The notes beneath the pieces were generated by a model, which did not search any database, had not been told where the DNA came from, and worked only from the letters and a program-made list of their open reading frames with translations. Below, one piece after another: positions 1 to 64,000 of a DNA stretch of 64,000 bases. How positions within the stretch are numbered: position 1 is the first letter of the stretch; each line of letters opens with the position of its first letter. This DNA comes from an uncultured delta proteobacterium (GTDB lineage: Bacteria > Desulfobacterota > BSN033 > UBA1163), in the NCBI GenBank assembly GCA_963827685.1, contig CAWHBU010000005.1, positions 224,001 to 288,000 of the forward strand, read 5' to 3'. Position numbers and translations under genes: made by a program.

Positions 1-136
1 TGACGAATATCTCAACCGCCGAAAGGGATGAGGCAATCCTCGTCTCCTGAGCTATTCTATGTATTTTTAAAGTTTCTTTCCTTACCCATGAGGCCTTCTG
101 TTTTAAATATTCAAATAAATCAGAATTAGGGTTCAT
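1..136 (-). CDS. Transketolase N-terminal subunit, 5' part (runs off window start)
   Basis: Manual translation from ATG at 136: MNPNSDLFEYLKQKASWVRKETLKIHRIAQETRIASSLSAVEIFV; SSLSxVEI is typical of split transketolase N-subunits in sugar clusters. Confidence 0.75.
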   Translation of the reverse strand, partial: MNPNSDLFEYLKQKASWVRKETLKIHRIAQETRIASSLSAVEIFV

Positions 137-570
137 TCAAATCCTTTCATTAGAAATTTGTCGTTGAGATTCTTCTTTTTCTTCTAAATTCAATATATGA
201 ACCACAGCATCCTTTAAATCTCTCTTAATGAAAGTAGCATTCGTTGTCCGTTTCTCTTCTGCCCCATAACCTGTTTCGACAAGAAATGTTTTAATATCTA
301 AGCGTTTTCCAGCTTCAATATCGGTATTTTTATCTCCGATAAGAACTATTTCATCCATTTGATAATTATTTTCTTCAATAACATCCTTTAACAGCTTAGT
401 ATTGGGTTTCCTACATAAACAATCTTTTGCATACTCCGCAACAATACCATCAGGATGATGGGGGCAGTATAGCACTTTTTCTATTTTAATTCCTTCATTA
501 TTAAGACGATTCATCATAGATTATGTTAAACGGTGGAATTGTTCCATGGTAAAATAACCTTTTGTTATTC
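137..570 (-). pseudogene. gmhB: GmhB-like HAD phosphatase, N-terminus lost
   Basis: YCPHHP...CLCRKP and IGDKxTDIEAG motifs; upstream in-frame ITKGYFTMEQFHRLT then a TAA; catalytic DxD N-terminus absent. Confidence 0.8.
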
Positions 571-665
571 TCAACTTCTTTAGCGACTGGGATTAATGAT
601 AACTTATCTACTATTTTATCAAGAATAAAAACAAAAGGAATAGTCGACATTGAAACACCCATGGA

Positions 666-2111
666 GAGGGTGTGCTAAATTTAGTTGAAATTTGAGAAGT
701 GGCTCCTAAAATGGTGGTAATCTCTTACTTTGGGAAGAAAAAGAAAAACCACCAAGAAAGGAGCCAGTGATGGAGAAGATATTACGGATTGGTAGAGGTG
801 TCAAGGTTAGGCGGGCGCGGGTGAAAGAGATTTGTGATAGGGGATTGAAGCAGATGGATGTGGATATGAAGATAGAGTTAATCCAGGCATTGATCCCCGT
901 AGGGTTGTGGCATGTGAAGGAGGTTTTGGAGGAAGAAGTCAGAAGTTTAGCTGGGGAAAGATATAAGCGCCGGGGGGTTCCTGGGTATGATCGTTGGGGG
1001 AGCCAAGGGGGGTCAGTTTATCTATCGGATCAGAAGCTTCCGATCTTGGTGCCAAGGGTGAGAGATAGGCGTGGGGGGAAAGAGGTACGGTTAAAGAGTT
1101 ATGAGCGGTTACAGGAGCCTCGTGGGGCAGATGAAGGGGTATTGAGACGAGTTCTCCATGGATTAAGTTGTCGGAACTATGAGGAGTGTGCGGAAGCGGT
1201 GCCGGAGGCTTTTGGTTTGAGTGGTTCGACAATTTCGAGGCGATACATTCGAGTCAGCGCAAAAGCGCTCAAGGAGCTTTGCGAGCGTCGATTGGAGGGG
1301 TATGATTTTGTAGCATTGATTCTGGATGGGAAGAGTTTTGGTGCAGATGAGATGATTTTGGTATTGGGGATTACCGTCAAAGGGGAGAAGATTCTTTTAG
1401 GATTTATTCAGGCGGGGACGGAGAATGAGCGGGTTGGCCGGGAAATGCTCCAGGGGTTGCTGGAGCGTGGGCTAGAGATGGAAGAAGGGTTTTTATGTGT
1501 GATTGATGGATCGAAAGGGTTGAGGAAAGCGGTGTATGAAGTTTTTGGGAATAAAGCCTTGGTGCAGCGATGCCAGTGGCACAAGCGGGAGAATGTGGTG
1601 AGTTATCTTCCGAAGGCGATGCAGGCTTCGATGAGGCGGAAGCTTCAAGAGGCCTATGAGGAGCCCATCTATGAAAGGGCGAAGGAGAGACTGTTAAAGA
1701 TTCGTAAGGAACTGCAGCTGCTCAACCGATCGGCGGTCAATAGTTTAGACGAAGGATGTGAAGAGACCTTGACGCTGCATCGTTTGGGACTCCTTAGAGA
1801 ATGTGGGATCAGCTTTAAAACCACGAACTGTATCGAATCCTTGATGGCGCTCATTGGTCAGAAGACCGACAAGGTCGATTATTGGAAGAATAGTGATCAG
1901 AAGCATCGGTGGTTAGCCGCAGCCCTTTTAGATATTGAGCCGAGACTTAGAAAGGTCAAGGGTTACAGATATCTTCCACAGTTAAGAATTTCTATCCAGA
2001 GGGAGATTGCGAGACAGGGAGGAAAACAAGAAATGCCGAAGGTGGCGGAGGCGGCCTGATGAACTCAACAAGGAGCCATTATCGAATTTCAACTAAAAAA
2101 GGTATTGACTC
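666..2111 (+). mobile_element. IS256-family insertion sequence
   Basis: Imperfect terminal IRs (GAG-N11-TTTAGTTGAAATT at both ends); flanks CCCATGGA (658-665) and CCCATGGG (2112-2119) are a 7/8-identical target duplication. Confidence 0.9.
767..2059 (+). CDS. IS256-family (Mutator-type DDE) transposase
   Basis: 430 aa with LDG, IDGSKGL, QRCQWHK and TTNCIES motifs. Confidence 0.95.
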   Translation: MMEKILRIGRGVKVRRARVKEICDRGLKQMDVDMKIELIQALIPVGLWHVKEVLEEEVRSLAGERYKRRGVPGYDRWGSQGGSVYLSDQKLPILVPRVRDRRGGKEVRLKSYERLQEPRGADEGVLRRVLHGLSCRNYEECAEAVPEAFGLSGSTISRRYIRVSAKALKELCERRLEGYDFVALILDGKSFGADEMILVLGITVKGEKILLGFIQAGTENERVGREMLQGLLERGLEMEEGFLCVIDGSKGLRKAVYEVFGNKALVQRCQWHKRENVVSYLPKAMQASMRRKLQEAYEEPIYERAKERLLKIRKELQLLNRSAVNSLDEGCEETLTLHRLGLLRECGISFKTTNCIESLMALIGQKTDKVDYWKNSDQKHRWLAAALLDIEPRLRKVKGYRYLPQLRISIQREIARQGGKQEMPKVAEAA

Positions 2112-2506
2112 CCCATGGGGAATTTCCAATAAATGTGACTGGCCATGGCTTCTACTCTAAAATCAATATGCGGGATGACGGCTTTGTACTCATGCAAATT
2201 AGCATCGCCTTCTTTAAGGATGCTAACAGCAGTAGGAATAGACCAGGCAGAATCAAGAGAAAGAATGTTTATGCTGAAAAAAATGGCTGATGAAAATTAA
2301 TAAAAAAGTTGAAATTAAAATAGATATTTTACTTATATTTCGGATAAATTTAAGCATCGGATATCCTCTGAATAATGAATTTGTCGAGGATCATAATATA
2401 TTCCGGTCAGAAAGCATATAGGAATACAAATAATTTAATGGTCCATTTTCATTTGGAGTATCATATCGAATAAAGGTCGCTTTAGCCGCTAATGCATATA
2501 AATATT

Positions 2507-3212
2507 TCATTTCCATAGGATGAAGTCCCGAAAGAACTGAAAAAGAAATGTTGCGCCCCATTTCCATATTCTAAGTTTCCTCTCTCCACCTATTCGAGCA
2601 GGTTCATCAGCGGGAATTTCGGCAATTTTCAGCTTCCTTTTGGCCGCCCTGGCTGATAAAAGCGGTTCCCAGCTAACCAGGCAGCCAAATAATTTTTCCG
2701 GAGTGGAATACCATTTCTCTTTGTCGAGTTCCAATTCTTTAATCAGGCTCACCTTGTAGACCCGGTAAATACCCATGGCATCTGTATAGGAGCCACCAAA
2801 TAATAGATTGATAAATCGAGTAAAAAACCAATTTCCAAAGCCTGTAATGAAATCATCATCATCGCTCTTGGCGTTGCCGAGATACCGGGAAGCGATAACC
2901 ATATCGTAGCCTTCCTTCATCTTGGCGATTAAGTCCGGAATAGCCTCTGGAATGCTGTTCCCATCCGGGCTGAAGGTAATGATCACGTCGCCTTTAATCA
3001 TTGGAAACACTTCCAGATAGGCCTGGCGGATTCCAGGCTTCTGCTGAACATGAACAAAATAGCCTTGCCGCCTGGGCATACTCAACCGTGCCATCTTGCG
3101 AACCACCATCGACAATCAAAATTTGATCACACCACTCTTTATGGATGCGCGGCATAATAGCCTTCATGCCATCAATCTCGTTAAGACAAGGTATAACTAA
3201 AGTTGTCTTCAT
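2507..3212 (-). CDS. GT2 (DPM1-like) glycosyltransferase, split by a +1 frameshift near 3075
   Basis: ORF 2994-3212 gives the N-terminus (VIPCLNE...VDGGSQDGT); ORF 2507-3115 gives SPDGN, DMVIASRY, TDAMG. Confidence 0.85.
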
Positions 3213-3556
3213 TAGTCACCTTCAATTCCTATTCGGAAAAGGGGTTTGACATTCTGCAAACATTCCGTCCCCTCAGGGCACTCCATTTTTGCCTTCACAA
3301 TTTTCGGGCTGCACGGGGAAAGTTTGGATTTTTCCGATGGCTTCATAAAGAGGCCCGCTCCTGAAAAAAATTCAGTCTCCGATATCGTGGCAATGATTTG
3401 GTCATCTGAAACAACGATAAAACCATTCTTTGATTCTATATTCTTGATTGTTTTGGCATCTGCTTGACTGCAGAAAAAGTTTTTGCCAACCATGCCCGTA
3501 ATGCCGCCATCCTTGAATTGTCGTAGATGGCATTCGCTTTTACCAATTACTAAAAA
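3212..3556 (-). pseudogene. C-terminal fragment of an unidentified gene
   Basis: Frame stays open upstream of the called Met; its stop overlaps the next ATG; family not recognised. Confidence 0.35.
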
Positions 3557-3558
3557 GC

Positions 3559-3996
3559 TTAAGTTGTTTCTATCTTGGTAGTCCAGAATAATTGAATCGC
3601 CTTTCGATTCGCTGCTCTAAATCCAGAAGTTCCGATAAAACGCGAACCGATGGCCACATCAACCTTCTTCTCTTCCAAAGCCTTAAGGAGTTTGCCAATC
3701 TCTTTCGGAGCATGTTGACCATCGCCATCGACCTGTATCGCAATATCATAACCTTTCTCATGGGCGTACTGGTATCCCGCTTGCATGGCTCCACCGATCC
3801 CCAGATTAAAAGGGAGATCCAGGACCATTGCGCCGCAGGCCTTGGCTTTTTCTGAAGTGAGACCCGTGGACCCATCATTCACCACCAGCATCTCCCCCTG
3901 TGGGGGATGGGTATGAACCTCTTCAACCACTTTTCCAACCGAGCCCTCTTCATTGTAAGCAGGGATAATCACTAAAATGTTTTGTCCATTTCCCAT
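3559..3996 (-). pseudogene. GT2 (DPM1-like) remnant with internal deletion and truncation
   Basis: IIPAYNEE, NDGS, QVDGDGQH; GSRFIG is joined directly to TSGFRA; ORF ends early. Confidence 0.75.
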
Positions 3997-4494
3997 AAAA
4001 ATAATTATTTCTACCAAAATTATTCGACTTTATCAAATTAAAAACAAGGGGCTACGGACGAAAGAAGAAACAAATCTTGAAATTGTCCTTGAAAAGTATC
4101 CGGGTGAGCATTTGGCAAGAGGACTTGTGACTGCAGGAAGGATGGATGAATCGAAGTTGCGGGGGCAAAAATTTTGCCCCCCATTTCTGATAAACTAAAA
4201 TTCTTATCGAGGACGCCTCGCTCCCAGGAATAGGCTCAACTTTCATAGCCAGATATCCCCACAAGTTGACCGCCTGACAGGGTGCTCATATATCGCTGAC
4301 CGTAATTCAGCCGAGTAAATTGTACCTCTCCCGTGCGGGGGTCAGAGAATATTTCCGTCAGCACCTCCCGCTGCCGATAGGCATCAAACCAGGTTCCACC
4401 GCTCCATGCGCTGCCGGCCCATTGGAACTCCAGCCAAATAAAAATCGGCTAACCCAGATATGCTAATTTTGCCAAGGACTCAGACAGTTTCTGT

Positions 4495-5391
4495 TTAGTT
4501 AAACAACTTCGATAAATTAAGATAACCTGTAATGGCTGGGTCCAATAAGAATATTTTATATTTTAGAGAAAAACAGAAGATAATGTCCCACAAAGCAAGA
4601 AGTCTTTCCTTTCTTGTTAATTTAGAACTTTGTATTAACTTCCAATGCTCTATAGCCAATTTGGTAAAAGGGAAAAAAGAGGCTCGTGGGTCATCAGGGA
4701 GAATCGCTTCAAAAACAGCCTTCACTTTTTTTACAACATTTCCGCTTCGAATACTTATTTTAAAGAGAACTAAAGGTAATTGAAAGAATTCACCCATTAA
4801 ACTTAACTCTGCAAGTAAAAGATTGTCAGGCCCGAATACGTTCCTAAAAAGCCCAGTTTTTCTTAAGACGCGACTTCGGATAAGACCGTATATGCTCGCG
4901 CATGAATTATTCCACAATATCTTGCGAAACCTTCTATTAAGGGACATCCCTATCGTACTAAAATTGTCTTGTAACCGTCCGTAACCTCCTTTTTCGGCTA
5001 ATAATGCATCGGTACAGCATAGAATCACATTTGGATATTTCTCCATAATCTTTAAACAGGAGCTAATATAACTAGGCTCCTTAAAATCATCATGGGCATG
5101 CCACATGAAATATTCACCATGAGATAATTCAAAAACTTTATTAAAATTTTTTATTGCTCCCACATTCATTTCATTTCTGAAATAACGGACCCTCTTATCC
5201 CTTGCCCTATAATCCAAACATATCTCTTCCGTTGAATCGGTGGAATGGTTATCTGAGATAATCAATTCGAAATGCTCGTAATCCTGGTTTAACAGTGAAT
5301 CCAAGGCCTGACATATAAACTTCTCTGCATTATATACAGGGAAACCGATATTAACCAATGGTTTGCCTTCACCCATACATAATCCATTCAT
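4495..5391 (-). CDS. GT2 glycosyltransferase
   Basis: PVYNAEKFI, ISDNHSTD, WHAHDD motifs. Confidence 0.9.
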   Translation of the reverse strand: MNGLCMGEGKPLVNIGFPVYNAEKFICQALDSLLNQDYEHFELIISDNHSTDSTEEICLDYRARDKRVRYFRNEMNVGAIKNFNKVFELSHGEYFMWHAHDDFKEPSYISSCLKIMEKYPNVILCCTDALLAEKGGYGRLQDNFSTIGMSLNRRFRKILWNNSCASIYGLIRSRVLRKTGLFRNVFGPDNLLLAELSLMGEFFQLPLVLFKISIRSGNVVKKVKAVFEAILPDDPRASFFPFTKLAIEHWKLIQSSKLTRKERLLALWDIIFCFSLKYKIFLLDPAITGYLNLSKLFN

Positions 5392-5424
5392 TATCCCATA
5401 TTAAGAACACTTTGGGACCCTCTA

Positions 5425-6189
5425 TCAAATTCTTCTTAAAAAGGCTCCGGGCCATTGAGTGATTCGTTTCTTAAATTCACTTTCATTAAAACGCCAAACG
5501 GGTTCTTCCACAATGAATTCTGGATGTTTTTTGATAAACTCAACAACTGCCGCACCCGGATTATCCCAAGCCCATTCCTCCTTACCACGTGGCACCTCAA
5601 CCAAGTCCTTAATAATCCCGTCTGTAGCAATGATATAGGAGCCGGAGGTGATCAGATCATGATAACCCTCTAACTCCTTAAGAACATGTTCCTTTTTATG
5701 GCTCGAATCGAGGATGACCAATACTGATTCAGGAGGTTTGATGAAAGACTTGACTCGCTCAATGATTTCGGAGGCTATGGAACTGCCTTCCACTAACGTG
5801 ACCAGAGGGGATAGCTCATGAGTTTCGATTGCCTTGCGATTGTGTGGCCGAATTTCAATATCAATACCAATCACCCGACCTTTACCCATTGCTTTGCACA
5901 GACTCGCATAAAACACCAGAGAGCCCCCATGAGCGATTCCTGTTTCAATGATGACATCAGGTTTAACTCGATAGATCACTTCCTGCACCCGAATCATATC
6001 TTCAGGAATCTGGATGATGGGCCGTCCCATCCAAGTAAACGTATAAGAATACTTTTGATTCCAAGCCACCTTCAGCCACAGTTCAGAGATCAACTCGAAT
6101 GCTTCATCCGTATAAAACCCTAAAATACGTCGATTCCCCTCAATTTCCTGTATCAGCTTTCCTTCCTTCGTATCAATGATGAGCTTCAT
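5425..6189 (-). CDS. CmcI/cephalosporin-hydroxylase family protein (probable sugar O-methyltransferase)
   Basis: TWMGRPIIQxPEDM, IIETGIAHGGSL, VILDSxH motifs. Confidence 0.9.
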   Translation of the reverse strand: MKLIIDTKEGKLIQEIEGNRRILGFYTDEAFELISELWLKVAWNQKYSYTFTWMGRPIIQIPEDMIRVQEVIYRVKPDVIIETGIAHGGSLVFYASLCKAMGKGRVIGIDIEIRPHNRKAIETHELSPLVTLVEGSSIASEIIERVKSFIKPPESVLVILDSSHKKEHVLKELEGYHDLITSGSYIIATDGIIKDLVEVPRGKEEWAWDNPGAAVVEFIKKHPEFIVEEPVWRFNESEFKKRITQWPGAFLRRI

Positions 6190-7408
6190 ATTCTCCTTTC
6201 GTTAGGTCCATTAAGCTAATTAATTGAATATCCAAGTGATCTCTCTCTATCAAGCCCAAATTTTCTTGGTGGTAATTTGGATTCATTAAGATGACAGTGT
6301 TTACACGGTATCTCATCATCTCTTGGTATCCAACAATCGGATGCCCTGTCCCTGGAATATAGTGTCCTTGTTTTTGGGGATTTAAATCCACCACACAGGC
6401 AATCCAGTGCCGCTCGGGATCAATTAAGTTCGCTAAGGTTACCCCCTTGGCTCCTGCTCCCCACAGAGCCAGTCCCCCTTTGGAAGCAAATGTTCGGACC
6501 TTCTCCTGCAACACTTTCTTAAGCTCATGCTCGGACTTGGCAAATTCCCTCGCAAGATTGGGTATATGACCAGCCCTCTTGGCCACAAATGGCTTTTGAT
6601 CACTCGCCGTAGCTTCTGCCCAAAGATACTGCTTTTCAAATACATTCCGAATGCTTCCCACGCGAAATCCTGTTGCTTCAAATGCCGTGGTTAAAGAATC
6701 GGCAGTAAAATACGAACAATGTTCATAAAAGAAGTCCCAAAAAACTCGGTGATACAGGATCCATTCCCCACAAGGGGTTTCGAGAAAAACCTTTGCCTGC
6801 GGTGAATGCATCAACGTCCTCTTGATGGTGGCGAGTAGCGTTAGAGGGTCTGGGACATGTTCAATCACATGGCGACAAATCACCACATCGGCAGGAATCT
6901 CTGTATGTTCTGGTCCGTAGTAGCGCTTTTCGAATTTCAGGCGTCCCTCCAGATCGATCTCTGGGCCTGTGTAACTCGGGTCAAATCCATATCCTCTATT
7001 TCCAGATCCTGGTACCTGGACGAGTTTTCTCAAAAATAAACCTTTTCCGCAACCGACTTCGACAATCTGGCAATTTTGGATCCCCTTCTCAAAAACCAAA
7101 TAGTCAACAAGTTCCTCAATGTACTTGATAAATAGGAGAGAGTGTGTTTGTGTATTATCATAATCTTGACCGTACCCGACTTTGGCGGGGTCAAACGTTT
7201 GGTTAAAAAAAAACCCGCACTCATTACAAACCGCTAAGGTAAGGTTACCACGAGGTACAACTTCAGCAGTTTTTTGGTCACTGATTAGCAGGTTCTGAGA
7301 AACGGGAACTCCTTTACGCCGTAGAAAAGGGGAAATATGCGGTGAGCAACATACAGGACAGTAATTTTGAGGCATCACTTTTTCCTGGAGAGGTGTTCCT
7401 GCCACCAA
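6173..7408 (-). CDS. NDP-hexose C-methyltransferase-like protein
   Basis: N-terminal CxxC...CxxC, VEVGCGKG, FYEHCSYF, WGAGAKG and IPGTGHPI. Confidence 0.85.
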   Translation of the reverse strand: MVAGTPLQEKVMPQNYCPVCCSPHISPFLRRKGVPVSQNLLISDQKTAEVVPRGNLTLAVCNECGFFFNQTFDPAKVGYGQDYDNTQTHSLLFIKYIEELVDYLVFEKGIQNCQIVEVGCGKGLFLRKLVQVPGSGNRGYGFDPSYTGPEIDLEGRLKFEKRYYGPEHTEIPADVVICRHVIEHVPDPLTLLATIKRTLMHSPQAKVFLETPCGEWILYHRVFWDFFYEHCSYFTADSLTTAFEATGFRVGSIRNVFEKQYLWAEATASDQKPFVAKRAGHIPNLAREFAKSEHELKKVLQEKVRTFASKGGLALWGAGAKGVTLANLIDPERHWIACVVDLNPQKQGHYIPGTGHPIVGYQEMMRYRVNTVILMNPNYHQENLGLIERDHLDIQLISLMDLTKGEYEAHH

Positions 7409-8292
7409 TGTATTGTTTGATTTAGTCCTTCATCTAAATCGAATTCAGGTGACCAACCCAATCGATCTTTTAGAAATCTGACATCCGCCACCACAAGTGG
7501 AGGCTCATTGGCTGGGGCAGGGTTTTCACCAAATTCGATCAAATTATTTCCATTTAATTTTCCTCCAATTTTACAGATGATGTCTTTGAGGGCCACCGGG
7601 GTCCCCGAGGCAATATTGACGGCTCCTGTGATCTCTTTTTCTAACAAGGTGATAAATGCCCGGGCGGCATCCTGAACATAAAGGAAATCCCTAATTTGAT
7701 TACCTTCTGAACAACGTGCAGGTTCCCCTCGCAAAAGGGAGCGAATCACAGAAGGAACCAGCCTTTCGGGGTGCTCCCCGGGACCATAGAGAAAGAAGAG
7801 GCGTCCCCAGACTACACTGACATCCATCTGCCTTGAAAAAGCCTCTGCCATGATGTGAAGAGAGTGTTTGCATACCCCATAAAGCGTAGATGGTCTTATA
7901 GGTGTAATGTTTTCAGAGCAATAACCGTATTGCCAGTCGTATTCTGCGCAGGTTCCAGCTATAACGACACGATATCCACCCAGCTTAACAAAGGACGATA
8001 ACAATACGAGGCTCGATTGAACCCAGCGTAAGTTCTCTAAAGACGTCCAGTATTCCCCATGGGCTGTAAACCAAGCAAAGTGTAAGAGGTGCGTTGGTTT
8101 CACCTTTTCCAAAAGCGCTGAAACATCTCCTGAATCCAGCAGGTCACAATGGTGCCAATGGATATCAGGAAAACCGTCAATCGAACCCCTTGAAGTGACT
8201 GCGTGAACTTCATAACCCTTATCTAATAATAAGGGTAGACAATGACGACCGATAAATCCAGTTGCTCCGGTAACCAAAACCCTTTTCATCAT
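7375..8292 (-). CDS. NAD-dependent epimerase/reductase (extended SDR)
   Basis: TGATGFIG and YGVCK (YxxxK). Confidence 0.9.
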   Translation of the reverse strand: MMKRVLVTGATGFIGRHCLPLLLDKGYEVHAVTSRGSIDGFPDIHWHHCDLLDSGDVSALLEKVKPTHLLHFAWFTAHGEYWTSLENLRWVQSSLVLLSSFVKLGGYRVVIAGTCAEYDWQYGYCSENITPIRPSTLYGVCKHSLHIMAEAFSRQMDVSVVWGRLFFLYGPGEHPERLVPSVIRSLLRGEPARCSEGNQIRDFLYVQDAARAFITLLEKEITGAVNIASGTPVALKDIICKIGGKLNGNNLIEFGENPAPANEPPLVVADVRFLKDRLGWSPEFDLDEGLNQTIHWWQEHLSRKK

Positions 8293-8816
8293 ATAAAGTC
8301 TGGGTATTGCTGATCCCCTATGGAGATAATTTGAACATCACCCGGCCAAAAGATCCCAAACGCTGGGTCATTCCAACGTACTCCCCTGGCCCACTCAGGA
8401 TGATGGAACTCGGACATCTGATACAAGACTTCCGTATGATCCTCCAAGGTCTGAAAACCATGTGCAAACCCCTCGGGAATATAGAGAATCCGGCGATTCT
8501 CTTTCGTCAATTGTACCGCTATCCATTGCTTGAAAGTAGACGAATCCGGTCTCAGGTCGATGATCACATCATAGATTGCGCCCATAGTGCAACGCACAAG
8601 TTTGGCTTCCTCATAGGGGGCAGCCTGATAATGCATGCCGCGGAGTGTTCCCTTTTTTTCGTTATAAGAAATATTACACTGGGCAATATTTGGATTTAAG
8701 CCATACTCCTTGAACTCTTTCGCACAGAAACTGCGGGCGAAAAACCCTCTTTCGTCCTCGATGGGGCTTATTTCAATAACATAGGCCTCTTTAAGTTTTG
8801 TTTCATTAAAGATCAT
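8289..8816 (-). CDS. rfbC: NDP-4-keto-6-deoxyglucose 3,5-epimerase
   Basis: DERGFF, GTLRGMHYQ, IPEGFAHGF. Confidence 0.95.
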   Translation of the reverse strand: MIFNETKLKEAYVIEISPIEDERGFFARSFCAKEFKEYGLNPNIAQCNISYNEKKGTLRGMHYQAAPYEEAKLVRCTMGAIYDVIIDLRPDSSTFKQWIAVQLTKENRRILYIPEGFAHGFQTLEDHTEVLYQMSEFHHPEWARGVRWNDPAFGIFWPGDVQIISIGDQQYPDFI

Positions 8817-8817
8817 C

Positions 8818-10041
8818 TTAAATCACTTCTATTTTTGGAATTGGGCTGACAAACTTTCCACCCCACTGCCTGATGAAGGCCATCTGCTCCATAATTTCGT
8901 CTTTGAGATTCCACGGCAAGATGAACAAATAATCTGGTTTTGTCTCCTTGACCTTATTCGGTTCTTCAATGGGAATATGGCTTCCGGGGAGGAAGTGTCC
9001 TTGTTTGTACGGATTTCTATCCACTGTGTAATCAATAAAATCTCTTTTAATCCCACAGTAATTCAGCAATGTGTTCCCTTTTGCAGGGGCCCCGTAACCC
9101 ACAATCCTTTTGCCATCCCTCTTTGCCTGGATCAGAAACTTCAGAATGTCGATTTTGATCGCTTCCACTTTCTCTTGAAAACCGAGATAATGATGAATAT
9201 GTGCGTAACCGGCCTCCATTTCTTTTTGCTTCAACCGATGAACTCGCTCAGCAACCGGTCTCGTTTTGTCTTCCGTGTGCCGTGCATAAATCCGGAGAGA
9301 ACCCCCGTGGGTGGCCAATTCATCCACATCAAAGAGGGTAAGGCCATGGGCATGAAAAATCTTATCGACCGTTAGGAATGAAAAGTAAGAGAAATGCTCA
9401 TGATAAACCGTATCAAACTGCGTTTCCTCTATGAGCCTCAACAGATGAGGAAATTCCATGGTAATAATCCCGCGAGGCTTCAAGAGTATCTTCAATCCCG
9501 TGACAAAATCGTTCAGGTTTGGCACATGAGCCAGTACATTATTTCCCAACAAAAGGTCCGCATGCTTCCCCTCAGAAGCCAGTCGTCTTGCTGTCTGGGT
9601 TCCAAAAAATACGATTTCTGTGGGGACACCTTTTTGCTTCGCGACTTCTGCAACATTACGAGCTGGTTCGATTCCAAGTACCGGTATCCCCTTTTCTGCA
9701 AAATATTGTAATAAATAACCATCATTGCTGGCAATCTCAACCACAAAAGAATTCCTATCGATTCGAAAAAGACGGATCATGGAATCTACATATTCTTTAG
9801 CATGTTTTAGCCACGTGTCCGAGTAAGAAGAAAAATAGGCATAATCACCAAAGATATTCTCTGGAGTTTCATATTCTTGCAATTGGACCAAAAAACAGGA
9901 GTCACAGACATAAACCTCTAATGGATAAAACACTTCTTTTTCACGCAATTGTTCTCTTGTAAGATAAGAATTCGAAAGCGGAAAGGAACCGAGAGATAAA
10001 AAGAGGTGTGTGAGGGGTTGATTACAGAATCGACACTGCAT
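8818..10041 (-). CDS. NDP-hexose C3-methyltransferase (TylC3/EryBIII-type)
   Basis: CRFC, YAYFSSYS, EIASNDGYLL, YHEHFSYFS, YGAPAKGNTLLN. Confidence 0.92.
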   Translation of the reverse strand: MQCRFCNQPLTHLFLSLGSFPLSNSYLTREQLREKEVFYPLEVYVCDSCFLVQLQEYETPENIFGDYAYFSSYSDTWLKHAKEYVDSMIRLFRIDRNSFVVEIASNDGYLLQYFAEKGIPVLGIEPARNVAEVAKQKGVPTEIVFFGTQTARRLASEGKHADLLLGNNVLAHVPNLNDFVTGLKILLKPRGIITMEFPHLLRLIEETQFDTVYHEHFSYFSFLTVDKIFHAHGLTLFDVDELATHGGSLRIYARHTEDKTRPVAERVHRLKQKEMEAGYAHIHHYLGFQEKVEAIKIDILKFLIQAKRDGKRIVGYGAPAKGNTLLNYCGIKRDFIDYTVDRNPYKQGHFLPGSHIPIEEPNKVKETKPDYLFILPWNLKDEIMEQMAFIRQWGGKFVSPIPKIEVI

Positions 10042-10053
10042 CTTGAATGACCC

Positions 10054-11130
10054 TCATTTCTTAAGCCCTTCCTCGTAGTCCCCAATCTGGTTTATGGTCG
10101 TCATGAACACATTGTCATGATTACGATATGCCTTATACCACTCAATTGTTTTCTTTAACCCAGTCTCCAGATCCCATTGCGGATACCATCCAAGTTCTAA
10201 TTTCGCTTTGGAGCAGTCTAATTTTAGGGTATGCGCTTCGTATGGGTGAAAACTTTGATCAACTTCCCAACAAGCCTTTCCTCCCCACATCTGAACGATC
10301 CTCTCAACAATCCACCTCACGGGCTTCGCGCTCTCGTCCTCTGGCCCAAAATTCCATGCACCACCAAACGTAGGTCCATCCTCATAAAGATGTTGACCCA
10401 GTACCAGGTAACCGAAAAGTGGTTCCAGAACATGCTGCCATGGGCGGATAGCATCGGGATAGCGAATAACAATGGGCCTATTTTCCAACAAAGCCTTCAT
10501 GCAGTCAGGAAGGAGCCTATCTTCCGCCCAATCACCCCCACCGATGACATTCCCCGATCTCACTGAGGCCACAGACGCACCATGCTTTTCATAATGGTCA
10601 GGATTGAAATAAGATTTCGTATAAGCTGCCGTGATGAGTTCAGCGCATCCCTTACTTGAACTATACGGATCATGTCCACCCATGGGGTCATTTTCTCTGT
10701 ATCCCCAGACCCACTCTCGATTCTCATAACATTTATCGCTGGTCACATTGATGATAACCCTTACTCCTCCTATTTGACGGACAGTCTCCAACAGATGGAC
10801 AGTACCCATTACATTTGTAGAATATGTCTCAAGAGGGTCAGAATAGGAACGCCTAACGAGTGCCTGGGCAGCTAAATGGAAAATTATTTCAGGCTTATAT
10901 TTTTGAATAACACTCTTAAGATGCCCAAAATCTCGCACGTCCCCTTCAATGGAGGTTACCTTTGTATTGAGATTACACAATTCAAAAAGGCTTGGCTGGG
11001 TAGGAGCTTTCAAGGCATAACCGATGACGTTTGATCCTAAATGATGCAGCCATAGGGATAGCCAAGCTCCCTTAAAACCCGTATGGCCTGTAATGAGGAC
11101 TGTACGATTTCGATAAGTATGTTCAAACAC
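10054..11130 (-). CDS. rfbG: CDP-glucose 4,6-dehydratase
   Basis: TGHTGFKG, TSDKCYEN, GGHDPYSSSK, RPWQHVLEPL. Confidence 0.97.
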   Translation of the reverse strand: MFEHTYRNRTVLITGHTGFKGAWLSLWLHHLGSNVIGYALKAPTQPSLFELCNLNTKVTSIEGDVRDFGHLKSVIQKYKPEIIFHLAAQALVRRSYSDPLETYSTNVMGTVHLLETVRQIGGVRVIINVTSDKCYENREWVWGYRENDPMGGHDPYSSSKGCAELITAAYTKSYFNPDHYEKHGASVASVRSGNVIGGGDWAEDRLLPDCMKALLENRPIVIRYPDAIRPWQHVLEPLFGYLVLGQHLYEDGPTFGGAWNFGPEDESAKPVRWIVERIVQMWGGKACWEVDQSFHPYEAHTLKLDCSKAKLELGWYPQWDLETGLKKTIEWYKAYRNHDNVFMTTINQIGDYEEGLKK

Positions 11131-11131
11131 G

Positions 11132-11899
11132 TTACCAAACCTTCCATGGAGGTTTTCCGCTATGCCATAGACTCTCTAATAGCCTGACATCCCGAAGCGT
11201 ATCCATGCTTTGCCAGAAGCCTTCATGACGATAGGCAACCAGTTGGCGGTCAGCCGCCAGACGTTCCAACGCGTCAGCCTCCAAACTGCTATGATCTCCT
11301 TCCAAATAGTTGAAAATCGTCGGCTCAAAAACCAAAAATCCTCCATTGATCCATCCTTCACCGATCTGAGGCTTCTCGGTAAATTGCGTTGCAAGGTTGC
11401 CATCGAAGATCAGACCGCCAAAACGGGCGGGTGGGCGAACTGCCGTCACCGTTGCCAACCCTCCTTGAGAGCGATGGAACCGCATCAGATCGTTGAGATC
11501 AACGTCACTCACGCCATCTCCATAAGTGACCATGAATGTTTCGTTTTTTAGCCAAGGCTCCAAGCGCTTTACGCGGCCGCCAGTAAGTGTATTCATACCT
11601 GTGTCAATGAGATTCACTATCCAGTCTTCGCATGCTTTATTGTGAACTTCCACCTTACCATTCGGCAGATGAACAGTCAGATTTCCATTTAATGTGTAGT
11701 AGTCCAGAAAGTAGCGTTTGACGATCTCACCTTTGTAGCCCAAGGCAATGAAGAATTCCTTAAAACCGTAGTGGGCATAATGTTTCATGATGTGCCAAAG
11801 GATTGGCCGTCCACCGATCTCCACCATCGGCTTAGGTTTAACTTCTGTCTCTTCGGCCAGACGTGAGCCAAAACCACCAGCGAGAATGACAATTTTCAT
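11132..11899 (-). CDS. rfbF: Glucose-1-phosphate cytidylyltransferase
   Basis: LAGGFGSRLAEET, KPKPMVEIG, TYGDGV, MDTLRD. Confidence 0.97.
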   Translation of the reverse strand: MKIVILAGGFGSRLAEETEVKPKPMVEIGGRPILWHIMKHYAHYGFKEFFIALGYKGEIVKRYFLDYYTLNGNLTVHLPNGKVEVHNKACEDWIVNLIDTGMNTLTGGRVKRLEPWLKNETFMVTYGDGVSDVDLNDLMRFHRSQGGLATVTAVRPPARFGGLIFDGNLATQFTEKPQIGEGWINGGFLVFEPTIFNYLEGDHSSLEADALERLAADRQLVAYRHEGFWQSMDTLRDVRLLESLWHSGKPPWKVW

Positions 11900-11992
11900 A
11901 GGATGTCCTATTATTTTTTAGCACTAATTTAACGCTTTTCTGCTGAAGAATCAACATCTTCTAAATAAAAGAATAGTTTCTTTATCGTTAAT

Positions 11993-13553
11993 TTATCCCT
12001 TTCTATCAAATATTTCTTCTTTGAGTTTCCATAGACTAAGTTCATTATTATTAAATATTAGCTCAAAATATTGAGACGCGGAGAGCCTCTGGACAAACGA
12101 AATGGGATACCCTCTTAAATGGCGTCTTTCTTCATCATCGTAAATTGTGGCCTTTTTAATTGAAATATAATGGACGCTATTCTTTACTAATAAACTTTTA
12201 GTTAATTCGCTATTCCCCCAGAAAACGTTTTCCAAATGCCAGAAATTCGAACCCCAAACGATTCTTCTGTTTGTATACTCCGTTAAATTATATTCAGTGT
12301 ACATGATGATAGCGTCCTCAGCAGTATTCCCTTTAATATAATTGATCCCCTCCTGAATTGCCGGCGTGATACGGCGTTGGGAATAGACATAGCCTAATAC
12401 ACCTAAAAACTGGACCAAACAAATCGCTAAGAATAGTATTTTGAGTCTCTTCTTATCCCAAAAAACGATCCCTCTCGATGCGATCACACATAAGAAGGGG
12501 GGAAATGGGCAAGAGGTATCGAATATCTGCATCAATATTGAAAAAGAATATGAAAAATAGAAAATAGAAAAAGATGGGGATCCAGAGCAACCCATCCTTT
12601 CTCAAAAACTTCTTCTTGAATAGATAAATGACCAAAAGTGAAAGGAGAGGCAATCCGAAATATTTTAGTTGATCTTTAACACTGAGAAATGTTGAGTTGT
12701 GGGCATAGGAAACCTTTTCGACGGATTCTTTTGGGGAATGTCTTTCAGGAGTCACCCAATTATTTATATTCCTGGATACTCCAGAAGTAAAGCTCTTCAA
12801 TGTCGTCCGGGCATTCCCCATCCAATGTTCTTCTTTAGAGGCATGTTTCTCTCTCCAATAGATATCAGGCAGAATGACTAATAAGGAAGCAAATGAAAAA
12901 ATTACTATTTTCGTTAGAAATTTATTTCTATAATTGAGAAAGAGGATGATAAGCAGAAAAGGGATCCCAAAAACCACACCACTCCATTTCGTAAAGTACA
13001 TGAGCCCGAATCCAAGTCCTGCAAACAGATGCTTCCTCCTTAGAATTAAAAAGAAGGTTAAAGTAGTCAGGGCAGCCAGCGGGACATCCACATAAAACAA
13101 TATTCCAAAACTGATGATCATCGGCACCGTGCCCACCAAGATCATCGAATATTTTCCTTCTTCTTCCCCATAAATCTCTTTACCCAACAGATAAGTTGAA
13201 AAGAGTAAAAGAGCATAATAGATCGTATGATAAACCTGCGCCAAGGGGAAGGAGATCCTTCCTGCGATCTTCCACAAAAAAGCCAAAAGAATGTGCCATA
13301 GAGGGGGAATTAGGTAGTCAACCTGATTCGCATAATTCTTTCCAAAAAGAGGATCAAAGGTGATTCTTTCTCCCTGGTTGAATATCCCCTTGGCAAATCG
13401 GTAATGGGTAATCTCATCCCCCAAATATAACTTGGAGTTTAAACCCACCACCATCACCCCTAATGAAAAAAAGAGGATAATTGCCCAAACCCTTTTCCCC
13501 CCGGAAATTGTATAGGTCTCTTTCTTAAACGACATCGTCGCCTTTCTATTCAA
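11993..13553 (-). CDS. ArnT/PMT-like (GT-C) membrane glycosyltransferase, +1 frameshift in G6 run at 12497-12502
   Basis: GDE after first TM helix, PPLW, many TM segments, RYLLP; the two ORFs join if one base is removed. Confidence 0.8.
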
Positions 13554-13718
13554 TCCTAAGAGAATTTATTTTGTCTCAGGGCTGAGAAGATCCACTACCT
13601 CTATCACCTTTTCGTACATTAGATAGAAATTATTCTTAGGACTTGAATCAGCAACGACTGAACGAAAGAGGATTCTATTCATTTCTTTTTGGATGGTTCA
13701 GCCGGCAAGTATAGGATT

Positions 13719-14213
13719 TCAGGGGCAGTGACCAACAAAATCCTTGATCGTTTTGATCAAAGTGTCTCTCTCGGCATACGGCTTTCCCTTACCGACTTTT
13801 CCTCTTCTTTCCAGCATCTCTTTTACCGCTGATTCGAGGTCCTCTATATCATAGACGACTTTTATCAAATCATTCCCGACCAACCGTTGTGCGAGCTCCA
13901 CCTGATGGTCATCAACATGCTCTCCATAATGGTGCCTCCTTGGGACCACGATGATGGGAATTTGAAATTTCAGGGCATTCAAGATTGTCCCTGTTCCCCC
14001 GTGCCCAACGACCAACAAGGCTTTTTGAAAATATGAGAGATTTTCTTGATAAGAGGCGTAACGAAAATATTTGGCATTTTGTGGTTCATAGGGGACGGTT
14101 CCAATTTGCATGATCACTTCCTTGTCGATCTTCCCTGCAATTTCGTCCATCTTATTGATCAGTCGTGTGAATTCTATCCCTTTTACGGCTGACCCCAATG
14201 TGACGAAAATCAT
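13719..14213 (-). CDS. Alg13/PssE-like GT28 C-terminal subunit
   Basis: MIFVTLG, HGGTGT, PRR...GEHVDDHQ. Confidence 0.9.
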   Translation of the reverse strand: MIFVTLGSAVKGIEFTRLINKMDEIAGKIDKEVIMQIGTVPYEPQNAKYFRYASYQENLSYFQKALLVVGHGGTGTILNALKFQIPIIVVPRRHHYGEHVDDHQVELAQRLVGNDLIKVVYDIEDLESAVKEMLERRGKVGKGKPYAERDTLIKTIKDFVGHCP

Positions 14214-14716
14214 ATTAGCCTCCCTCCATAGACGGCTTTGGGACCCGCCTTTTTCAAAAGCTCAGGCCATTGGACAAGAAACAGGTCCACAATCGGATAA
14301 AGGACTTTCCCTGCATAGGACAAGTCTTTCACCCGGGTCAATGTTTCGAGATAGATTAACCTTGTTCGGAAGAATATTTTTCCTATATAAAATGCTGGAA
14401 CGGCAATTTCTGCCCCTGTAGAAAAAAGAATGGATGGTTTCTCCTTCCAGAAGATCCAGATGAACTGAAATAGGTTTATAATGGCGGTGAGAAATACGGC
14501 GAACAAGGATGAGTATCCCAAAAGAATCCTCAACCGATAAATTCTCTTGACCTCCTCCAACTGAATTTCCCTGAGACTGGGGAAGTTATGAACAATCAAA
14601 AAGACATCATACCCTTTAAATGCTCCTATGATGCTTAAAGCCTCGGTCAGATGACCTCCACTTCCAGTAACAATACCTATCCTCCTCATCGGCATCTGGC
14701 CTTTTCCGTCACACAT
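14210..14716 (-). CDS. Alg14/PssD-like subunit
   Basis: SGGHLTE, STGAEIAVP, FLVQW. Confidence 0.9.
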   Translation of the reverse strand: MCDGKGQMPMRRIGIVTGSGGHLTEALSIIGAFKGYDVFLIVHNFPSLREIQLEEVKRIYRLRILLGYSSLFAVFLTAIINLFQFIWIFWKEKPSILFSTGAEIAVPAFYIGKIFFRTRLIYLETLTRVKDLSYAGKVLYPIVDLFLVQWPELLKKAGPKAVYGGRLI

Positions 14717-14723
14717 TTGTTCT

Positions 14724-15293
14724 TTAAGCTTCTCCCCTTCTTTTAATCACTTTGACCGGGACACCTGCCGCGACACTATAAGGCGGAATATTTTTATTCA
14801 CAATGGAGCCAGCCCCAATCACAGACCCCTTCCCTATTGTCACCCCTTTGATAATGACACAATGAGAGGCAATCCAAACATCTTCCTCAATGCTAACCTC
14901 CTTGCCATTCATCCCCTGCTGGTTAATGGGAAGGTCTGAATTTTCAAAACGATGATCTAAATCTACGATGATATTCTGAGGACCTATAATTACATTGTCC
15001 CCAATCCTTATTCCCACGCCGCTGTAGATCACACTCCCCTCCCCAATATGGACTCCATTCCCTATTTCGATCTTTCCTTCCGGAGTCGTGCTAATCGTTA
15101 CCCCCCTGAGAATCCGAACATCATCCCCAATCGTTACGGCACCCGGAGAGTTCCCAACGATTCGAATGCCTTCGTAAAATTTTACATTCTTTCCAATCTT
15201 TCCCCCCATCGAATGGATGGCCGCTTTCCAGAACCAATATCGAAGGCTAAAACCGATGTTGAAATAAAGAAATTTTAGAATTCTCCCCAACAT
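14724..15293 (-). CDS. Hexapeptide-repeat (LbH) acyltransferase
   Basis: Repeated IG motifs, IEEDVWI, AAGVPVK. Confidence 0.9.
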   Translation of the reverse strand: MLGRILKFLYFNIGFSLRYWFWKAAIHSMGGKIGKNVKFYEGIRIVGNSPGAVTIGDDVRILRGVTISTTPEGKIEIGNGVHIGEGSVIYSGVGIRIGDNVIIGPQNIIVDLDHRFENSDLPINQQGMNGKEVSIEEDVWIASHCVIIKGVTIGKGSVIGAGSIVNKNIPPYSVAAGVPVKVIKRRGEA

Positions 15294-15304
15294 AAAATAT
15301 CCTT

Positions 15305-16273
15305 TTAATTTTTAAATCCATCCTTTTTCCAATAACTGGTAATAATGGCTCCTCGTCGTAAACTACTCTCCAACTGCGCGAAGGGACCCGTCAGGAGAGT
15401 AAATAATATCCAGGCCAACCTCTGAAAGAAAGGACTTTCCCCTCGGTGCTCTTTTCCCCAGGCTTTTTGTGGATCGAGATTGGGAAAGAGAGAGATCACC
15501 AAAGTCGGCGGATGCCACCAGTTCATAAAATGATCCATCTTCGCCGCGGTAAACCCAACCTTGCCCAATAATAAACTGAGTGTTTCTGCCCTGAAATAGT
15601 AGAGGTCTCTTGGGACATCGAAGGCCGCCCATCTCTTTTTAAAGATTTTGTACTGTATAGAGTTGCTGTTCGGGACCTGAATAATTAAAAACCCTTCTTT
15701 CTTTAGGATTCGATGGATTTCTTTTATCACCCTCGCGGGACTATGCGTATGCTCGAGCACATTATAAAGAGTAACGAGATCGAAGAATTCATCTGAAAAA
15801 TTGGCCGACAACAGATCTCCCTTTAGAACATTCAGGTTAAGATGTTGTTTCGCATAGTTCGCCGAATCAGAGGTCTCGACGCCGAAAGTTTCAAAGCCTT
15901 TGCTTCTGAATACATCGAGTCGATCGCCCGCGCCACACCCCACATCTAAGACCTTGCCGGAATTCTTGTCCGTAAATATTACCACTTTCGAGACCTCATC
16001 CTGAAGGAGATGATAGCGGTAGCTTTTCTCCAACCTCCTCACCCATTTTGTAAGAAATGAGTCCGCCTCCAGTGTCTCCTTCCAGGAATAGGTTTCTGGG
16101 TAGAATTTCCCTATTTCTGTCTCAGTAGGTCTCGGGTTCACATAGAGAAGCCCACACTGCCTGCACTCCACCACCTGAAATTGATCATCGCTGATGCCGA
16201 GCTTATCTTTCTTCTTAAAAATAACCTGGGTGTTATCAAGATCACATAGGTCACAGTTCACGTACTCCATCAA
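15305..16273 (-). CDS. Class I SAM methyltransferase with N-terminal Cys cluster
   Basis: CDLC...CRQC, VLDVGCGAG, VLEH, QVPN. Confidence 0.9.
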   Translation of the reverse strand: MMEYVNCDLCDLDNTQVIFKKKDKLGISDDQFQVVECRQCGLLYVNPRPTETEIGKFYPETYSWKETLEADSFLTKWVRRLEKSYRYHLLQDEVSKVVIFTDKNSGKVLDVGCGAGDRLDVFRSKGFETFGVETSDSANYAKQHLNLNVLKGDLLSANFSDEFFDLVTLYNVLEHTHSPARVIKEIHRILKKEGFLIIQVPNSNSIQYKIFKKRWAAFDVPRDLYYFRAETLSLLLGKVGFTAAKMDHFMNWWHPPTLVISLFPNLDPQKAWGKEHRGESPFFQRLAWILFTLLTGPFAQLESSLRRGAIITSYWKKDGFKN

Positions 16274-17403
16274 TATTCTCTTTTCCCAAACCCCCTGATT
16301 TCCTGGATAATAGAATCGACCTCTTCGTCCTTTAAATCGGGGAAGAGAGGGAGAGTTAATAATTTTTTCCAGACGGAATCTGAGATGGGGGTTTCGCCTC
16401 TGAAAGGATGGTACATTTCATAATGATTATTGGGGATATAATGAACCCCTGTCGAAATCCCTTTCCCTTGCAAATAAATATTGAGTTGATCTCTCTTATC
16501 GACTTTGATCACGTAGTTGTGATGCGAAGGCTTTGCATAGGATCTAATGACAGGAGTTTCCAGCCATTTTAAACGTTTGAGGCCTTCGTTATATTCCTCC
16601 GTAATCTCTTTACGTCTCTGATTCATCTTGTCCAGTTTCTTGAGTTGAACCAGCCCGATGGCGGCCGGGATATCATTCATATGGTATTTGAAACCCACTT
16701 CCTCCACGTTATAATACCAGGAATATCTCTCATCCTTCTCTTCTCTCGACCAGGTATCCTTCGATATTCCCATCCATCTCAGCTTGAGTAGTCGCCCGTA
16801 TAATTTCGGATCGTCCGTGGTGATCATCCCTCCTTCACCCGTCGACATGTTCTTTACCGCATGAAAACTGAAGCACGCAAGATCTCCCAGCGAGCCCAAT
16901 TTCTGCCCTTTATATTCTCCACCACAACCGTGGGCCGCGTCCTCTACCACATGGATGCCTCTCTCTTTGGCGAGATCCAGAATGGCGTCCATATCGCAGG
17001 CGTGTCCGCCGTAATGGACGACGACAATGGCTTTTGTCTTCGAAGTGACCTGTTTCTTCACCTGCATGGGATCTATGTTAAGTGTATCCGGTTCGATGTC
17101 TGCGAAGACGGGAATTCCACTGTTATAGAGGATGGCATGGTTGGTTGAAATAAACGTCATAGGGGTGGTGATCACTTCCATGTCTTTAATCTCGAGAACT
17201 TTCAATGCCAGATGGAGGGCAGCCGTTCCTGAGTTGAGAGCCACTGCGAATCTTGTGCCGATATATTCAGCAAACCTTTCCTCAAACTCTCTGGTCTTTG
17301 GACCCAAACCGATCCATCCCGTTTCGAAAGGTTCCCGTAGGGCTTCCAATTCTTCTTCGCCGAATGAAGGCTTGAACACAGGTATCATGAACCCCTCTGT
17401 CAC
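16270..17403 (-). CDS. DegT/DnrJ/EryC1/StrS sugar aminotransferase
   Basis: NSGTAALH, EDAAH, FSFHAVKN. Confidence 0.95.
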   Translation of the reverse strand: MTEGFMIPVFKPSFGEEELEALREPFETGWIGLGPKTREFEERFAEYIGTRFAVALNSGTAALHLALKVLEIKDMEVITTPMTFISTNHAILYNSGIPVFADIEPDTLNIDPMQVKKQVTSKTKAIVVVHYGGHACDMDAILDLAKERGIHVVEDAAHGCGGEYKGQKLGSLGDLACFSFHAVKNMSTGEGGMITTDDPKLYGRLLKLRWMGISKDTWSREEKDERYSWYYNVEEVGFKYHMNDIPAAIGLVQLKKLDKMNQRRKEITEEYNEGLKRLKWLETPVIRSYAKPSHHNYVIKVDKRDQLNIYLQGKGISTGVHYIPNNHYEMYHPFRGETPISDSVWKKLLTLPLFPDLKDEEVDSIIQEIRGFGKREY

Positions 17404-18431
17404 TCACTCAAGGCAATTTCCCTTGCAGAGATTCCGAATCGTTTTATCAATCGATAGACCTCCCGGTTGGTGATGCGTTTCTTTTGTTGGATCATTTTTC
17501 TCTTTTCGAGCATCAACGGAAGCTTTTTCCATACAGAGAGGTAGACTTTCAGCAATATCTTCACCAGTTCTGTTTTAGAAAAATCACTTGTGAACTGGCC
17601 CGCCGCCCCTTTGCCTTTCAAGGCACCATAGGCCTGGAAGGCATATCTCCACAGCGTATAAAATTGGCCGAGAATGATTAGGGAAACGGGAAAGTTCTTC
17701 AACGCCACCCAGATCCGATTCCTCTCGACCAAAAAGGCTTTAAAAGCGGAAACCCTTCCTCCGGAGCTGGTAGAATGGTGATGATAAACAACGGCTTTCG
17801 GGCTATAGATGCATTTCCATCCCGCCAGCTGCGCTCTCCACCCCATATCCGTCTCATCCGCATAAGCAAAAAAATCTTCATCATACAAACCGATGTCTTC
17901 TAACATCTCTCGTCGATAGAGACAAGCACAATCGCTGGCAAAGAATATTTCTTCCTCTTCGCCATATCGGTCTCTCTTTTCAAGTCTTCCCCTACCGAAA
18001 GAAAGTCCATCCGGGCAAACCACAATACCTACCCCATCAATGACGTCGGGCTCACTTTCCAAAAGGATTTTGGAAGCACAAGCACCATAGTTTTTATCTT
18101 TCTCAATGGATCTTTTCAACTCTTCTACACATTTCGGATCCAACCGGGTATCATTATTTAAAATCATGATATATTTTCCCTGAGACGCCAGAATCCCGAT
18201 ATTATTTCCAGCACCAAAGCCGAGGTTTTTTTCATTGATAATCAGATTGACATCCTGGAATTTCTCCTTCAAGAAATCCACCGAGCCATCAGTGGACGCA
18301 TTATCCACCACGATAATTTCTAAAGGTCGATAGGTCTGATTATAGAGAGACCTTAAACAATTGTCCAGCACAAGATACCCATTCCAATTAAGAACCACCG
18401 CGCTGATGAGGGGGAAATCCTGGTTAGTCAT
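17400..18431 (-). CDS. GT2 glycosyltransferase
   Basis: VLNWNG, VDNASTD, LNNDT, DEDFFAY. Confidence 0.93.
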   Translation of the reverse strand: MTNQDFPLISAVVLNWNGYLVLDNCLRSLYNQTYRPLEIIVVDNASTDGSVDFLKEKFQDVNLIINEKNLGFGAGNNIGILASQGKYIMILNNDTRLDPKCVEELKRSIEKDKNYGACASKILLESEPDVIDGVGIVVCPDGLSFGRGRLEKRDRYGEEEEIFFASDCACLYRREMLEDIGLYDEDFFAYADETDMGWRAQLAGWKCIYSPKAVVYHHHSTSSGGRVSAFKAFLVERNRIWVALKNFPVSLIILGQFYTLWRYAFQAYGALKGKGAAGQFTSDFSKTELVKILLKVYLSVWKKLPLMLEKRKMIQQKKRITNREVYRLIKRFGISAREIALSE

Positions 18432-18484
18432 CCGTTCACAACCTTTCGCATTGAACCAAAAAGAGATTACGCGTTGTAATGCCC

Positions 18485-19324
18485 CTATTCCAAACCGAGG
18501 ACTTGATCTACTCTCGTGAATCTAAAATGTTCTAAAAGAAATTTAAACTTCTTCAACGCAGAAGAAATGCCGTAGTATGAAATGACACGATTGAAAAGAG
18601 GAAGCTTAAAGCGAGGCGTCTTGTCGTAACCTTCCCAGGGATGAAAATAAAGCAAAAATGCTTGAGTTCGATTGATTCTCCTCAATCCCCAGTAGAGGAA
18701 GGAGGACGGCAAAGCTCTCAAGTAAAATCCTCCCGAAATGGGAATCTTCAACTTTCCGATCATTAATGGGCACAAAGGAAACTCCATGAGGGGACTCTGT
18801 GGATTCTCCTTTCTTACATCTTCAAAAGAGATCCGATAAGGTCGGGTGGGTGCTCCGCTTATCCCATAAAGAGGATTTATTTTCAAAGGAAAGATGCTCG
18901 CATCATATTGGTATCCAAAATCCAAAAGAACCTTGAGGGCCCATCGGTTACGGTTATCCATAGAAAAACAAGGGGCGCGAAACCCTTTAATCTTAATCTT
19001 TCCCAGAATCTTTTCCATGACAGAATGAAAACGTTCAAGTTCCTCCCGGAACAAGCTTTCATTCAAGTTCCATACGAGCTTGTGAGAAAAAGTATGACAA
19101 CCAATCTCATGCCCTCTCTCGAAGATTGACTGAATGAGACGAGGATTCTGCTCTGCTACCTCCCCCACAACAAAGAAGGAAGCTTTTGTTTTATATCTGT
19201 CCAGCAGGTCAAGAATGGGTCGCGTCGCCTCTTCAACCTGCGAAAAAGAAGACCTCCTCCCCTCCACCAATTCCGAGTGGTACCATTCTTCTAAATCAAT
19301 CGACAATGCATTGATCACAGCCAT
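18485..19324 (-). CDS. Polysaccharide deacetylase (NodB/CE4)
   Basis: SIDLEEWY, GHEIGCH, GFRAP, YFHPWE. Confidence 0.92.
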   Translation of the reverse strand: MAVINALSIDLEEWYHSELVEGRRSSFSQVEEATRPILDLLDRYKTKASFFVVGEVAEQNPRLIQSIFERGHEIGCHTFSHKLVWNLNESLFREELERFHSVMEKILGKIKIKGFRAPCFSMDNRNRWALKVLLDFGYQYDASIFPLKINPLYGISGAPTRPYRISFEDVRKENPQSPLMEFPLCPLMIGKLKIPISGGFYLRALPSSFLYWGLRRINRTQAFLLYFHPWEGYDKTPRFKLPLFNRVISYYGISSALKKFKFLLEHFRFTRVDQVLGLE

Positions 19325-19375
19325 CGCAGCGCTTCGACAACCTCATTCAGCTATCGACCCAACCCCTCAATGAAA

Positions 19376-19408
19376 CGGGCCCTGAACCTAATATGGTACA
19401 GGGCGGGC
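19376..19408. repeat. 23-bp palindromic micro-element, copy 1, with CGGGC direct repeat
   Basis: CGGGC-CCTGAACCTAATATGGTACAGGG-CGGGC. Confidence 0.75.
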
Positions 19409-19453
19409 ATCTTAACTCTGACCTTTTAGCCATGTCTTTTTACTTTCACGTAA

Positions 19454-20566
19454 TTAGATGACATCGGTATCTCCCCAGTTGACATACCATTTCTCCGGAG
19501 AATTAAATATTTCTCTTTTCGAATGAAAATAGACCATAAATTGAAAAGTTTTTGGGCTCGGGAGAAATCCTCTTTTCCGAAGGATCCTATCATAAGGATG
19601 GCCTTGGGGGACCATGAAAGCCAAAAGATCAGTGCCTTTGTGTCGGCTGTGTTGAATTCCCCTTTCCGTTAACGCCGTAAGGGTTACTTGATCCAGTGCC
19701 AATAAATCGACAATGACGGCGCTATTAAATTTGAGGAGTTCAACCTTTCTCAAGACAATATATCCCATCATCTCTCCACTTTTTTTTGCTCGATAAATCG
19801 TATAGGTTCGCGTTGGGTGTTGAAGATATCTCCAGGTCAAATAATTCCGATTTCGGACCCCAATGATGGGGTAAAGTGACAATGCTTTTTGCCAGAAATG
19901 ATCGAACTGATCATCCAACGAACCCATTTCTTCTATCTCAATCTTCTCCACCCCATTTCTTCTCTTTAATCTGTAGCAAAGAGCATACAAGAACCTTACC
20001 ACCCCTCCAGCAAGAAGGCTCAGAAGTGGAAAGTGGAGGTACCGATTTATGATGCCGCTAAATCTTATTGGATAGACCAGGACGGGAAGCTTCACCACTT
20101 CCTTCCAGCCGATTTTTTTCAATCCATGAATCGTTTCCTGCCGTATAGGGAATGCAATCAAGAAACGTCCATTCTCTTTTCTCACCCGTTCGATTCCGTA
20201 TCGCCCCAGCGCCTCGAAGATGCCCCTTCTCCAATAATCGGGGTGAACCATCAAATCAAGCGAAAGGGTCCCCAGAATAGATTCTCCTTGGACGGAAAAC
20301 GACCGAGGGATATCTGCAAAGTGTCCGACGATCTTACTCTCATCCTCCACAACATAGATCCATCCCTGTCCATCAGGCCCTCCCAGGAATTCCCACCCCC
20401 AAAATCTTGGATCCAATTTGTCTTTTTCTTCTTCCCCGAAGACAACTCCTCTGAGGGATAAAATTCCTTCCATATCCATCTTATTTCCATCCCGAACTTT
20501 CCAATAACGCATTTCATCCATCATTCTGGCCGTTCTATTTTGAATAAACCATTTCAACTGTCTCAA
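19454..20566 (-). CDS. GNAT-family acyltransferase
   Basis: LMVHPDYWRRGIF acyl-CoA motif; YLTWRY; C-terminal GDTD. Confidence 0.85.
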   Translation of the reverse strand: MRQLKWFIQNRTARMMDEMRYWKVRDGNKMDMEGILSLRGVVFGEEEKDKLDPRFWGWEFLGGPDGQGWIYVVEDESKIVGHFADIPRSFSVQGESILGTLSLDLMVHPDYWRRGIFEALGRYGIERVRKENGRFLIAFPIRQETIHGLKKIGWKEVVKLPVLVYPIRFSGIINRYLHFPLLSLLAGGVVRFLYALCYRLKRRNGVEKIEIEEMGSLDDQFDHFWQKALSLYPIIGVRNRNYLTWRYLQHPTRTYTIYRAKKSGEMMGYIVLRKVELLKFNSAVIVDLLALDQVTLTALTERGIQHSRHKGTDLLAFMVPQGHPYDRILRKRGFLPSPKTFQFMVYFHSKREIFNSPEKWYVNWGDTDVI

Positions 20567-20596
20567 TGCATCTTTTCTTAATCTATCCTAAACAGA

Positions 20597-21883
20597 TCAT
20601 TCTTTCGCCTTCCTTTTATAAGGCCGGTAAGCCAAATAAAAGTTTATTATAAAAAGACAGAAAGCAACGATACCCACGATCATAAGAACCTGAATCAAAG
20701 TGTCGTGGAATAATATCATTAAACCAAGCTCAATCAAGGTGAAGCAGAACAGAGGATAAAGAAACCATCTCCTGGGAGTGGAGAGATGGTAGTAGAGTAA
20801 GATCAAGGTCAGGGAGAAGAGGGTCATATTGACAGAAAACATTCCTATCAAAGGCGCACATTCTAAGTAGACCTTCCCACTCAGTACCCTGACGATGGAC
20901 AAAGGGAAGAGAAGGGAGAATAAGATGCTCCCACCACACAGAAAAACAGCTATTCTAAGGCTCTTTCCTAAAGTCGAAGGTATTCCTTCTTCCCGTCCCT
21001 CTAACGAGGAAAGTTTAGGAAACATAACCGTGACGATGGGAATAGGAAGAACGAGAATAATTTTCCCTACCATCTGGGCAATGGAATAATAACCCGCCTC
21101 AAAGGGTGTGAAGAAGTGTTTGACTAAAATCAAATCAATATTGGTAAGAACCATAAAGCATAATAATACCAATCCTGCTGAAAAGGAATACCGATATACC
21201 TCCGAAAAACTGGATGGGAGGGAACGCTTTGCTATGACTCCCTGATCGGCTACCGTCTTTTCCTTAAGAAGGCTAATTCCTATAAGGAATAAAGACAGAA
21301 TCGTTGTAACGATATAAGAAACGGCAATCGCGCCCATGGCTCCCCATAGCCCAAAACCCAAAAGGACGAAGAGGATCCCTAAGGCAAATTTAAGACCACT
21401 ATTAATGATGAGATTGAGGGTCAACAAACCAAATTTTTGTAATCCTTGAAGGCCTCCCCATAAAATAGGGATAACCATGGAGAAAGCCAGACTCAATCCA
21501 AAAAGGATGACCAATCCCCGGGAGGAAATTTGAAGGAAAGAAGAGATGGGGGAACTCGCAAAAATGATCACTAAAAAAAATGACAAGGCGATGATGGACA
21601 TCAATAAGAGAAAATGCCGCAGCAGTTCAATGGCTTGACGATATTGGTTTTGAACTTTGAAGGATGAAAAGAACCTCGTGACGGTGGTTTGAACCGTACC
21701 CGCGGGAACAGAGATTATCGCGAAGAGTGCGACGAGGGTGTTGAGGTGCCCGTAATCGGTGGGCGGGAGGATTCTTATCATGAACAAATGGTAAAGGAGG
21801 TTGAAAAGGTTGAATAACCCCATACCGATAAACACCAATCCGGTTTGCTTGATAAACTCATCCTTAAATCCGAACCATTTCAA
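20597..21883 (-). CDS. Wzx-type oligosaccharide flippase
   Basis: Polytopic membrane protein with NIDLILVKHF, AGYYS, VMFPK. Confidence 0.88.
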   Translation of the reverse strand: MKWFGFKDEFIKQTGLVFIGMGLFNLFNLLYHLFMIRILPPTDYGHLNTLVALFAIISVPAGTVQTTVTRFFSSFKVQNQYRQAIELLRHFLLLMSIIALSFFLVIIFASSPISSFLQISSRGLVILFGLSLAFSMVIPILWGGLQGLQKFGLLTLNLIINSGLKFALGILFVLLGFGLWGAMGAIAVSYIVTTILSLFLIGISLLKEKTVADQGVIAKRSLPSSFSEVYRYSFSAGLVLLCFMVLTNIDLILVKHFFTPFEAGYYSIAQMVGKIILVLPIPIVTVMFPKLSSLEGREEGIPSTLGKSLRIAVFLCGGSILFSLLFPLSIVRVLSGKVYLECAPLIGMFSVNMTLFSLTLILLYYHLSTPRRWFLYPLFCFTLIELGLMILFHDTLIQVLMIVGIVAFCLFIINFYLAYRPYKRKAKE

Positions 21884-23406
21884 TAAATCACCTCGTAAAT
21901 AATGGATGTTCGATCCGCTCTTATAAAAATTTCTTTTAGATCCGTTGATTGAATTGATTCAATGAAACCCGGGTTCATTTCGTGAGTATGTCTATTGACG
22001 AGAATATATCGAACCCCTCTTGTTTTTGCATCATGGATAATCTCGTTATAGGATTTGCCAGGATTCCCCGGTGTAGGAATCCCCTCAGGTAACATTGTGA
22101 ATTCTCGGTCAGCATAGAACGCTTCAATGGGACTATTACTCATAATGATAGCGTCCTGAGGGGTATTCTGTTTTAACCACAGTCCAACCTTTTTCTGATC
22201 TGCACGACTTCTTCTCTCCGGTGTCAGACTCTGTGGCAACTGGCTTAAAATCACAACCATGATGAATAAGGCAGTCACCTTTTCTGGATTCGATATCCTG
22301 ATTTTTTCCAAATATCTCTTAATTTCTAAAATACCTTGACCAGCCCAAAAGAGAGAAAGGGGAATGACCGGGACTGAAAAACGGATCGTGGAAGGGACAA
22401 AGGTGGACAAAGAAAACAGATGGAAGAGAACCAAGGAGGCTAAAAACAACTCAAAGGCAATAACCCTCCCCCTAACCCTTATTAGCCCAAAAAATAGAAA
22501 TAGCCACAACGAAAAGTGGTAAGCCCTCAAATAGTGATAGATAACAAAAGGGAGAAAGTGAACAACTTTTTGGGTGATCTTTTGGATTCTGAAATTCTTT
22601 TTTACGGGTTTATCTGGCTCAATACCCTTTGAAGGATTAACCTCCTCAACACCCTTTTTAAGAAATTGAGCTTGTGTTCCCAGCCCTTTCTTACTAATCA
22701 ACCATTGACCTGTTTCGCGATGGATATAGAGGACGTAGGGGATGACAAAGATAAAAACGCTCAAAACCAGAACTCCAATGGGGACGAATCTCTTAAGCCA
22801 CTTCTTTTTAAGACCGCCATCCACGATGATCCAAATTAGATAAACCAGAACATAACCCATCCCCTCTGGCCTTGTAAGATAGGCCAGACCAAGAAAACAT
22901 CCTGATAACGCTATCCTCCATACCTTCTCTTTCTTTAGCCCTATCCAGAAAAAATAAACCGATAGGATCAGAAACCCCCAATAAGTGGCTTCGGTGAGGA
23001 GCATTCCCGAATAAGTTACAAGGTAGGGATGGAAAGCATAGAGAAGCGCTGAAAAAATGGCTTCTTTTTTGCCAATTGCCTCTTTGACTAAATAAAATAA
23101 TGGAATGATGGTAAGAGTCCCGAAAAAAAGGGAGATTAATCTTCCTGTTATTTCAACATGCGTGGTATCCGGAGAAAACAAGAAGATCAAGAAAGGGAAA
23201 AAAGGATGGCCAGGCGATGACAATCCTTTTATAAAATGGCCCTTTAAAAAATCCCTCGCCATGAAACCATAGGCAGCGCTGTCATTGGCAATCCCCTGTG
23301 CCATCAGGACCGCATAAAGCCTTAATCCAAACGAAATCCCGACGAGGAGCAAAACTACCTGCTTTTCATCAAGGGTTTTGAAGAAATAAATAAACTTATT
23401 GATCAT
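21880..23406 (-). CDS. ArnT/PMT-like (GT-C) membrane glycosyltransferase
   Basis: NDSAAY, HPFFP, LLTE, LAYLTRPEG, soluble C-terminal domain. Confidence 0.85.
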   Translation of the reverse strand: MINKFIYFFKTLDEKQVVLLLVGISFGLRLYAVLMAQGIANDSAAYGFMARDFLKGHFIKGLSSPGHPFFPFLIFLFSPDTTHVEITGRLISLFFGTLTIIPLFYLVKEAIGKKEAIFSALLYAFHPYLVTYSGMLLTEATYWGFLILSVYFFWIGLKKEKVWRIALSGCFLGLAYLTRPEGMGYVLVYLIWIIVDGGLKKKWLKRFVPIGVLVLSVFIFVIPYVLYIHRETGQWLISKKGLGTQAQFLKKGVEEVNPSKGIEPDKPVKKNFRIQKITQKVVHFLPFVIYHYLRAYHFSLWLFLFFGLIRVRGRVIAFELFLASLVLFHLFSLSTFVPSTIRFSVPVIPLSLFWAGQGILEIKRYLEKIRISNPEKVTALFIMVVILSQLPQSLTPERRSRADQKKVGLWLKQNTPQDAIIMSNSPIEAFYADREFTMLPEGIPTPGNPGKSYNEIIHDAKTRGVRYILVNRHTHEMNPGFIESIQSTDLKEIFIRADRTSIIYEVIY

Positions 23407-23442
23407 TGATTTGAATTGAAGGGAGTTAAGATATTTCTATTT

Positions 23443-24609
23443 CTATATTCCATTGAATGAGCCAGAATGTCTCATTAAGATTTGGACGATCTTCTGGCTT
23501 GCCTTCCCATCTCCAAATATCTTACTTCCCTTTAGATACCTCCTTCGTCCCTCCGTATGACTTACCTCTTTCATAATTCTTTCCACACTTGTCCCTACCA
23601 ATACGTTCCAACCACTTTTGATTGTCTCCACCCATTCCGTCTCTTCCCTCAACGTCAAACAGGGAACCCCGAACCAATAGGCCTCTTTTTGAACCCCCCC
23701 TGAATCAGTCAGGATGGCCTTAGCATTCTTTCCCAGTTTGAGCATATCGAGATAAGAGACTGGTTCAATAAATTTAATATTTTTGAATTCGGAGGAGAGA
23801 TGATAGACCTTTATCATCTTCTTCGTCCTCGGATGAAGCGGAAGGACGACAGGGGTTTTTCCCCCAATCTCATTCAAGGCTCTACAGATAGATTTTAGTT
23901 TCTTAGGATCGTCAGTATTTTCAGCGCGGTGGAGAGTAGCCAGATAATAGTTCGGAGTTCGGAGTGAAGAGTTCGGAGTGAAGAGTCCAAGATCACTAAG
24001 GATGGACGACTTCTTTTGGGCCAATTTTGAATAATAGAGAATCGAATCGTACATCACATCGCCTACATTTTTAACTATTCTTCTACTTTCCTCTTTTATC
24101 CCTTCCTTCAGTAAATTCCGGACCGCCTGGTCAGTGGGACAGAATAGAAAAGTTGAAAGATGGTCCGTCAGGAGGCGATTAATTTCCTCGGGCATGTCCT
24201 GGTTATAGCTTCTCAAACCTGCCTCCACATGAGCGACAGGAATTTTTAGTTTTGCCGCCGCCAAAGCACCAGCCAATGTCGAATTCGTATCACCATAAAC
24301 GATGACCCTTTCAGGTCTTTCCTTTTCAAGGACCATCTCAATACGTTCAAGCATCTTACCGGTCTGCTTGGCATGAGAACCGGAACCCACCCCCAGATGG
24401 TAATCCGGCTTGGGAAGCTTAAGTTCTTCAAAAAAGACTTTATCCATCATGTAGTCATAGTGCTGTCCGGTATGAACCAGTATTTCTTGAATCCGCCTCT
24501 TTTCGTAGAGTCGAGTCTGCGACCTTTCATTGATTTTTTGGATCGCACGACAGATTGCTGCGGCCTTAATAAATTGGGGCCTTGCGCCCACAATGGTCAC
24601 AATCTTCAT
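23443..24609 (-). CDS. wecB: Non-hydrolysing UDP-GlcNAc (or UDP-GlcNAc3NAcA) 2-epimerase
   Basis: VGARPQFIK, HTGQHYD, GDTNST, HVEAGLRS, TDSGGVQKEA. Confidence 0.95.
   Translation of the reverse strand: MKIVTIVGARPQFIKAAAICRAIQKINERSQTRLYEKRRIQEILVHTGQHYDYMMDKVFFEELKLPKPDYHLGVGSGSHAKQTGKMLERIEMVLEKERPERVIVYGDTNSTLAGALAAAKLKIPVAHVEAGLRSYNQDMPEEINRLLTDHLSTFLFCPTDQAVRNLLKEGIKEESRRIVKNVGDVMYDSILYYSKLAQKKSSILSDLGLFTPNSSLRTPNYYLATLHRAENTDDPKKLKSICRALNEIGGKTPVVLPLHPRTKKMIKVYHLSSEFKNIKFIEPVSYLDMLKLGKNAKAILTDSGGVQKEAYWFGVPCLTLREETEWVETIKSGWNVLVGTSVERIMKEVSHTEGRRRYLKGSKIFGDGKASQKIVQILMRHSGSFNGI
23949..23990. repeat. Heptamer tandem array inside wecB
   Basis: AGTTCGG AGTTCGG AGTGAAG AGTTCGG AGTGAAG AGTCCAA. 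Confidence 0.8.
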
Positions 24610-24774
24610 CCTTTGACTCCAAGAGGGATAAACTGTTCTTTTATGGATGTTTCATCAATCGAATAAACTGTTTGGCATCGACAAAACGACCTCATCAGAA
24701 GCAACCCGTCCAGCTTTTTCGATCTCCACGTTATGCCTCCTCGTGGAATAGGCTCAAAAAGGTCCATGCTACAC

Positions 24775-25692
24775 TCAAAATATCCCTACCTCATCACGAT
24801 TACTTGCTCTTAGAGAGTCTTTGGCGTGTTGGTAAACCAGGAAATATTTTTTCAATTTGTATTTTGTTTTTGACTTATTTTTAACAAAGGGAAGTGAAAG
24901 GGTAAGCATTACTATTCTCCACCATGCTTTGAACACCTTCTCTCTATTGATCCGCTTCACCGTCTCTGGATAATAATGCTTTCTATAGAAGATATGCTCA
25001 GCACGAATTTTCTTGTCCCATACTCCAAGTGGCGTTGTGTTTCTTTCGCTCTGGCCACCCGAATGAATAATGACTGCTTCGTCTACATAACCGATTTCGT
25101 AGCCATGCTTCCTCACTCTTAGACAGATATCCTGATCCTCTCCATACAGAAAAAAATCTTCGTCGAACCCCCCGATTTTCTTTATCAGATCAGCACGGGC
25201 GACCATACTCGCACCGATAACGCATGCAATAGAGCCTGGGAGCCCCGAAAGTTCATCTTGGGTGTATTCTTGTCCCAAATATTGTTCGGATTTCGACCAC
25301 TGTAATGTTCCATCTGGGTCAATCAACCTGGTTCCTGCTAAACCTACGTGGGGATTTGATTCCATATAGGATAGTATTCCTCGTAAGGCCCCTCTCCTGA
25401 GTCTCGTATCCGGGTTAAGAAAAAAGATGTATTTTCCTCGGCATTGATGTAGAACTTGATTATTCGCGGCGGCAAATCCTCGATTTTTATCATTAGCAAA
25501 GAGGGACACCATGGGGAATACTTTTTGAAGATAAGCTACGCTGCCGTCGCTCGATCCGTTGTCCACGACAAAGATTTCCTTACGGCAATCTTCCTCCGCG
25601 AGGATCGACCGAATACAGATCCCGACTAAGTCTTCGGTATTGTACGACACAATTATAATTGAAACTTCGGGTTGTCCTGTTTCACCGATCAT
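24775..25692 (-). CDS. GT2 glycosyltransferase
   Basis: IIVSYN, VDNGSSD, LNPDT, DEDFFLYGED. Confidence 0.93.
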   Translation of the reverse strand: MIGETGQPEVSIIIVSYNTEDLVGICIRSILAEEDCRKEIFVVDNGSSDGSVAYLQKVFPMVSLFANDKNRGFAAANNQVLHQCRGKYIFFLNPDTRLRRGALRGILSYMESNPHVGLAGTRLIDPDGTLQWSKSEQYLGQEYTQDELSGLPGSIACVIGASMVARADLIKKIGGFDEDFFLYGEDQDICLRVRKHGYEIGYVDEAVIIHSGGQSERNTTPLGVWDKKIRAEHIFYRKHYYPETVKRINREKVFKAWWRIVMLTLSLPFVKNKSKTKYKLKKYFLVYQHAKDSLRASNRDEVGIF

Positions 25693-25727
25693 TCGTTAGC
25701 TATCCGGTTTGGGTGCAATATGGATGA

Positions 25728-26309
25728 TTAAGAAATTCCCAAAAACTCAACTTTATCCTTTATTTTACGATAAGATTTCCCACAGGCCTTGCACGAACCT
25801 TTCCCGGATCGGAAGGTTATCTCCTCAGCACATTGGCAGACCCATCCCTTCACTTTTCCTGGATTTCCATAAACCAAAGAATAATCCGGAACATCCCTGG
25901 TCACCACAGAACCCGCCCCAATAAAAGCATACTGACCAATCGTATTTCCACAGACAATTGTCACATTGGCACCCATGGTGGCTCCTCTTTTCACCAAAGT
26001 ATTCCGAAATTCTTTCTTTCTCGATATGAAACTCCTGGGGTTAAAGACATTCGTAAAGACCATAGAGGGCCCGCAGAAAACATGATCCTCCAAGATCACT
26101 CCATCATAGATAGAGACATTGTTTTGAACCTTTATATTATTTCCTAAGACCGCACCTGAACCGATAAAGACATTCTGACCGATGACACAGTTCTCCCCAA
26201 TCCTCGCACCCGACATGATGTGGGTGAAGTGCCAGATCTTGGTCCGCTCCCCAATCTCTACGGGTCCATCCACGACAGCCGTGGGGTGAATAAAGTATTC
26301 CTTTTCCAT
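25728..26309 (-). CDS. WbpD/WlbB-type N-acetyltransferase
   Basis: [27 protein letters not shown]-terminal CQC...CKAC. Confidence 0.9.
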
Positions 26310-26313
26310 CTCC

Positions 26314-27345
26314 CTATTCTCCTTCGAGGCGGATTGGAAACCCCTTCTTCTTCAAAGACTCCTGGGCAGCCATAAGAATTTTTACCACTCTAAGTCCGTC
26401 CCGGCCTCCGGTTTTAGGTTCTTTCCGCGATTCGATGCTTTGAATAAAATGTTCTGCTTCAGCCCTGAGCGGTTCAGCCATCTTGATACTCGGAATGGTA
26501 ATATCTCCAAACCTCAGGCTGAGGTATTCCCCATAGGTATCATAGGAGAGATTCTTTACCCCTTTATCATAGATCTTCAGTTTCTCGGAAGCCTCCATAT
26601 CGTCGAAGACCACCATCTTTTTTGAGCCCACGATGGTGATCTTTCTTAACTTATGAGGATCCAGCCAACTCAAATGAATATTTGCCATCTTGCCATCAGA
26701 GAATTGGAGTCCAAGAAACACCACATCCTCAATCCCCTTCTGGATATAACTCTCTCCATGAGCGGTCACCGCAACCGGTCCTTCCTCGAGGAGGTATAGG
26801 ATGACCGATAGATCATGGGGGGCAAAAGAAAGGAGGGCATTTTCATCCTGACGGATCACACCGAGATTGACCCGCTGGGTATAAATATAATAAATTCTTC
26901 CCAATTCACCGGACCCGACCATTTCCTTCAGCCGGTCGACCACAGGATGATAGATCAAAAGATGACCCACCATGAGAATTCTTTTTCTCTTCTTTGCGAT
27001 CCCTAACATCTCCTCGGCATCTTTTGTATTCAAGGCCATCGGTTTCTCTACCAACACGTCTTTATCGGCTAACATGGTCTCTTTCGAAATGGAATAATGG
27101 GAGAGAGCTGAAGAAGCCACCACGACTCCTCTCACCTCTGGATCTTGAAGAATGGGTTTCAAATCCTCAACCATCTTCGTTTGGGGATAGGTCTTCTGTA
27201 ATGAGAGCAATTTCGAAGGATCCTGATCACAGACATATTTCAATCGAACATTGGGAATTTCGGAAAACACCCTGATGTGGTTTTTCCCCCATGCCCCAGC
27301 TCCCACGACAGCAACGCTGATCATAGAATCTCCTCCAGCAACCAA
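26314..27345 (-). CDS. Gfo/Idh/MocA oxidoreductase (possible nucleotide-sugar 3-dehydrogenase)
   Basis: VGAGAWG, LVEKPM, SFAPHD. Confidence 0.9.
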
Positions 27346-27395
27346 TTCATAATTTGGCCGGCAAGTGTTCCTCGACCCCGCCCCCCCAAAGCCTT

Positions 27396-28064
27396 CTAAG
27401 GGGCTCTACCCGTTTTAACTCCTATGATTCGATATTGAAGCACCAAGAAATCGATCAACCCATTAAAAACCAGCCTGTTGATGAACTTCATCGTCTTGCT
27501 GCACCGTTTCTTCTTTATCAACTTTTTGATCTCATAGCCCGTTTCTCGAAACATATTTTCAATCGTCTTCAGAGTAAAAAAACGCAAATGGGTTCTATCT
27601 AATATTCCTAGGTCAACATATTCCCATCGCCCGTCCAAAATTAAAGGTTTTAGAATTTTATAATATCGGATGTTAGGAATGCTACAGATAATGATTCCGT
27701 CATCTTTTAGAATTTCCCGGTGGCTTTTAAGAACTTTCCAAGGATCAACCAAGTGTTCCAACACATCGCCGTAGACAATACAGTCGAAGAAACCTCTGCT
27801 GAAGGGCAAGATATCCTTTTCAATATCACCGATGATTACTTCTTGATAGTAGGATTTTGCTTGCTGGGCGGCATGGGGATTAACTTCAACCGCGAAAATC
27901 TCTTCAAAACCTTTCTCTTTAAGTATTTGCCCCGTCTTCCCTACACCACAGCCTACATCCAATATTCTCCTGGCTCCTTTGGGAACGAGTTCGATCAGGT
28001 CGGTTCTTGGAAAAAATCCATGGAAATAATTAAACTCTTGATGGCTCATCGTCATCCCAATCAT
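27396..28064 (-). CDS. Class I SAM methyltransferase
   Basis: LDVGCGVG, DVLEHLVDP, GILDRTHLRFFT. Confidence 0.92.
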   Translation of the reverse strand: MIGMTMSHQEFNYFHGFFPRTDLIELVPKGARRILDVGCGVGKTGQILKEKGFEEIFAVEVNPHAAQQAKSYYQEVIIGDIEKDILPFSRGFFDCIVYGDVLEHLVDPWKVLKSHREILKDDGIIICSIPNIRYYKILKPLILDGRWEYVDLGILDRTHLRFFTLKTIENMFRETGYEIKKLIKKKRCSKTMKFINRLVFNGLIDFLVLQYRIIGVKTGRAP

Positions 28065-28215
28065 TCTTTCTATTCTGTTCTATTGCCCAAGTCTCTTGAG
28101 GCAAAGTTCAAACTTTCAGGATAACATGACTCGAATCCTTTTCAAAAGCAGAATGCCGTTTCGATTCAGATAAGAAGATCGACCAGCCCTCCACTCCTTT
28201 CTTTTTATGATCCGG

Positions 28216-29205
28216 CTAAATGGCCTTCTGCAATCCCATCCCTTCAGGAAAGAACCTTAGATGCCACCAGAACAGATAGGCATAAATTGACAGTTTTCGT
28301 CGCCAGCTTTTGACCGTGAATAAGGTAACCAGACAAGCCGTGATCATTAGCAATAGCTCGAAACCCAGTCTTATCAGCAAGCCGGCCAGGAGAACGAACC
28401 ATTGTACCTCCCCCCTATTTTTTCTGAAAAAATGGTATCGGGAACGACAGTATTCAACTTTTGCTCTCTTCTTTTCTGTCTCGGCACTTTTTCCTTGAAA
28501 ATGATAAACTTCAGCCTGAGGGACATGGTAGATCTTCCAGCCTGCCTGCTTCATCCGATAGCACCAATCCGTTTCTTCAAGAAAAAGAAAATAATCCTCA
28601 TCCAATAAGCCTACCTGATCTAAAGCATCTCGTCTCACCATCATGCAGGCACCAATCACCGAATCAACTTCAACGGGTCCGGAATATCTTCTCTCCTTTC
28701 CTGGAAACTTTTTCGGGAAGAGCCATCTCAGAAGACTCTTATTGAGGAGCTCTGTGGCCAGGGAAGGAAAATTGGCGATGGAGTTCTGTTTCGACCCATC
28801 TGAATTGAGTAGTTGTGCCCCTGCCACCCCGACATCGGAATGGGCATCCATAAAGGATACTAATCGTTCAATAGCTCCGTCCTTCACCTGAATGTCTGGA
28901 TTCAAGAGAAGAACATATCTTCCAGATGCTTTTTGAAGCCCCTGGTTGACGGCCTTTGAAAATCCCAAGTTTCTCTCATTTACGATGAGATGCACGAAGG
29001 GAAATGTCTTCCTTATTTCATCTGCGCTTCCGTCCTGGGATCCATTCTCAACCACAACAACCTCCCAGCCCATCCTTTGCTGATTTTCAAAAATCGACCG
29101 CACACAGGGAAGGAGGAACTCTTTCGTATTCCAATTAACGATAATAATGGACAAATCAATCACGCCGTAACGAACTCCAAGTATAATCAGTTCTACCCAT
29201 CTCAA
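28216..29205 (-). CDS. GT2 glycosyltransferase
   Basis: SIIIVNWN, LLNPD, DEDYFLFLEETD; true start may be slightly downstream. Confidence 0.92.
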   Translation of the reverse strand: MRWVELIILGVRYGVIDLSIIIVNWNTKEFLLPCVRSIFENQQRMGWEVVVVENGSQDGSADEIRKTFPFVHLIVNERNLGFSKAVNQGLQKASGRYVLLLNPDIQVKDGAIERLVSFMDAHSDVGVAGAQLLNSDGSKQNSIANFPSLATELLNKSLLRWLFPKKFPGKERRYSGPVEVDSVIGACMMVRRDALDQVGLLDEDYFLFLEETDWCYRMKQAGWKIYHVPQAEVYHFQGKSAETEKKRAKVEYCRSRYHFFRKNRGEVQWFVLLAGLLIRLGFELLLMITACLVTLFTVKSWRRKLSIYAYLFWWHLRFFPEGMGLQKAI

Positions 29206-29222
29206 ATTACCTGCAAACCAAT

Positions 29223-30350
29223 TTAACCCAATTCTTTTATAAAATTTGTGAGATCCTGTCTCGTCCTCTCTAGCGTAAAACCTCTTGCTACATCAATCCC
29301 CTTCTCTTGGCACCTCTCCCTAAGTCCTCTGTCTTCGATAAAAGTGAGAACCCCTTCAGCAATTCTATCCGGTCGATGAGTTGGGACAAAATAGGCAAAA
29401 TCTCTCCCTGTTCCAAAATTCCTGTAACTCGATATTTCAGTGAATATGGAGGGAACACCGCTCGCAAGGGCTTCCATGGCTGGCAAACCAAATCCTTCAC
29501 CCTCAAGTGAAGAAGAGATAAAGATATCCATACTCCGATAGAGTTCTGCCATTTCCTTCTCTCTTAAATTGATGTAATATTGATCGACCAGTTTTCCCAC
29601 TTCCTCTCTTTCAGAAGGAGGATGAGGAGAAACTCTTATGAATTCTACAGGGATTCCTCTTTCTTTCAATATTCTTATGGATTGGAGGGTATCTGGGATC
29701 CCTTTAAACCCTACCTGCATCGAGCCGACAGACAAAATCCTGATCCTTCCATTTTCGCCCCAGATCCTATTTCCATCGGGATAAAATATTTTTGGATCGA
29801 TGCCATTTTGTATGAGACCACATTTCTGGTGATAGCGTTTTTCAATCAACTCGACCAGATGTTTGGAAACCGCCGCTTTAATTGTCGGAAGGGCATAGAT
29901 CGACTCAATCTCCTTGATCCTCTTTATAAATTTCAATATATCCATGCCCCTTTTCAATATTGGAAAGAAGCCTCTCCTCAAATATTTCTCAGTTATCGCC
30001 TCGCCCTTGATCCTTGACATATAATCGATTGGCTCATAACCCTGGCAAAGATGAACCATCTTCGCCTTGCCTCTCTGAAAAAGCCTCTTCACATCACTAT
30101 ATAAGGTTCCGACATAGATATCACAATTTGGGATATCATCCTCCGTTTTCACAATCATTGGCTTTTCATATAAATTTAACTCTGCTAAATTCAATTCTGT
30201 TTGCACATTTTTTGTCACGAGGAATGTCTCATAACCCATTTCATTAAGTATCTTCACATGTTGCGAAACTACTTTTACACCCCCAGATGTCGCCAACTTG
30301 CCGTACCTATCTTTCAGGACATAATCCTTGATAAAATACCCTATCTTCAT
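29223..30350 (-). CDS. GT4 glycosyltransferase
   Basis: EGFGLPAMEALASG. Confidence 0.92.
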   Translation of the reverse strand: MKIGYFIKDYVLKDRYGKLATSGGVKVVSQHVKILNEMGYETFLVTKNVQTELNLAELNLYEKPMIVKTEDDIPNCDIYVGTLYSDVKRLFQRGKAKMVHLCQGYEPIDYMSRIKGEAITEKYLRRGFFPILKRGMDILKFIKRIKEIESIYALPTIKAAVSKHLVELIEKRYHQKCGLIQNGIDPKIFYPDGNRIWGENGRIRILSVGSMQVGFKGIPDTLQSIRILKERGIPVEFIRVSPHPPSEREEVGKLVDQYYINLREKEMAELYRSMDIFISSSLEGEGFGLPAMEALASGVPSIFTEISSYRNFGTGRDFAYFVPTHRPDRIAEGVLTFIEDRGLRERCQEKGIDVARGFTLERTRQDLTNFIKELG

Positions 30351-30485
30351 CCCTTCTCCGTCTTTATTTCTTCTTCCTCTCTCGCCAAGATCAATATATT
30401 TTCGCTCATGATCAGTCGGCGATAAGTAAACGATTTCTCTTTCTATGCTCTTTTAACCAGCCAATGGAGAAAATTTTCATCATAT

Positions 30486-31091
30486 TTACGATTGAGAATG
30501 AAAAATTCCTTTGAGGCGTGCCACCCTCCGCTCTAGCTTTTTTAAGATTTGGTCATCACTCCCCACGGTTCTCAAAGGAGGGAGTCTACCCCATGTCTCC
30601 GGATTAGAAGTCTTCTGAGCCGTGACCCATATCCCCTTCGGTCTTTTTAAATTTCCCTCCAAGGCACAATCCAAAATTTTAAACCGATTCAATAAAAGCT
30701 CAATCCCATCCGGTGTAAATCTCCAATAATCTTTGGGAGCACGATGGATCTTAAAATGCATAACAGTGGTCAAGATGAGAAGTCCATTTGGACGAAGCAC
30801 ACGATGGATTTCATCGATCGCCTTTTGAGGATGGGGAAGGTGCTCAAGGGATTCGAGGTTCAATACCAATCCAATGCTCTCATCTGAAATCGGCTTCATG
30901 TCTGCGATATCACAGATAATGTCAATGCAGGCCGGGTTGAAGTCCGTCATATCCTGCTTAATATACCGTTTTCCTGGAAAGAGGGGCTGATAAAAATTCG
31001 GTTCCCATCCGGCGCAGGTATCGAGGATAGGTTCCTCAAAGGGGAAACGCCCGATCGCCCATTTGACATAGTTGACAATCGCTTTTCTCAA
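30486..31091 (-). CDS. SAM methyltransferase
   Basis: SLEH, VLRPNG, HRAPKDYWRFT. Confidence 0.85.
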   Translation of the reverse strand: MRKAIVNYVKWAIGRFPFEEPILDTCAGWEPNFYQPLFPGKRYIKQDMTDFNPACIDIICDIADMKPISDESIGLVLNLESLEHLPHPQKAIDEIHRVLRPNGLLILTTVMHFKIHRAPKDYWRFTPDGIELLLNRFKILDCALEGNLKRPKGIWVTAQKTSNPETWGRLPPLRTVGSDDQILKKLERRVARLKGIFHSQS

Positions 31092-32128
31092 TTAGATCTC
31101 CTTCCCTTCGCTTGTTTCTGCACCACCCGAGTCAGGATAGAAAAAAGGCGGGGCGCACAGGCCTGGTAGGTGTAGTTTTCCAAGACCCTTCTTCTCCCCT
31201 CGCGACCCATCTGTTCCCTCAATCCGGGATTTTCAATAAGGAGAGAAAGCTTTTCCTCCCATTCCTTAGGAGTCACCGCCCAAAATCCATTAGTCCCGCC
31301 CTCGACCAGATCCTTGTTGATCCCCACAGGGGTACAAACCACGGGAACACCTACTCCCTGGTACTGTATAATCTTGAGGCCGCATTTCCCCCATGACCAT
31401 GGATCATCAACGAGGGGCATCAGACCAATATCAAACCCCTGTAGATCAGCCACCTCTTCCTCTAAACTCCAATTTTTCTTAATCACTTTCATCCGATCAC
31501 AAGCGAAAAAAGTGTCACAGACAATCTTCAGTTCCACATGAGGATATTTTGCGCCTATCCTGTCGAAAATAGGTCTCATCTTTTCCAAATAATGAATCGA
31601 ACCATGATCCCCGATCCACCCAAGGGTCACCCTTTCCTGTTGAACCGGATAGGTTTTTAAATGATATCTTTCCTGATCAATCGCCGTGGGGATCACCTCG
31701 ACATTTTGATTAAATGGAAGCACCTCGCTCTTCAAAAATTCATTTCCGGCGATGACGAAGTCAGAGTTTTTGACCATCTGGATAAAACGTCTTCTCCGGG
31801 TTGAAGAAAGTGGATCTTTGGCCTTTGAGTTTCGATACATCACCGAATCATCAAAATCATAGAGTATCCGTTTCGCCCTTCTCCTCAACAATCCAAGCCG
31901 GGGTTGATTGAATCTTTTCCTCTGAAGAAAAACGATATCATATTGGGAGAGTTCGTTGAAGAATCGAAAATTCTCTTTCAAGGTCCTGGGATAGAGGCTG
32001 ACCTTGGTCTCTACCCCTTTGGACTCCAAATAGGGAATATATTGAAGCACCCGATACCGACTGGCCGCTACTTCCCACCCCTGAATGAGAGAAAGAACTT
32101 TCATCACCTTTCCGATCCCCTCAAACAA
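31088..32128 (-). CDS. GT4 glycosyltransferase
   Basis: SRYRVLQY, YDFDD, DIGLMPL...GKCGLKIIQY. Confidence 0.92.
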   Translation of the reverse strand: MFEGIGKVMKVLSLIQGWEVAASRYRVLQYIPYLESKGVETKVSLYPRTLKENFRFFNELSQYDIVFLQRKRFNQPRLGLLRRRAKRILYDFDDSVMYRNSKAKDPLSSTRRRRFIQMVKNSDFVIAGNEFLKSEVLPFNQNVEVIPTAIDQERYHLKTYPVQQERVTLGWIGDHGSIHYLEKMRPIFDRIGAKYPHVELKIVCDTFFACDRMKVIKKNWSLEEEVADLQGFDIGLMPLVDDPWSWGKCGLKIIQYQGVGVPVVCTPVGINKDLVEGGTNGFWAVTPKEWEEKLSLLIENPGLREQMGREGRRRVLENYTYQACAPRLFSILTRVVQKQAKGRRSN

Positions 32129-32139
32129 TGAAAATTCCT

Positions 32140-32184
32140 AATCCCCCCTTACCCCCCTTTAGCAAAGGGGGGATGGGGGGGATT
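32140..32184. repeat. REP-like C-run/G-run hairpin
   Basis: AATCCCCCCTTACCCCCCTTT-AGC-AAAGGGGGGATGGGGGGGATT. Confidence 0.8.
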
Positions 32185-32190
32185 TGAAAG

Positions 32191-33187
32191 CTATTTTCTA
32201 AGTAAACTTTGCAGCACATGAAAAAACTTTTCAGAGGTAACCCTCAGGGAGTACTCTCGTTCCACCGTCTCTATCCCCTTTAATCCCATTTGGTACCTGA
32301 GCTCTTGATTTTGGATGAGGTTCGATAAGCGATCCACCCATTCTTGATGATTCGTCGCCCAAAAACCATTCTCCCCGTCTTTAACGATGTCCGGATTGAT
32401 CCCCACAGGGGTGCAGACGACAGGCACCCCGACACTGAGATATTGGACGATCTTCAATCCACACTTCCCTTTCGACCACAGATCATCGTCGAGGGGCATC
32501 AGCCCGATGTCAAAAGAGATCAGATCTTCATTCTCATCCTCCAATTTCCAAGGCTTCTTAACGACGGGAAGGTGGGGGGAGTCATAAAAATCATTGCTCA
32601 CGATCTTTAATTTGACCCGGGGAAATCTTTGGCGAATGGTCTCAAAGACAGGTTCCAATTTTTTAAGGTACTTCAAATTTCCTTTGGTCCCAATCCATCC
32701 TAAAATGATCTCCCCATGGTTAGAGATTTTCTTTTTTAGTGGATAAAGATTCGTATCGATGCAGGTCGGAATGACAAAGATCCTTTTCTCCGGATCCACC
32801 TTGAGGACCTGGCTCTTTAAAAACTGGTTTCCTACCAGTAACCACATCGCTTCCTTTCACCATCCATCTGAATTTCAGCCACCTGGATAAAGAATGAGGG
32901 CGAGGAGAACTGGAAGACCGGTACATGACAGCATCATCGAGATCGAAAAGGACTTTCCAAGACTTTTTTCGGATCCAATAAAATTCAAAAGGAGACAATA
33001 ACCTTCTTTGAATGCAGACCACCTCGAAGAGGGGAAGCTGCCGATAAAGGATAAGCCGTTCCTTCCATGAACCGGAGAGGGGTTGCCACTTCGGTTCCAC
33101 CTGGTGGGCGATCAGATAGGGAAAATACTGTTCCACCCGGAACCGATGGCCCTGATCGCTGGAATGAGTAAGGAAGACGATCCTCAT
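32191..33187 (-). CDS. GT4 glycosyltransferase (paralogue of 31088-32128), +1 frameshift near 32837
   Basis: N-part RFRVEQY, FDLDD; C-part DIGLMPL...GKCGLKIVQY. Confidence 0.88.
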
Positions 33188-33828
33188 TTTGTGCCGTTCG
33201 ACTTCTTCTCTGCGATTACCAAAATCGATTTCGCAAAGTCGATGCCCAGATACCGATGGAGAGAGGCCATTACATAGATCCTGAAGAGATAGCGGTGAAA
33301 AGCATCGCTGTAGGTTCGATACATCGCCTTGATTTGAAAACCGTGGGCGAGGAGAAGACCACCTAATTCATCATAACAATAGGCCACTTTATGAGTAGCA
33401 TCCCTCCAAAACCGGCTGGGATTGAACACATTGGGAGTGGTCATGATCAATCGTCCTCCCTCATTGAGGAGATCATAAATCTTCTTTATGAGTTGGACGC
33501 CTTCTTCAAGACCCAAATGTTCGATGACCTCAAAAAGAAAAACAACGTCAAATGGCTCTTGAACCTCCTCCAAGCTGTAAAAGTCGTGAAACTGTTCTCG
33601 GTCAATATCCATGCTCTTATAAACCAGTTTCGGAAAATGGCGCTTTAACCGCTCCTGAAGATTTCGGTTTGAAGCTCCGATATCCAGAACCTTTTCGCCG
33701 TCCTGAATCATCTTCACCATCAAAGGGAATCGCTTCCGCAGGATTTTTAGATCCCAGATCTCGGGATAGCAGTAATGAATCTGATCCCGATATTCAAAGA
33801 GCTTGCTCCAAGAGATCCTCTCATTCAT
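33184..33828 (-). CDS. Class I SAM methyltransferase
   Basis: VLDIGA, FEVIEH, TTPN. Confidence 0.88.
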   Translation of the reverse strand: MNERISWSKLFEYRDQIHYCYPEIWDLKILRKRFPLMVKMIQDGEKVLDIGASNRNLQERLKRHFPKLVYKSMDIDREQFHDFYSLEEVQEPFDVVFLFEVIEHLGLEEGVQLIKKIYDLLNEGGRLIMTTPNVFNPSRFWRDATHKVAYCYDELGGLLLAHGFQIKAMYRTYSDAFHRYLFRIYVMASLHRYLGIDFAKSILVIAEKKSNGTK

Positions 33829-34456
33829 TTAACTTCACCCATTCCCTCTTCTCAAAATCAAACCGTTTCACCACCTTGGCTGGGGAACCAACAGCTAAAG
33901 AATAAGGCGGAATGTCACGATTCACCACGGAGAGGGCACCAATGATGCAATGTCTTCCGATCGTCACATTTGGCAAGACGCAGGCCCCGTAAGCAATCCA
34001 GGAATCGGCCCCGATGTGAACATAACCGATCTTCAAGTCTTGCTCCTTACTCGGACGACTGATATCTCCAAGTTTTCGTGAGTTGTCGATGATCATCACG
34101 TTCGGTGAGATTCCCACATTCTCCTCAATGACGAGGCGGTGGCAGGCACTGATAAAGCAACTCTCCGAAATGATGACATTGTCTCCGATGAAAAGAAGGA
34201 TTTCTTTTGATTTCTTATCCTTCGGGTGGAGGTTAATGCTCGTATTTCTTTTAATTCTTACGTGATCTCCCACATGGACAAACCGTGGCCGGTTGATCAC
34301 CACTCCGGATTCGATGTAGACGTCCCTCCCATAGGAGCCAAAAAAGAACCGATTTTTCAAATTGGAGAGCGGATACCAGAACGGCTTTTTCCTTATCATT
34401 CCAATTGACCTCCCTTCGACAAATTGTCCTGCAAAATATTTTCCATCTCCCTCCAA
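33821..34456 (-). CDS. LbH acyltransferase
   Basis: Hexapeptide repeats, IGADSWI, VGSPAK; real start probably the Met near 34399. Confidence 0.88.
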   Translation of the reverse strand: MEGDGKYFAGQFVEGRSIGMIRKKPFWYPLSNLKNRFFFGSYGRDVYIESGVVINRPRFVHVGDHVRIKRNTSINLHPKDKKSKEILLFIGDNVIISESCFISACHRLVIEENVGISPNVMIIDNSRKLGDISRPSKEQDLKIGYVHIGADSWIAYGACVLPNVTIGRHCIIGALSVVNRDIPPYSLAVGSPAKVVKRFDFEKREWVKLNE

Positions 34457-35574
34457 TTTCTTTCAAGAGAATAGGATTCTGCCAGATGGCGAGCGGCGAT
34501 CGAAGCCCTCTCTATTTCCTCACGGTTCAAAAAAAACAGAATTTTTTCTGCCAAGGCCCTATCATCTCGTGGGTCAGAAATGACAAAACCCTCTCGGCCT
34601 TGGGTGATAATCCCACTCGCCCCGTTGCAACGAGTGGTAATCACCGGAATTCCGCTAGCTAATGCCTCTAACACGGTGAGGGAACAGGCGTCGTAAAAGG
34701 TGGGGTGGACGAGAAGATCTGATGCGCCATAATATTTTTCCGGTTCATTCGTGGAACCGGCAAAGATCATCTCTTCGCGAATCCTCATTTCCCTCGCCAG
34801 GCGTAAATAGGAACCTTGACGATCTCTTCCCAGAATAATAAGTTTGAAAGGAGGAGGGGTTCCTTCCCTAATTTTTGCCAATGTTTTGATGAGAAAACCC
34901 AGTCCCTTCATCTGAAAATTATTTGAGACAAAGAGAATCACCAGCTCATCTGCCCCAATCCCATGTCGCCCTCTGATCTCCCCTCGATATTGACGATTCC
35001 TGGGGTGGAAGCGATCGAGATCGACCCCGTTGTAGACTACGGTAATCCTCTCCTCGGGGATCCGATACCAACGCATCATGTCCTGCTTCACCATATCGGA
35101 GATGGCAATGATCGCTCGAAAGCGCTTCCCTTGATAAGGAGCGTCTTCCACCCAACCACTCACCCATTGTTTCGGGCTGAAGACCCTCCCTAAGAGTTTT
35201 GTCGTCCACAGAATCGGATGGTCGTAAGCCCTGAGGCTTCGCCAGAACCATGCCCAATGCACCCCTCCGTGAGGTTGAAGAATATCCGCTTTCAGTGTAT
35301 TTCCTATTCCGAAGGTAATGTCATAATCTCCCTGCTCTATTTCCCTCGTAGCCCGGATTGCAAAAGAGAGGAGTCGCAGGCTTTTTGGGAATGGAATCGT
35401 CTTAATTGCATGGTAATGGAACCTGGGATCTTCCTCGCCAAATTTCTCTGCATAAACATGGACCTCATAGCCCTCATCCGCCAGTCGGGCGCATAAGTCA
35501 ACGAGATATTTTTCAGCTCCTCCCCTCTTCTTAGAGAAGTCCCGAAGACCTATGGCAAACCTTATCTTTCTCAT
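34396..35574 (-). CDS. GT4 glycosyltransferase (WaaG-like LPS core)
   Basis: GGAEKY, YNGVD, HPTFYDACSLTVLEALASG. Confidence 0.9.
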   Translation of the reverse strand: MRKIRFAIGLRDFSKKRGGAEKYLVDLCARLADEGYEVHVYAEKFGEEDPRFHYHAIKTIPFPKSLRLLSFAIRATREIEQGDYDITFGIGNTLKADILQPHGGVHWAWFWRSLRAYDHPILWTTKLLGRVFSPKQWVSGWVEDAPYQGKRFRAIIAISDMVKQDMMRWYRIPEERITVVYNGVDLDRFHPRNRQYRGEIRGRHGIGADELVILFVSNNFQMKGLGFLIKTLAKIREGTPPPFKLIILGRDRQGSYLRLAREMRIREEMIFAGSTNEPEKYYGASDLLVHPTFYDACSLTVLEALASGIPVITTRCNGASGIITQGREGFVISDPRDDRALAEKILFFLNREEIERASIAARHLAESYSLERNWREMENILQDNLSKGGQLE

Positions 35575-35649
35575 ACTTATAGCGAATTACTCGAATGATA
35601 GCGAATGAATCGAAAATACTGATACAAGTCCATTTGATTCTCTTACATT

Positions 35650-35750
35650 GTCATTGCGAGCGATAGCGAAGCAATCTCGTATCTGAGGAGATTGCTTCGT
35701 CGCTTCGCCCTGTACACCATGCGGTGCAGGGCTTCGCTCCTCGCAACGAC
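35650..35750. repeat. REP-like inverted pair (GTCATTGCGAG...CTCGCAACGAC) carrying micro-element copy 2 at 35709-35731
   Basis: GTCATTGCGAG/CTCGCAACGAC and CGAAGCAATCTC/GAGATTGCTTCG arms; insert flanked by CTTCGC repeats. Confidence 0.85.
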
Positions 35751-35806
35751 CCTTTATTTAATCCGTTTGCATTCGGTTTATTCGCTCTCATTCGCCCAAT
35801 TCGTTC

Positions 35807-36574
35807 TTATGTTCCTTGGCCTCTGATATATTGGGAATCCTTTTCTGCCACCAGGAAGAGCTTCCTCCCAAGCATGAGATCACCGGATAACACATGCCTC
35901 AGAATTTCTTTGTTCCTCTCCCTCTGTTTTAAGTTCCTTTCTCTTCAGAAGGCTCGCCATGTAGCTAAATAAACAAAAGGATAGAGAGGGCCGAATAGCA
36001 TGGCACGATGGCTGTAACAATGGGTGGTCACCTCCAGGATTCGAAATCCGTTTCGATGAGGGTGGGTTCTCAATTCATAATAGCTGGCGAGATGGATGTG
36101 ATCCCCTCCTAAATAATCGTCGACTTCGTTGGGGGGTCTCCCCGTAAAGAGATTGAAGCCCACCAGGAGATTTGCCAGTCTTGATTTAAGATTCAAAATA
36201 TTCGGCGTGCTGATCAAGAGTTTCCCTCTCTCCTTGAGGATTCGAAAGCATCCTCTGATGAAGAGGACCGGGTTTTCCAAATGTTCAATGCCATTGGAAC
36301 AGAGGACATAGTCGAAGGTCCCGTCTGAAAAGGGTAAGTCGACGTTGAGATCAGCTCTTTCACACGAGATTCCTTGGACACAAAAAAGATTGGGGTTGAT
36401 ATCTGCGGCGACCACATCAAAACCCGCTTCTTTCAATTTCCGGGAGATGATTCCCGGTCCTGCGGGTGCATCCAATATTTTCCCATGATTACCATAGCGG
36501 GTAAAGAGTTCAACCACTTTATCATGAGGGTGTTGAAGTCCGAAGACTTTGATGATCAATGACCTGACCTTCAT
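35807..36574 (-). pseudogene. Class I SAM methyltransferase with in-frame TGA at 35945-35947
   Basis: LDAPAGPG, GIEH, STPN; frame continues after TGA as RERNLKQRERNKEILRHVLSGDLMLGRKLFLVAEK to TAA at 35807. Confidence 0.75.
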
Positions 36575-37707
36575 CGAATCCCGTTTCCCACTAAAAACAT
36601 CTTGATTTGCTGTGCGACTTCTTCCATCTCTGACTCCTCCATTTCAGGGAAAAAAGGAAGAGAGAGAATCTTACGAGACCACTGGTTGGTCAAGGGCAAG
36701 TCTCTTCGCCGATATCCCATTTCCTGGTAAGCCTTCTGAAAAGGAATGGGGATGGGGTAATGGATGAGAGTTTCGGCTCCCTTCTTTTTCAAAAATGTTT
36801 GGAGAGCATCCCTCTTCCCTGTCTCAATCGTATAGAGATGATAGACATGCCGCACTCCCTCCTTCTCCGAAGGGCATACCACCCCTAAAGGAGAAAGCAT
36901 TTTTGTATAGAGCTCGGCCTTCCTCCTCCTCGCTTCATTCCATTGATCCAAATGTTTTAATTTGACTCGAAGGATGGCCGCTTGGATTTCATCCAATCGA
37001 CTGTTGTGTCCCTTCAGAATGTGCTGATATTTTTTTCTTTCTCCGTAACATCGAAGGAGTCTGAGTTTCCGGTCATATTTTTGATGATCGGTCACCACCA
37101 TCCCCCCGTCTCCATATCCCCCTAAGTTCTTGGTCGGATAGAAACTAAAACAACCCATAGCCCCAAATGAACCCACCTTCTTTCGTCCGTATTTTGCGCC
37201 ATGGGCTTGGCAGGCATCTTCGATGACAACGAGATCATAACGATTTGCAATTTCCGTAATCGAATCCATATCCGCGGGATGACCATAAAGGTGGACAGGA
37301 ATGACGGCCTTGATCTTTCGCCTGCTTTCTTTTGCCCTTTGGCGTTTCAAAAGAAGCTCCAGACTATTGGGATCCATCGTATAGGATTCGGAATCGATAT
37401 CGACAAAGAGGGGTTTTGCCCCTGTAAAGGAAATGGCGAGGGCTGTGGCCACAAAAGAATTCGCCACGGTAACGACTTGATCTCCCTCTCCAATTCCGAC
37501 TGTTTTCAAGGCCAGATAGAGAGCATCCGTCCCGGAGCCCACTCCGACCCCATGCCGAACCCCACAGTAAAGGGAAAACTCCTTCTCAAAAGCAGAGACT
37601 TCCTCTCCCAGAATGAAGCGACCTTTCTCATAGACTCTTTGAGTCGCCGAGAGGATTTCGCTTTTGATCTTTCTATACTGCCTGGTTAAATCGAAAAAAG
37701 GAACCAT
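36571..37707 (-). CDS. DegT-family sugar aminotransferase (FdtB/WbpE-like)
   Basis: SGTDAL, EDACQAHG, SFYPTKNLG, NSRLDEIQAA. Confidence 0.95.
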   Translation of the reverse strand: MVPFFDLTRQYRKIKSEILSATQRVYEKGRFILGEEVSAFEKEFSLYCGVRHGVGVGSGTDALYLALKTVGIGEGDQVVTVANSFVATALAISFTGAKPLFVDIDSESYTMDPNSLELLLKRQRAKESRRKIKAVIPVHLYGHPADMDSITEIANRYDLVVIEDACQAHGAKYGRKKVGSFGAMGCFSFYPTKNLGGYGDGGMVVTDHQKYDRKLRLLRCYGERKKYQHILKGHNSRLDEIQAAILRVKLKHLDQWNEARRRKAELYTKMLSPLGVVCPSEKEGVRHVYHLYTIETGKRDALQTFLKKKGAETLIHYPIPIPFQKAYQEMGYRRRDLPLTNQWSRKILSLPFFPEMEESEMEEVAQQIKMFLVGNGIR

Positions 37708-37719
37708 CTTAGCATGCCT

Positions 37720-37805
37720 ATTGCGGATTGCAGAATGCGGATTGCGGAATTTGAAAACTAAATTCCATTCTTTTATTCCGCATTCCGAAATCCGAAATCC
37801 GCATT
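37720..37805. repeat. Inverted heptamer arrays
   Basis: (ATTGCGG)-like units at 37720-37754 facing (ATTCCGC/AATCCGA)-like units at 37775-37805. Confidence 0.85.
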
Positions 37806-37809
37806 ATAT

Positions 37810-38808
37810 TTAGCCCCAGTATTCCTTCTTATGCTTTCTGTAGAACTCGATCGTTCTTCGAAGCCCTTCCTCCAAATCGGTCTTCGGCTCCCAGCCCACC
37901 ATGCGTTTGATCTTGGAGATGTTGGTATAATAATCTCCCGGTTCGACTTCCTTTCTCTCTTGAGTAAACTCGGTGAAGGCCGCTCTGCCAGTTCCGGCAA
38001 TCTTTACAATCCTTTTTGCCAGGTCGATGAAGCTGATGGGAATGCCGGTCCCCACATTAAATACTTCTCCATAAGCCTGATCACAGGTGGCTGTTTGCAA
38101 AAAACAATCAACCAGGTCATCCACATAGAGAAAATCTCTCAAAATCCGGCCGTCTCCAAAGACGGGAATGACTTCGCTATCGATAGCCTTTCGGATAAAC
38201 CAATTGAGCACGCCATATTCATCGTGGGCCATCTGGTGTCGGGGTCCATAGGTGTTCGTAATTCGAAGACAGGTTCCCGGAATTTTGTGAACGTCGTGAT
38301 AGACAAGAACCATCTTCTCCGCCGATAAATTGGTCACCGCGTAGATTCCCTTGGGATTTGTGGGATGATCTTCCCCTACCGGCAAGGTCACACTGGAACC
38401 ATACTCCCCCCGCGTCCCTGCAAAAATGATCCTTACCCCTGGATTATTTTTTCGGCAGGATTCAAGGAGGACCAATGTCCCCCGACAGTTGATGTCCAGA
38501 TCCTGAATCGGATTCCGGATACTGTCCACATGATTCACCTGCCCAGCGAGATGAAAAATGATCTCCTGTCCTTTCACTAAATAATCCATGGAATGACCAT
38601 CCCTCACATCGGTGAAATTGATATGGACGCGATCGGCGATCTCTTTCACATTAAAGAGGTTTCCTCCCAGACGGGGCATCATGTTATCCACAATCGTCAC
38701 CTTTGCCCCCAATGCAATCAGTCGGGCCGACAGATTGGATCCAATGAAACCCAAACCACCTGTCACCAATATTTTTTTCCCTCTGAAAACCTCTTGATCA
38801 GGAGTCAT
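37810..38808 (-). CDS. NAD-dependent nucleotide-sugar epimerase/dehydratase
   Basis: TGGLGFIG, TNTYGPR, RDFLYVDD. Confidence 0.92.
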   Translation of the reverse strand: MTPDQEVFRGKKILVTGGLGFIGSNLSARLIALGAKVTIVDNMMPRLGGNLFNVKEIADRVHINFTDVRDGHSMDYLVKGQEIIFHLAGQVNHVDSIRNPIQDLDINCRGTLVLLESCRKNNPGVRIIFAGTRGEYGSSVTLPVGEDHPTNPKGIYAVTNLSAEKMVLVYHDVHKIPGTCLRITNTYGPRHQMAHDEYGVLNWFIRKAIDSEVIPVFGDGRILRDFLYVDDLVDCFLQTATCDQAYGEVFNVGTGIPISFIDLAKRIVKIAGTGRAAFTEFTQERKEVEPGDYYTNISKIKRMVGWEPKTDLEEGLRRTIEFYRKHKKEYWG

Positions 38809-38833
38809 TCTCTTTCTCCTCTTTTGAGATCGT

Positions 38834-38990
38834 CAACCCTTCGGCTTCCCCACCTAAAGTCTGGGGCTTCTCCCTCGGCCTGAGCTAGGATCGAAGGCTC
38901 GGGGTTGACCCTGCACTTCGATAGACTCAGTGTCCTGAGCTTGCCGAAGGAAGCGACACTTCTCTGCCCCTCCTTCAGAAGATGGGCTTG
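38834..38990. repeat. Composite nested REP-like palindromes
   Basis: GTCAACCC...GGGTTGAC arms enclosing/adjoining CCTGAGCTAGGATCGAAGG, CTTCGATAGACTCAG and CCTGAGCTTGCCGAAGG units. Confidence 0.7.
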
Positions 38991-39750
38991 GTGTTGTCGA
39001 ATGGGTCAACTCCCATAGTTTGGCATATTTGATAAAAACATAGAACATAGTCGAGACGATGATGATGAACCCTGGCAACCCATCCCTAAATCCCGACTTA
39101 AAAAGATACTCTTTGATAAATCGAAATGGAGGATGAAAAAGAAGCTTAACAAGGCTAAACTTCTCTCCATTCTTAAAGAGATCAGCTGCAGCAATCTTGG
39201 AATACTTATCTATCGTCTGGATCTGATCTGAAATGTCTCCGTAGGTATAATGATGATACTGATTCTTTAATACACCCACCTCTCCATCCACGACCAACTT
39301 GGCATGAAGTCCCCCCTCCCATTTCCCTTTGTCCCTTCGATAAAGGCGAATCTCACCATCTGGATACCATCCTCCGTATCGAATCCACTTTCCCAAGTAA
39401 TAAGTACGCCGATAAACAAAATATCCATCTAAATCCTTTGCCCTTCCATTCAACTCCGCCCGAATCTCTTCGGCCAACTCCGGAGGAATTTCTTCATCGG
39501 CGTCCACAAACATGATCCAATCCCGAGTGGTGAGATCAGCGGCATACTGATATTGATCCCGATGCCCCGTCCACTTCCTCTGAAATGTTTTGTCGGTATA
39601 TTGTCTGCAGATTTCGTAGGTCCCATCCTGGCTGAAGGAGTCAACGATCACCAGCTCCTCAACCCAGGAGAGGCTTTTCAGACATTGTTCAATCGTCCTG
39701 CGATTGTTGGTGGTGAGGACATAGGCAGAAACCGGAACCTTTTCGATCAT
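38854..39750 (-). CDS. GT2 LPS core beta-1,4-glucosyltransferase-like (KdtX/LgtF type)
   Basis: VDSFSQDGT, VDADE, GGWYPD, GFRDG, KYAKLWE; tail after that is repeat-derived. Confidence 0.9.
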   Translation of the reverse strand: MIEKVPVSAYVLTTNNRRTIEQCLKSLSWVEELVIVDSFSQDGTYEICRQYTDKTFQRKWTGHRDQYQYAADLTTRDWIMFVDADEEIPPELAEEIRAELNGRAKDLDGYFVYRRTYYLGKWIRYGGWYPDGEIRLYRRDKGKWEGGLHAKLVVDGEVGVLKNQYHHYTYGDISDQIQTIDKYSKIAAADLFKNGEKFSLVKLLFHPPFRFIKEYLFKSGFRDGLPGFIIIVSTMFYVFIKYAKLWELTHSTTPSPSSEGGAEKCRFLRQAQDTESIEVQGQPRAFDPSSGRGRSPRL

Positions 39751-40796
39751 TTTCTCTTACGCCTCAATTGTTGATCAACGACTTCTTCGACGTCATCCAC
39801 TGTGATGAGTTCCATGCATCGATGATCTGTTGGACAAATTCTCTTCCAACAGGGACTGCAAGGGACATCCTTTCTAACCACCACATGGCCCTCCCCCCAT
39901 GGACCCGTGGTGAAAGGGGGTGTTGATCCAAAGAGAGCGACGACAGGAGTGCCGACAGCAGTGGCCACATGCATCGTCCCGGTATCGTTCGTCACAAGGA
40001 GACTACATCGTTCCAGAAGGGCGGCCAGTTGGAGTAAACCGGTCTTTCCGGTCAAATCTATTCCCTTTGTTCCCAAATGGTGTAGAATCTCATGGACGAT
40101 GGGACGCTCATCCTCCTTGCCAAAGAGGAGGATCCTGGTTTGCCATTGCTCCGCAAGCCTCTTTCCCAATTCCCCGAATCGATCCGGATGCCAACATTTG
40201 GCTAAACCATAAGTGGCACCAGGATTCATTCCGATGAGGGGCTTCCCTTCCGGGATCCCCATGTCTTTCAACACTCGATCTGCCCACCTTCGATCTTCCT
40301 CCCTGAGAAATATTTGAGGAGAAGGAAGCCTTTCTATCTTCCCTAATGGCTCGATCAGTTTCCGGTAATAATGAACCCGGTGGCCATGGAGGATTTCTTT
40401 GGTTCGACGAATTCGGTGGGTAAGAAAGAGTGAACGTCCCTCAGCTTGATAACCAATTCGGATTGGAATGCGCGCCATGTAAATATGAAAAGCAGAGCGG
40501 AAAGACCGTGGAAGAATGACCGCCAGATCAAAATTCCTCTCCTTTAAAGATTCGCTGAGATTTAAATCTTCCCAAATAGATCCAATCCCCCCCTTCTTTT
40601 GGAAAGGGATGATCTCATCCACGTAGGGAAATGTTTTCCATAAATCGACGAGATAGCTTGGAATCAAAATAGCTAAGTGGGATTTGGGAAAGAGAGCCTT
40701 TAATTGTTGAACTGTTGGATAACTGAGGACAGTATCTCCTACCCAGTTTACGCCTCTTACCAATATACGATTGACTTGGCTAAAATCGCGTTTCAA
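39747..40796 (-). CDS. waaF: Heptosyltransferase II (GT9)
   Basis: NWVGD, LPRSFRSA, PGATYGLAKCW, TNDTGTMH. Confidence 0.92.
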   Translation of the reverse strand: MKRDFSQVNRILVRGVNWVGDTVLSYPTVQQLKALFPKSHLAILIPSYLVDLWKTFPYVDEIIPFQKKGGIGSIWEDLNLSESLKERNFDLAVILPRSFRSAFHIYMARIPIRIGYQAEGRSLFLTHRIRRTKEILHGHRVHYYRKLIEPLGKIERLPSPQIFLREEDRRWADRVLKDMGIPEGKPLIGMNPGATYGLAKCWHPDRFGELGKRLAEQWQTRILLFGKEDERPIVHEILHHLGTKGIDLTGKTGLLQLAALLERCSLLVTNDTGTMHVATAVGTPVVALFGSTPPFTTGPWGEGHVVVRKDVPCSPCWKRICPTDHRCMELITVDDVEEVVDQQLRRKRK

Positions 40797-40894
40797 GAGA
40801 CCTGCTCCTTCCTAAAGAGTTAAGGTTATTATATCAACCTCTTCAAGTCAAACTCGGAATCCGCAGATAAATTCCCCATCCCGTTAGGAAAGCT

Positions 40895-41650
40895 CTATGT
40901 CTCACACGGATGAGTTCGCTTGGCATATATATATCCACCATTGCGGTTCATTTTGACTTCAAAACCTAATTCTTTAAGTCTAAGAGGAATATCGATGGAA
41001 AATTCTGGCGGAACACTATGCGTCTCCATAGCAATTCCCATGATTTTAGCAGCAGTTTCAGAACTGATATTTCTTAGGATATCATGTTCAGCTCCTTCGC
41101 AATCCAACTTTAAAAAATCGATTCGAGGTAGATCCTCTTGCCTGATGATATCCTCAACCGAGATAGTGGGAATACGTCCCGTCTTGATATTCGTAATCCT
41201 TCTTTTATATAAGGAATGATCGGCTGAGGAGCCACCTTGATAGGTATAAATATCTTGATATCCACTTATACCAGAAACCGCCATTTTAAAGATAGACATA
41301 TTCTCCAGGTGGTTTAGCTCCACATTCTTCTTGAGCATTTGATAATTATTTGACTCCGGCTCAAAAGCGAGCACCTTGTAGGCACTTCTTGCAACGATGA
41401 TAGAGAAAGATCCGATGTGAGCTCCTACATCGACAACAATTGAGTCTTTTGTGATTGGAATAAAATCTTTTGTATAGTTTTTCTTAACAAAATTTGATTT
41501 TACAATTCTCAAATCATCCGTATTAGGGCGCAACTTAATTCTTAAACCGCTTCGATGTATCAACTCAATTTCTTTGCGTAGAAATCCATAACGTCCTGCA
41601 TAAAACATATACCAATTCTTAAACGTAGCAATATTCTTTATGAATGACAT
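40895..41650 (-). CDS. FkbM-family methyltransferase
   Basis: VDVGAHIG, FEP, LKLDCEGAE. Confidence 0.92.
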   Translation of the reverse strand: MSFIKNIATFKNWYMFYAGRYGFLRKEIELIHRSGLRIKLRPNTDDLRIVKSNFVKKNYTKDFIPITKDSIVVDVGAHIGSFSIIVARSAYKVLAFEPESNNYQMLKKNVELNHLENMSIFKMAVSGISGYQDIYTYQGGSSADHSLYKRRITNIKTGRIPTISVEDIIRQEDLPRIDFLKLDCEGAEHDILRNISSETAAKIMGIAMETHSVPPEFSIDIPLRLKELGFEVKMNRNGGYIYAKRTHPCET

Positions 41651-42750
41651 TCAAGGTCTCTCTTCTTATCTCTGACAGCTTCTGGCCTCGCTAAGATGCC
41701 TAAAATCTCTTTCGTTGCCTTAAAAACTTCATCGGCTGAGATAGCTTTTATACAGACAAGTCTTTTGCAGGAATATTCATGACACGGATTGCACCCCACT
41801 TCTTTTCTTACTTTGATGTGATTTCCAAAAGGTTCATTTTCTATCGGGTCTGTCGGTCCATAAATGACGACAGCAGGGATTCCCATGAGGGAAGCAATAT
41901 GCATTGGTCCTGTATCTCCTCCAATATAAAGATCACAGTTTCTATATACCTCCCCCAACTGTGTCAAGGATTCCGTTTTTGGCGCCAGGAGAGATGGCTC
42001 CTTCATCTGTTTTCGAACACCTTCTACCCACTCCAGTTCCTCATCTCCCCAAGTGAAAAGAACGGAGGCATTGAGTTCTCGGACCAATCGATTCGCCAAT
42101 TGAGCATATTGATCAGGCATCCATCGCTTGAAGAAAGCTTTGGGGCTCGTTCCCGGATGGATGGCAATCAAAGGTCTGTTGAGGGACGCTGATGAAGCCT
42201 TAAAAAATGACGCCACATATTTCCGATCCTCCGGGGGGATATGAAGGCTATATTTAAGCTTTTTCAGCTCCAATCCCATCCCTCTTAGTAGCGCAAGATT
42301 TCTTTCAAATCGGCTGGTCCTTTCTTTTAGAAGCTTCACTTTTACATTCGAAAACAAGAAATTCCCCTCCTTGGTCGACCTTCGATCATATCCAATCCTC
42401 TTAGGAGAACCTGAAAGAAATGAGAGAACACCGCTTTTAAGGATCCCATGAAAATCAAGAACCACATCAAACTTTCGCCTTCGAAGATTTTTGACAAATC
42501 CCCGCATTTCCCCGATCGTCCCCCATATCCCCCTTAATGACTTTATTCCTTTGGTCCACCTTTTCCTTGGAAATAAGATCACCTCATCAACCTCTGGTTG
42601 ACTTTCCAGGAAGGCTCGAGAGGGTTCTTCAACAATCCAGGTGATTGAGGAGGAAGGAGTGTGCTCTTTTAAGGCTTTTACTGCGGGCAGTGTTCGGATA
42701 ACATCCCCCACTGCACTCAGCCTCAAAACCAAAATTCTTTGGTATTCCAT
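41638..42750 (-). CDS. GT9 heptosyltransferase (WaaC-like)
   Basis: LRLSAVGDV, HPGTS, GGDTGPMH. Confidence 0.9.
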   Translation of the reverse strand: MEYQRILVLRLSAVGDVIRTLPAVKALKEHTPSSSITWIVEEPSRAFLESQPEVDEVILFPRKRWTKGIKSLRGIWGTIGEMRGFVKNLRRRKFDVVLDFHGILKSGVLSFLSGSPKRIGYDRRSTKEGNFLFSNVKVKLLKERTSRFERNLALLRGMGLELKKLKYSLHIPPEDRKYVASFFKASSASLNRPLIAIHPGTSPKAFFKRWMPDQYAQLANRLVRELNASVLFTWGDEELEWVEGVRKQMKEPSLLAPKTESLTQLGEVYRNCDLYIGGDTGPMHIASLMGIPAVVIYGPTDPIENEPFGNHIKVRKEVGCNPCHEYSCKRLVCIKAISADEVFKATKEILGILARPEAVRDKKRDLECHS

Positions 42751-42757
42751 TGTTGAA

Positions 42758-42786
42758 ACATTACCCTATTATTACCCAATTTTCAA
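42758..42786 (-). promoter_or_regulatory. Putative sigma70 promoter for the LPS locus (leaderless geometry)
   Basis: TTGAAA-17 nt-TAATGT ending 7 nt before the ATG at 42750; no SD. Confidence 0.5.
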
Positions 42787-42889
42787 CAGCAAATACAAGA
42801 AGATAACAAATAGCAATATCGTCTTTTCTGGAATTTTACCAATAAAAGCAATATACTACTCTCAAATCATTCTCGGCCTTTGGTGTCGA

Positions 42890-43927
42890 ATGAATACTCA
42901 AATCCTGTCTTTCCGTTTCAGCCCTAAGAGAAAGGTGAGAATTGGAATAGCGGTATTTGCTACAGGGTTATTAGGTACTGGCTTATTCATCACCAATGAT
43001 ACCTTAATGGCCCTCCATGAAAATGAGACTAAAAAGATACCTTCCTACGACGGTTTCTCTGAAATCAATCCTTCAAAAAATCACTTCATTCTTGTCGGAG
43101 ATACACAGAGTACAAGCCGCTGGGAATTCTGGCGGGAAAAGAATGATATAGAACGAAAGTTAATCATTGATGAAATAGCCAAACACGATCCAGCCTTTGT
43201 TATCCACCTTGGTGATCTTACTGCTCGGGGAAGTTTAGAGAAACACTGGCAGAAATTTGACGATATGCACAGAGAATTTCCCAAGAAGAAGATTCCTTAT
43301 TTCCCAATCCTGGGAAATCATGAGTTTTATGGCAGCGACAAGAAAGCATTGCAGAACTATTTTGAGCGTTTTCCCCATCTTCATCAAAGGCGATGGTATA
43401 ACTTCACCTGGAATAATGTCGCAATGGTCACGGTTGATTCCAATTTCTCCGCCCTAACCAAAGAACAAATCGAGGACCAGTCTCAGTGGTATTTGAACGA
43501 GCTTGAAAAGTTCGAAAAGAACACGAAAATTAATTTTATCATTGTCTGCTGCCACGAGCCACCTTTTACCAACAGCCGGGTAGTCAGTCCAAACGAGAAA
43601 GTCAAAGTTTATTTTGCTGATCCTTTTCTTCGATTCCAAAAGACTCGCTTATTCTTCAGCGGCCACAGTCATTCTTATGAGCGTTTTCAAATGGGCGACA
43701 AGTACTTCATTGTCTCTGGGGGAGGGGGTGGACCGAGGCACAAGGTTATTATCGATCCCCGAAAGCGACGTTACCAAGACCTCTTTTCTGGCCCCGAACT
43801 TCGCTTTTTCCACTTCTGCGAAATAGAAAGCGGTAACGACACCCTTCTCTTCAAAGTCCTGCGCCTCGAATCTGATGACACATTCACAGTAGTTGACCCG
43901 TTAGTAATCCCAAAAATCAGAAGATAA
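42890..43927 (+). CDS. Calcineurin-like metallophosphoesterase
   Basis: VGDTQ, HLGDL, LGNHE, SGHSHSYER; start moved to 42890 to avoid the opposite-strand overlap. Confidence 0.9.
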   Translation: MNTQILSFRFSPKRKVRIGIAVFATGLLGTGLFITNDTLMALHENETKKIPSYDGFSEINPSKNHFILVGDTQSTSRWEFWREKNDIERKLIIDEIAKHDPAFVIHLGDLTARGSLEKHWQKFDDMHREFPKKKIPYFPILGNHEFYGSDKKALQNYFERFPHLHQRRWYNFTWNNVAMVTVDSNFSALTKEQIEDQSQWYLNELEKFEKNTKINFIIVCCHEPPFTNSRVVSPNEKVKVYFADPFLRFQKTRLFFSGHSHSYERFQMGDKYFIVSGGGGGPRHKVIIDPRKRRYQDLFSGPELRFFHFCEIESGNDTLLFKVLRLESDDTFTVVDPLVIPKIRR

Positions 43928-43932
43928 GAAAA

Positions 43933-44337
43933 CTATCCGGTGAGGCAAACCAAGAATTTTTCAGGAAGGCTCTTTGTTTTACCATTTGAATCGACGCAGA
44001 TGTGTTGGGTCTCCCCCTCTGCAATCACGTTCTCCTCTTGATCTTTACGAAGAATCTGATACCCAAAGGTGATCAACCGCTTATTTGCTCCCTTCAAGCG
44101 AGTTCGCACAATGACTGTTTCATCATACCGAGCAGAACTCCGATACCGGCAATGGACGTCGACGACGACAAGCTTATAGCCCAATGCTTCCAAATCAACA
44201 TAGCGGAATCCCCTTTTTCGACAGAACTCAGACCGTCCTACTTCAAACCAGACAAGGTAGTTCGCATAATAAGCCACTCCCATCTGGTCCGTTTCTGCAT
44301 ACCTAACTCGAATATCAACATCCACCAGGTCTTTCAT
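43933..44337 (-). CDS. YbgC/FadM-family acyl-CoA thioesterase
   Basis: RVRYAETDQMGVAYYANYLVWFEVGR. Confidence 0.95.
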   Translation of the reverse strand: MKDLVDVDIRVRYAETDQMGVAYYANYLVWFEVGRSEFCRKRGFRYVDLEALGYKLVVVDVHCRYRSSARYDETVIVRTRLKGANKRLITFGYQILRKDQEENVIAEGETQHICVDSNGKTKSLPEKFLVCLTG

Positions 44338-44403
44338 CCAAGCTCCCTAATCCATAACGTGACCGTGTCCGTCCTCCGTGTCCGTAACTTAGTGTAACAT
44401 CTA

Positions 44404-44550
44404 AAATCCAAATTTCAATTTCCAAATCCCAAATAAACTACAAGATCCAATTACCAAAATTCCAAAACTTTTAATTTTCCATTTCTTTTGGACATTGAGG
44501 ATTTAGAACATTGGTGCTTGTTTGCGATTTGATCCTTGGGATTTAGAATT
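44404..44550. repeat. Imperfect inverted heptamer-rich element, copy A
   Basis: AAATCCC/AAATTCC-rich left arm, TTGGGATTT/TTGGTGCTT-rich right arm. Confidence 0.75.
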
Positions 44551-44558
44551 TCTGTCCC

Positions 44559-45428
44559 TTACAGGGCTCTTAAATACTCAGGTCGGAGCAAATCTGGATC
44601 CTTCCTCCGGAGGACTTCTCGAATTCGCTTAAGGGCTTCTTCTTTTTCCTCTGGCATTTGAATTCGAAGAGGAAGATAGTTAGAGGCGTGATTGGAAGCA
44701 AAGAAACAATGGGTGAATTGGCAGTGGGTAATCATCATTTCCAGTTCTTTGATCAGACCGAAAGGAGTAGGTAAGACCAATTTTCCTGTTTCGATTTCCT
44801 TCTCAATGGGTGTTCCGGGAACGATCATCAAAGAAAGTGCGCCGACGTAGTCCGGATCCATCTGTGAAAGGACCTTTCCGGTCTCCACAGCATGCGCTTG
44901 ACTGCCTTCCACGCCACCGATGCCCAAAATCACAGTCACCGAGAGAAGAATTCCTGATTCCTTCACCCTTTTCCCGGCACGGATCAATTGATCCACGGTG
45001 GCATTCTTCTTAATGCGTTTCAATACTTCCGGATCTCCGGACTCCAAACCCAGATAGAGTATTCCCAAACCCAGGTCTTTTAGGGCTTTTAGTTCCTCCA
45101 CATCTTTCCGAAGGATATCCTTTGCATTGGCGTAGATGCCCACCCTTTCGAGCCCCTTCAATTTCGCTTTCAGATAGGATAGGATCTGAAGCAGTCCCTT
45201 TTGAGGGATGCTCAGGGCATCCCCATCTGCCAAGAATACTCTCCGAATTTTATACGGACTTACCTCATCGATATCCTCTTTGATCTCTTCGAAACTTTTT
45301 ATCCGGAAGCGCTTCCCTTGATAAGCACCGCAAAAAGTACATCGATTGTAAGAGCAACCCACCGTGACCTGAAGGATCAAGCTGTCCGCTTCGCTGGGAG
45401 GTCGGAAGATCATCCCCTCATACTTCAT
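44559..45428 (-). CDS. Radical SAM protein
   Basis: RPPSEA, CSYNRCTFC (CxxxCxxC), FLADGDAL, SNHASNY. Confidence 0.93.
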   Translation of the reverse strand: MKYEGMIFRPPSEADSLILQVTVGCSYNRCTFCGAYQGKRFRIKSFEEIKEDIDEVSPYKIRRVFLADGDALSIPQKGLLQILSYLKAKLKGLERVGIYANAKDILRKDVEELKALKDLGLGILYLGLESGDPEVLKRIKKNATVDQLIRAGKRVKESGILLSVTVILGIGGVEGSQAHAVETGKVLSQMDPDYVGALSLMIVPGTPIEKEIETGKLVLPTPFGLIKELEMMITHCQFTHCFFASNHASNYLPLRIQMPEEKEEALKRIREVLRRKDPDLLRPEYLRAL

Positions 45429-45727
45429 TTCGAATGCTCCTTTCCCTTCGAAGGGGTATCGAATTGATAAATGATCTCTCCTGCCTTGACCATCCCCAGC
45501 TCCTTTCGAGCGATCTCTTCGATATACCGTTTATCACTCTGTAGCCGTTTTACCTCTTCCTTCAACTTTTGATTCTCCTCCTCCAACTTAAAATTCATCT
45601 CCTTGATCCGGGCCAGCTCCTTCTGGAGGCGGAAAAGGTGGAAGATCCCATTTTCTCCAAAGAAGGTGAGGGTTCCAAGAATCAAAAGCAAAATAAGAAT
45701 CAGGAAAAGAAGACGCTTCCTCTTCAT
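45425..45727 (-). CDS. ftsB: Septum formation initiator
   Basis: TM helix, FGENG, coiled coil, IEEIARKELGMVKAGE; start trimmed to MKRKRL. Confidence 0.9.
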   Translation of the reverse strand: MKRKRLLFLILILLLILGTLTFFGENGIFHLFRLQKELARIKEMNFKLEEENQKLKEEVKRLQSDKRYIEEIARKELGMVKAGEIIYQFDTPSKGKEHSK

Positions 45728-45774
45728 TTTCAGCGATTTCCCTAGTCCACCCTCCAACCAGCCCTGTTCAATGA

Positions 45775-45948
45775 ATTCATTCCAAATCCCAAATTCCAAA
45801 TCACAAATCCCAAACAAATTCCAAACAAAAATACCAAATTGCCAAAACGATTTTTATGCACTTTTGAACTTTGGACATTGGAACTTATTTGTTATTTGGT
45901 GCTTGCCCTGCACCATATTAGGTACAGGGCTTGGATTTGGTGCTTGAA
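45775..45948. repeat. Imperfect inverted heptamer-rich element, copy B, carrying micro-element copy 3 at 45906-45928
   Basis: CAAATCC/CAAATTC units, TTTGGTGCTT right arm; GCTTG-CCCTGCACCATATTAGGTACAGG-GCTTG. Confidence 0.8.
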
Positions 45949-45982
45949 AGTATAGACAACGTGTAAGAAAATTACCTCCATC

Positions 45983-46811
45983 CTATTGTAGTCTGAATTT
46001 AATCGGGATGGTCCCCGATTGTTCAACCTGAGGTTGATCTTTTGGCAATGGATCGAACCGCCACTGTTTCAAGTATTGGACAGCAATCCTTTCCAGCTCT
46101 GTATCGCCTTTGACCGAAGGGACAACTCGATCCACTATCCCACTGGGTAATACCCAGAGCGTCAACTCGATCTCTGCTTCCACTTTCACTTTGACCTGAG
46201 GGGGATTGGGTCTCTCCAGAATTTTCCGCTTGACGAGAGTCTCCCTTCATCCCCAAGCGAAGGTTTTCCTCCAGTGGCTTTTCCTCCGTACTCCCTTCTT
46301 TGGACTTCAGGAGTCTTTCAATCACCTTCTCTGTTCCTTTATCCTTCTGAGAAGCTAAGTCGGTTGCCTCCTTCAGAGAAGGGGTGGGAGCTTCTGGATA
46401 AAAAAGATCCTCCTTCTTTTTCAAATATTCTTTTAACTCCTGATCCATTTCCTTAAACTCTGATGAATTCTTCAGGGCTTTCATCTTCTCTTCGGCGTTG
46501 GGAGATTCGAGCTTTTTCATACGAGGATATTCCGGAGCAAGGGTTCTCCAATCTTCCCTCGCACTCGCCTCCTCCATCTTCTTAAGAATGACTTCCTCCC
46601 GTATCCGTTTTTCCTCCGGAGGGATCACACCATTTTCCCATCCCAAGATCCTTTTGCTTTCATGGGTCAGTGCTCTCCATCCGTCCCTCAGGCGGACAGG
46701 GAAGGTGGGGACCAAAATGAAAATACAGGACAAACACACGATGAGGACGAAGAAAATGGCGACAAGAAGGAAGGTACGCTTCTGGTTTTTCGTCAATCGT
46801 TTTTTCATCAA
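45983..46811 (-). CDS. Membrane-anchored protein with TonB C-terminal domain, +1 frameshift near 46241
   Basis: N-terminal TM, charged linker, then WVLPSG...GDTELERIAVQYLKQWRF...IKFRL. Confidence 0.8.
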
Positions 46812-49800
46812 CGAACATTCCCCTTGCTCATCTGGTCAAGCATTCTTCTGGCTACCTCTTTTCGATCTTGCCTCTTGCTCTTCTCCAACAATTTTTGGTA
46901 GACCTGCCTGGCCTCAGATATTTTTTTCTCTTCCATATAGAGGGCCCCCAATTTCAGAAGGGCTTCTTCCATCAGGTCGGAGTGATGGGGGTAGAGGTAA
47001 ACTACCTTTGAAAATTGAATCAAAGCCGATTCTCTATTTCCAGCCTCCGAATAGGCCTCTCCCAATTTAAATTGGGCCTGACTGGCCACTCTCTCTTCAG
47101 GGCTTCGAACCGCCACGGAAAGGGCGGCGACGGCCTCCCCAAATTTCTTCTGGACAAGGTAGAGAATCCCTAACCTCAACTGCCCTTCAAACTGGATATC
47201 ATCTTGGGGAAAACTGCCTACCAATTCTTTCAAAACCTTCTCGGCCTGATCCATCTTCCCCAGGCTCCGATATCCCCCCTCCATCTCCAGATAGGCTTTC
47301 TTGGCTAGCGGGTGAAGGGGATGATTCTTAACCACCCATTCGTATTGTTCAATAGCTTTGGGGTGATCTTTGACAAGGAGATAGAGACCACCCAGCTCGA
47401 TATGGGCTTCAACAAAAAGATGACCTTTGGGGTAGCGATGAACGACTTTGTTCATTTCCTCAAGGGCTTCAGCCCATTTTTTATCTTGTATGAAGAGAAG
47501 GGCAATACGGAACTGTGCCTCTTCCGCCAATTCACCGTTAGGATAAAGGTTGATCAGCTCTTGATAGGTCTTCATCGCTTTTTCTTTCATCCGTTCTTGT
47601 TGGTAGTAATCCCCCAACTGCATCAAGGCCTGACTGGCGAGGGTGTGTTGGGGATATCGTTTTAGAAAAGTTTCCACCATGGAAATAAAAGAGTCATATT
47701 TCTTTTCTTGAAGGAGGCAAAGGAGGATTCCAAAATCAGCCTCCGGCGCCTCCTTTGATTTAGGATAAGCCCTCACTACATTGGAATAAGAATTGGCGGC
47801 TTGAGCATATCGTTTAAGGCTATAGTGTCCATCTCCTATCTTCAGAAGTGCGGAAGGGACATAGGGGCTTTCAGGGTACTTTTGGACAAGACGTTGAAAT
47901 TCTTCGATAGCCTCATGGAACTCTTTCTTCCGGAGATAGGACCATCCGATCCAGTATTGGGATTCATCTCCATAGGGGCTCCGTGGATTCAATTCCAACA
48001 GGGTTTGAAATTGACTGATTGCCTCATCAAATCGTTCCTCTCGATAAGCCACCCATCCAAGGAGATAGGTTGCTTTGTCCTTATCTCCGTTCCCCTCCGT
48101 CATGGAGGCCAATCGCATCAAATAGCTCTTGGCCTTCTGATAATCATTCTGATTCAAATAACACTCACCCACCAACAGGGAGATGGCAGGGGTGGACCGG
48201 TATTCTGGAAATTCTTTGAGAATCTTCAGAAAATACTGGTTGGCCTCCTTCCACTCTCGCCTTTGAAGGTGGTACCATCCCAAACTGTTCAACCCTTTCG
48301 GATACAAGGTTGGATCTCCCTGCAATTTGTCTACGAATCCAACCCCCTTTCGATAATCCTGCTTCAAGAGCGAAGCCTCGGCCATCCAATAAAGAATTTC
48401 GTTTTGCTCCGCTAAATTAGGAAAATCAGCGAGGAGCCTCTCCCAATATTGAATGGCCGTCTCATACTTTTTTAGATAAAAATGGGCGTAACCCAATTTC
48501 GAAAAAACTTGAGGTTCAAGTCTTGCCCTTCCCCTTTCCTCCAAGACTTGATGATAGGAAGCGATCGCGCCCGTATAATCTTTCAGATTGAACAGACTTT
48601 CTCCCAGCATGAAATGGACCCATTCGTGAAATTCACTTTCAGGATAAGTCCTGAGGAATTGACGGAATGTATTTGCGGCGTTGGTGTATTCTTTTTTACC
48701 AAAATAATATTGCCCAATATCAAACAGACATTGCTCTTCCCATGGGGAGGAGAGAAATTGTGAAAGAAATCTCTGATAGAGAAGCATAGCTCTCTCCACT
48801 TCATCGTTGCCCAAATAGGTTTTTACAATTCCCCAGAAGATCGGATCTGAAAGTTTTGTTCCGGGGGAGGTGAGGAGAATGTCCTCAAAGGTTTTTCTTC
48901 CTTCGGAATACTGCCCCATAGAGACCAAGCTCCAGGCCAAGGCATAGCGAGAACTCTCTTCTAAGGGATGCCTTGGATAACGCTTCCAGAAATCCTTGAA
49001 TTGGTCCGCCGCCTCTTTGAATCTTTTGAGGCGAAAGTAGCTGACACCGATCAAATATTCCGCCTCGGATCGCCACTTCCCACCTGGATGCTTTTGAAGA
49101 AGGGTCTCCATCTCCTGAAGTGTCTCTGTATATCGACCCAGCTGATAGAGACAGTAACCAGACCAAAATAAGGAAGACTCAGCGATGGGAAGGGCAGGAG
49201 TTTTTTCATAGACTTGATGAAAAAATTGATGTCCTTCTTCATAGACACCGTGTTTGAGTCGGATCCATCCGCATGAGTATAGGGCATAGGCATAGAATTC
49301 ACTTTTGGGATATTTTTCAACCACCTTATGAAAATCCGAAAACGCTTCGTCATCCCTCCCTTGGTGGTGCCTTGTTTCTCCCATCCAATAATAGGAAGCC
49401 CCGATCCACTCACTCTGAGGGTATTCTCGGATTAACTTCTGGAAAGAAGTGCTGGCATCTTCGTAAGCTCCTTTAATATAGTGGTATGTTCCTTGTTCAT
49501 AAAGAGCCTTATCCCCTACAAAGGGTTTTGTCAGACCTGATGTGAACCGACTTGAATAGGCACAACCGGGCCGCGTCGTGGAAGGGCTCATCTTTTTGAT
49601 CGGGCCAATGGAGTCTTCTCTCAAATCGAAGGAATCTACCCAAGGTTCTTCCTTTATTCCTTGCCCCATCATCATGGGAAGGGAAGCCTCCCTCTTTTCG
49701 ATCCATTTTGTCTCCTCTTTCCCAAAGAAGGTGAGTTCAGAAGTTCCCGTATGATTTTGGTATTGCCCTTGGCTTTGGAGAACAGGGAAAGAAAAAGTGA

Positions 49801-49849
49801 TGGAGATCAAGAGACAGAGGCCAAAAATCTTAATCATCGAGTTACACAT
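46808..49849 (-). CDS. Exported multi-TPR protein (CpoB/BamD-like repeats)
   Basis: Signal-like N-terminus; many repeats of A-x-F/Y-x-L-G...YP-x-S type. Confidence 0.9.
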   Translation of the reverse strand: MCNSMIKIFGLCLLISITFSFPVLQSQGQYQNHTGTSELTFFGKEETKWIEKREASLPMMMGQGIKEEPWVDSFDLREDSIGPIKKMSPSTTRPGCAYSSRFTSGLTKPFVGDKALYEQGTYHYIKGAYEDASTSFQKLIREYPQSEWIGASYYWMGETRHHQGRDDEAFSDFHKVVEKYPKSEFYAYALYSCGWIRLKHGVYEEGHQFFHQVYEKTPALPIAESSLFWSGYCLYQLGRYTETLQEMETLLQKHPGGKWRSEAEYLIGVSYFRLKRFKEAADQFKDFWKRYPRHPLEESSRYALAWSLVSMGQYSEGRKTFEDILLTSPGTKLSDPIFWGIVKTYLGNDEVERAMLLYQRFLSQFLSSPWEEQCLFDIGQYYFGKKEYTNAANTFRQFLRTYPESEFHEWVHFMLGESLFNLKDYTGAIASYHQVLEERGRARLEPQVFSKLGYAHFYLKKYETAIQYWERLLADFPNLAEQNEILYWMAEASLLKQDYRKGVGFVDKLQGDPTLYPKGLNSLGWYHLQRREWKEANQYFLKILKEFPEYRSTPAISLLVGECYLNQNDYQKAKSYLMRLASMTEGNGDKDKATYLLGWVAYREERFDEAISQFQTLLELNPRSPYGDESQYWIGWSYLRKKEFHEAIEEFQRLVQKYPESPYVPSALLKIGDGHYSLKRYAQAANSYSNVVRAYPKSKEAPEADFGILLCLLQEKKYDSFISMVETFLKRYPQHTLASQALMQLGDYYQQERMKEKAMKTYQELINLYPNGELAEEAQFRIALLFIQDKKWAEALEEMNKVVHRYPKGHLFVEAHIELGGLYLLVKDHPKAIEQYEWVVKNHPLHPLAKKAYLEMEGGYRSLGKMDQAEKVLKELVGSFPQDDIQFEGQLRLGILYLVQKKFGEAVAALSVAVRSPEERVASQAQFKLGEAYSEAGNRESALIQFSKVVYLYPHHSDLMEEALLKLGALYMEEKKISEARQVYQKLLEKSKRQDRKEVARRMLDQMSKGNVR

Positions 49850-49927
49850 AATGAGTCCTGCCTAAAAAGTATCAAATGTTTAGAAAAAAAGTCAAGGACG
49901 GATAAGTTTTTATTGGTTTTCGAGGCA

Positions 49928-50220
49928 CTTGCCGGCCTTGCCCACTCCCAGTTTTTCCTTATCCTCTCCAGGCCAAGTAGAATAAATGTAGCTTGCCACC
50001 TGGCCAACCCCCTCTTCAAGGCTTCATAAGGCCGATTCCTTAGAGCGTATTTTGTAACGTGACCGAGGAAGATAGGGGACTTCCTTATAACGTTGAGAGC
50101 CATGTGCCCAAGCGCAAAGCGGTGCGGCCTGTGAAGCCTCTCGGAGGGGCCCGGCCGCGTGGCTTGGCCCTAAAAAGTTTAGTGCTCATAAAAAACTGGG
50201 AGTGGGCAAGGCCGGCCAAG
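49928..50220 (+). other. Structured ~290-bp element with perfect 26-bp terminal inverted repeat (ncRNA or MITE candidate)
   Basis: 49931-49956 is the exact reverse complement of 50191-50216; four internal stem domains. Confidence 0.7.
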
Positions 50221-50222
50221 GA

Positions 50223-50252
50223 TTGACAGGATTTTCATAACTGTGATAGGTT
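50223..50252 (+). promoter_or_regulatory. Putative sigma70 promoter of pcm
   Basis: TTGACA-18 nt-TAGGTT with an extended TG. Confidence 0.55.
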
Positions 50253-50256
50253 ACTG

Positions 50257-51000
50257 ATGATGAGAAAGGTAACCTTCGCAACCTTGGCGTTTTTTATTCT
50301 TCCCATAGTGTTGACACAATGCACCGATGGGACAAGGGTTTCCGAATCAAACCCGAAGGGGGATTTCAAAGTCATGCGTGAGAATATGGTGGAAACTCAA
50401 ATTAAAGCTAGAGGAGTGAAAGACCCTCGGGTCATTTCTGCATTGCTCAAAGTAGAACGCCACCGATTTGTCCCCGAAGAATATTTGAATTCGGCATACG
50501 CTGACCAACCTCTGCCGATTGGAGAGGGCCAAACCATCTCTCAGCCCTATATCGTTGCCCTAATGACAGAACTCTTAGAACTCAAAGGAAATGAAAAGGT
50601 TTTAGAAATTGGAACCGGTTCGGGATATCAAGCCGCGATCTTAGCGGAATTGGCCAAAGAAGTTTATACCATCGAAATTATCGAATCCCTCGCTTCCACG
50701 GCAAAAAATCGACTTTGGGAATTGGGTTATCAGAACATCGTGGTGAAGGCCGGGGACGGATATTTGGGATGGCCGGAGGCGGCACCTTTTGACGCTGTCA
50801 TCATCACTGCTGCACCCGACCACATCCCGAAACCCCTTATCGAGCAATTGAGGGAAGGCGGCCGATTGGTCGTCCCAGTTGGGACCTACACACAGGAGTT
50901 GAAGAAAATTGTCAAACGATCTGGAAAAATTGAAACGACGGACATCATCTCTGTTATCTTTGTTCCCATGACCGGCGAAGGCGTGAAACAGAAGAAATGA
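50257..51000 (+). CDS. pcm: Protein-L-isoaspartate O-methyltransferase
   Basis: PIGEGQTISQPY, VLEIGTGSGYQAA, GDGYLGWPEAAPFD. Confidence 0.97.
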   Translation: MMRKVTFATLAFFILPIVLTQCTDGTRVSESNPKGDFKVMRENMVETQIKARGVKDPRVISALLKVERHRFVPEEYLNSAYADQPLPIGEGQTISQPYIVALMTELLELKGNEKVLEIGTGSGYQAAILAELAKEVYTIEIIESLASTAKNRLWELGYQNIVVKAGDGYLGWPEAAPFDAVIITAAPDHIPKPLIEQLREGGRLVVPVGTYTQELKKIVKRSGKIETTDIISVIFVPMTGEGVKQKK

Positions 51001-51280
51001 TTTTTCTAAGAAATAAGGTAATTATATCGAACCCTTCCTGAAACTTTCTATTCCCTAATTTTAGAAAACGGTGTATATTACGATCGAAAAGTGGCGATGG
51101 GGATATGCGTCAACCCAACGAATAATTTATTCTTGAATTATCTCGATTCCGTATAATTATAATATTGTTTGACACGACCTTTTCCGGAAAAAAGCCATGT
51201 AATTCGATTGGTTTAAAGCAAGAAGGAACCTTTGGTGACTTAATTTTTTAGAAAACACGAAAACAGAATAAGAATTAATC

Positions 51281-51839
51281 TTGGGACCCGAAGAATGAGG
51301 TACCTGAACAAAGCCAAATTCTGGTTGGACCTGAAGAGACGGTACCCGAGCCACCGGGGAGGGTGGTTCTACAACTGTCTCGAGGATGCTTTCGAATGCC
51401 CAAGTCTCGACGTGTCAGCAAGTCCCAAAGTGGAAACGCTGGTCAGGAGGCTCACAGACAATACCCCGCATTCTCGGTTCCGCATTTCCACTGATTGCCT
51501 TTCCAAACAGTTGTCTTGACTGGAAGGAGGCTCAATCAACTCGCAAGCAGTCTCCCATCCAGATTGAGGACGAGTCGGAACTGGTGGATCTGGTCCTCAA
51601 CCGCATCCATTTCCGTGATCCTCAGCGGTACGAAGACAACTACCACATCACCACTCCAGCACTGGATTGGTTTGTCGTCTTCTGCCACCATGACGACTGG
51701 CATTTCTTCGCATCCAATCAAGCCGTCACCAAAGTCAGAGAACAGTGGAAAAGGAAGTCCCAACAACTGGATCGAACGCGACTCCGGTAAGGCCCCCCGA
51801 AAGCGGCCTCACTGGATCAGTCCATCCGAGACGTTAACC
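51281..51839 (+). mobile_element. Integron gene cassette with attC
   Basis: Starts TTGGGAC; attC 51757-51839 runs GTCCCAAC...GTTAACC with nested stems. Confidence 0.75.
51295..51790 (+). CDS. Hypothetical cassette protein, probably one gene split by a +1 frameshift
   Basis: Overlapping ORFs 51295-51519 and 51386-51790 fill the cassette; C-terminal WFVVFCHHDDWHFF. Confidence 0.55.
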
Positions 51840-51852
51840 TTCGGAAAACGAA

Positions 51853-52042
51853 ATGATAATAGAACCGATCGGCATCATACATACACCCTACCTGGCAAAA
51901 GAGGAATTACCCTATTCAACCGCTTTACTCAGCCGGCTCTCTTGGCCGGGCCGAGATATTTGAAAAATACGAGGCGGGTCTGAAGGACATCGAGGCCTTT
52001 TCCCATGTTTATCTACGTAACGGGGTATCTCCGAAGGAGTGA
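51853..52042 (+). pseudogene. tsaA: TrmO/TsaA tRNA methyltransferase 5' fragment (second cassette)
   Basis: MIIEPIGIIHTPY...PIQP...GRAEIFEKYEAGLKDIEAFSHVYL, with a +1 shift near 51908, then homology stops. Confidence 0.75.
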
Positions 52043-52200
52043 TGACGTTCGGAGAGAAGTAGATACAGCGATCACTACTTTAAGAAAAGATTAACTCAAT
52101 CTTCAAGTTTGCCCCCTGATCTACCCCGGCAGGCAAAGTGGGGAGGGAGGAGGCGAGGGGAAAGTTTTCCGTTAATTATTTTTCGAGAGAGAGGAAGGGC

Positions 52201-52794
52201 TTAATTGGGGGCGAGAGTGACGACCCGCTCCTTTGAGTCGATGGTCACATTGAAATTGGCTAAAAAGTCGCGGCCCAATAGACCATCGGCCTCCTTCAAG
52301 TCAGCATCATGGACGATGATAAGAAGCGGCCCCACCTTGGCTTCGCCCACCTCCAAGGAATTAACCCACACTGCGTCCGCATAGCTCATTCCGGTCACTC
52401 CCTTTATCACAGCGCGGGGCGCATTCTCAGTAGAAATACCAAGCCTCTGTAGGGCTGCCGGCGCAACCAGTGTACGGTCAGAACCGGTGTCAAGAACCAG
52501 GGTGATGGGCCCAGCGCCATTGATCCTGGCACTGACCAGAACAGGGAAACCAGGGGTGAATGGAATCTTGGTGAGCCCCCTTGGGGATGGGCTTCGTTCC
52601 AGTTCCGGAGGCGCAGGAGGAGACGTGGGGAGAGGAAGTAATAGAGCTCTAGAACGGTAAGGCTCGGGAATACTCTCAAGCCTCGTCGTGTAGTACTGGG
52701 TGCCCTGGTCATCAACCCAGTAGTAGACATCTGCCAAGGCCGGCCCGTGAAGAAGCATGCAGATTAGGATTAACGCTATCGTCCACCTACGCAT
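52201..52794 (-). CDS. Exported retropepsin-like aspartyl protease with DUF4124-like N-terminus
   Basis: Signal peptide, YYWVDDQG, LDTGS, GLLGRDFL. Confidence 0.88.
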   Translation of the reverse strand: MRRWTIALILICMLLHGPALADVYYWVDDQGTQYYTTRLESIPEPYRSRALLLPLPTSPPAPPELERSPSPRGLTKIPFTPGFPVLVSARINGAGPITLVLDTGSDRTLVAPAALQRLGISTENAPRAVIKGVTGMSYADAVWVNSLEVGEAKVGPLLIIVHDADLKEADGLLGRDFLANFNVTIDSKERVVTLAPN

Positions 52795-52880
52795 GGTACC
52801 TTCATTCTAAACCCACCCGGCTGCCATAATCAAATTATTTGCGAGTGTGCATCGTCTCCTTAAACTCACAGACCTAAAAT

Positions 52881-53280
52881 CTATTTTATGAAAAGCCAAA
52901 AACCGTTCGCAAAATAGACGATGCCAATAGCACCCGTGATGAGGCCGAGTACCCAAACGGGTTTTTTCTTCATCATATCTCTTTATATTCTTCGAATAAT
53001 ATTCAATCCTTTTCTCATATTCCTCAACCACCGGCTTCGGGACTCTGGATCCCATCGCCTTAAGTTCCAATTCCAATTTCTCCTTCTGTAATTCATAGAG
53101 ATATCCCTTAATGCTTTTAGCCTGATAGTAAGCCCACTGATTTGCTGCATGGAATTGGTTCAACACTGAGCGTGTTGAAAACCCTCCCCCTTTGAATGTT
53201 GACAATGTGGCACATACCGCAAATATCACCGTTGTAAGCGCAAGATAGTTTAACCACGGTTCCTTCTTCCCTTCTGCCAT
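52881..53280 (-). pseudogene. DUF4337-like membrane protein with internal deletion
   Basis: AANQWAYYQAKSIK; a natural-looking C-terminal helix KKKPVWVLG...NGFWLFIK lies in another frame right after RYDEEK. Confidence 0.7.
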
Positions 53281-53410
53281 AAGTTTCCTCCCTCATCATT
53301 GATGGTTAAAATGAAGAGTCATTAACACACGCTATTTCAAAACTCCACACCCTCTTGAGGTTATGAAAAGAGAACTGGCGTAGATTGTCCAGGCGGATAG
53401 CGGAATTGAA

Positions 53411-53812
53411 TTATAGGAAGCGGACTTTTTTGACTGCGGTGGTCACAGCAAAGACTCGAACATTGTTGCTCTTAGGATCCGCGGGAAAGAGAAAGAAGCC
53501 TGGTCGGCCTGGGTCATAGCCCAAAGTTGTCCCGACTAAAACTTCGCCATCTTTAAACGTCACTTCTATTTTTCGACCAGAGGGCTTATCTCCTTCGACA
53601 TATTCTTTTCGCTCATTGTATTCGAAATTCCCGACGAAATCCCGAACAAAGAAAACAGCCTTTAATTCCTTCAACAATATCTCGACCGTCTCGCCCGAGG
53701 ATTTGTCGGCTGGATAGATATGGAAACGATCCTTATTTGGGAAGAAATCCTGGCTTAAACCTTTGGCTACCCTCCCATCGATATATCGTGCAACTACTTT
53801 TAGAGTTTCCAT
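53411..53812 (-). CDS. Conserved hypothetical protein (DUF6982-like)
   Basis: Duplicated DG/FxDGE pattern, LKAVFFV, GFFLFPAD. Confidence 0.75.
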   Translation of the reverse strand: METLKVVARYIDGRVAKGLSQDFFPNKDRFHIYPADKSSGETVEILLKELKAVFFVRDFVGNFEYNERKEYVEGDKPSGRKIEVTFKDGEVLVGTTLGYDPGRPGFFLFPADPKSNNVRVFAVTTAVKKVRFL

Positions 53813-53900
53813 TCAACTCCCCATTAACAACGACTTATAAGTCTCTCAGTCCGTTCACCAGGGATGTGGCAGCTTACATCTCGTTTTGTCCATAAGGTGT

Positions 53901-53952
53901 GATCCCGAAATCGTAGACCCTGAAATAAATTCAGGGTCTGGTTCAGGATGAC
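53901..53952. repeat. REP-like unit containing a perfect 25-bp palindrome
   Basis: AGACCCTGAA-ATAAA-TTCAGGGTCT (53915-53939) within GATCCCGAAA...TTCAGGATGAC. Confidence 0.7.
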
Positions 53953-53998
53953 GGGGTCAATGAATTTCAAATACTTTCGGCTAGATTTTAATGAAATC

Positions 53999-54027
53999 AT
54001 ATTATTCCGGATCGAGGTGGAGGTCAA
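53999..54027 (-). promoter_or_regulatory. Putative sigma70 promoter
   Basis: TTGACC-17 nt-TAATAT on the minus strand. Confidence 0.5.
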
Positions 54028-54132
54028 GGGAATTTTTTTGTAAAAAATCACATCGACCACACGTCATTTGAGGTATAATTGGTATTCATCAATGGCTTTA
54101 AGGAACAAAATGCCTTACGAGGTGACGAGGCG

Positions 54133-55059
54133 ATGGGGAAGAAGGTAATGATCGATTGTGATGTGGGGGTGGATGATGCGCTGGCTTTGATCTTGGCATT
54201 TCATTCACCTGAACTGGATGTAAAAGCTGTCACTGGAGTGAATGGGAATGTCCCATTAGAACAGGTTTTTGAAAACATCCAGAAAGTCCTCTCTCTGATT
54301 CAACCCAAAAGCAAACCGCTGATTGCCAAAGGAGCTAATCGACCTTTAAAAGGTAACACCGTTTACGCCCATTCTGTCCATGGGAAAGATGGATTGGGAG
54401 GGGCTAAAATAGATTGCGGAGGAGGAGAGGAAGCGTGGCAACTTTTCCCGGGCCGTGCAGAAGAGCTTATCACAAAGATGGCACGCCAGTATCCAGATGA
54501 AATGACTTTGATTGCAACAGCCCCCCTGACTAATTTGGCTTTGGCACTTCAAAGAGACAGAGAAGGAACGAGAAAACTGAAAGAAATTACAATCATGGGA
54601 GGAGCGGTTCGGACAGGGGGAAACATTACACCTCATGCTGAATTCAACATCTTTTCTGATCCCTCAGCCGCTAAAATAGTCCTGGAATCAGGGTTGCCAA
54701 TCACCTTGGTCCCACTCGACGTAACCCATCAGGTTTCTCTCACACCCCATTGGATGGAAGAAAGGGTGAAACCCATTAACAATGTATTTTCCAAATTCGT
54801 CATCGAGGCGACTGGGTATCACTCGACCACATATCAGTTTAGGAATATGGAACTCATCCATCTCCATGATCCTCTCGCAGTGGGGGTGGTGATTGATCCC
54901 ACATTGGTGAGCAAGGAGAGACTTTCGATTGATGTTGAAACGCAAGAGGGTGAGCATTACGGCAAAACCTCGGAAACGAAATCGGGTCCAAAAGTAGAAG
55001 TGTGTTTGGGAGTGAATGCAAAGGAGTTCTTGGAACTCTTTTTATCAAGGTTGGTATAA
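54133..55059 (+). CDS. Inosine/uridine-preferring nucleoside hydrolase
   Basis: DCDVGVDD, MGG, AEFNI, HDP; start at ATG 54133 preceded by GAGG. Confidence 0.93.
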   Translation: MGKKVMIDCDVGVDDALALILAFHSPELDVKAVTGVNGNVPLEQVFENIQKVLSLIQPKSKPLIAKGANRPLKGNTVYAHSVHGKDGLGGAKIDCGGGEEAWQLFPGRAEELITKMARQYPDEMTLIATAPLTNLALALQRDREGTRKLKEITIMGGAVRTGGNITPHAEFNIFSDPSAAKIVLESGLPITLVPLDVTHQVSLTPHWMEERVKPINNVFSKFVIEATGYHSTTYQFRNMELIHLHDPLAVGVVIDPTLVSKERLSIDVETQEGEHYGKTSETKSGPKVEVCLGVNAKEFLELFLSRLV

Positions 55060-55100
55060 ATTGAAATAAAGAGAGATAGGTTAACGTAGGCAGGCTAAGA

Positions 55101-56025
55101 ATGAAAAATAGGATTCTCATTCTTGGAAGTTCTAATGTTGATCTCATTCTCAGAATTCCCCGTTTCCATCATCCCGGGGAGACAATCGAGGGAGAGAACC
55201 TGGTGATTGTCTTTGGAGGGAAAGGGGCCAATCAAGCCATCGCCTCAAAACGTTTAGGTGGAAAAGTAATCTTCATGACCAAGTTGGGCAATGACCCTTA
55301 TGGAAAATCCTATCATCGTTACTTGGTCAAGAATGGGCTTCTCCAAAAGTATCTTCTCAAGGATAAAAAACTTCCGACAGGAATAGCTTTGATCGAATTG
55401 GTTCCCAAAGGAGAGAACAGGATTATTGTCTCTCCGGGGGCAAATGCCTCTCTTTCTGTAAAAGACTTAAAAAGACTCACCCCACTCTGGAAAGAAATCA
55501 AGGTCTTTGCGACCCAGTTCGAAATTCCTATCGAAACGGTTAGGATGGGATTGAAGATGGCAAAAAAACATGGTGCCATCACCCTTCTCAACCCCTCCCC
55601 TCCCTTTCGGCTCCCATCCAACATTCTTTCTCTGGTCGATTTTATCGTCCCCAATGAATGGGAGGCTCAGTCCCTGACAGGAATAAAATGGATGGGAAAT
55701 CGAGAAATTCCAAAAATGGCCAGAAGGTTGCTGGACCTGGGCGTAAAAAATGTAGCGATCACCTTGGGTCCAAAAGGCCTCTTTTTCAAAAACAGAAGTG
55801 AAGAATTTTGGATGAAGGCCTTCAAAGTGAATGTGATCGATACCACAGCTGCAGGAGATGCCTTTCTGGGAGCTCTTGCCAGTAGCCTTTCTGAAGACAA
55901 ACCGGTTCAAGAAGCTTTAAAATTTGCGAAGGGAGCCGGGGCCCCTTGCGACCACGAAATTGGGCGCTCAGCCCTCCCTTCCTTTGAGAAGAGAACTTGA
56001 TACCTTTCTCGAAAACTGTGTGTGA
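55101..56025 (+). CDS. rbsK: Ribokinase, +1 frameshift in C run near 55943
   Basis: GGKGANQA, DTTAAGDAF; removing one C restores ALATTKLGAQPSLP to TGA at 56025. Confidence 0.92.
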
Positions 56026-56197
56026 AAGGAACCAGACAGAAAATGCGCCGCACGGCGCAAAACGTAGAGCGGATCGCCTAAAAGATTTCATGCTCTTCGC
56101 CATGCCCTTGGGGCTTTGCGAATTTGAAGTTAGGGTTGACTTCTCCTGACGACTTCACTATGCTACTCATTAATCTCTCTACAGAAAGGAGTGCGTT

Positions 56198-56704
56198 ATG
56201 AACGAGGTGTTGAAAGCCATTAAAAGCCGAAGGACCATCCGGCGATTCAAGCCCAACCCAATCGATGCGGAGATGCTCCAGTTGATTCTTGAGGCGGGAA
56301 GGTGGGCTCCCTCTTTCAGCAATCTTCAGCCCTGGAAGTTTATCGTGATTAAAGAGCAAGGTCTAAAAAATGCCCTGGACAAGGCGGCCAGGGAAAGTGT
56401 GCTCCACTTGGGCATCCATGAAGCACCTGTGGTCATCCTGGTCTGCGTGGATCGTCGGATCGATCCCCTTCATGCGATCGAAGCCGGAGCAGCTGCCACG
56501 CAGAATATGACCCTGGCAGCGCACAGCTTGGGCTTGGGAGCTGGTTGGATTGGAATTTGGGGAACAGAGACCGAGGCTTCTATCCAGAAACTTCTTAAAC
56601 TTCCAGAGACAGTCCGAGCCGTTTCTTTACTTCCTATTGGCATCGCAGACGAGACCCCAGAAGGACACCGGAAGCCAATCGAGGAATTTACACAATTTCG
56701 ATAA
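56198..56704 (+). CDS. Nitroreductase family protein
   Basis: SRRTIRRF, APSxxNLQPW, LAAHSLGLG. Confidence 0.93.
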   Translation: MNEVLKAIKSRRTIRRFKPNPIDAEMLQLILEAGRWAPSFSNLQPWKFIVIKEQGLKNALDKAARESVLHLGIHEAPVVILVCVDRRIDPLHAIEAGAAATQNMTLAAHSLGLGAGWIGIWGTETEASIQKLLKLPETVRAVSLLPIGIADETPEGHRKPIEEFTQFR

Positions 56705-56812
56705 GATTTTGGTTACCCCATTGATCCATGGGAAACAGAATCTTATGGCCTGCGGTGATCTGCGAAAGAATCCCTTTCATTTCTCATCTGAAAAAATCTC
56801 ATCTGAAAAAAC

Positions 56813-56866
56813 TTGACAGAGACTTGGAAAGGAATATAATATGAAACACCATTTCGCAATGCGGAA
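56813..56866 (+). promoter_or_regulatory. Consensus sigma70 promoter plus dyad operator candidate
   Basis: TTGACA-16 nt-TATAAT; TTTCGCAATGCGGAA dyad at 56852-56866. Confidence 0.7.
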
Positions 56867-56872
56867 CACTAA

Positions 56873-57676
56873 ATGGCTTCAGAACGTAGCCTCAAGCCCA
56901 AGAACTTAGTCCAAACAATCGAAAGGGCTTCTTCTATTCTTGATATCCTCGGGCAAAGTCCTCAAGGAATTAGCATCCGTGAATTGTCTACCAAAATCAA
57001 GCTTCCCAAAGGGACGACCCATCGTCTTCTCTCTTCCCTCTCCTACTTGGGTTATGTCCGCCAGGATACGAAAGCGAGAAACTACTTTTTGGGATTCAAG
57101 TTGGTTGAACTCGGGAATCTGCTGCTCAGCCAACTCGATCTCAGAAAAGAGGCAGAACCATTTCTGAGAGACCTTGCAGAGAGAACCCGGGAGACAGTCC
57201 ATTTGGTTTTCCTCGATCGGAATGAGATTGTCTATATTGACAAGGTTGAAACAGATCAAAATTCAAGCGGCCTGAGGATGGCCTCCCGAGTGGGCTTGCG
57301 AAATCCAGCTCACAGCTGTGCCGTGGGAAAAGTCCTACTTTCTTATCTTTCCGAGGAAGAATTGAAGCACTTCATCAAAGAAAAAGGCCTTGGGAAAAGA
57401 ACTGAAAATACGATCATCGATCCTGCCCAACTAAGAGAGCATTTGAAAAATGTCCGGGCCCAGGGATATGCCATCGACGACGAAGAGAATGAAAAGGGAA
57501 TTCGATGTGTCGCCGCTCCCATTCACAATGAGGGGGGTAAAGTAGTCGCCGCCATCAGCATTTCCGGTCCTGCCTTTCGGGTGACCAAAAAAACAATTCA
57601 CGAAAGACTGAAGAAGGAGTTGATAGAAACAGCCCTAAAAATTGCTCAGAGGTTGGGTTTTCGAGAAGGGAAATGA
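56873..57676 (+). CDS. IclR-family transcriptional regulator
   Basis: VQTIERA HTH, HSCAVGKVLL, GYAIDDEE...CVAAPI. Confidence 0.96.
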   Translation: MASERSLKPKNLVQTIERASSILDILGQSPQGISIRELSTKIKLPKGTTHRLLSSLSYLGYVRQDTKARNYFLGFKLVELGNLLLSQLDLRKEAEPFLRDLAERTRETVHLVFLDRNEIVYIDKVETDQNSSGLRMASRVGLRNPAHSCAVGKVLLSYLSEEELKHFIKEKGLGKRTENTIIDPAQLREHLKNVRAQGYAIDDEENEKGIRCVAAPIHNEGGKVVAAISISGPAFRVTKKTIHERLKKELIETALKIAQRLGFREGK

Positions 57677-57806
57677 TTTTGAGTTATGAGGAAAGGCCCC
57701 AGGGCAAAAATGAAACATTTTTTCGACCAATAAAGGACTTCTGACGCTAGGCTCTATGCCTGCCGGCAAGCAGGCGCTTAGCCATAATGGATAAGGAGGA
57801 GATAAG

Positions 57807-58271
57807 ATGAATAGAGATGAGATAGTCGTTGGGATTGTAATCTTCCTTTTCGGAGTGATAACCACTTTCCTCTCTCTAAGAATGCCCATCGGAACCTTCC
57901 GAATAGGAGGACCTGGGCTGTTTCCTCTCTGTCTGGGAATAATCCTGATGATCTTATCAGGCGCCTTCATTTTAAAAATTTTCTTTCAGGGTAAGGAAGA
58001 ACACGTAAAAAAAGAAACCTCCATCGAATCTTCAGAGTCTCCAATACAATTGATCCTCTTTCTGGGAGCAATGGCTTTAGCTACCCTGTTTTTCAATCGA
58101 TTGGGATATCCGCTCATTTCTTTCCTTCTGATGTTGGGTCTCTTGAGAATCTTAGGGATGAAACGGTGGGGTCTAAACATTCTGATATCGGTGGTGACGG
58201 CTGTTGGTTCCTATTTTCTATTCGTGAAGTGGCTTGACATCCCTATGCCAAAAGGATGGATAGGAATCTGA
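57807..58271 (+). CDS. tctB: Tripartite tricarboxylate transporter small subunit
   Basis: GPGLFP, four-five TM helices, LDIPMPKG. Confidence 0.92.
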   Translation: MNRDEIVVGIVIFLFGVITTFLSLRMPIGTFRIGGPGLFPLCLGIILMILSGAFILKIFFQGKEEHVKKETSIESSESPIQLILFLGAMALATLFFNRLGYPLISFLLMLGLLRILGMKRWGLNILISVVTAVGSYFLFVKWLDIPMPKGWIGI

Positions 58272-58284
58272 AAGGAGACCAACT

Positions 58285-59796
58285 ATGTTTGAATCACTCC
58301 AACATCTAATCAATGGTTTTGTAATCGCCGGAACGTTCCAAAACCTTCTTTATTGTCTGATCGGTTGCATCGTAGGAACTATCATCGGTGTGCTCCCTGG
58401 AATCGGACCGATCGCTGGGATCGCCCTTCTTATACCTGCAACATTTGGCCTTAATGCCACTTCTGCCATCATTATGCTTGCTGGAATCTACTACGGAGCA
58501 ATGTATGGAGGCTCTACCACCTCCATCCTCCTCAATGTACCTGGGGAAACTGCTTCTGTTATCACCTGTATTGATGGTTATAAAATGGCACAAAAAGGGA
58601 GGGCAGGCCCTGCTCTGGCCATCTGTGCCATTGGCTCTTTCGTTGCAGGGACTCTTGCAATTTTTGGAATGGTCTTTTTGGCCCCGCCATTAGCAGAGGC
58701 AGCATTGGCCTTTGGCCCTCCTGAATATTTTTCCTTAATGGTCTTTGGCTTTATTGTCTTGAGCAATGTGACGGGCAAATCATTCCTCAAATCTCTCATG
58801 ATGGCACTCGTTGGTCTGATCATCGGAACGATCGGACTCGATCCTGTTTCTGGAGATGCCCGTTTTACCTTTGGCTCAGTCCCACTGCTCAGTGGAATTG
58901 AATTTGTTGCTGTCGCTATCGGGGTCTTCGGAATTGGAGAAGTCTTGGTCAATGTCAATCAACCTTCAGAGCTGCTGGACCAAGGAGTTATCATGCCAGG
59001 CCTGAGGGAACTTTATCCCTCTCTTCAAGATTTAAAGAAATCGGTTGGGGCAATTCTGAGGGGGACGGTATCTGGATTTGGCATAGGTTTGGTCCCCGGA
59101 CCAGCACCGGTCATTGCTACTTACGCTTCTTATATGATCGAGAGAAAGGTTTCTAAACACCCTGAGGAGTTTGGTCAGGGAGCAATTGAAGGAGTGGCTG
59201 GCCCTGAGTCTGCCAATAACTCGGCCTGCCAAGCTGCCTTCATCCCTCTCTTCGTCCTTGGAATTCCTTTCGCTCCTCCAACGGCTATTCTTCTTGGTGC
59301 CCTTCTCATCCATGGAGTCAATCCAGGACCACTAATGATCAGTCAGCATGCAGGACTCTTTTGGGGAGTCATCGCCAGCATGTATATCGGCAACTTTATG
59401 CTTCTCATCCTCAACCTTCCCCTCGTCCCTCTCTTTGCCAACATACTCAGAATCCCCAAGAGGATCCTTTTACCCCTCATCATCCTTTTTTGCATCACAG
59501 GGATGTACACCGTGAATAATTCCGTTTTCGACATCTGGATGATGCTTCTCTTCGGAGCCATGGGATTTCTGATGAGAAAGTGGGCTTACGAAGGTGCACC
59601 GCTTCTCTTGGCATTGGTCCTCGGACCGAAATTGGAGGTGGCCTTCCGTCAAGCGTTGATGATCTCTCATGGCGATTTTGGAGTCTTTATCAATCGGCCC
59701 ATCTCAATGGTCTTTTTGCTTGCAACCATTCTCTTCTTGATAGGTCCGTTGATTTGGCTGATGTTAAAAAAAATAAGGAAAGGAGGGATAGTTTAG
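58285..59796 (+). CDS. tctA: Tripartite tricarboxylate transporter large subunit
   Basis: GVLPGIG, YYGAMYGGSTTSILLNVPGE, GPESANN. Confidence 0.96.
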   Translation: MFESLQHLINGFVIAGTFQNLLYCLIGCIVGTIIGVLPGIGPIAGIALLIPATFGLNATSAIIMLAGIYYGAMYGGSTTSILLNVPGETASVITCIDGYKMAQKGRAGPALAICAIGSFVAGTLAIFGMVFLAPPLAEAALAFGPPEYFSLMVFGFIVLSNVTGKSFLKSLMMALVGLIIGTIGLDPVSGDARFTFGSVPLLSGIEFVAVAIGVFGIGEVLVNVNQPSELLDQGVIMPGLRELYPSLQDLKKSVGAILRGTVSGFGIGLVPGPAPVIATYASYMIERKVSKHPEEFGQGAIEGVAGPESANNSACQAAFIPLFVLGIPFAPPTAILLGALLIHGVNPGPLMISQHAGLFWGVIASMYIGNFMLLILNLPLVPLFANILRIPKRILLPLIILFCITGMYTVNNSVFDIWMMLLFGAMGFLMRKWAYEGAPLLLALVLGPKLEVAFRQALMISHGDFGVFINRPISMVFLLATILFLIGPLIWLMLKKIRKGGIV

Positions 59797-59895
59797 ATTG
59801 CGGAGTGTAGGATACAGAATGCGGGTTTAAGTTTAGAGTCCGGAGTGAAGAAGTTTAGGCTTTGAGATTTGAGTTTAAAGCGAAAGGAGGTCGTC

Positions 59896-60843
59896 ATGGT
59901 AAAAAGAATTTTTGGTATTCTATTCGTATTATCTCTCATCGCAGCCATACCTATTCATGCAGCGGATTTTCCGACGAAGGAGGTACAGATCATTATTCCC
60001 TGGGCAGCCGGCGGGGCAACGGACCTGATCTTCAGGGCCTTGGCTGCAACGACTGGAAAATATCTTGGAAAGGCTGTAGTCGTTGTCAACCGACCAGGCG
60101 GTGCGGGAGCTGTGGGATACACGGAAGCCGCACAGACCAAACCGGATGGCTATACGCTGGTTTCTGCGATCACGCCTCTCACCATACTTCCGCATCAAGT
60201 GACCACTGCCTTCACCTATAAAAGTTTTGACCCCGTTATCAATGTGGTGAGCGACCCAGGCATGTTTTTGGTGAAATCGGATGCCCCATGGAAGAGTCTC
60301 AAGGAGTTTTTAGATTATGCTAAAAAGAACCCTGACATGATCACAGTGGGGAACTCAGGTGCGGGCGGAGGAGTCCATCTGATTGCCCTTGCGTTTGAAA
60401 AAGCAGCCGGCGTGAAATTCAACCATATTCCTTTTGCAGGCGGAGGTCCGTCTGTAACCGCCCTTCTTGGAGGCCATATCAATACTGTCACAGTCTCTCC
60501 ACCCGAAGGAATCGAGCATGTGAAAGCAGGAAAGTTGAAGATCATTGCCCTCTTTTCAGAAAAGAGGTTCGAGCTTTTCCCTGATGTCCCAACCGTGAAG
60601 GAACAGGGTATCGATTTTGTCATGGGGCAATGGCGGGGATTAGCCGCACCTAAGGGCACTCCACCTGATGTGATTAAGAGACTTCATGATGCCTTCAAAC
60701 AGGGAATGGATGATCCGGTGTTCAGAAGAAATGCAAAGGACATGGTTGTAAATCTCTCCTATCTTGCCCCAGAGGCTTTTGGAAAACTGATGGCTCGTGA
60801 CGATGAGTTTTATGGCAAACTGGTCAAGGAGATCAGAAAATAA
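59896..60843 (+). CDS. tctC: Bug/TctC solute-binding protein
   Basis: PWAAGGATD, NRPGGAG, LLGGH; ATG 59896 after AAGGAGG. Confidence 0.95.
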   Translation: MVKRIFGILFVLSLIAAIPIHAADFPTKEVQIIIPWAAGGATDLIFRALAATTGKYLGKAVVVVNRPGGAGAVGYTEAAQTKPDGYTLVSAITPLTILPHQVTTAFTYKSFDPVINVVSDPGMFLVKSDAPWKSLKEFLDYAKKNPDMITVGNSGAGGGVHLIALAFEKAAGVKFNHIPFAGGGPSVTALLGGHINTVTVSPPEGIEHVKAGKLKIIALFSEKRFELFPDVPTVKEQGIDFVMGQWRGLAAPKGTPPDVIKRLHDAFKQGMDDPVFRRNAKDMVVNLSYLAPEAFGKLMARDDEFYGKLVKEIRK

Positions 60844-60869
60844 TTTAAATTAGAAAGGAGGGTAAAATA

Positions 60870-61875
60870 ATGAAAACTGCAAAGTTAGGATTCATTCTGT
60901 CAATTTTTGCTCTTTCATGTTTCCTCTTCGCCTGTGCGGAGACAGCTCCCACAGTCAAACCCACCGCCCAAGCCGGGAAGAAAACGACCATCCGTATTGG
61001 AAGTCCGTTTAAATCGGGTACTATTGTGGTTGATGCGGCGGAAAAGTTCAAGGAGCTGGTGGAGAAGGGGAGCGGAGGCCGGATCGAGGTGAAGATTGAC
61101 GCCGGCACCAAGGCGGAAATTGAAATCAATAAGATGAACAGGGCCGGCGAACTCGAAATGCAGTCTAATGGGACGAATTTCCTGCAGGCTCTACGCCCCC
61201 CCGTACTACTTCTTCACTAATCCCTACGTCATGAAGGACTTCGATCACTACATGCGCGCCTGGAACGGTAAGCTCGGCCAGGCGGCGCGGGCCCAGTTAG
61301 AGAAGAACGATCTGAAGTACCTGGGGACCATCTACCGGGGACTGCGGCAGATGACGACTAAGAAGCCGGTCTACACACCGGCGGACGTGTATAACATGAA
61401 GCTCCGGCTGCCGCCCATCCCCACTTGGATGGCTGTCTGGAAGGCCATGGGTACGGACCCTGTTGCCGTCCCGCTGCCCGAGCTCTACAATTCACTTAAG
61501 ACGGGTAAGACCGAATCCTCGGAGGGCGACCTGCCGCAGATTGCCGGCTTCAAGCTTTACGAGGTCCAAAGCCATTTGATTATCACCAATCACCTTGTGC
61601 AGACTGCGGGAATCCTGATCAACAAGCCCTTCTTCGACAAGCTATCCAAGGCGGACCAGGACCTCATCGTCAAGGCCGGCAAGGAGGCGGAGGAATGGGC
61701 CAACAACAAGATCAAGACCGGCGAGGCGGCCATCCTGGTGGATCTCCAACGAAAGGGCATGCAGGTGGTGATCCCGGACGCCGAGTCCTTCCGGGCGAAG
61801 GCCAAGGACGCTGTCAACGAGCTGTTCAAGACCCAATGGTCGGTCACGACATGGGCTGAAGTGCTGGCTCAATAG
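60870..61875 (+). CDS. dctP: TRAP solute-binding protein (lipoprotein), +1 frameshift near 61187
   Basis: LFAC lipobox, F..LVE..SGGRIEV, KLRLP, ELYNSLKTG, LYEVQ. Confidence 0.88.
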
Positions 61876-61879
61876 GTTT

Positions 61880-62003
61880 CACCCCCTACCCTCCCCTCCA
61901 CCATCAAGCCTACCTTCGGCAGGCAGGAGAGGGAGGAATCCTTAAGTGTATTTATCAGGCTCCCTCTCTCCCCTTGCTGGGAGAGGCATCGGGTGAGGGG
62001 GGC
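61880..62003. repeat. REP-like inverted pair with an inserted CCTACC...GGCAGGCAGG unit
   Basis: CCCCCTACCCTCCCCTCC and GGGAGAGG...GGGTGAGGGGG arms. Confidence 0.7.
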
Positions 62004-62021
62004 TAAATGTAAGGAGAAATA

Positions 62022-63128
62022 ATGGCGCTCGTAGATGAAATCAGAGAAAAAGAGAGAAGGGTTAGGACATTTCTTCAGTCGAGGGGCCTCAAGGCTTTAC
62101 TTCTCAAACGGCAGGCTAACTTTTCGTGGATGACGGCGGGTGGTCTCAATCTGGTAGGCATTGCCACAGAGATGGGGGCCACTTCCCTTCTCATTACTGA
62201 AAATTCAAAATTTGTGATCTCGAATAACATCGAAGCCCCTCGTATGATCGAAGAGGAGGGTTTGGAGGAACAGGGGTTCATCATCAAAACATTTCCCTGG
62301 TATGAAGATCAGGAAGTCTCCGTTATCAGAGAGCTCGTTGGAGAAAGTCCCTTCGGAAGTGATGTTCCATTTCAAAATGCAATGGTGGTCGCCGAGGATG
62401 TGGCGAAGCTCCGATACTCACTGACACCAGAGGAGCAGGAAAGATATCGGTGGTTAGGAGAAAAGGTCTCCTTGGCGCTGGAAAAAACGCTGATGAAAAC
62501 GAAAAAAGGAGAAAAGGAATCGGAGGTGGTGGGAAGACTCTGCTCTGAAATCTGGAAAGATCGAATTGACCCCATCACCTTGATGGGTGCTGCAGATGAT
62601 CGTGTTGCCAATTTCCGCCATCCCATTCCCACTGAAAAAAAGATTAAGAAATATCTTATGGTCTCTATCTGTGCTCGAAAGTGGGGGCTCATCGTTTCCC
62701 TCACCCGTTTCGTTTACTTCGGAAGATTACCCAAAGAACTGAGAAAAAAGTACGAAGCCAATGTCTTTATCGACTGCACCTTCATGGCCCATACCCGTCC
62801 GGGAGTTCTTGCCAGGGAGGTTTTTCAAAAAGGGATCGATGCCTATCAAGAAAAAGGATATCCAGACGAATGGAAACTTCACCACCAAGGTGGTTCGATC
62901 GGTTATACGGGTAGGGATTACAGGGCAAACCTTAAATCGCCTGATGTCATCCAAGAAAATCAGGCTTTCACCTGGAACCCATCGATCACCGGGACGAAAT
63001 CAGAGGATACCATCCTTACCACCTCGAAGGGGCTGGAGATGATCACGCGTCCCATCCGCTACCCTACCCTTTCATTGGAAGTGGGGAATATCCCATTTAT
63101 CCGGCCGGCGATCTTGGAGAAAAAATGA
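62022..63128 (+). CDS. M24-family (Xaa-Pro) peptidase-like protein
   Basis: FRHPIP, SLTR, HHQGG, WNPSITGTKSEDT. Confidence 0.88.
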   Translation: MALVDEIREKERRVRTFLQSRGLKALLLKRQANFSWMTAGGLNLVGIATEMGATSLLITENSKFVISNNIEAPRMIEEEGLEEQGFIIKTFPWYEDQEVSVIRELVGESPFGSDVPFQNAMVVAEDVAKLRYSLTPEEQERYRWLGEKVSLALEKTLMKTKKGEKESEVVGRLCSEIWKDRIDPITLMGAADDRVANFRHPIPTEKKIKKYLMVSICARKWGLIVSLTRFVYFGRLPKELRKKYEANVFIDCTFMAHTRPGVLAREVFQKGIDAYQEKGYPDEWKLHHQGGSIGYTGRDYRANLKSPDVIQENQAFTWNPSITGTKSEDTILTTSKGLEMITRPIRYPTLSLEVGNIPFIRPAILEKK

Positions 63129-63195
63129 GATGATTCTTATTGGGAGTTTAGAGTTAAGAATTCGAAATTGGAAATTCAATTGAAGGGCGCGGGAA

Positions 63196-63495
63196 TTGAT
63201 TATGATCGAAAGGCATGTCACGTTCAATGTCATTCCTGGAAGGGAAAAGGACTTTGAAACCGTATTCAAAGACGCTTATTGCATTGCCATGTCAAAACAA
63301 CCTGGTTTCGTCTCGGTGGCCCTTCTAAAAGAACATGATAAGGAAGCAGTCTACCAGATGGTGATCCGATTTCAATCCCTTGAAACAGCAGCGGCCTGGA
63401 GAGATTCAGCAGATCATAAGGCCCTCTCGCCCAAGATCAAAGCCCTTTATCAAGGGAGTGCTGTCCAGGTCTACGAGGTGATTGCTCAAAAATAG
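63196..63495 (+). CDS. Antibiotic-biosynthesis-monooxygenase (ABM) domain protein
   Basis: PG.E..FE, QPGF, WRDS..H. Confidence 0.85.
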   Translation: MIMIERHVTFNVIPGREKDFETVFKDAYCIAMSKQPGFVSVALLKEHDKEAVYQMVIRFQSLETAAAWRDSADHKALSPKIKALYQGSAVQVYEVIAQK

Positions 63496-63583
63496 TACTT
63501 GATTAAATACAGGTGATGTTTCTTCATTCAGTAAATCAGGAACTTCAGAGGTCTTTCAAAAATTTCTTAGCGAAGGAGTTGAG

Positions 63584-64000
63584 ATGGAGAGAGTAAGGAT
63601 TGGGATGGTCGGTACCGGGTTTGCTGGTCGCCTGCACCTCAACAATTATTCAAAATTGCGAGGTCTCAAGGTTGATCTCGTCGCCATTTGCTCAAAAGAT
63701 GATGACCTCGCAAGTGTCGCCAAGGCATATGGTATTCCCGACTATTATGATGATTATCGACGCGTCCTTGAGCGAAAGGACATTGATGTGATCGACCTGT
63801 GCATCTCAACAGATTTGCATGAAGCTTTCTGCATCGAGACTGCTCAGGCCAGGAAACACATCATATGCGAAAAACCCCTGACAGGATATTTTGGAAAAGA
63901 CCGGAAGGAAGAGCACATTGGCTTTGAAGTCAGTAAAGCGTTAATGCTGAAAGAGACGTTGCAAGGCTGCGATCGGGTTGCTCAAGCAGTAAAAGAGAAC
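63584..64000 (+). CDS. Gfo/Idh/MocA oxidoreductase, 5' part (runs off window end)
   Basis: Manual translation MERVRIGMVGTGFAGRLH...IDVIDLC...H...GKHIICEKP-like; AAGGAG RBS. Confidence 0.9.
   Translation, partial: MERVRIGMVGTGFAGRLHLNNYSKLRGLKVDLVAICSKDDDLASVAKAYGIPDYYDDYRRVLERKDIDVIDLCISTDLHEAFCIETAQARKHIICEKPLTGYFGKDRKEEHIGFEVSKALMLKETLQGCDRVAQAVKEN

Follow-up and report, generated by a model that had tools for sequence, protein, structure and literature searches.

A 24-bp hairpin as a probable mobile micro-element that inserts into other intergenic repeats and duplicates a short target

By common understanding, mobile DNA requires an enzyme gene of its own or, failing that, recognisable ends of at least 50-100 bp. 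The window, i.e. the whole 64-kb stretch of DNA analysed here, raises the question of whether an intergenic hairpin of 24 bp can be mobile, too. An initial annotation, made from the sequence alone, had described three copies of a palindromic micro-element; all three strings are present in the sequence as described, and the third is indeed the inverse of the first with two differences (copy 3 differs from the minus strand of copy 1 at 2/24 positions). The copies, each defined by a pattern match and by its fold, are as follows:

19380..19403, plus strand: copy 1, 24-bp hairpin CCCTGAACCTAATATGGTACAGGG
35708..35731, unstranded: copy 2, 24-bp hairpin CCCTGTACACCATGCGGTGCAGGG
45906..45929, minus strand: copy 3, 24-bp hairpin CCCTGCACCATATTAGGTACAGGG, of the subfamily of copy 1 in the opposite orientation

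All three are imperfect hairpins (fold z-scores from -3.3 to -5.0) that lie in intergenic spacers, between genes that run in the same direction and belong to a single long cluster. The form of the family can be summarised as feet CCCTG/CAGGG, arms of about 9 bp and a loop of 4-6 nt, with one arm position mismatched in the commonest form; CCCTGNACC represents the arms of the family. In copy 1, the 9-bp arms carry A against A at arm position 6 and enclose the 6-nt loop TAATAT; its DNA fold amounts to -8.5 kcal/mol (z -3.85), and its spacer separates the stop of a GNAT-family ORF (19454-20566, minus strand) from the start of a polysaccharide deacetylase ORF (18485-19324, minus strand). Copy 3 is located between an FtsB-like ORF (45425-45817, minus strand) and the ORF 46023-46811 (minus strand). 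Copy 2 has the same feet, but its inner stem is different and its loop comprises 4 nt, so that, judged by sequence, it is assigned to a subfamily other than that of copies 1 and 3. It is identical to copy 3 at 17/24 positions (7/24 differ), and its reverse complement is one substitution and a 2-nt indel apart from the 22-mer of L021 (here and below, L numbers denote loci from a genome scan for the hairpin pattern). The pattern CCCTG-N14-CAGGG has 3 matches in the window, compared with a mean of 0.06 in 100 dinucleotide shuffles, none of which reached three; a search with up to three mismatches to CCCTGNACCNNNNNNGGTNCAGGG yielded no further copies in the 64-kb window (3 matches, 0.16 expected).

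Each hairpin is bordered by a short direct repeat that can be read from the sequence:

19376-19379 and 19404-19407, unstranded: CGGG duplication round copy 1, also found in L017 and L023
35703-35707 and 35732-35736, unstranded: CTTCG duplication round copy 2, the extra CTTCG being unpaired in the host hairpin
45902-45905 and 45930-45933, unstranded: CTTG duplication round copy 3, where a paralogue inside the window has CCTTG only once

In a longer register, the same repeats read CGGGC (19376-80/19404-08), CTTCGC (35703-08/35732-37) and GCTTG (45901-05/45929-33). The flanking repeats are thus present as annotated, and what had been described as a 23-bp unit is more simply stated as a 24-bp core with CGGG, CTTCG and CTTG. 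A survey of the window for hairpins with 9-bp arms, at most one mismatch and a loop of 4-8 nt returned 45 structures, of which only two, copies 1 and 3 in the 24-bp register, are flanked by a repeat of 4 bp or longer (0.25 per window in Markov controls); copy 2, with two arm mismatches in this register, falls outside the list.

The sequences that surround the three copies are repeats or palindromes in their own right:

19340..19450, unstranded: dispersed host repeat 'A' of copy 1, about 70-100 bp, also present in other genomes
35650..35750, unstranded: host palindrome of copy 2, in which the hairpin forms a side branch of the right arm (fold)
45776..45950, unstranded: host of copy 3, a foldback repeat about 170 bp long that consists of CCAAAT-type heptamers and their complement
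44392..44565, unstranded: second copy of the foldback host, hairpin-free, a paralogous empty site inside the window (alignment A4)

Removal of the element together with one repeat was claimed to restore the host at 35.7 and 45.9 kb; the host fold and a paralogue alignment bear this out, and the restoration extends to 19.4 kb, beyond the original claim. At 35.7 kb, where the host palindrome is a single copy within the window, removal of the element and one repeat leaves a continuous host hairpin of -24.0 kcal/mol with a 3-nt bulge, as compared to -23.0 and an 8-nt bulge upon removal of the element alone. At 45.9 kb, the alignment of 44392-44565 with the host of copy 3 (A4; mean column identity 73%) contains a gap that equals the 24-mer plus the duplication. 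At 19.4 kb, L049:491 has no hairpin and a single CGGG, which leaves a 28-nt gap (24-mer and CGGG) against L017, L023 and copy 1 (alignment A3); L049 contains one host repeat both with and without the hairpin, at a distance of about 90 nt. In a related host palindrome, the hairpin occupies the matching place in L041, L106 and L011, while L079:94 is empty. The predicted empty alleles have therefore been found in the form of hairpin-free copies of four host repeats, one of them inside the window, which lack the 24-mer and one repeat; they are paralogous, not orthologous, sites.

The scan, which covered one genome per species, returned, in no known order, at least 120 loci with the pattern, for which about 139 chance matches are expected across all 185,579 genomes. 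The expectation of further copies is borne out, with 12 assemblies that hold 2-4 loci each (34 loci) among the 120 listed; the records behind 41 of these 120 are labelled Deltaproteobacteria, Thermodesulfobacteriota or Syntroph*, and the nearest Atlas clusters, as well as the loci that share host repeats, are labelled Thermodesulfobacteriota or Syntrophaceae. These hairpins form a multi-copy family that many genomes share, with its centre in records labelled Thermodesulfobacteriota. Conserved arms across loci are a consequence of the search itself, whose pattern prescribed their sequence. At L072 and L112, two or three hairpins are strung together with short spacers, and at 7 loci the hairpin forms a doublet with one of a second family. 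Several scan loci end at or near hairpins. The palindrome is extended by at least 3 bp at 32/123 sites among the matches listed, and perfect-arm matches with such extended palindromes look like ordinary terminators, distinct from the mobile hairpins.

Among the matches listed, 19 of the 123 sites have an abutting direct repeat of at least 4 bp, as compared to 1.3 expected by flank permutation (maximum 7 in 2000 permutations), and a further 9 have a repeat of exactly 3 bp (1.8 from permuted flanks), although some targets are tandem 4-5-mers, so that simple repeat counts are inflated (offset control). Duplications thus exceed chance, as had been anticipated, and, because permuted pairs give only about 1.3 per 123 sites, a repeat at all three copies of the window is far above chance. 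Since tandem targets inflate the counts, the respective cases rest on the comparison of two with three units: two CGAAG-type units in L079:94 against three in L041, L106 and L011, and two CAGG units in L017:311 and L045(-):278 against three in L089 and L096. The abutting repeats, those of at least 4 bp included, are concentrated in the imperfect-stem subfamily, the one of copies 1 and 3: repeats of at least 3 bp accompany 20 of the 39 sites with a mismatch at arm position 6/19 and 8 of the 84 perfect-arm sites. The 27 duplicated sites among the matches listed (L059, with its 11-bp extended palindrome, was left out) represent 16 flank contexts that differ from one another. Taken over the family, duplications measure 3-5 bp, and the target is mostly C-initial, often G-final and often has a G just before it. 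Among the matches listed, duplications of at least 4 bp are confined, bar L059, to records labelled 'delta' or Thermodesulfobacteriota, and other phyla have 3 bp only. The suggested preference for other repeats holds, too: palindromic, tandem or foldback repeats are the landing sites of all three copies in the window and of most duplicated copies elsewhere.

Taken together, the excess of duplications over chance and the empty paralogues identify the three hairpins as insertions with target duplication. The earlier interpretation as a mobile micro-element is supported; in our opinion, these are probably members of a family of 24-bp imperfect palindromes that were moved in trans into pre-existing intergenic repeats, with the duplication, in this window, of a 4-5-bp target. 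Movement in trans follows from size, as 24 bp leave no room for a gene. The CCCTG/CAGGG feet could be recognised, perhaps in the folded hairpin, by an enzyme whose gene lies elsewhere in the genome; this enzyme would cut the target with a stagger of 3-5 nt and join the element ends, and repair of the gaps would then yield the duplication. The element itself may be selfish, with no function for the host. Arms that are 6 nt apart cannot pair in duplex DNA like ordinary transposon ends, and we know of no parent insertion sequence with the ends of the 24-bp hairpin. Among the 68 ORFs of the window there is a single transposase, an IS256-family one, with candidate inverted repeats (680-698/2079-2097) that are unrelated to the hairpin; no transposase, HUH or reverse-transcriptase domain was found in the scanned 80 of the 138 ORFs of at least 90 codons beside the loci.

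Could the hairpin have been carried rather than have moved, i.e. have been acquired in the distant past by a few larger dispersed repeats and spread with those or by their duplication and recombination? The flanks of copy 1 are common to L023 (87% over 62 bp to window 19364-19425) and L017, those of copy 3 to L031 (79% over 164 bp, plus an inverted self-type match) and L045 (95% over 59 bp); within either group, the hairpin always points the same way with respect to its host, and L031 and L045 contain the 24-mer of copy 3 unchanged. Other genomes contain the host repeats of copies 1 and 3 with the hairpin inside, so that the copies cannot all be counted as independent events; as these filled hosts show no similarity of flanking genes in the loci compared, some copies may have spread by riding the host repeat. 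As an account of the whole family, however, passive spread appears unlikely: the 16 flank contexts with a duplication of at least 3 bp still demand many separate insertions, filled and empty hosts are close neighbours in L049, and a host palindrome carries one hairpin variant in a Patescibacteria locus (L003) and, at the identical position, another in a Deltaproteobacteria assembly (L041).

It is also improbable that the hairpins are REP-type elements, handled as single-stranded hairpins by a REP-associated tyrosine (HUH/Y1) transposase in the manner of REP/BIME. Intergenic, multi-copy imperfect palindromes of 24 bp would suit such an enzyme, the arrays of L072 and L112 and the 7 doublet loci resemble BIME clusters, and the family has a recurrent mismatched arm position, which is typical of hairpins read by REP-type (HUH/Y1) transposases. 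Yet a RAYT/Y1 transposase was found neither among the 68 window ORFs (64 kb) nor among 80 flank ORFs (about 87 kb of loci), and a GTAG/GTGG/CGTC head within 8 nt of a foot is present at 5/123 sites and at 0/27 duplicated ones (chance, about 0.11 per site), whereas such heads define REP-type repeats according to two reports (PMC3733652, PMC2817692). The latter source also states that IS200/IS605 elements do not generate larger target duplications; here, target duplication is the main feature. Identity with REPs was accordingly rejected: the head is missing and target duplications are present.

Copying might, in principle, dispense with a dedicated enzyme if a nascent strand switched template to an existing copy and returned a few bases upstream, with microhomology of the G/C feet producing an apparent duplication. 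The duplication length, variable from 3 to 5 bp, is compatible with such a process, as is the G before the core at 75/123 sites and the C after it at 84/123, by which the palindrome gains one pair; targets that form hairpins or are tandem may be places where replication stalls. However, sharp 24-bp limits that remain constant in unrelated contexts fit better with defined end recognition, and no template-switch process is known to us by which a single short sequence has become so widespread within and between genomes, so we regard this possibility as quite improbable. Still harder to credit, and very improbable, is a functional role for the host (as terminator, mRNA stabiliser or protein-binding site), under which selection, rather than insertion, would account for the hairpins: stable hairpins in spacers of co-directional genes of one long cluster would be in line with it, but the transcribed (minus) strand has no T run 3' of any of the three hairpins, on which ground intrinsic terminators were rejected, an Rfam search gave no match, copies 1 and 3 are oppositely oriented, and target duplications with empty paralogues demonstrate insertion.

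Beyond the favoured scenario of trans-mobilised insertion, a broader view can be envisaged, which we offer tentatively and consider rather doubtful: the hairpins would constitute a class of 24-bp transposons found across phyla, smaller than any other DNA known to duplicate its target, and moved by an enzyme outside the recognised insertion-sequence families. Such a hairpin-oligonucleotide integrase would read only the CCCTG/CAGGG feet of the folded hairpin and integrate it at C-N(1-3)-G via a 3-5-nt staggered cut, and the same class of enzyme might explain the small dispersed repeats (SDRs) of cyanobacteria. In any case, a 24-bp hairpin whose insertions duplicate the target, which is found at fixed points within other repeats and which occurs again and again among uncultured anaerobes of many lineages, ranks among the smallest mobile DNA elements known. 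These hairpins break up other repeats, seed hairpin arrays and may cause contig breaks in metagenomes. With a second family, unrelated and from other phyla, very small mobile repeats would prove to be general among bacterial genomes, and there would be a sharp motif for finding the enzyme by phylogenetic profiling.

Among known systems, MITEs share with the hairpins the terminal inverted repeats (here 9-bp arms), the short duplication (3-5 bp), the lack of coding capacity and mobilisation in trans. As the initial annotation noted, the size is far below theirs: 24 bp, with two 9-bp arms and a loop only, as compared to the usual 50-500 bp given in PMC10969869. REP/BIME elements, as described in PMC3733652 and PMC2817692, are likewise intergenic, multi-copy, imperfect palindromes of 20-40 bp that are at times clustered; the hairpin family differs from REP/RAYT systems in having no GTAG/GTGG/CGTC head and in its target duplications of 3-5 bp. 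The hairpin repeats of sponge mitochondria (PMC2800124) and Volvox (PMC2670323) are reportedly also short, apparently selfish and invasive of intergenic DNA; they reside in eukaryotic organelles and are unrelated in sequence.

By analogy, the closest kind appears to be the SDRs of Nostocaceae, so that the kind is not without precedent. Elhai et al. reportedly described these as 'very small mobile repeated elements' with a size class of 21-27 nt; to our knowledge, their mechanism has been unexplained since 2008, and they are the single comparable report in the literature searched. Like the hairpins, SDRs are very small, non-coding, dispersed and inserted into other repeats, and the 24-bp core falls within the SDR range. 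The two differ in host range, the hairpins being centred on Thermodesulfobacteriota-labelled genomes and SDRs on Nostocaceae, in a comparison made by description. A filamentous cyanobacterium as the source of the window was rejected, as HIP1 is not in excess in the window (1 match, 0.44 expected) and the related loci are labelled Thermodesulfobacteriota or Syntrophaceae; the heptamer arrays of the window presumably resemble cyanobacterial tandem heptamers. Among the cyanobacteria examined, SDRs are reported to be absent outside Nostocaceae (PMC5861425). Within that family, SDR5 and HIP1, as presented in PMC4390886 and PMC5861425, provide the precedent for precise insertion of one repeat inside another.

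The three strings reported in the initial annotation are present in the window where it had placed them, and its reading of 23 bp flanked by repeats of 5-6 bp is equivalent to a 24-bp core with CCCTG and CAGGG feet, directly abutted by CGGG, CTTCG and CTTG, respectively.

Hairpins, host repeats and transposase gene of the window
19380-19403: copy 1, same sequence as copy 3 in the opposite orientation, with two differences
35708-35731: copy 2, sharing only feet and length with copies 1 and 3; inner stem different, loop of 4 nt
45906-45929: copy 3, the inverse of copy 1 with two differences, as initially described and upheld by comparison of both
44392-44565: foldback repeat, empty (hairpin-free), second copy of the ~170-bp host of copy 3
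45776-45950: foldback repeat, filled, carrying copy 3
767-2059, plus strand: IS256-family transposase gene, with candidate inverted repeats at 680-698 and 2079-2097

The scan for CCCTG-N14-CAGGG that had been proposed yielded exactly 3 matches in the 64-kb window, as compared to a mean of 0.06 in 100 dinucleotide shuffles, none of which reached 3 (0/100), and, with CCCTGNACCNNNNNNGGTNCAGGG, at least 120 loci elsewhere in a collection of one genome per species. Each window copy folds into a hairpin on both strands (-8 to -10 kcal/mol, z-scores -3.3 to -5.0); copies 1 and 3 have arms of 9 bp with one unpaired position and an A+T loop of 6 nt. Among the matches listed, a 22-mer of locus L021 comes nearer to the reverse complement of copy 2 than copies 1 and 3 do. 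The window contains no degenerate further copies within 3 mismatches of the arm pattern (CCCTGNACC), no other notable repeat family, no known RNA families and no tRNA genes; the hairpin itself has no Rfam match. In total, 45 window hairpins combine arms of 9 bp having no more than one mismatch with a loop of 4-8 nt; of these, copies 1 and 3 alone are abutted by a direct repeat of at least 4 bp, where Markov controls give 0.25 per window. The spacers that hold the three copies all separate co-directional minus-strand genes belonging to a long gene cluster for cell-envelope polysaccharide. Elsewhere in the window, an AglJ-type glycosyltransferase profile is matched in its N-terminal part by the minus-strand ORF 3559-4017 and in its later part by the adjacent 2507-3115, which together may represent a split gene. 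A perfect 25-bp palindrome at 53915-53939 (AGACCCTGAAATAAATTCAGGGTCT, followed by ggttcaggatgac) has CCCTGAA/TTCAGGG feet in common with the element, is described as shorter and carries no flanking duplication; it may belong to another palindromic repeat class or be a terminator.

The tabulation of flanking duplications, likewise proposed initially, bore out the initial reading. Among the 123 sites (the 120 loci listed plus the window copies), an abutting direct repeat of 4 bp is found in 13, of 5 bp in 6 and of 3 bp in 9, so that 19/123 sites have at least 4 bp against 1.3 expected. The expectation comes from 2000 permutations of the right flanks among sites (mean 1.3 and maximum 7 for at least 4 bp; mean 1.8 for 3 bp). 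Target duplication is a trait of the family, and its signal resides in the copies with imperfect arms: among the matches listed, a repeat of at least 3 bp abuts 20 of the 39 sites mismatched at arm position 6/19 and 8 of the 84 with perfect arms. With L059, an 11-bp extended palindrome, left out and similar flanks merged, 27 duplicated sites among those listed represent 16 flank contexts, the duplication measuring 3 bp in 8, 4 bp in 6 and 5 bp in 2; the duplicated bases begin with C in 12/16 and end with G in 8/16, and the preceding base is G in 9/16. Several targets are themselves tandem 4-5-mers, which contaminates the offset control (not used as a null), and the argument at these targets depends on unit counts in filled versus empty copies. 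The measure of stop-free frames across the hairpin is uninformative for G+C-rich loci.

What did the sites look like before the hairpin arrived? No listed locus resembles the window in its flanking genes by tblastx (L023, L031 and L045 match in the repeat alone, and L034 and L036 through unrelated genes); hence, the shared flanks are dispersed repeats rather than orthologous loci. Since the hosts are dispersed repeats, paralogues without the hairpin can be used as empty sites. In locus L049, the copy 1 host occurs twice some 90 nt apart, once filled and once empty, and alignment A3 shows the empty one to be short of 28 nt, which correspond to the 24-mer and a single CGGG. Around the hairpin of L041, L106 and L011, the host palindrome counts three CGAAG-type units, as compared to two in the empty L079:94 (position within locus); similarly, CAGG units number three in the host of L089 and L096 and two in the empty paralogues L017:311 and L045(-):278. 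The initial annotation held that removal of the element plus one repeat restores the host at 35.7 and 45.9 kb. At 45.9 kb, this is corroborated by the paralogue 44392-44565, which has a single CCTTG at the position where copy 3 shows CTTG-24-mer-CTTG. At 35.7 kb, the palindrome indeed becomes continuous without the 24-mer and one CTTCG, folding at -24.0 kcal/mol with a 3-nt bulge, versus -23.0 kcal/mol and a residual 8-nt bulge upon removal of the element alone; this palindrome has no other copy in the window. The foldback repeat consists of CCAAAT-type heptamers and their complement, its two window copies having a mean column identity of 73%, and, among the matches listed, recurs in L031.

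Intergenic tandem heptamer arrays occupy 23949-23986, 37720-37805, 44403-44467 and 45782-45839 of the window, with the units AGTTCGG, ATTGCGG facing ATTCCGA, and CCAAATC, in part as inverted pairs; comparable arrays carry hairpins in L004, L008 and L076. The window arrays are reminiscent of the tandem heptamers that filamentous cyanobacteria carry.

The hosts of copies 1 and 3 are present, already filled and in unchanged orientation, in other genomes, and the 24-mer of copy 3 recurs identically in L031 and L045 (both among the matches listed). Because the hosts recur in this form, the hairpin probably owes part of its spread to transport within the host repeat. Conversely, a single host palindrome bears different hairpin variants at an identical position in L003 and L041; these variants, the 16 flank contexts and the filled and empty neighbors in L049 call for repeated independent insertion. 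There is also a second family of 24-bp hairpins with the same feet and a different stem (e.g. CCCTGCACTACGTGGAGTGCAGGG in L001), which, among the matches listed, forms doublets with the first in 7 loci (L001, L004, L012, L047, L052, L076 and L120), the two hairpins lying 3 nt apart (CTG or CAG) within heptamer arrays. L072:355-424 and L112:244-326 contain arrays in which 3- or 6-nt spacers separate two or three different hairpins; both loci agree in the order of their last two hairpins and in what follows these, and the spacer CCGAAG occurs twice in L072. Arrays and doublets would follow from re-insertion at the duplicated target, and are also reminiscent of BIME clusters.

How far does the family extend? 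Part of the scan matches must be noise, given that ~139 chance sites are expected in the collection (16 fixed bases; 185,579 genomes, 596 Gb). Among the matches listed, the palindrome is extended by at least 3 bp in 32/123 sites (mean G+C 0.56), and these resemble terminators of the ordinary sort, from actinomycetes and others; the remaining matches are more than noise. Oriented by the loop, the subfamily that comprises copies 1 and 3 has CCCTG-A-ACC-TAnnAT-GGT-A-CAGGG as its commonest form, with A opposite A. Within the list, 41/120 loci bear Deltaproteobacteria, Thermodesulfobacteriota or Syntroph* labels and 14 have Patescibacteria-type labels; 12 assemblies hold 2-4 loci each, 34 together, and further multi-match assemblies are labeled Nitrospiraceae and Brocadiaceae/Brocadiales. 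The window itself is probably of Thermodesulfobacteriota origin: the Atlas clusters closest to its 1013-aa TPR protein bear that label, on few members, and an intergenic repeat of 164 bp is common to the window and a Syntrophaceae bin at 79% identity. The reach across phyla, which is based on the presence of the motif in multiple copies, is the weaker part, since the duplications outside the 'delta' and Thermodesulfobacteriota labels measure 3 bp only (9 sites among those listed, versus 1.8 expected). Nothing points to carriage on a plasmid or phage, in that a 36-base blastn query of copy 1 with its flanks (E-value limit 10) matched neither collection. Many loci lie at contig ends, with a shortened flank (L005, L008, L011, L019, L023, L025, L031, L099, L100, L106, L109, L112 and L116), and such hairpin repeats may interrupt metagenome assemblies.

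The clean 24-bp limits across unrelated contexts, along with the 3-5-bp duplication, lead us to infer a mechanism whereby the ends of the element would be recognized as such, the target would be cut in a staggered manner, and gap repair would then produce the duplication; the element would have to be mobilized in trans. A conventional transposase is disfavored because two 9-bp ends 6 nt apart cannot meet as duplex DNA, and the substrate is more likely to be a hairpin folded from a single strand, or a short duplex that has been excised. The only transposase in the window is of the IS256 family, and can be dismissed as the mobilizer as its candidate ends are unrelated to the hairpin. The neighboring GmhB-like ORF (137-517, minus strand) matches only positions 74-179 of the 182-position profile and may have been truncated by the IS256-family insertion. 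The suggestion that nuclease, transposase or reverse transcriptase genes might be flanked by the motif found no support in the 80 of 138 flank ORFs of at least 90 codons that were profiled, loci resembling chance palindromes being left out: these encode no transposase, and apart from a single small GIY-YIG gene their domains are ordinary housekeeping ones. The GIY-YIG gene is a single case among the 120 listed loci: in L094:301-600, on a Kerfeldbacteria-labeled contig, 12 nt separate a perfect-arm hairpin from the nuclease gene downstream of it, and a tRNA gene comes next.

Among known systems, REPs in the defined sense do not fit: a GTAG/GTGG/CGTC head is found near a foot in 5/123 of the listed sites and in 0/27 duplicated ones, and the element makes 3-5-bp duplications, whereas the IS200/IS605-type chemistry underlying REPs, according to passages in PMC2817692 and PMC3733652, makes no duplications of this kind. 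The element is also below the usual MITE size, as initially noted, with 24 bp against the 50-500 bp mentioned in a passage of PMC10969869. Terminators are rejected since no T run follows the three window hairpins. A cyanobacterial origin can be discarded, the HIP1 motif GCGATCGC having 1 match in the window versus 0.44 expected. A literature search of limited coverage turned up no account of this family, nor of anything similar, in these phyla. Small dispersed repeats (SDRs) of Nostocaceae were reportedly described by Elhai et al. in 2008. One of them, SDR5, is inserted precisely, within HIP1, according to passages in PMC4390886 and PMC5861425. The SDRs of Nostocaceae are the closest known kind of element.
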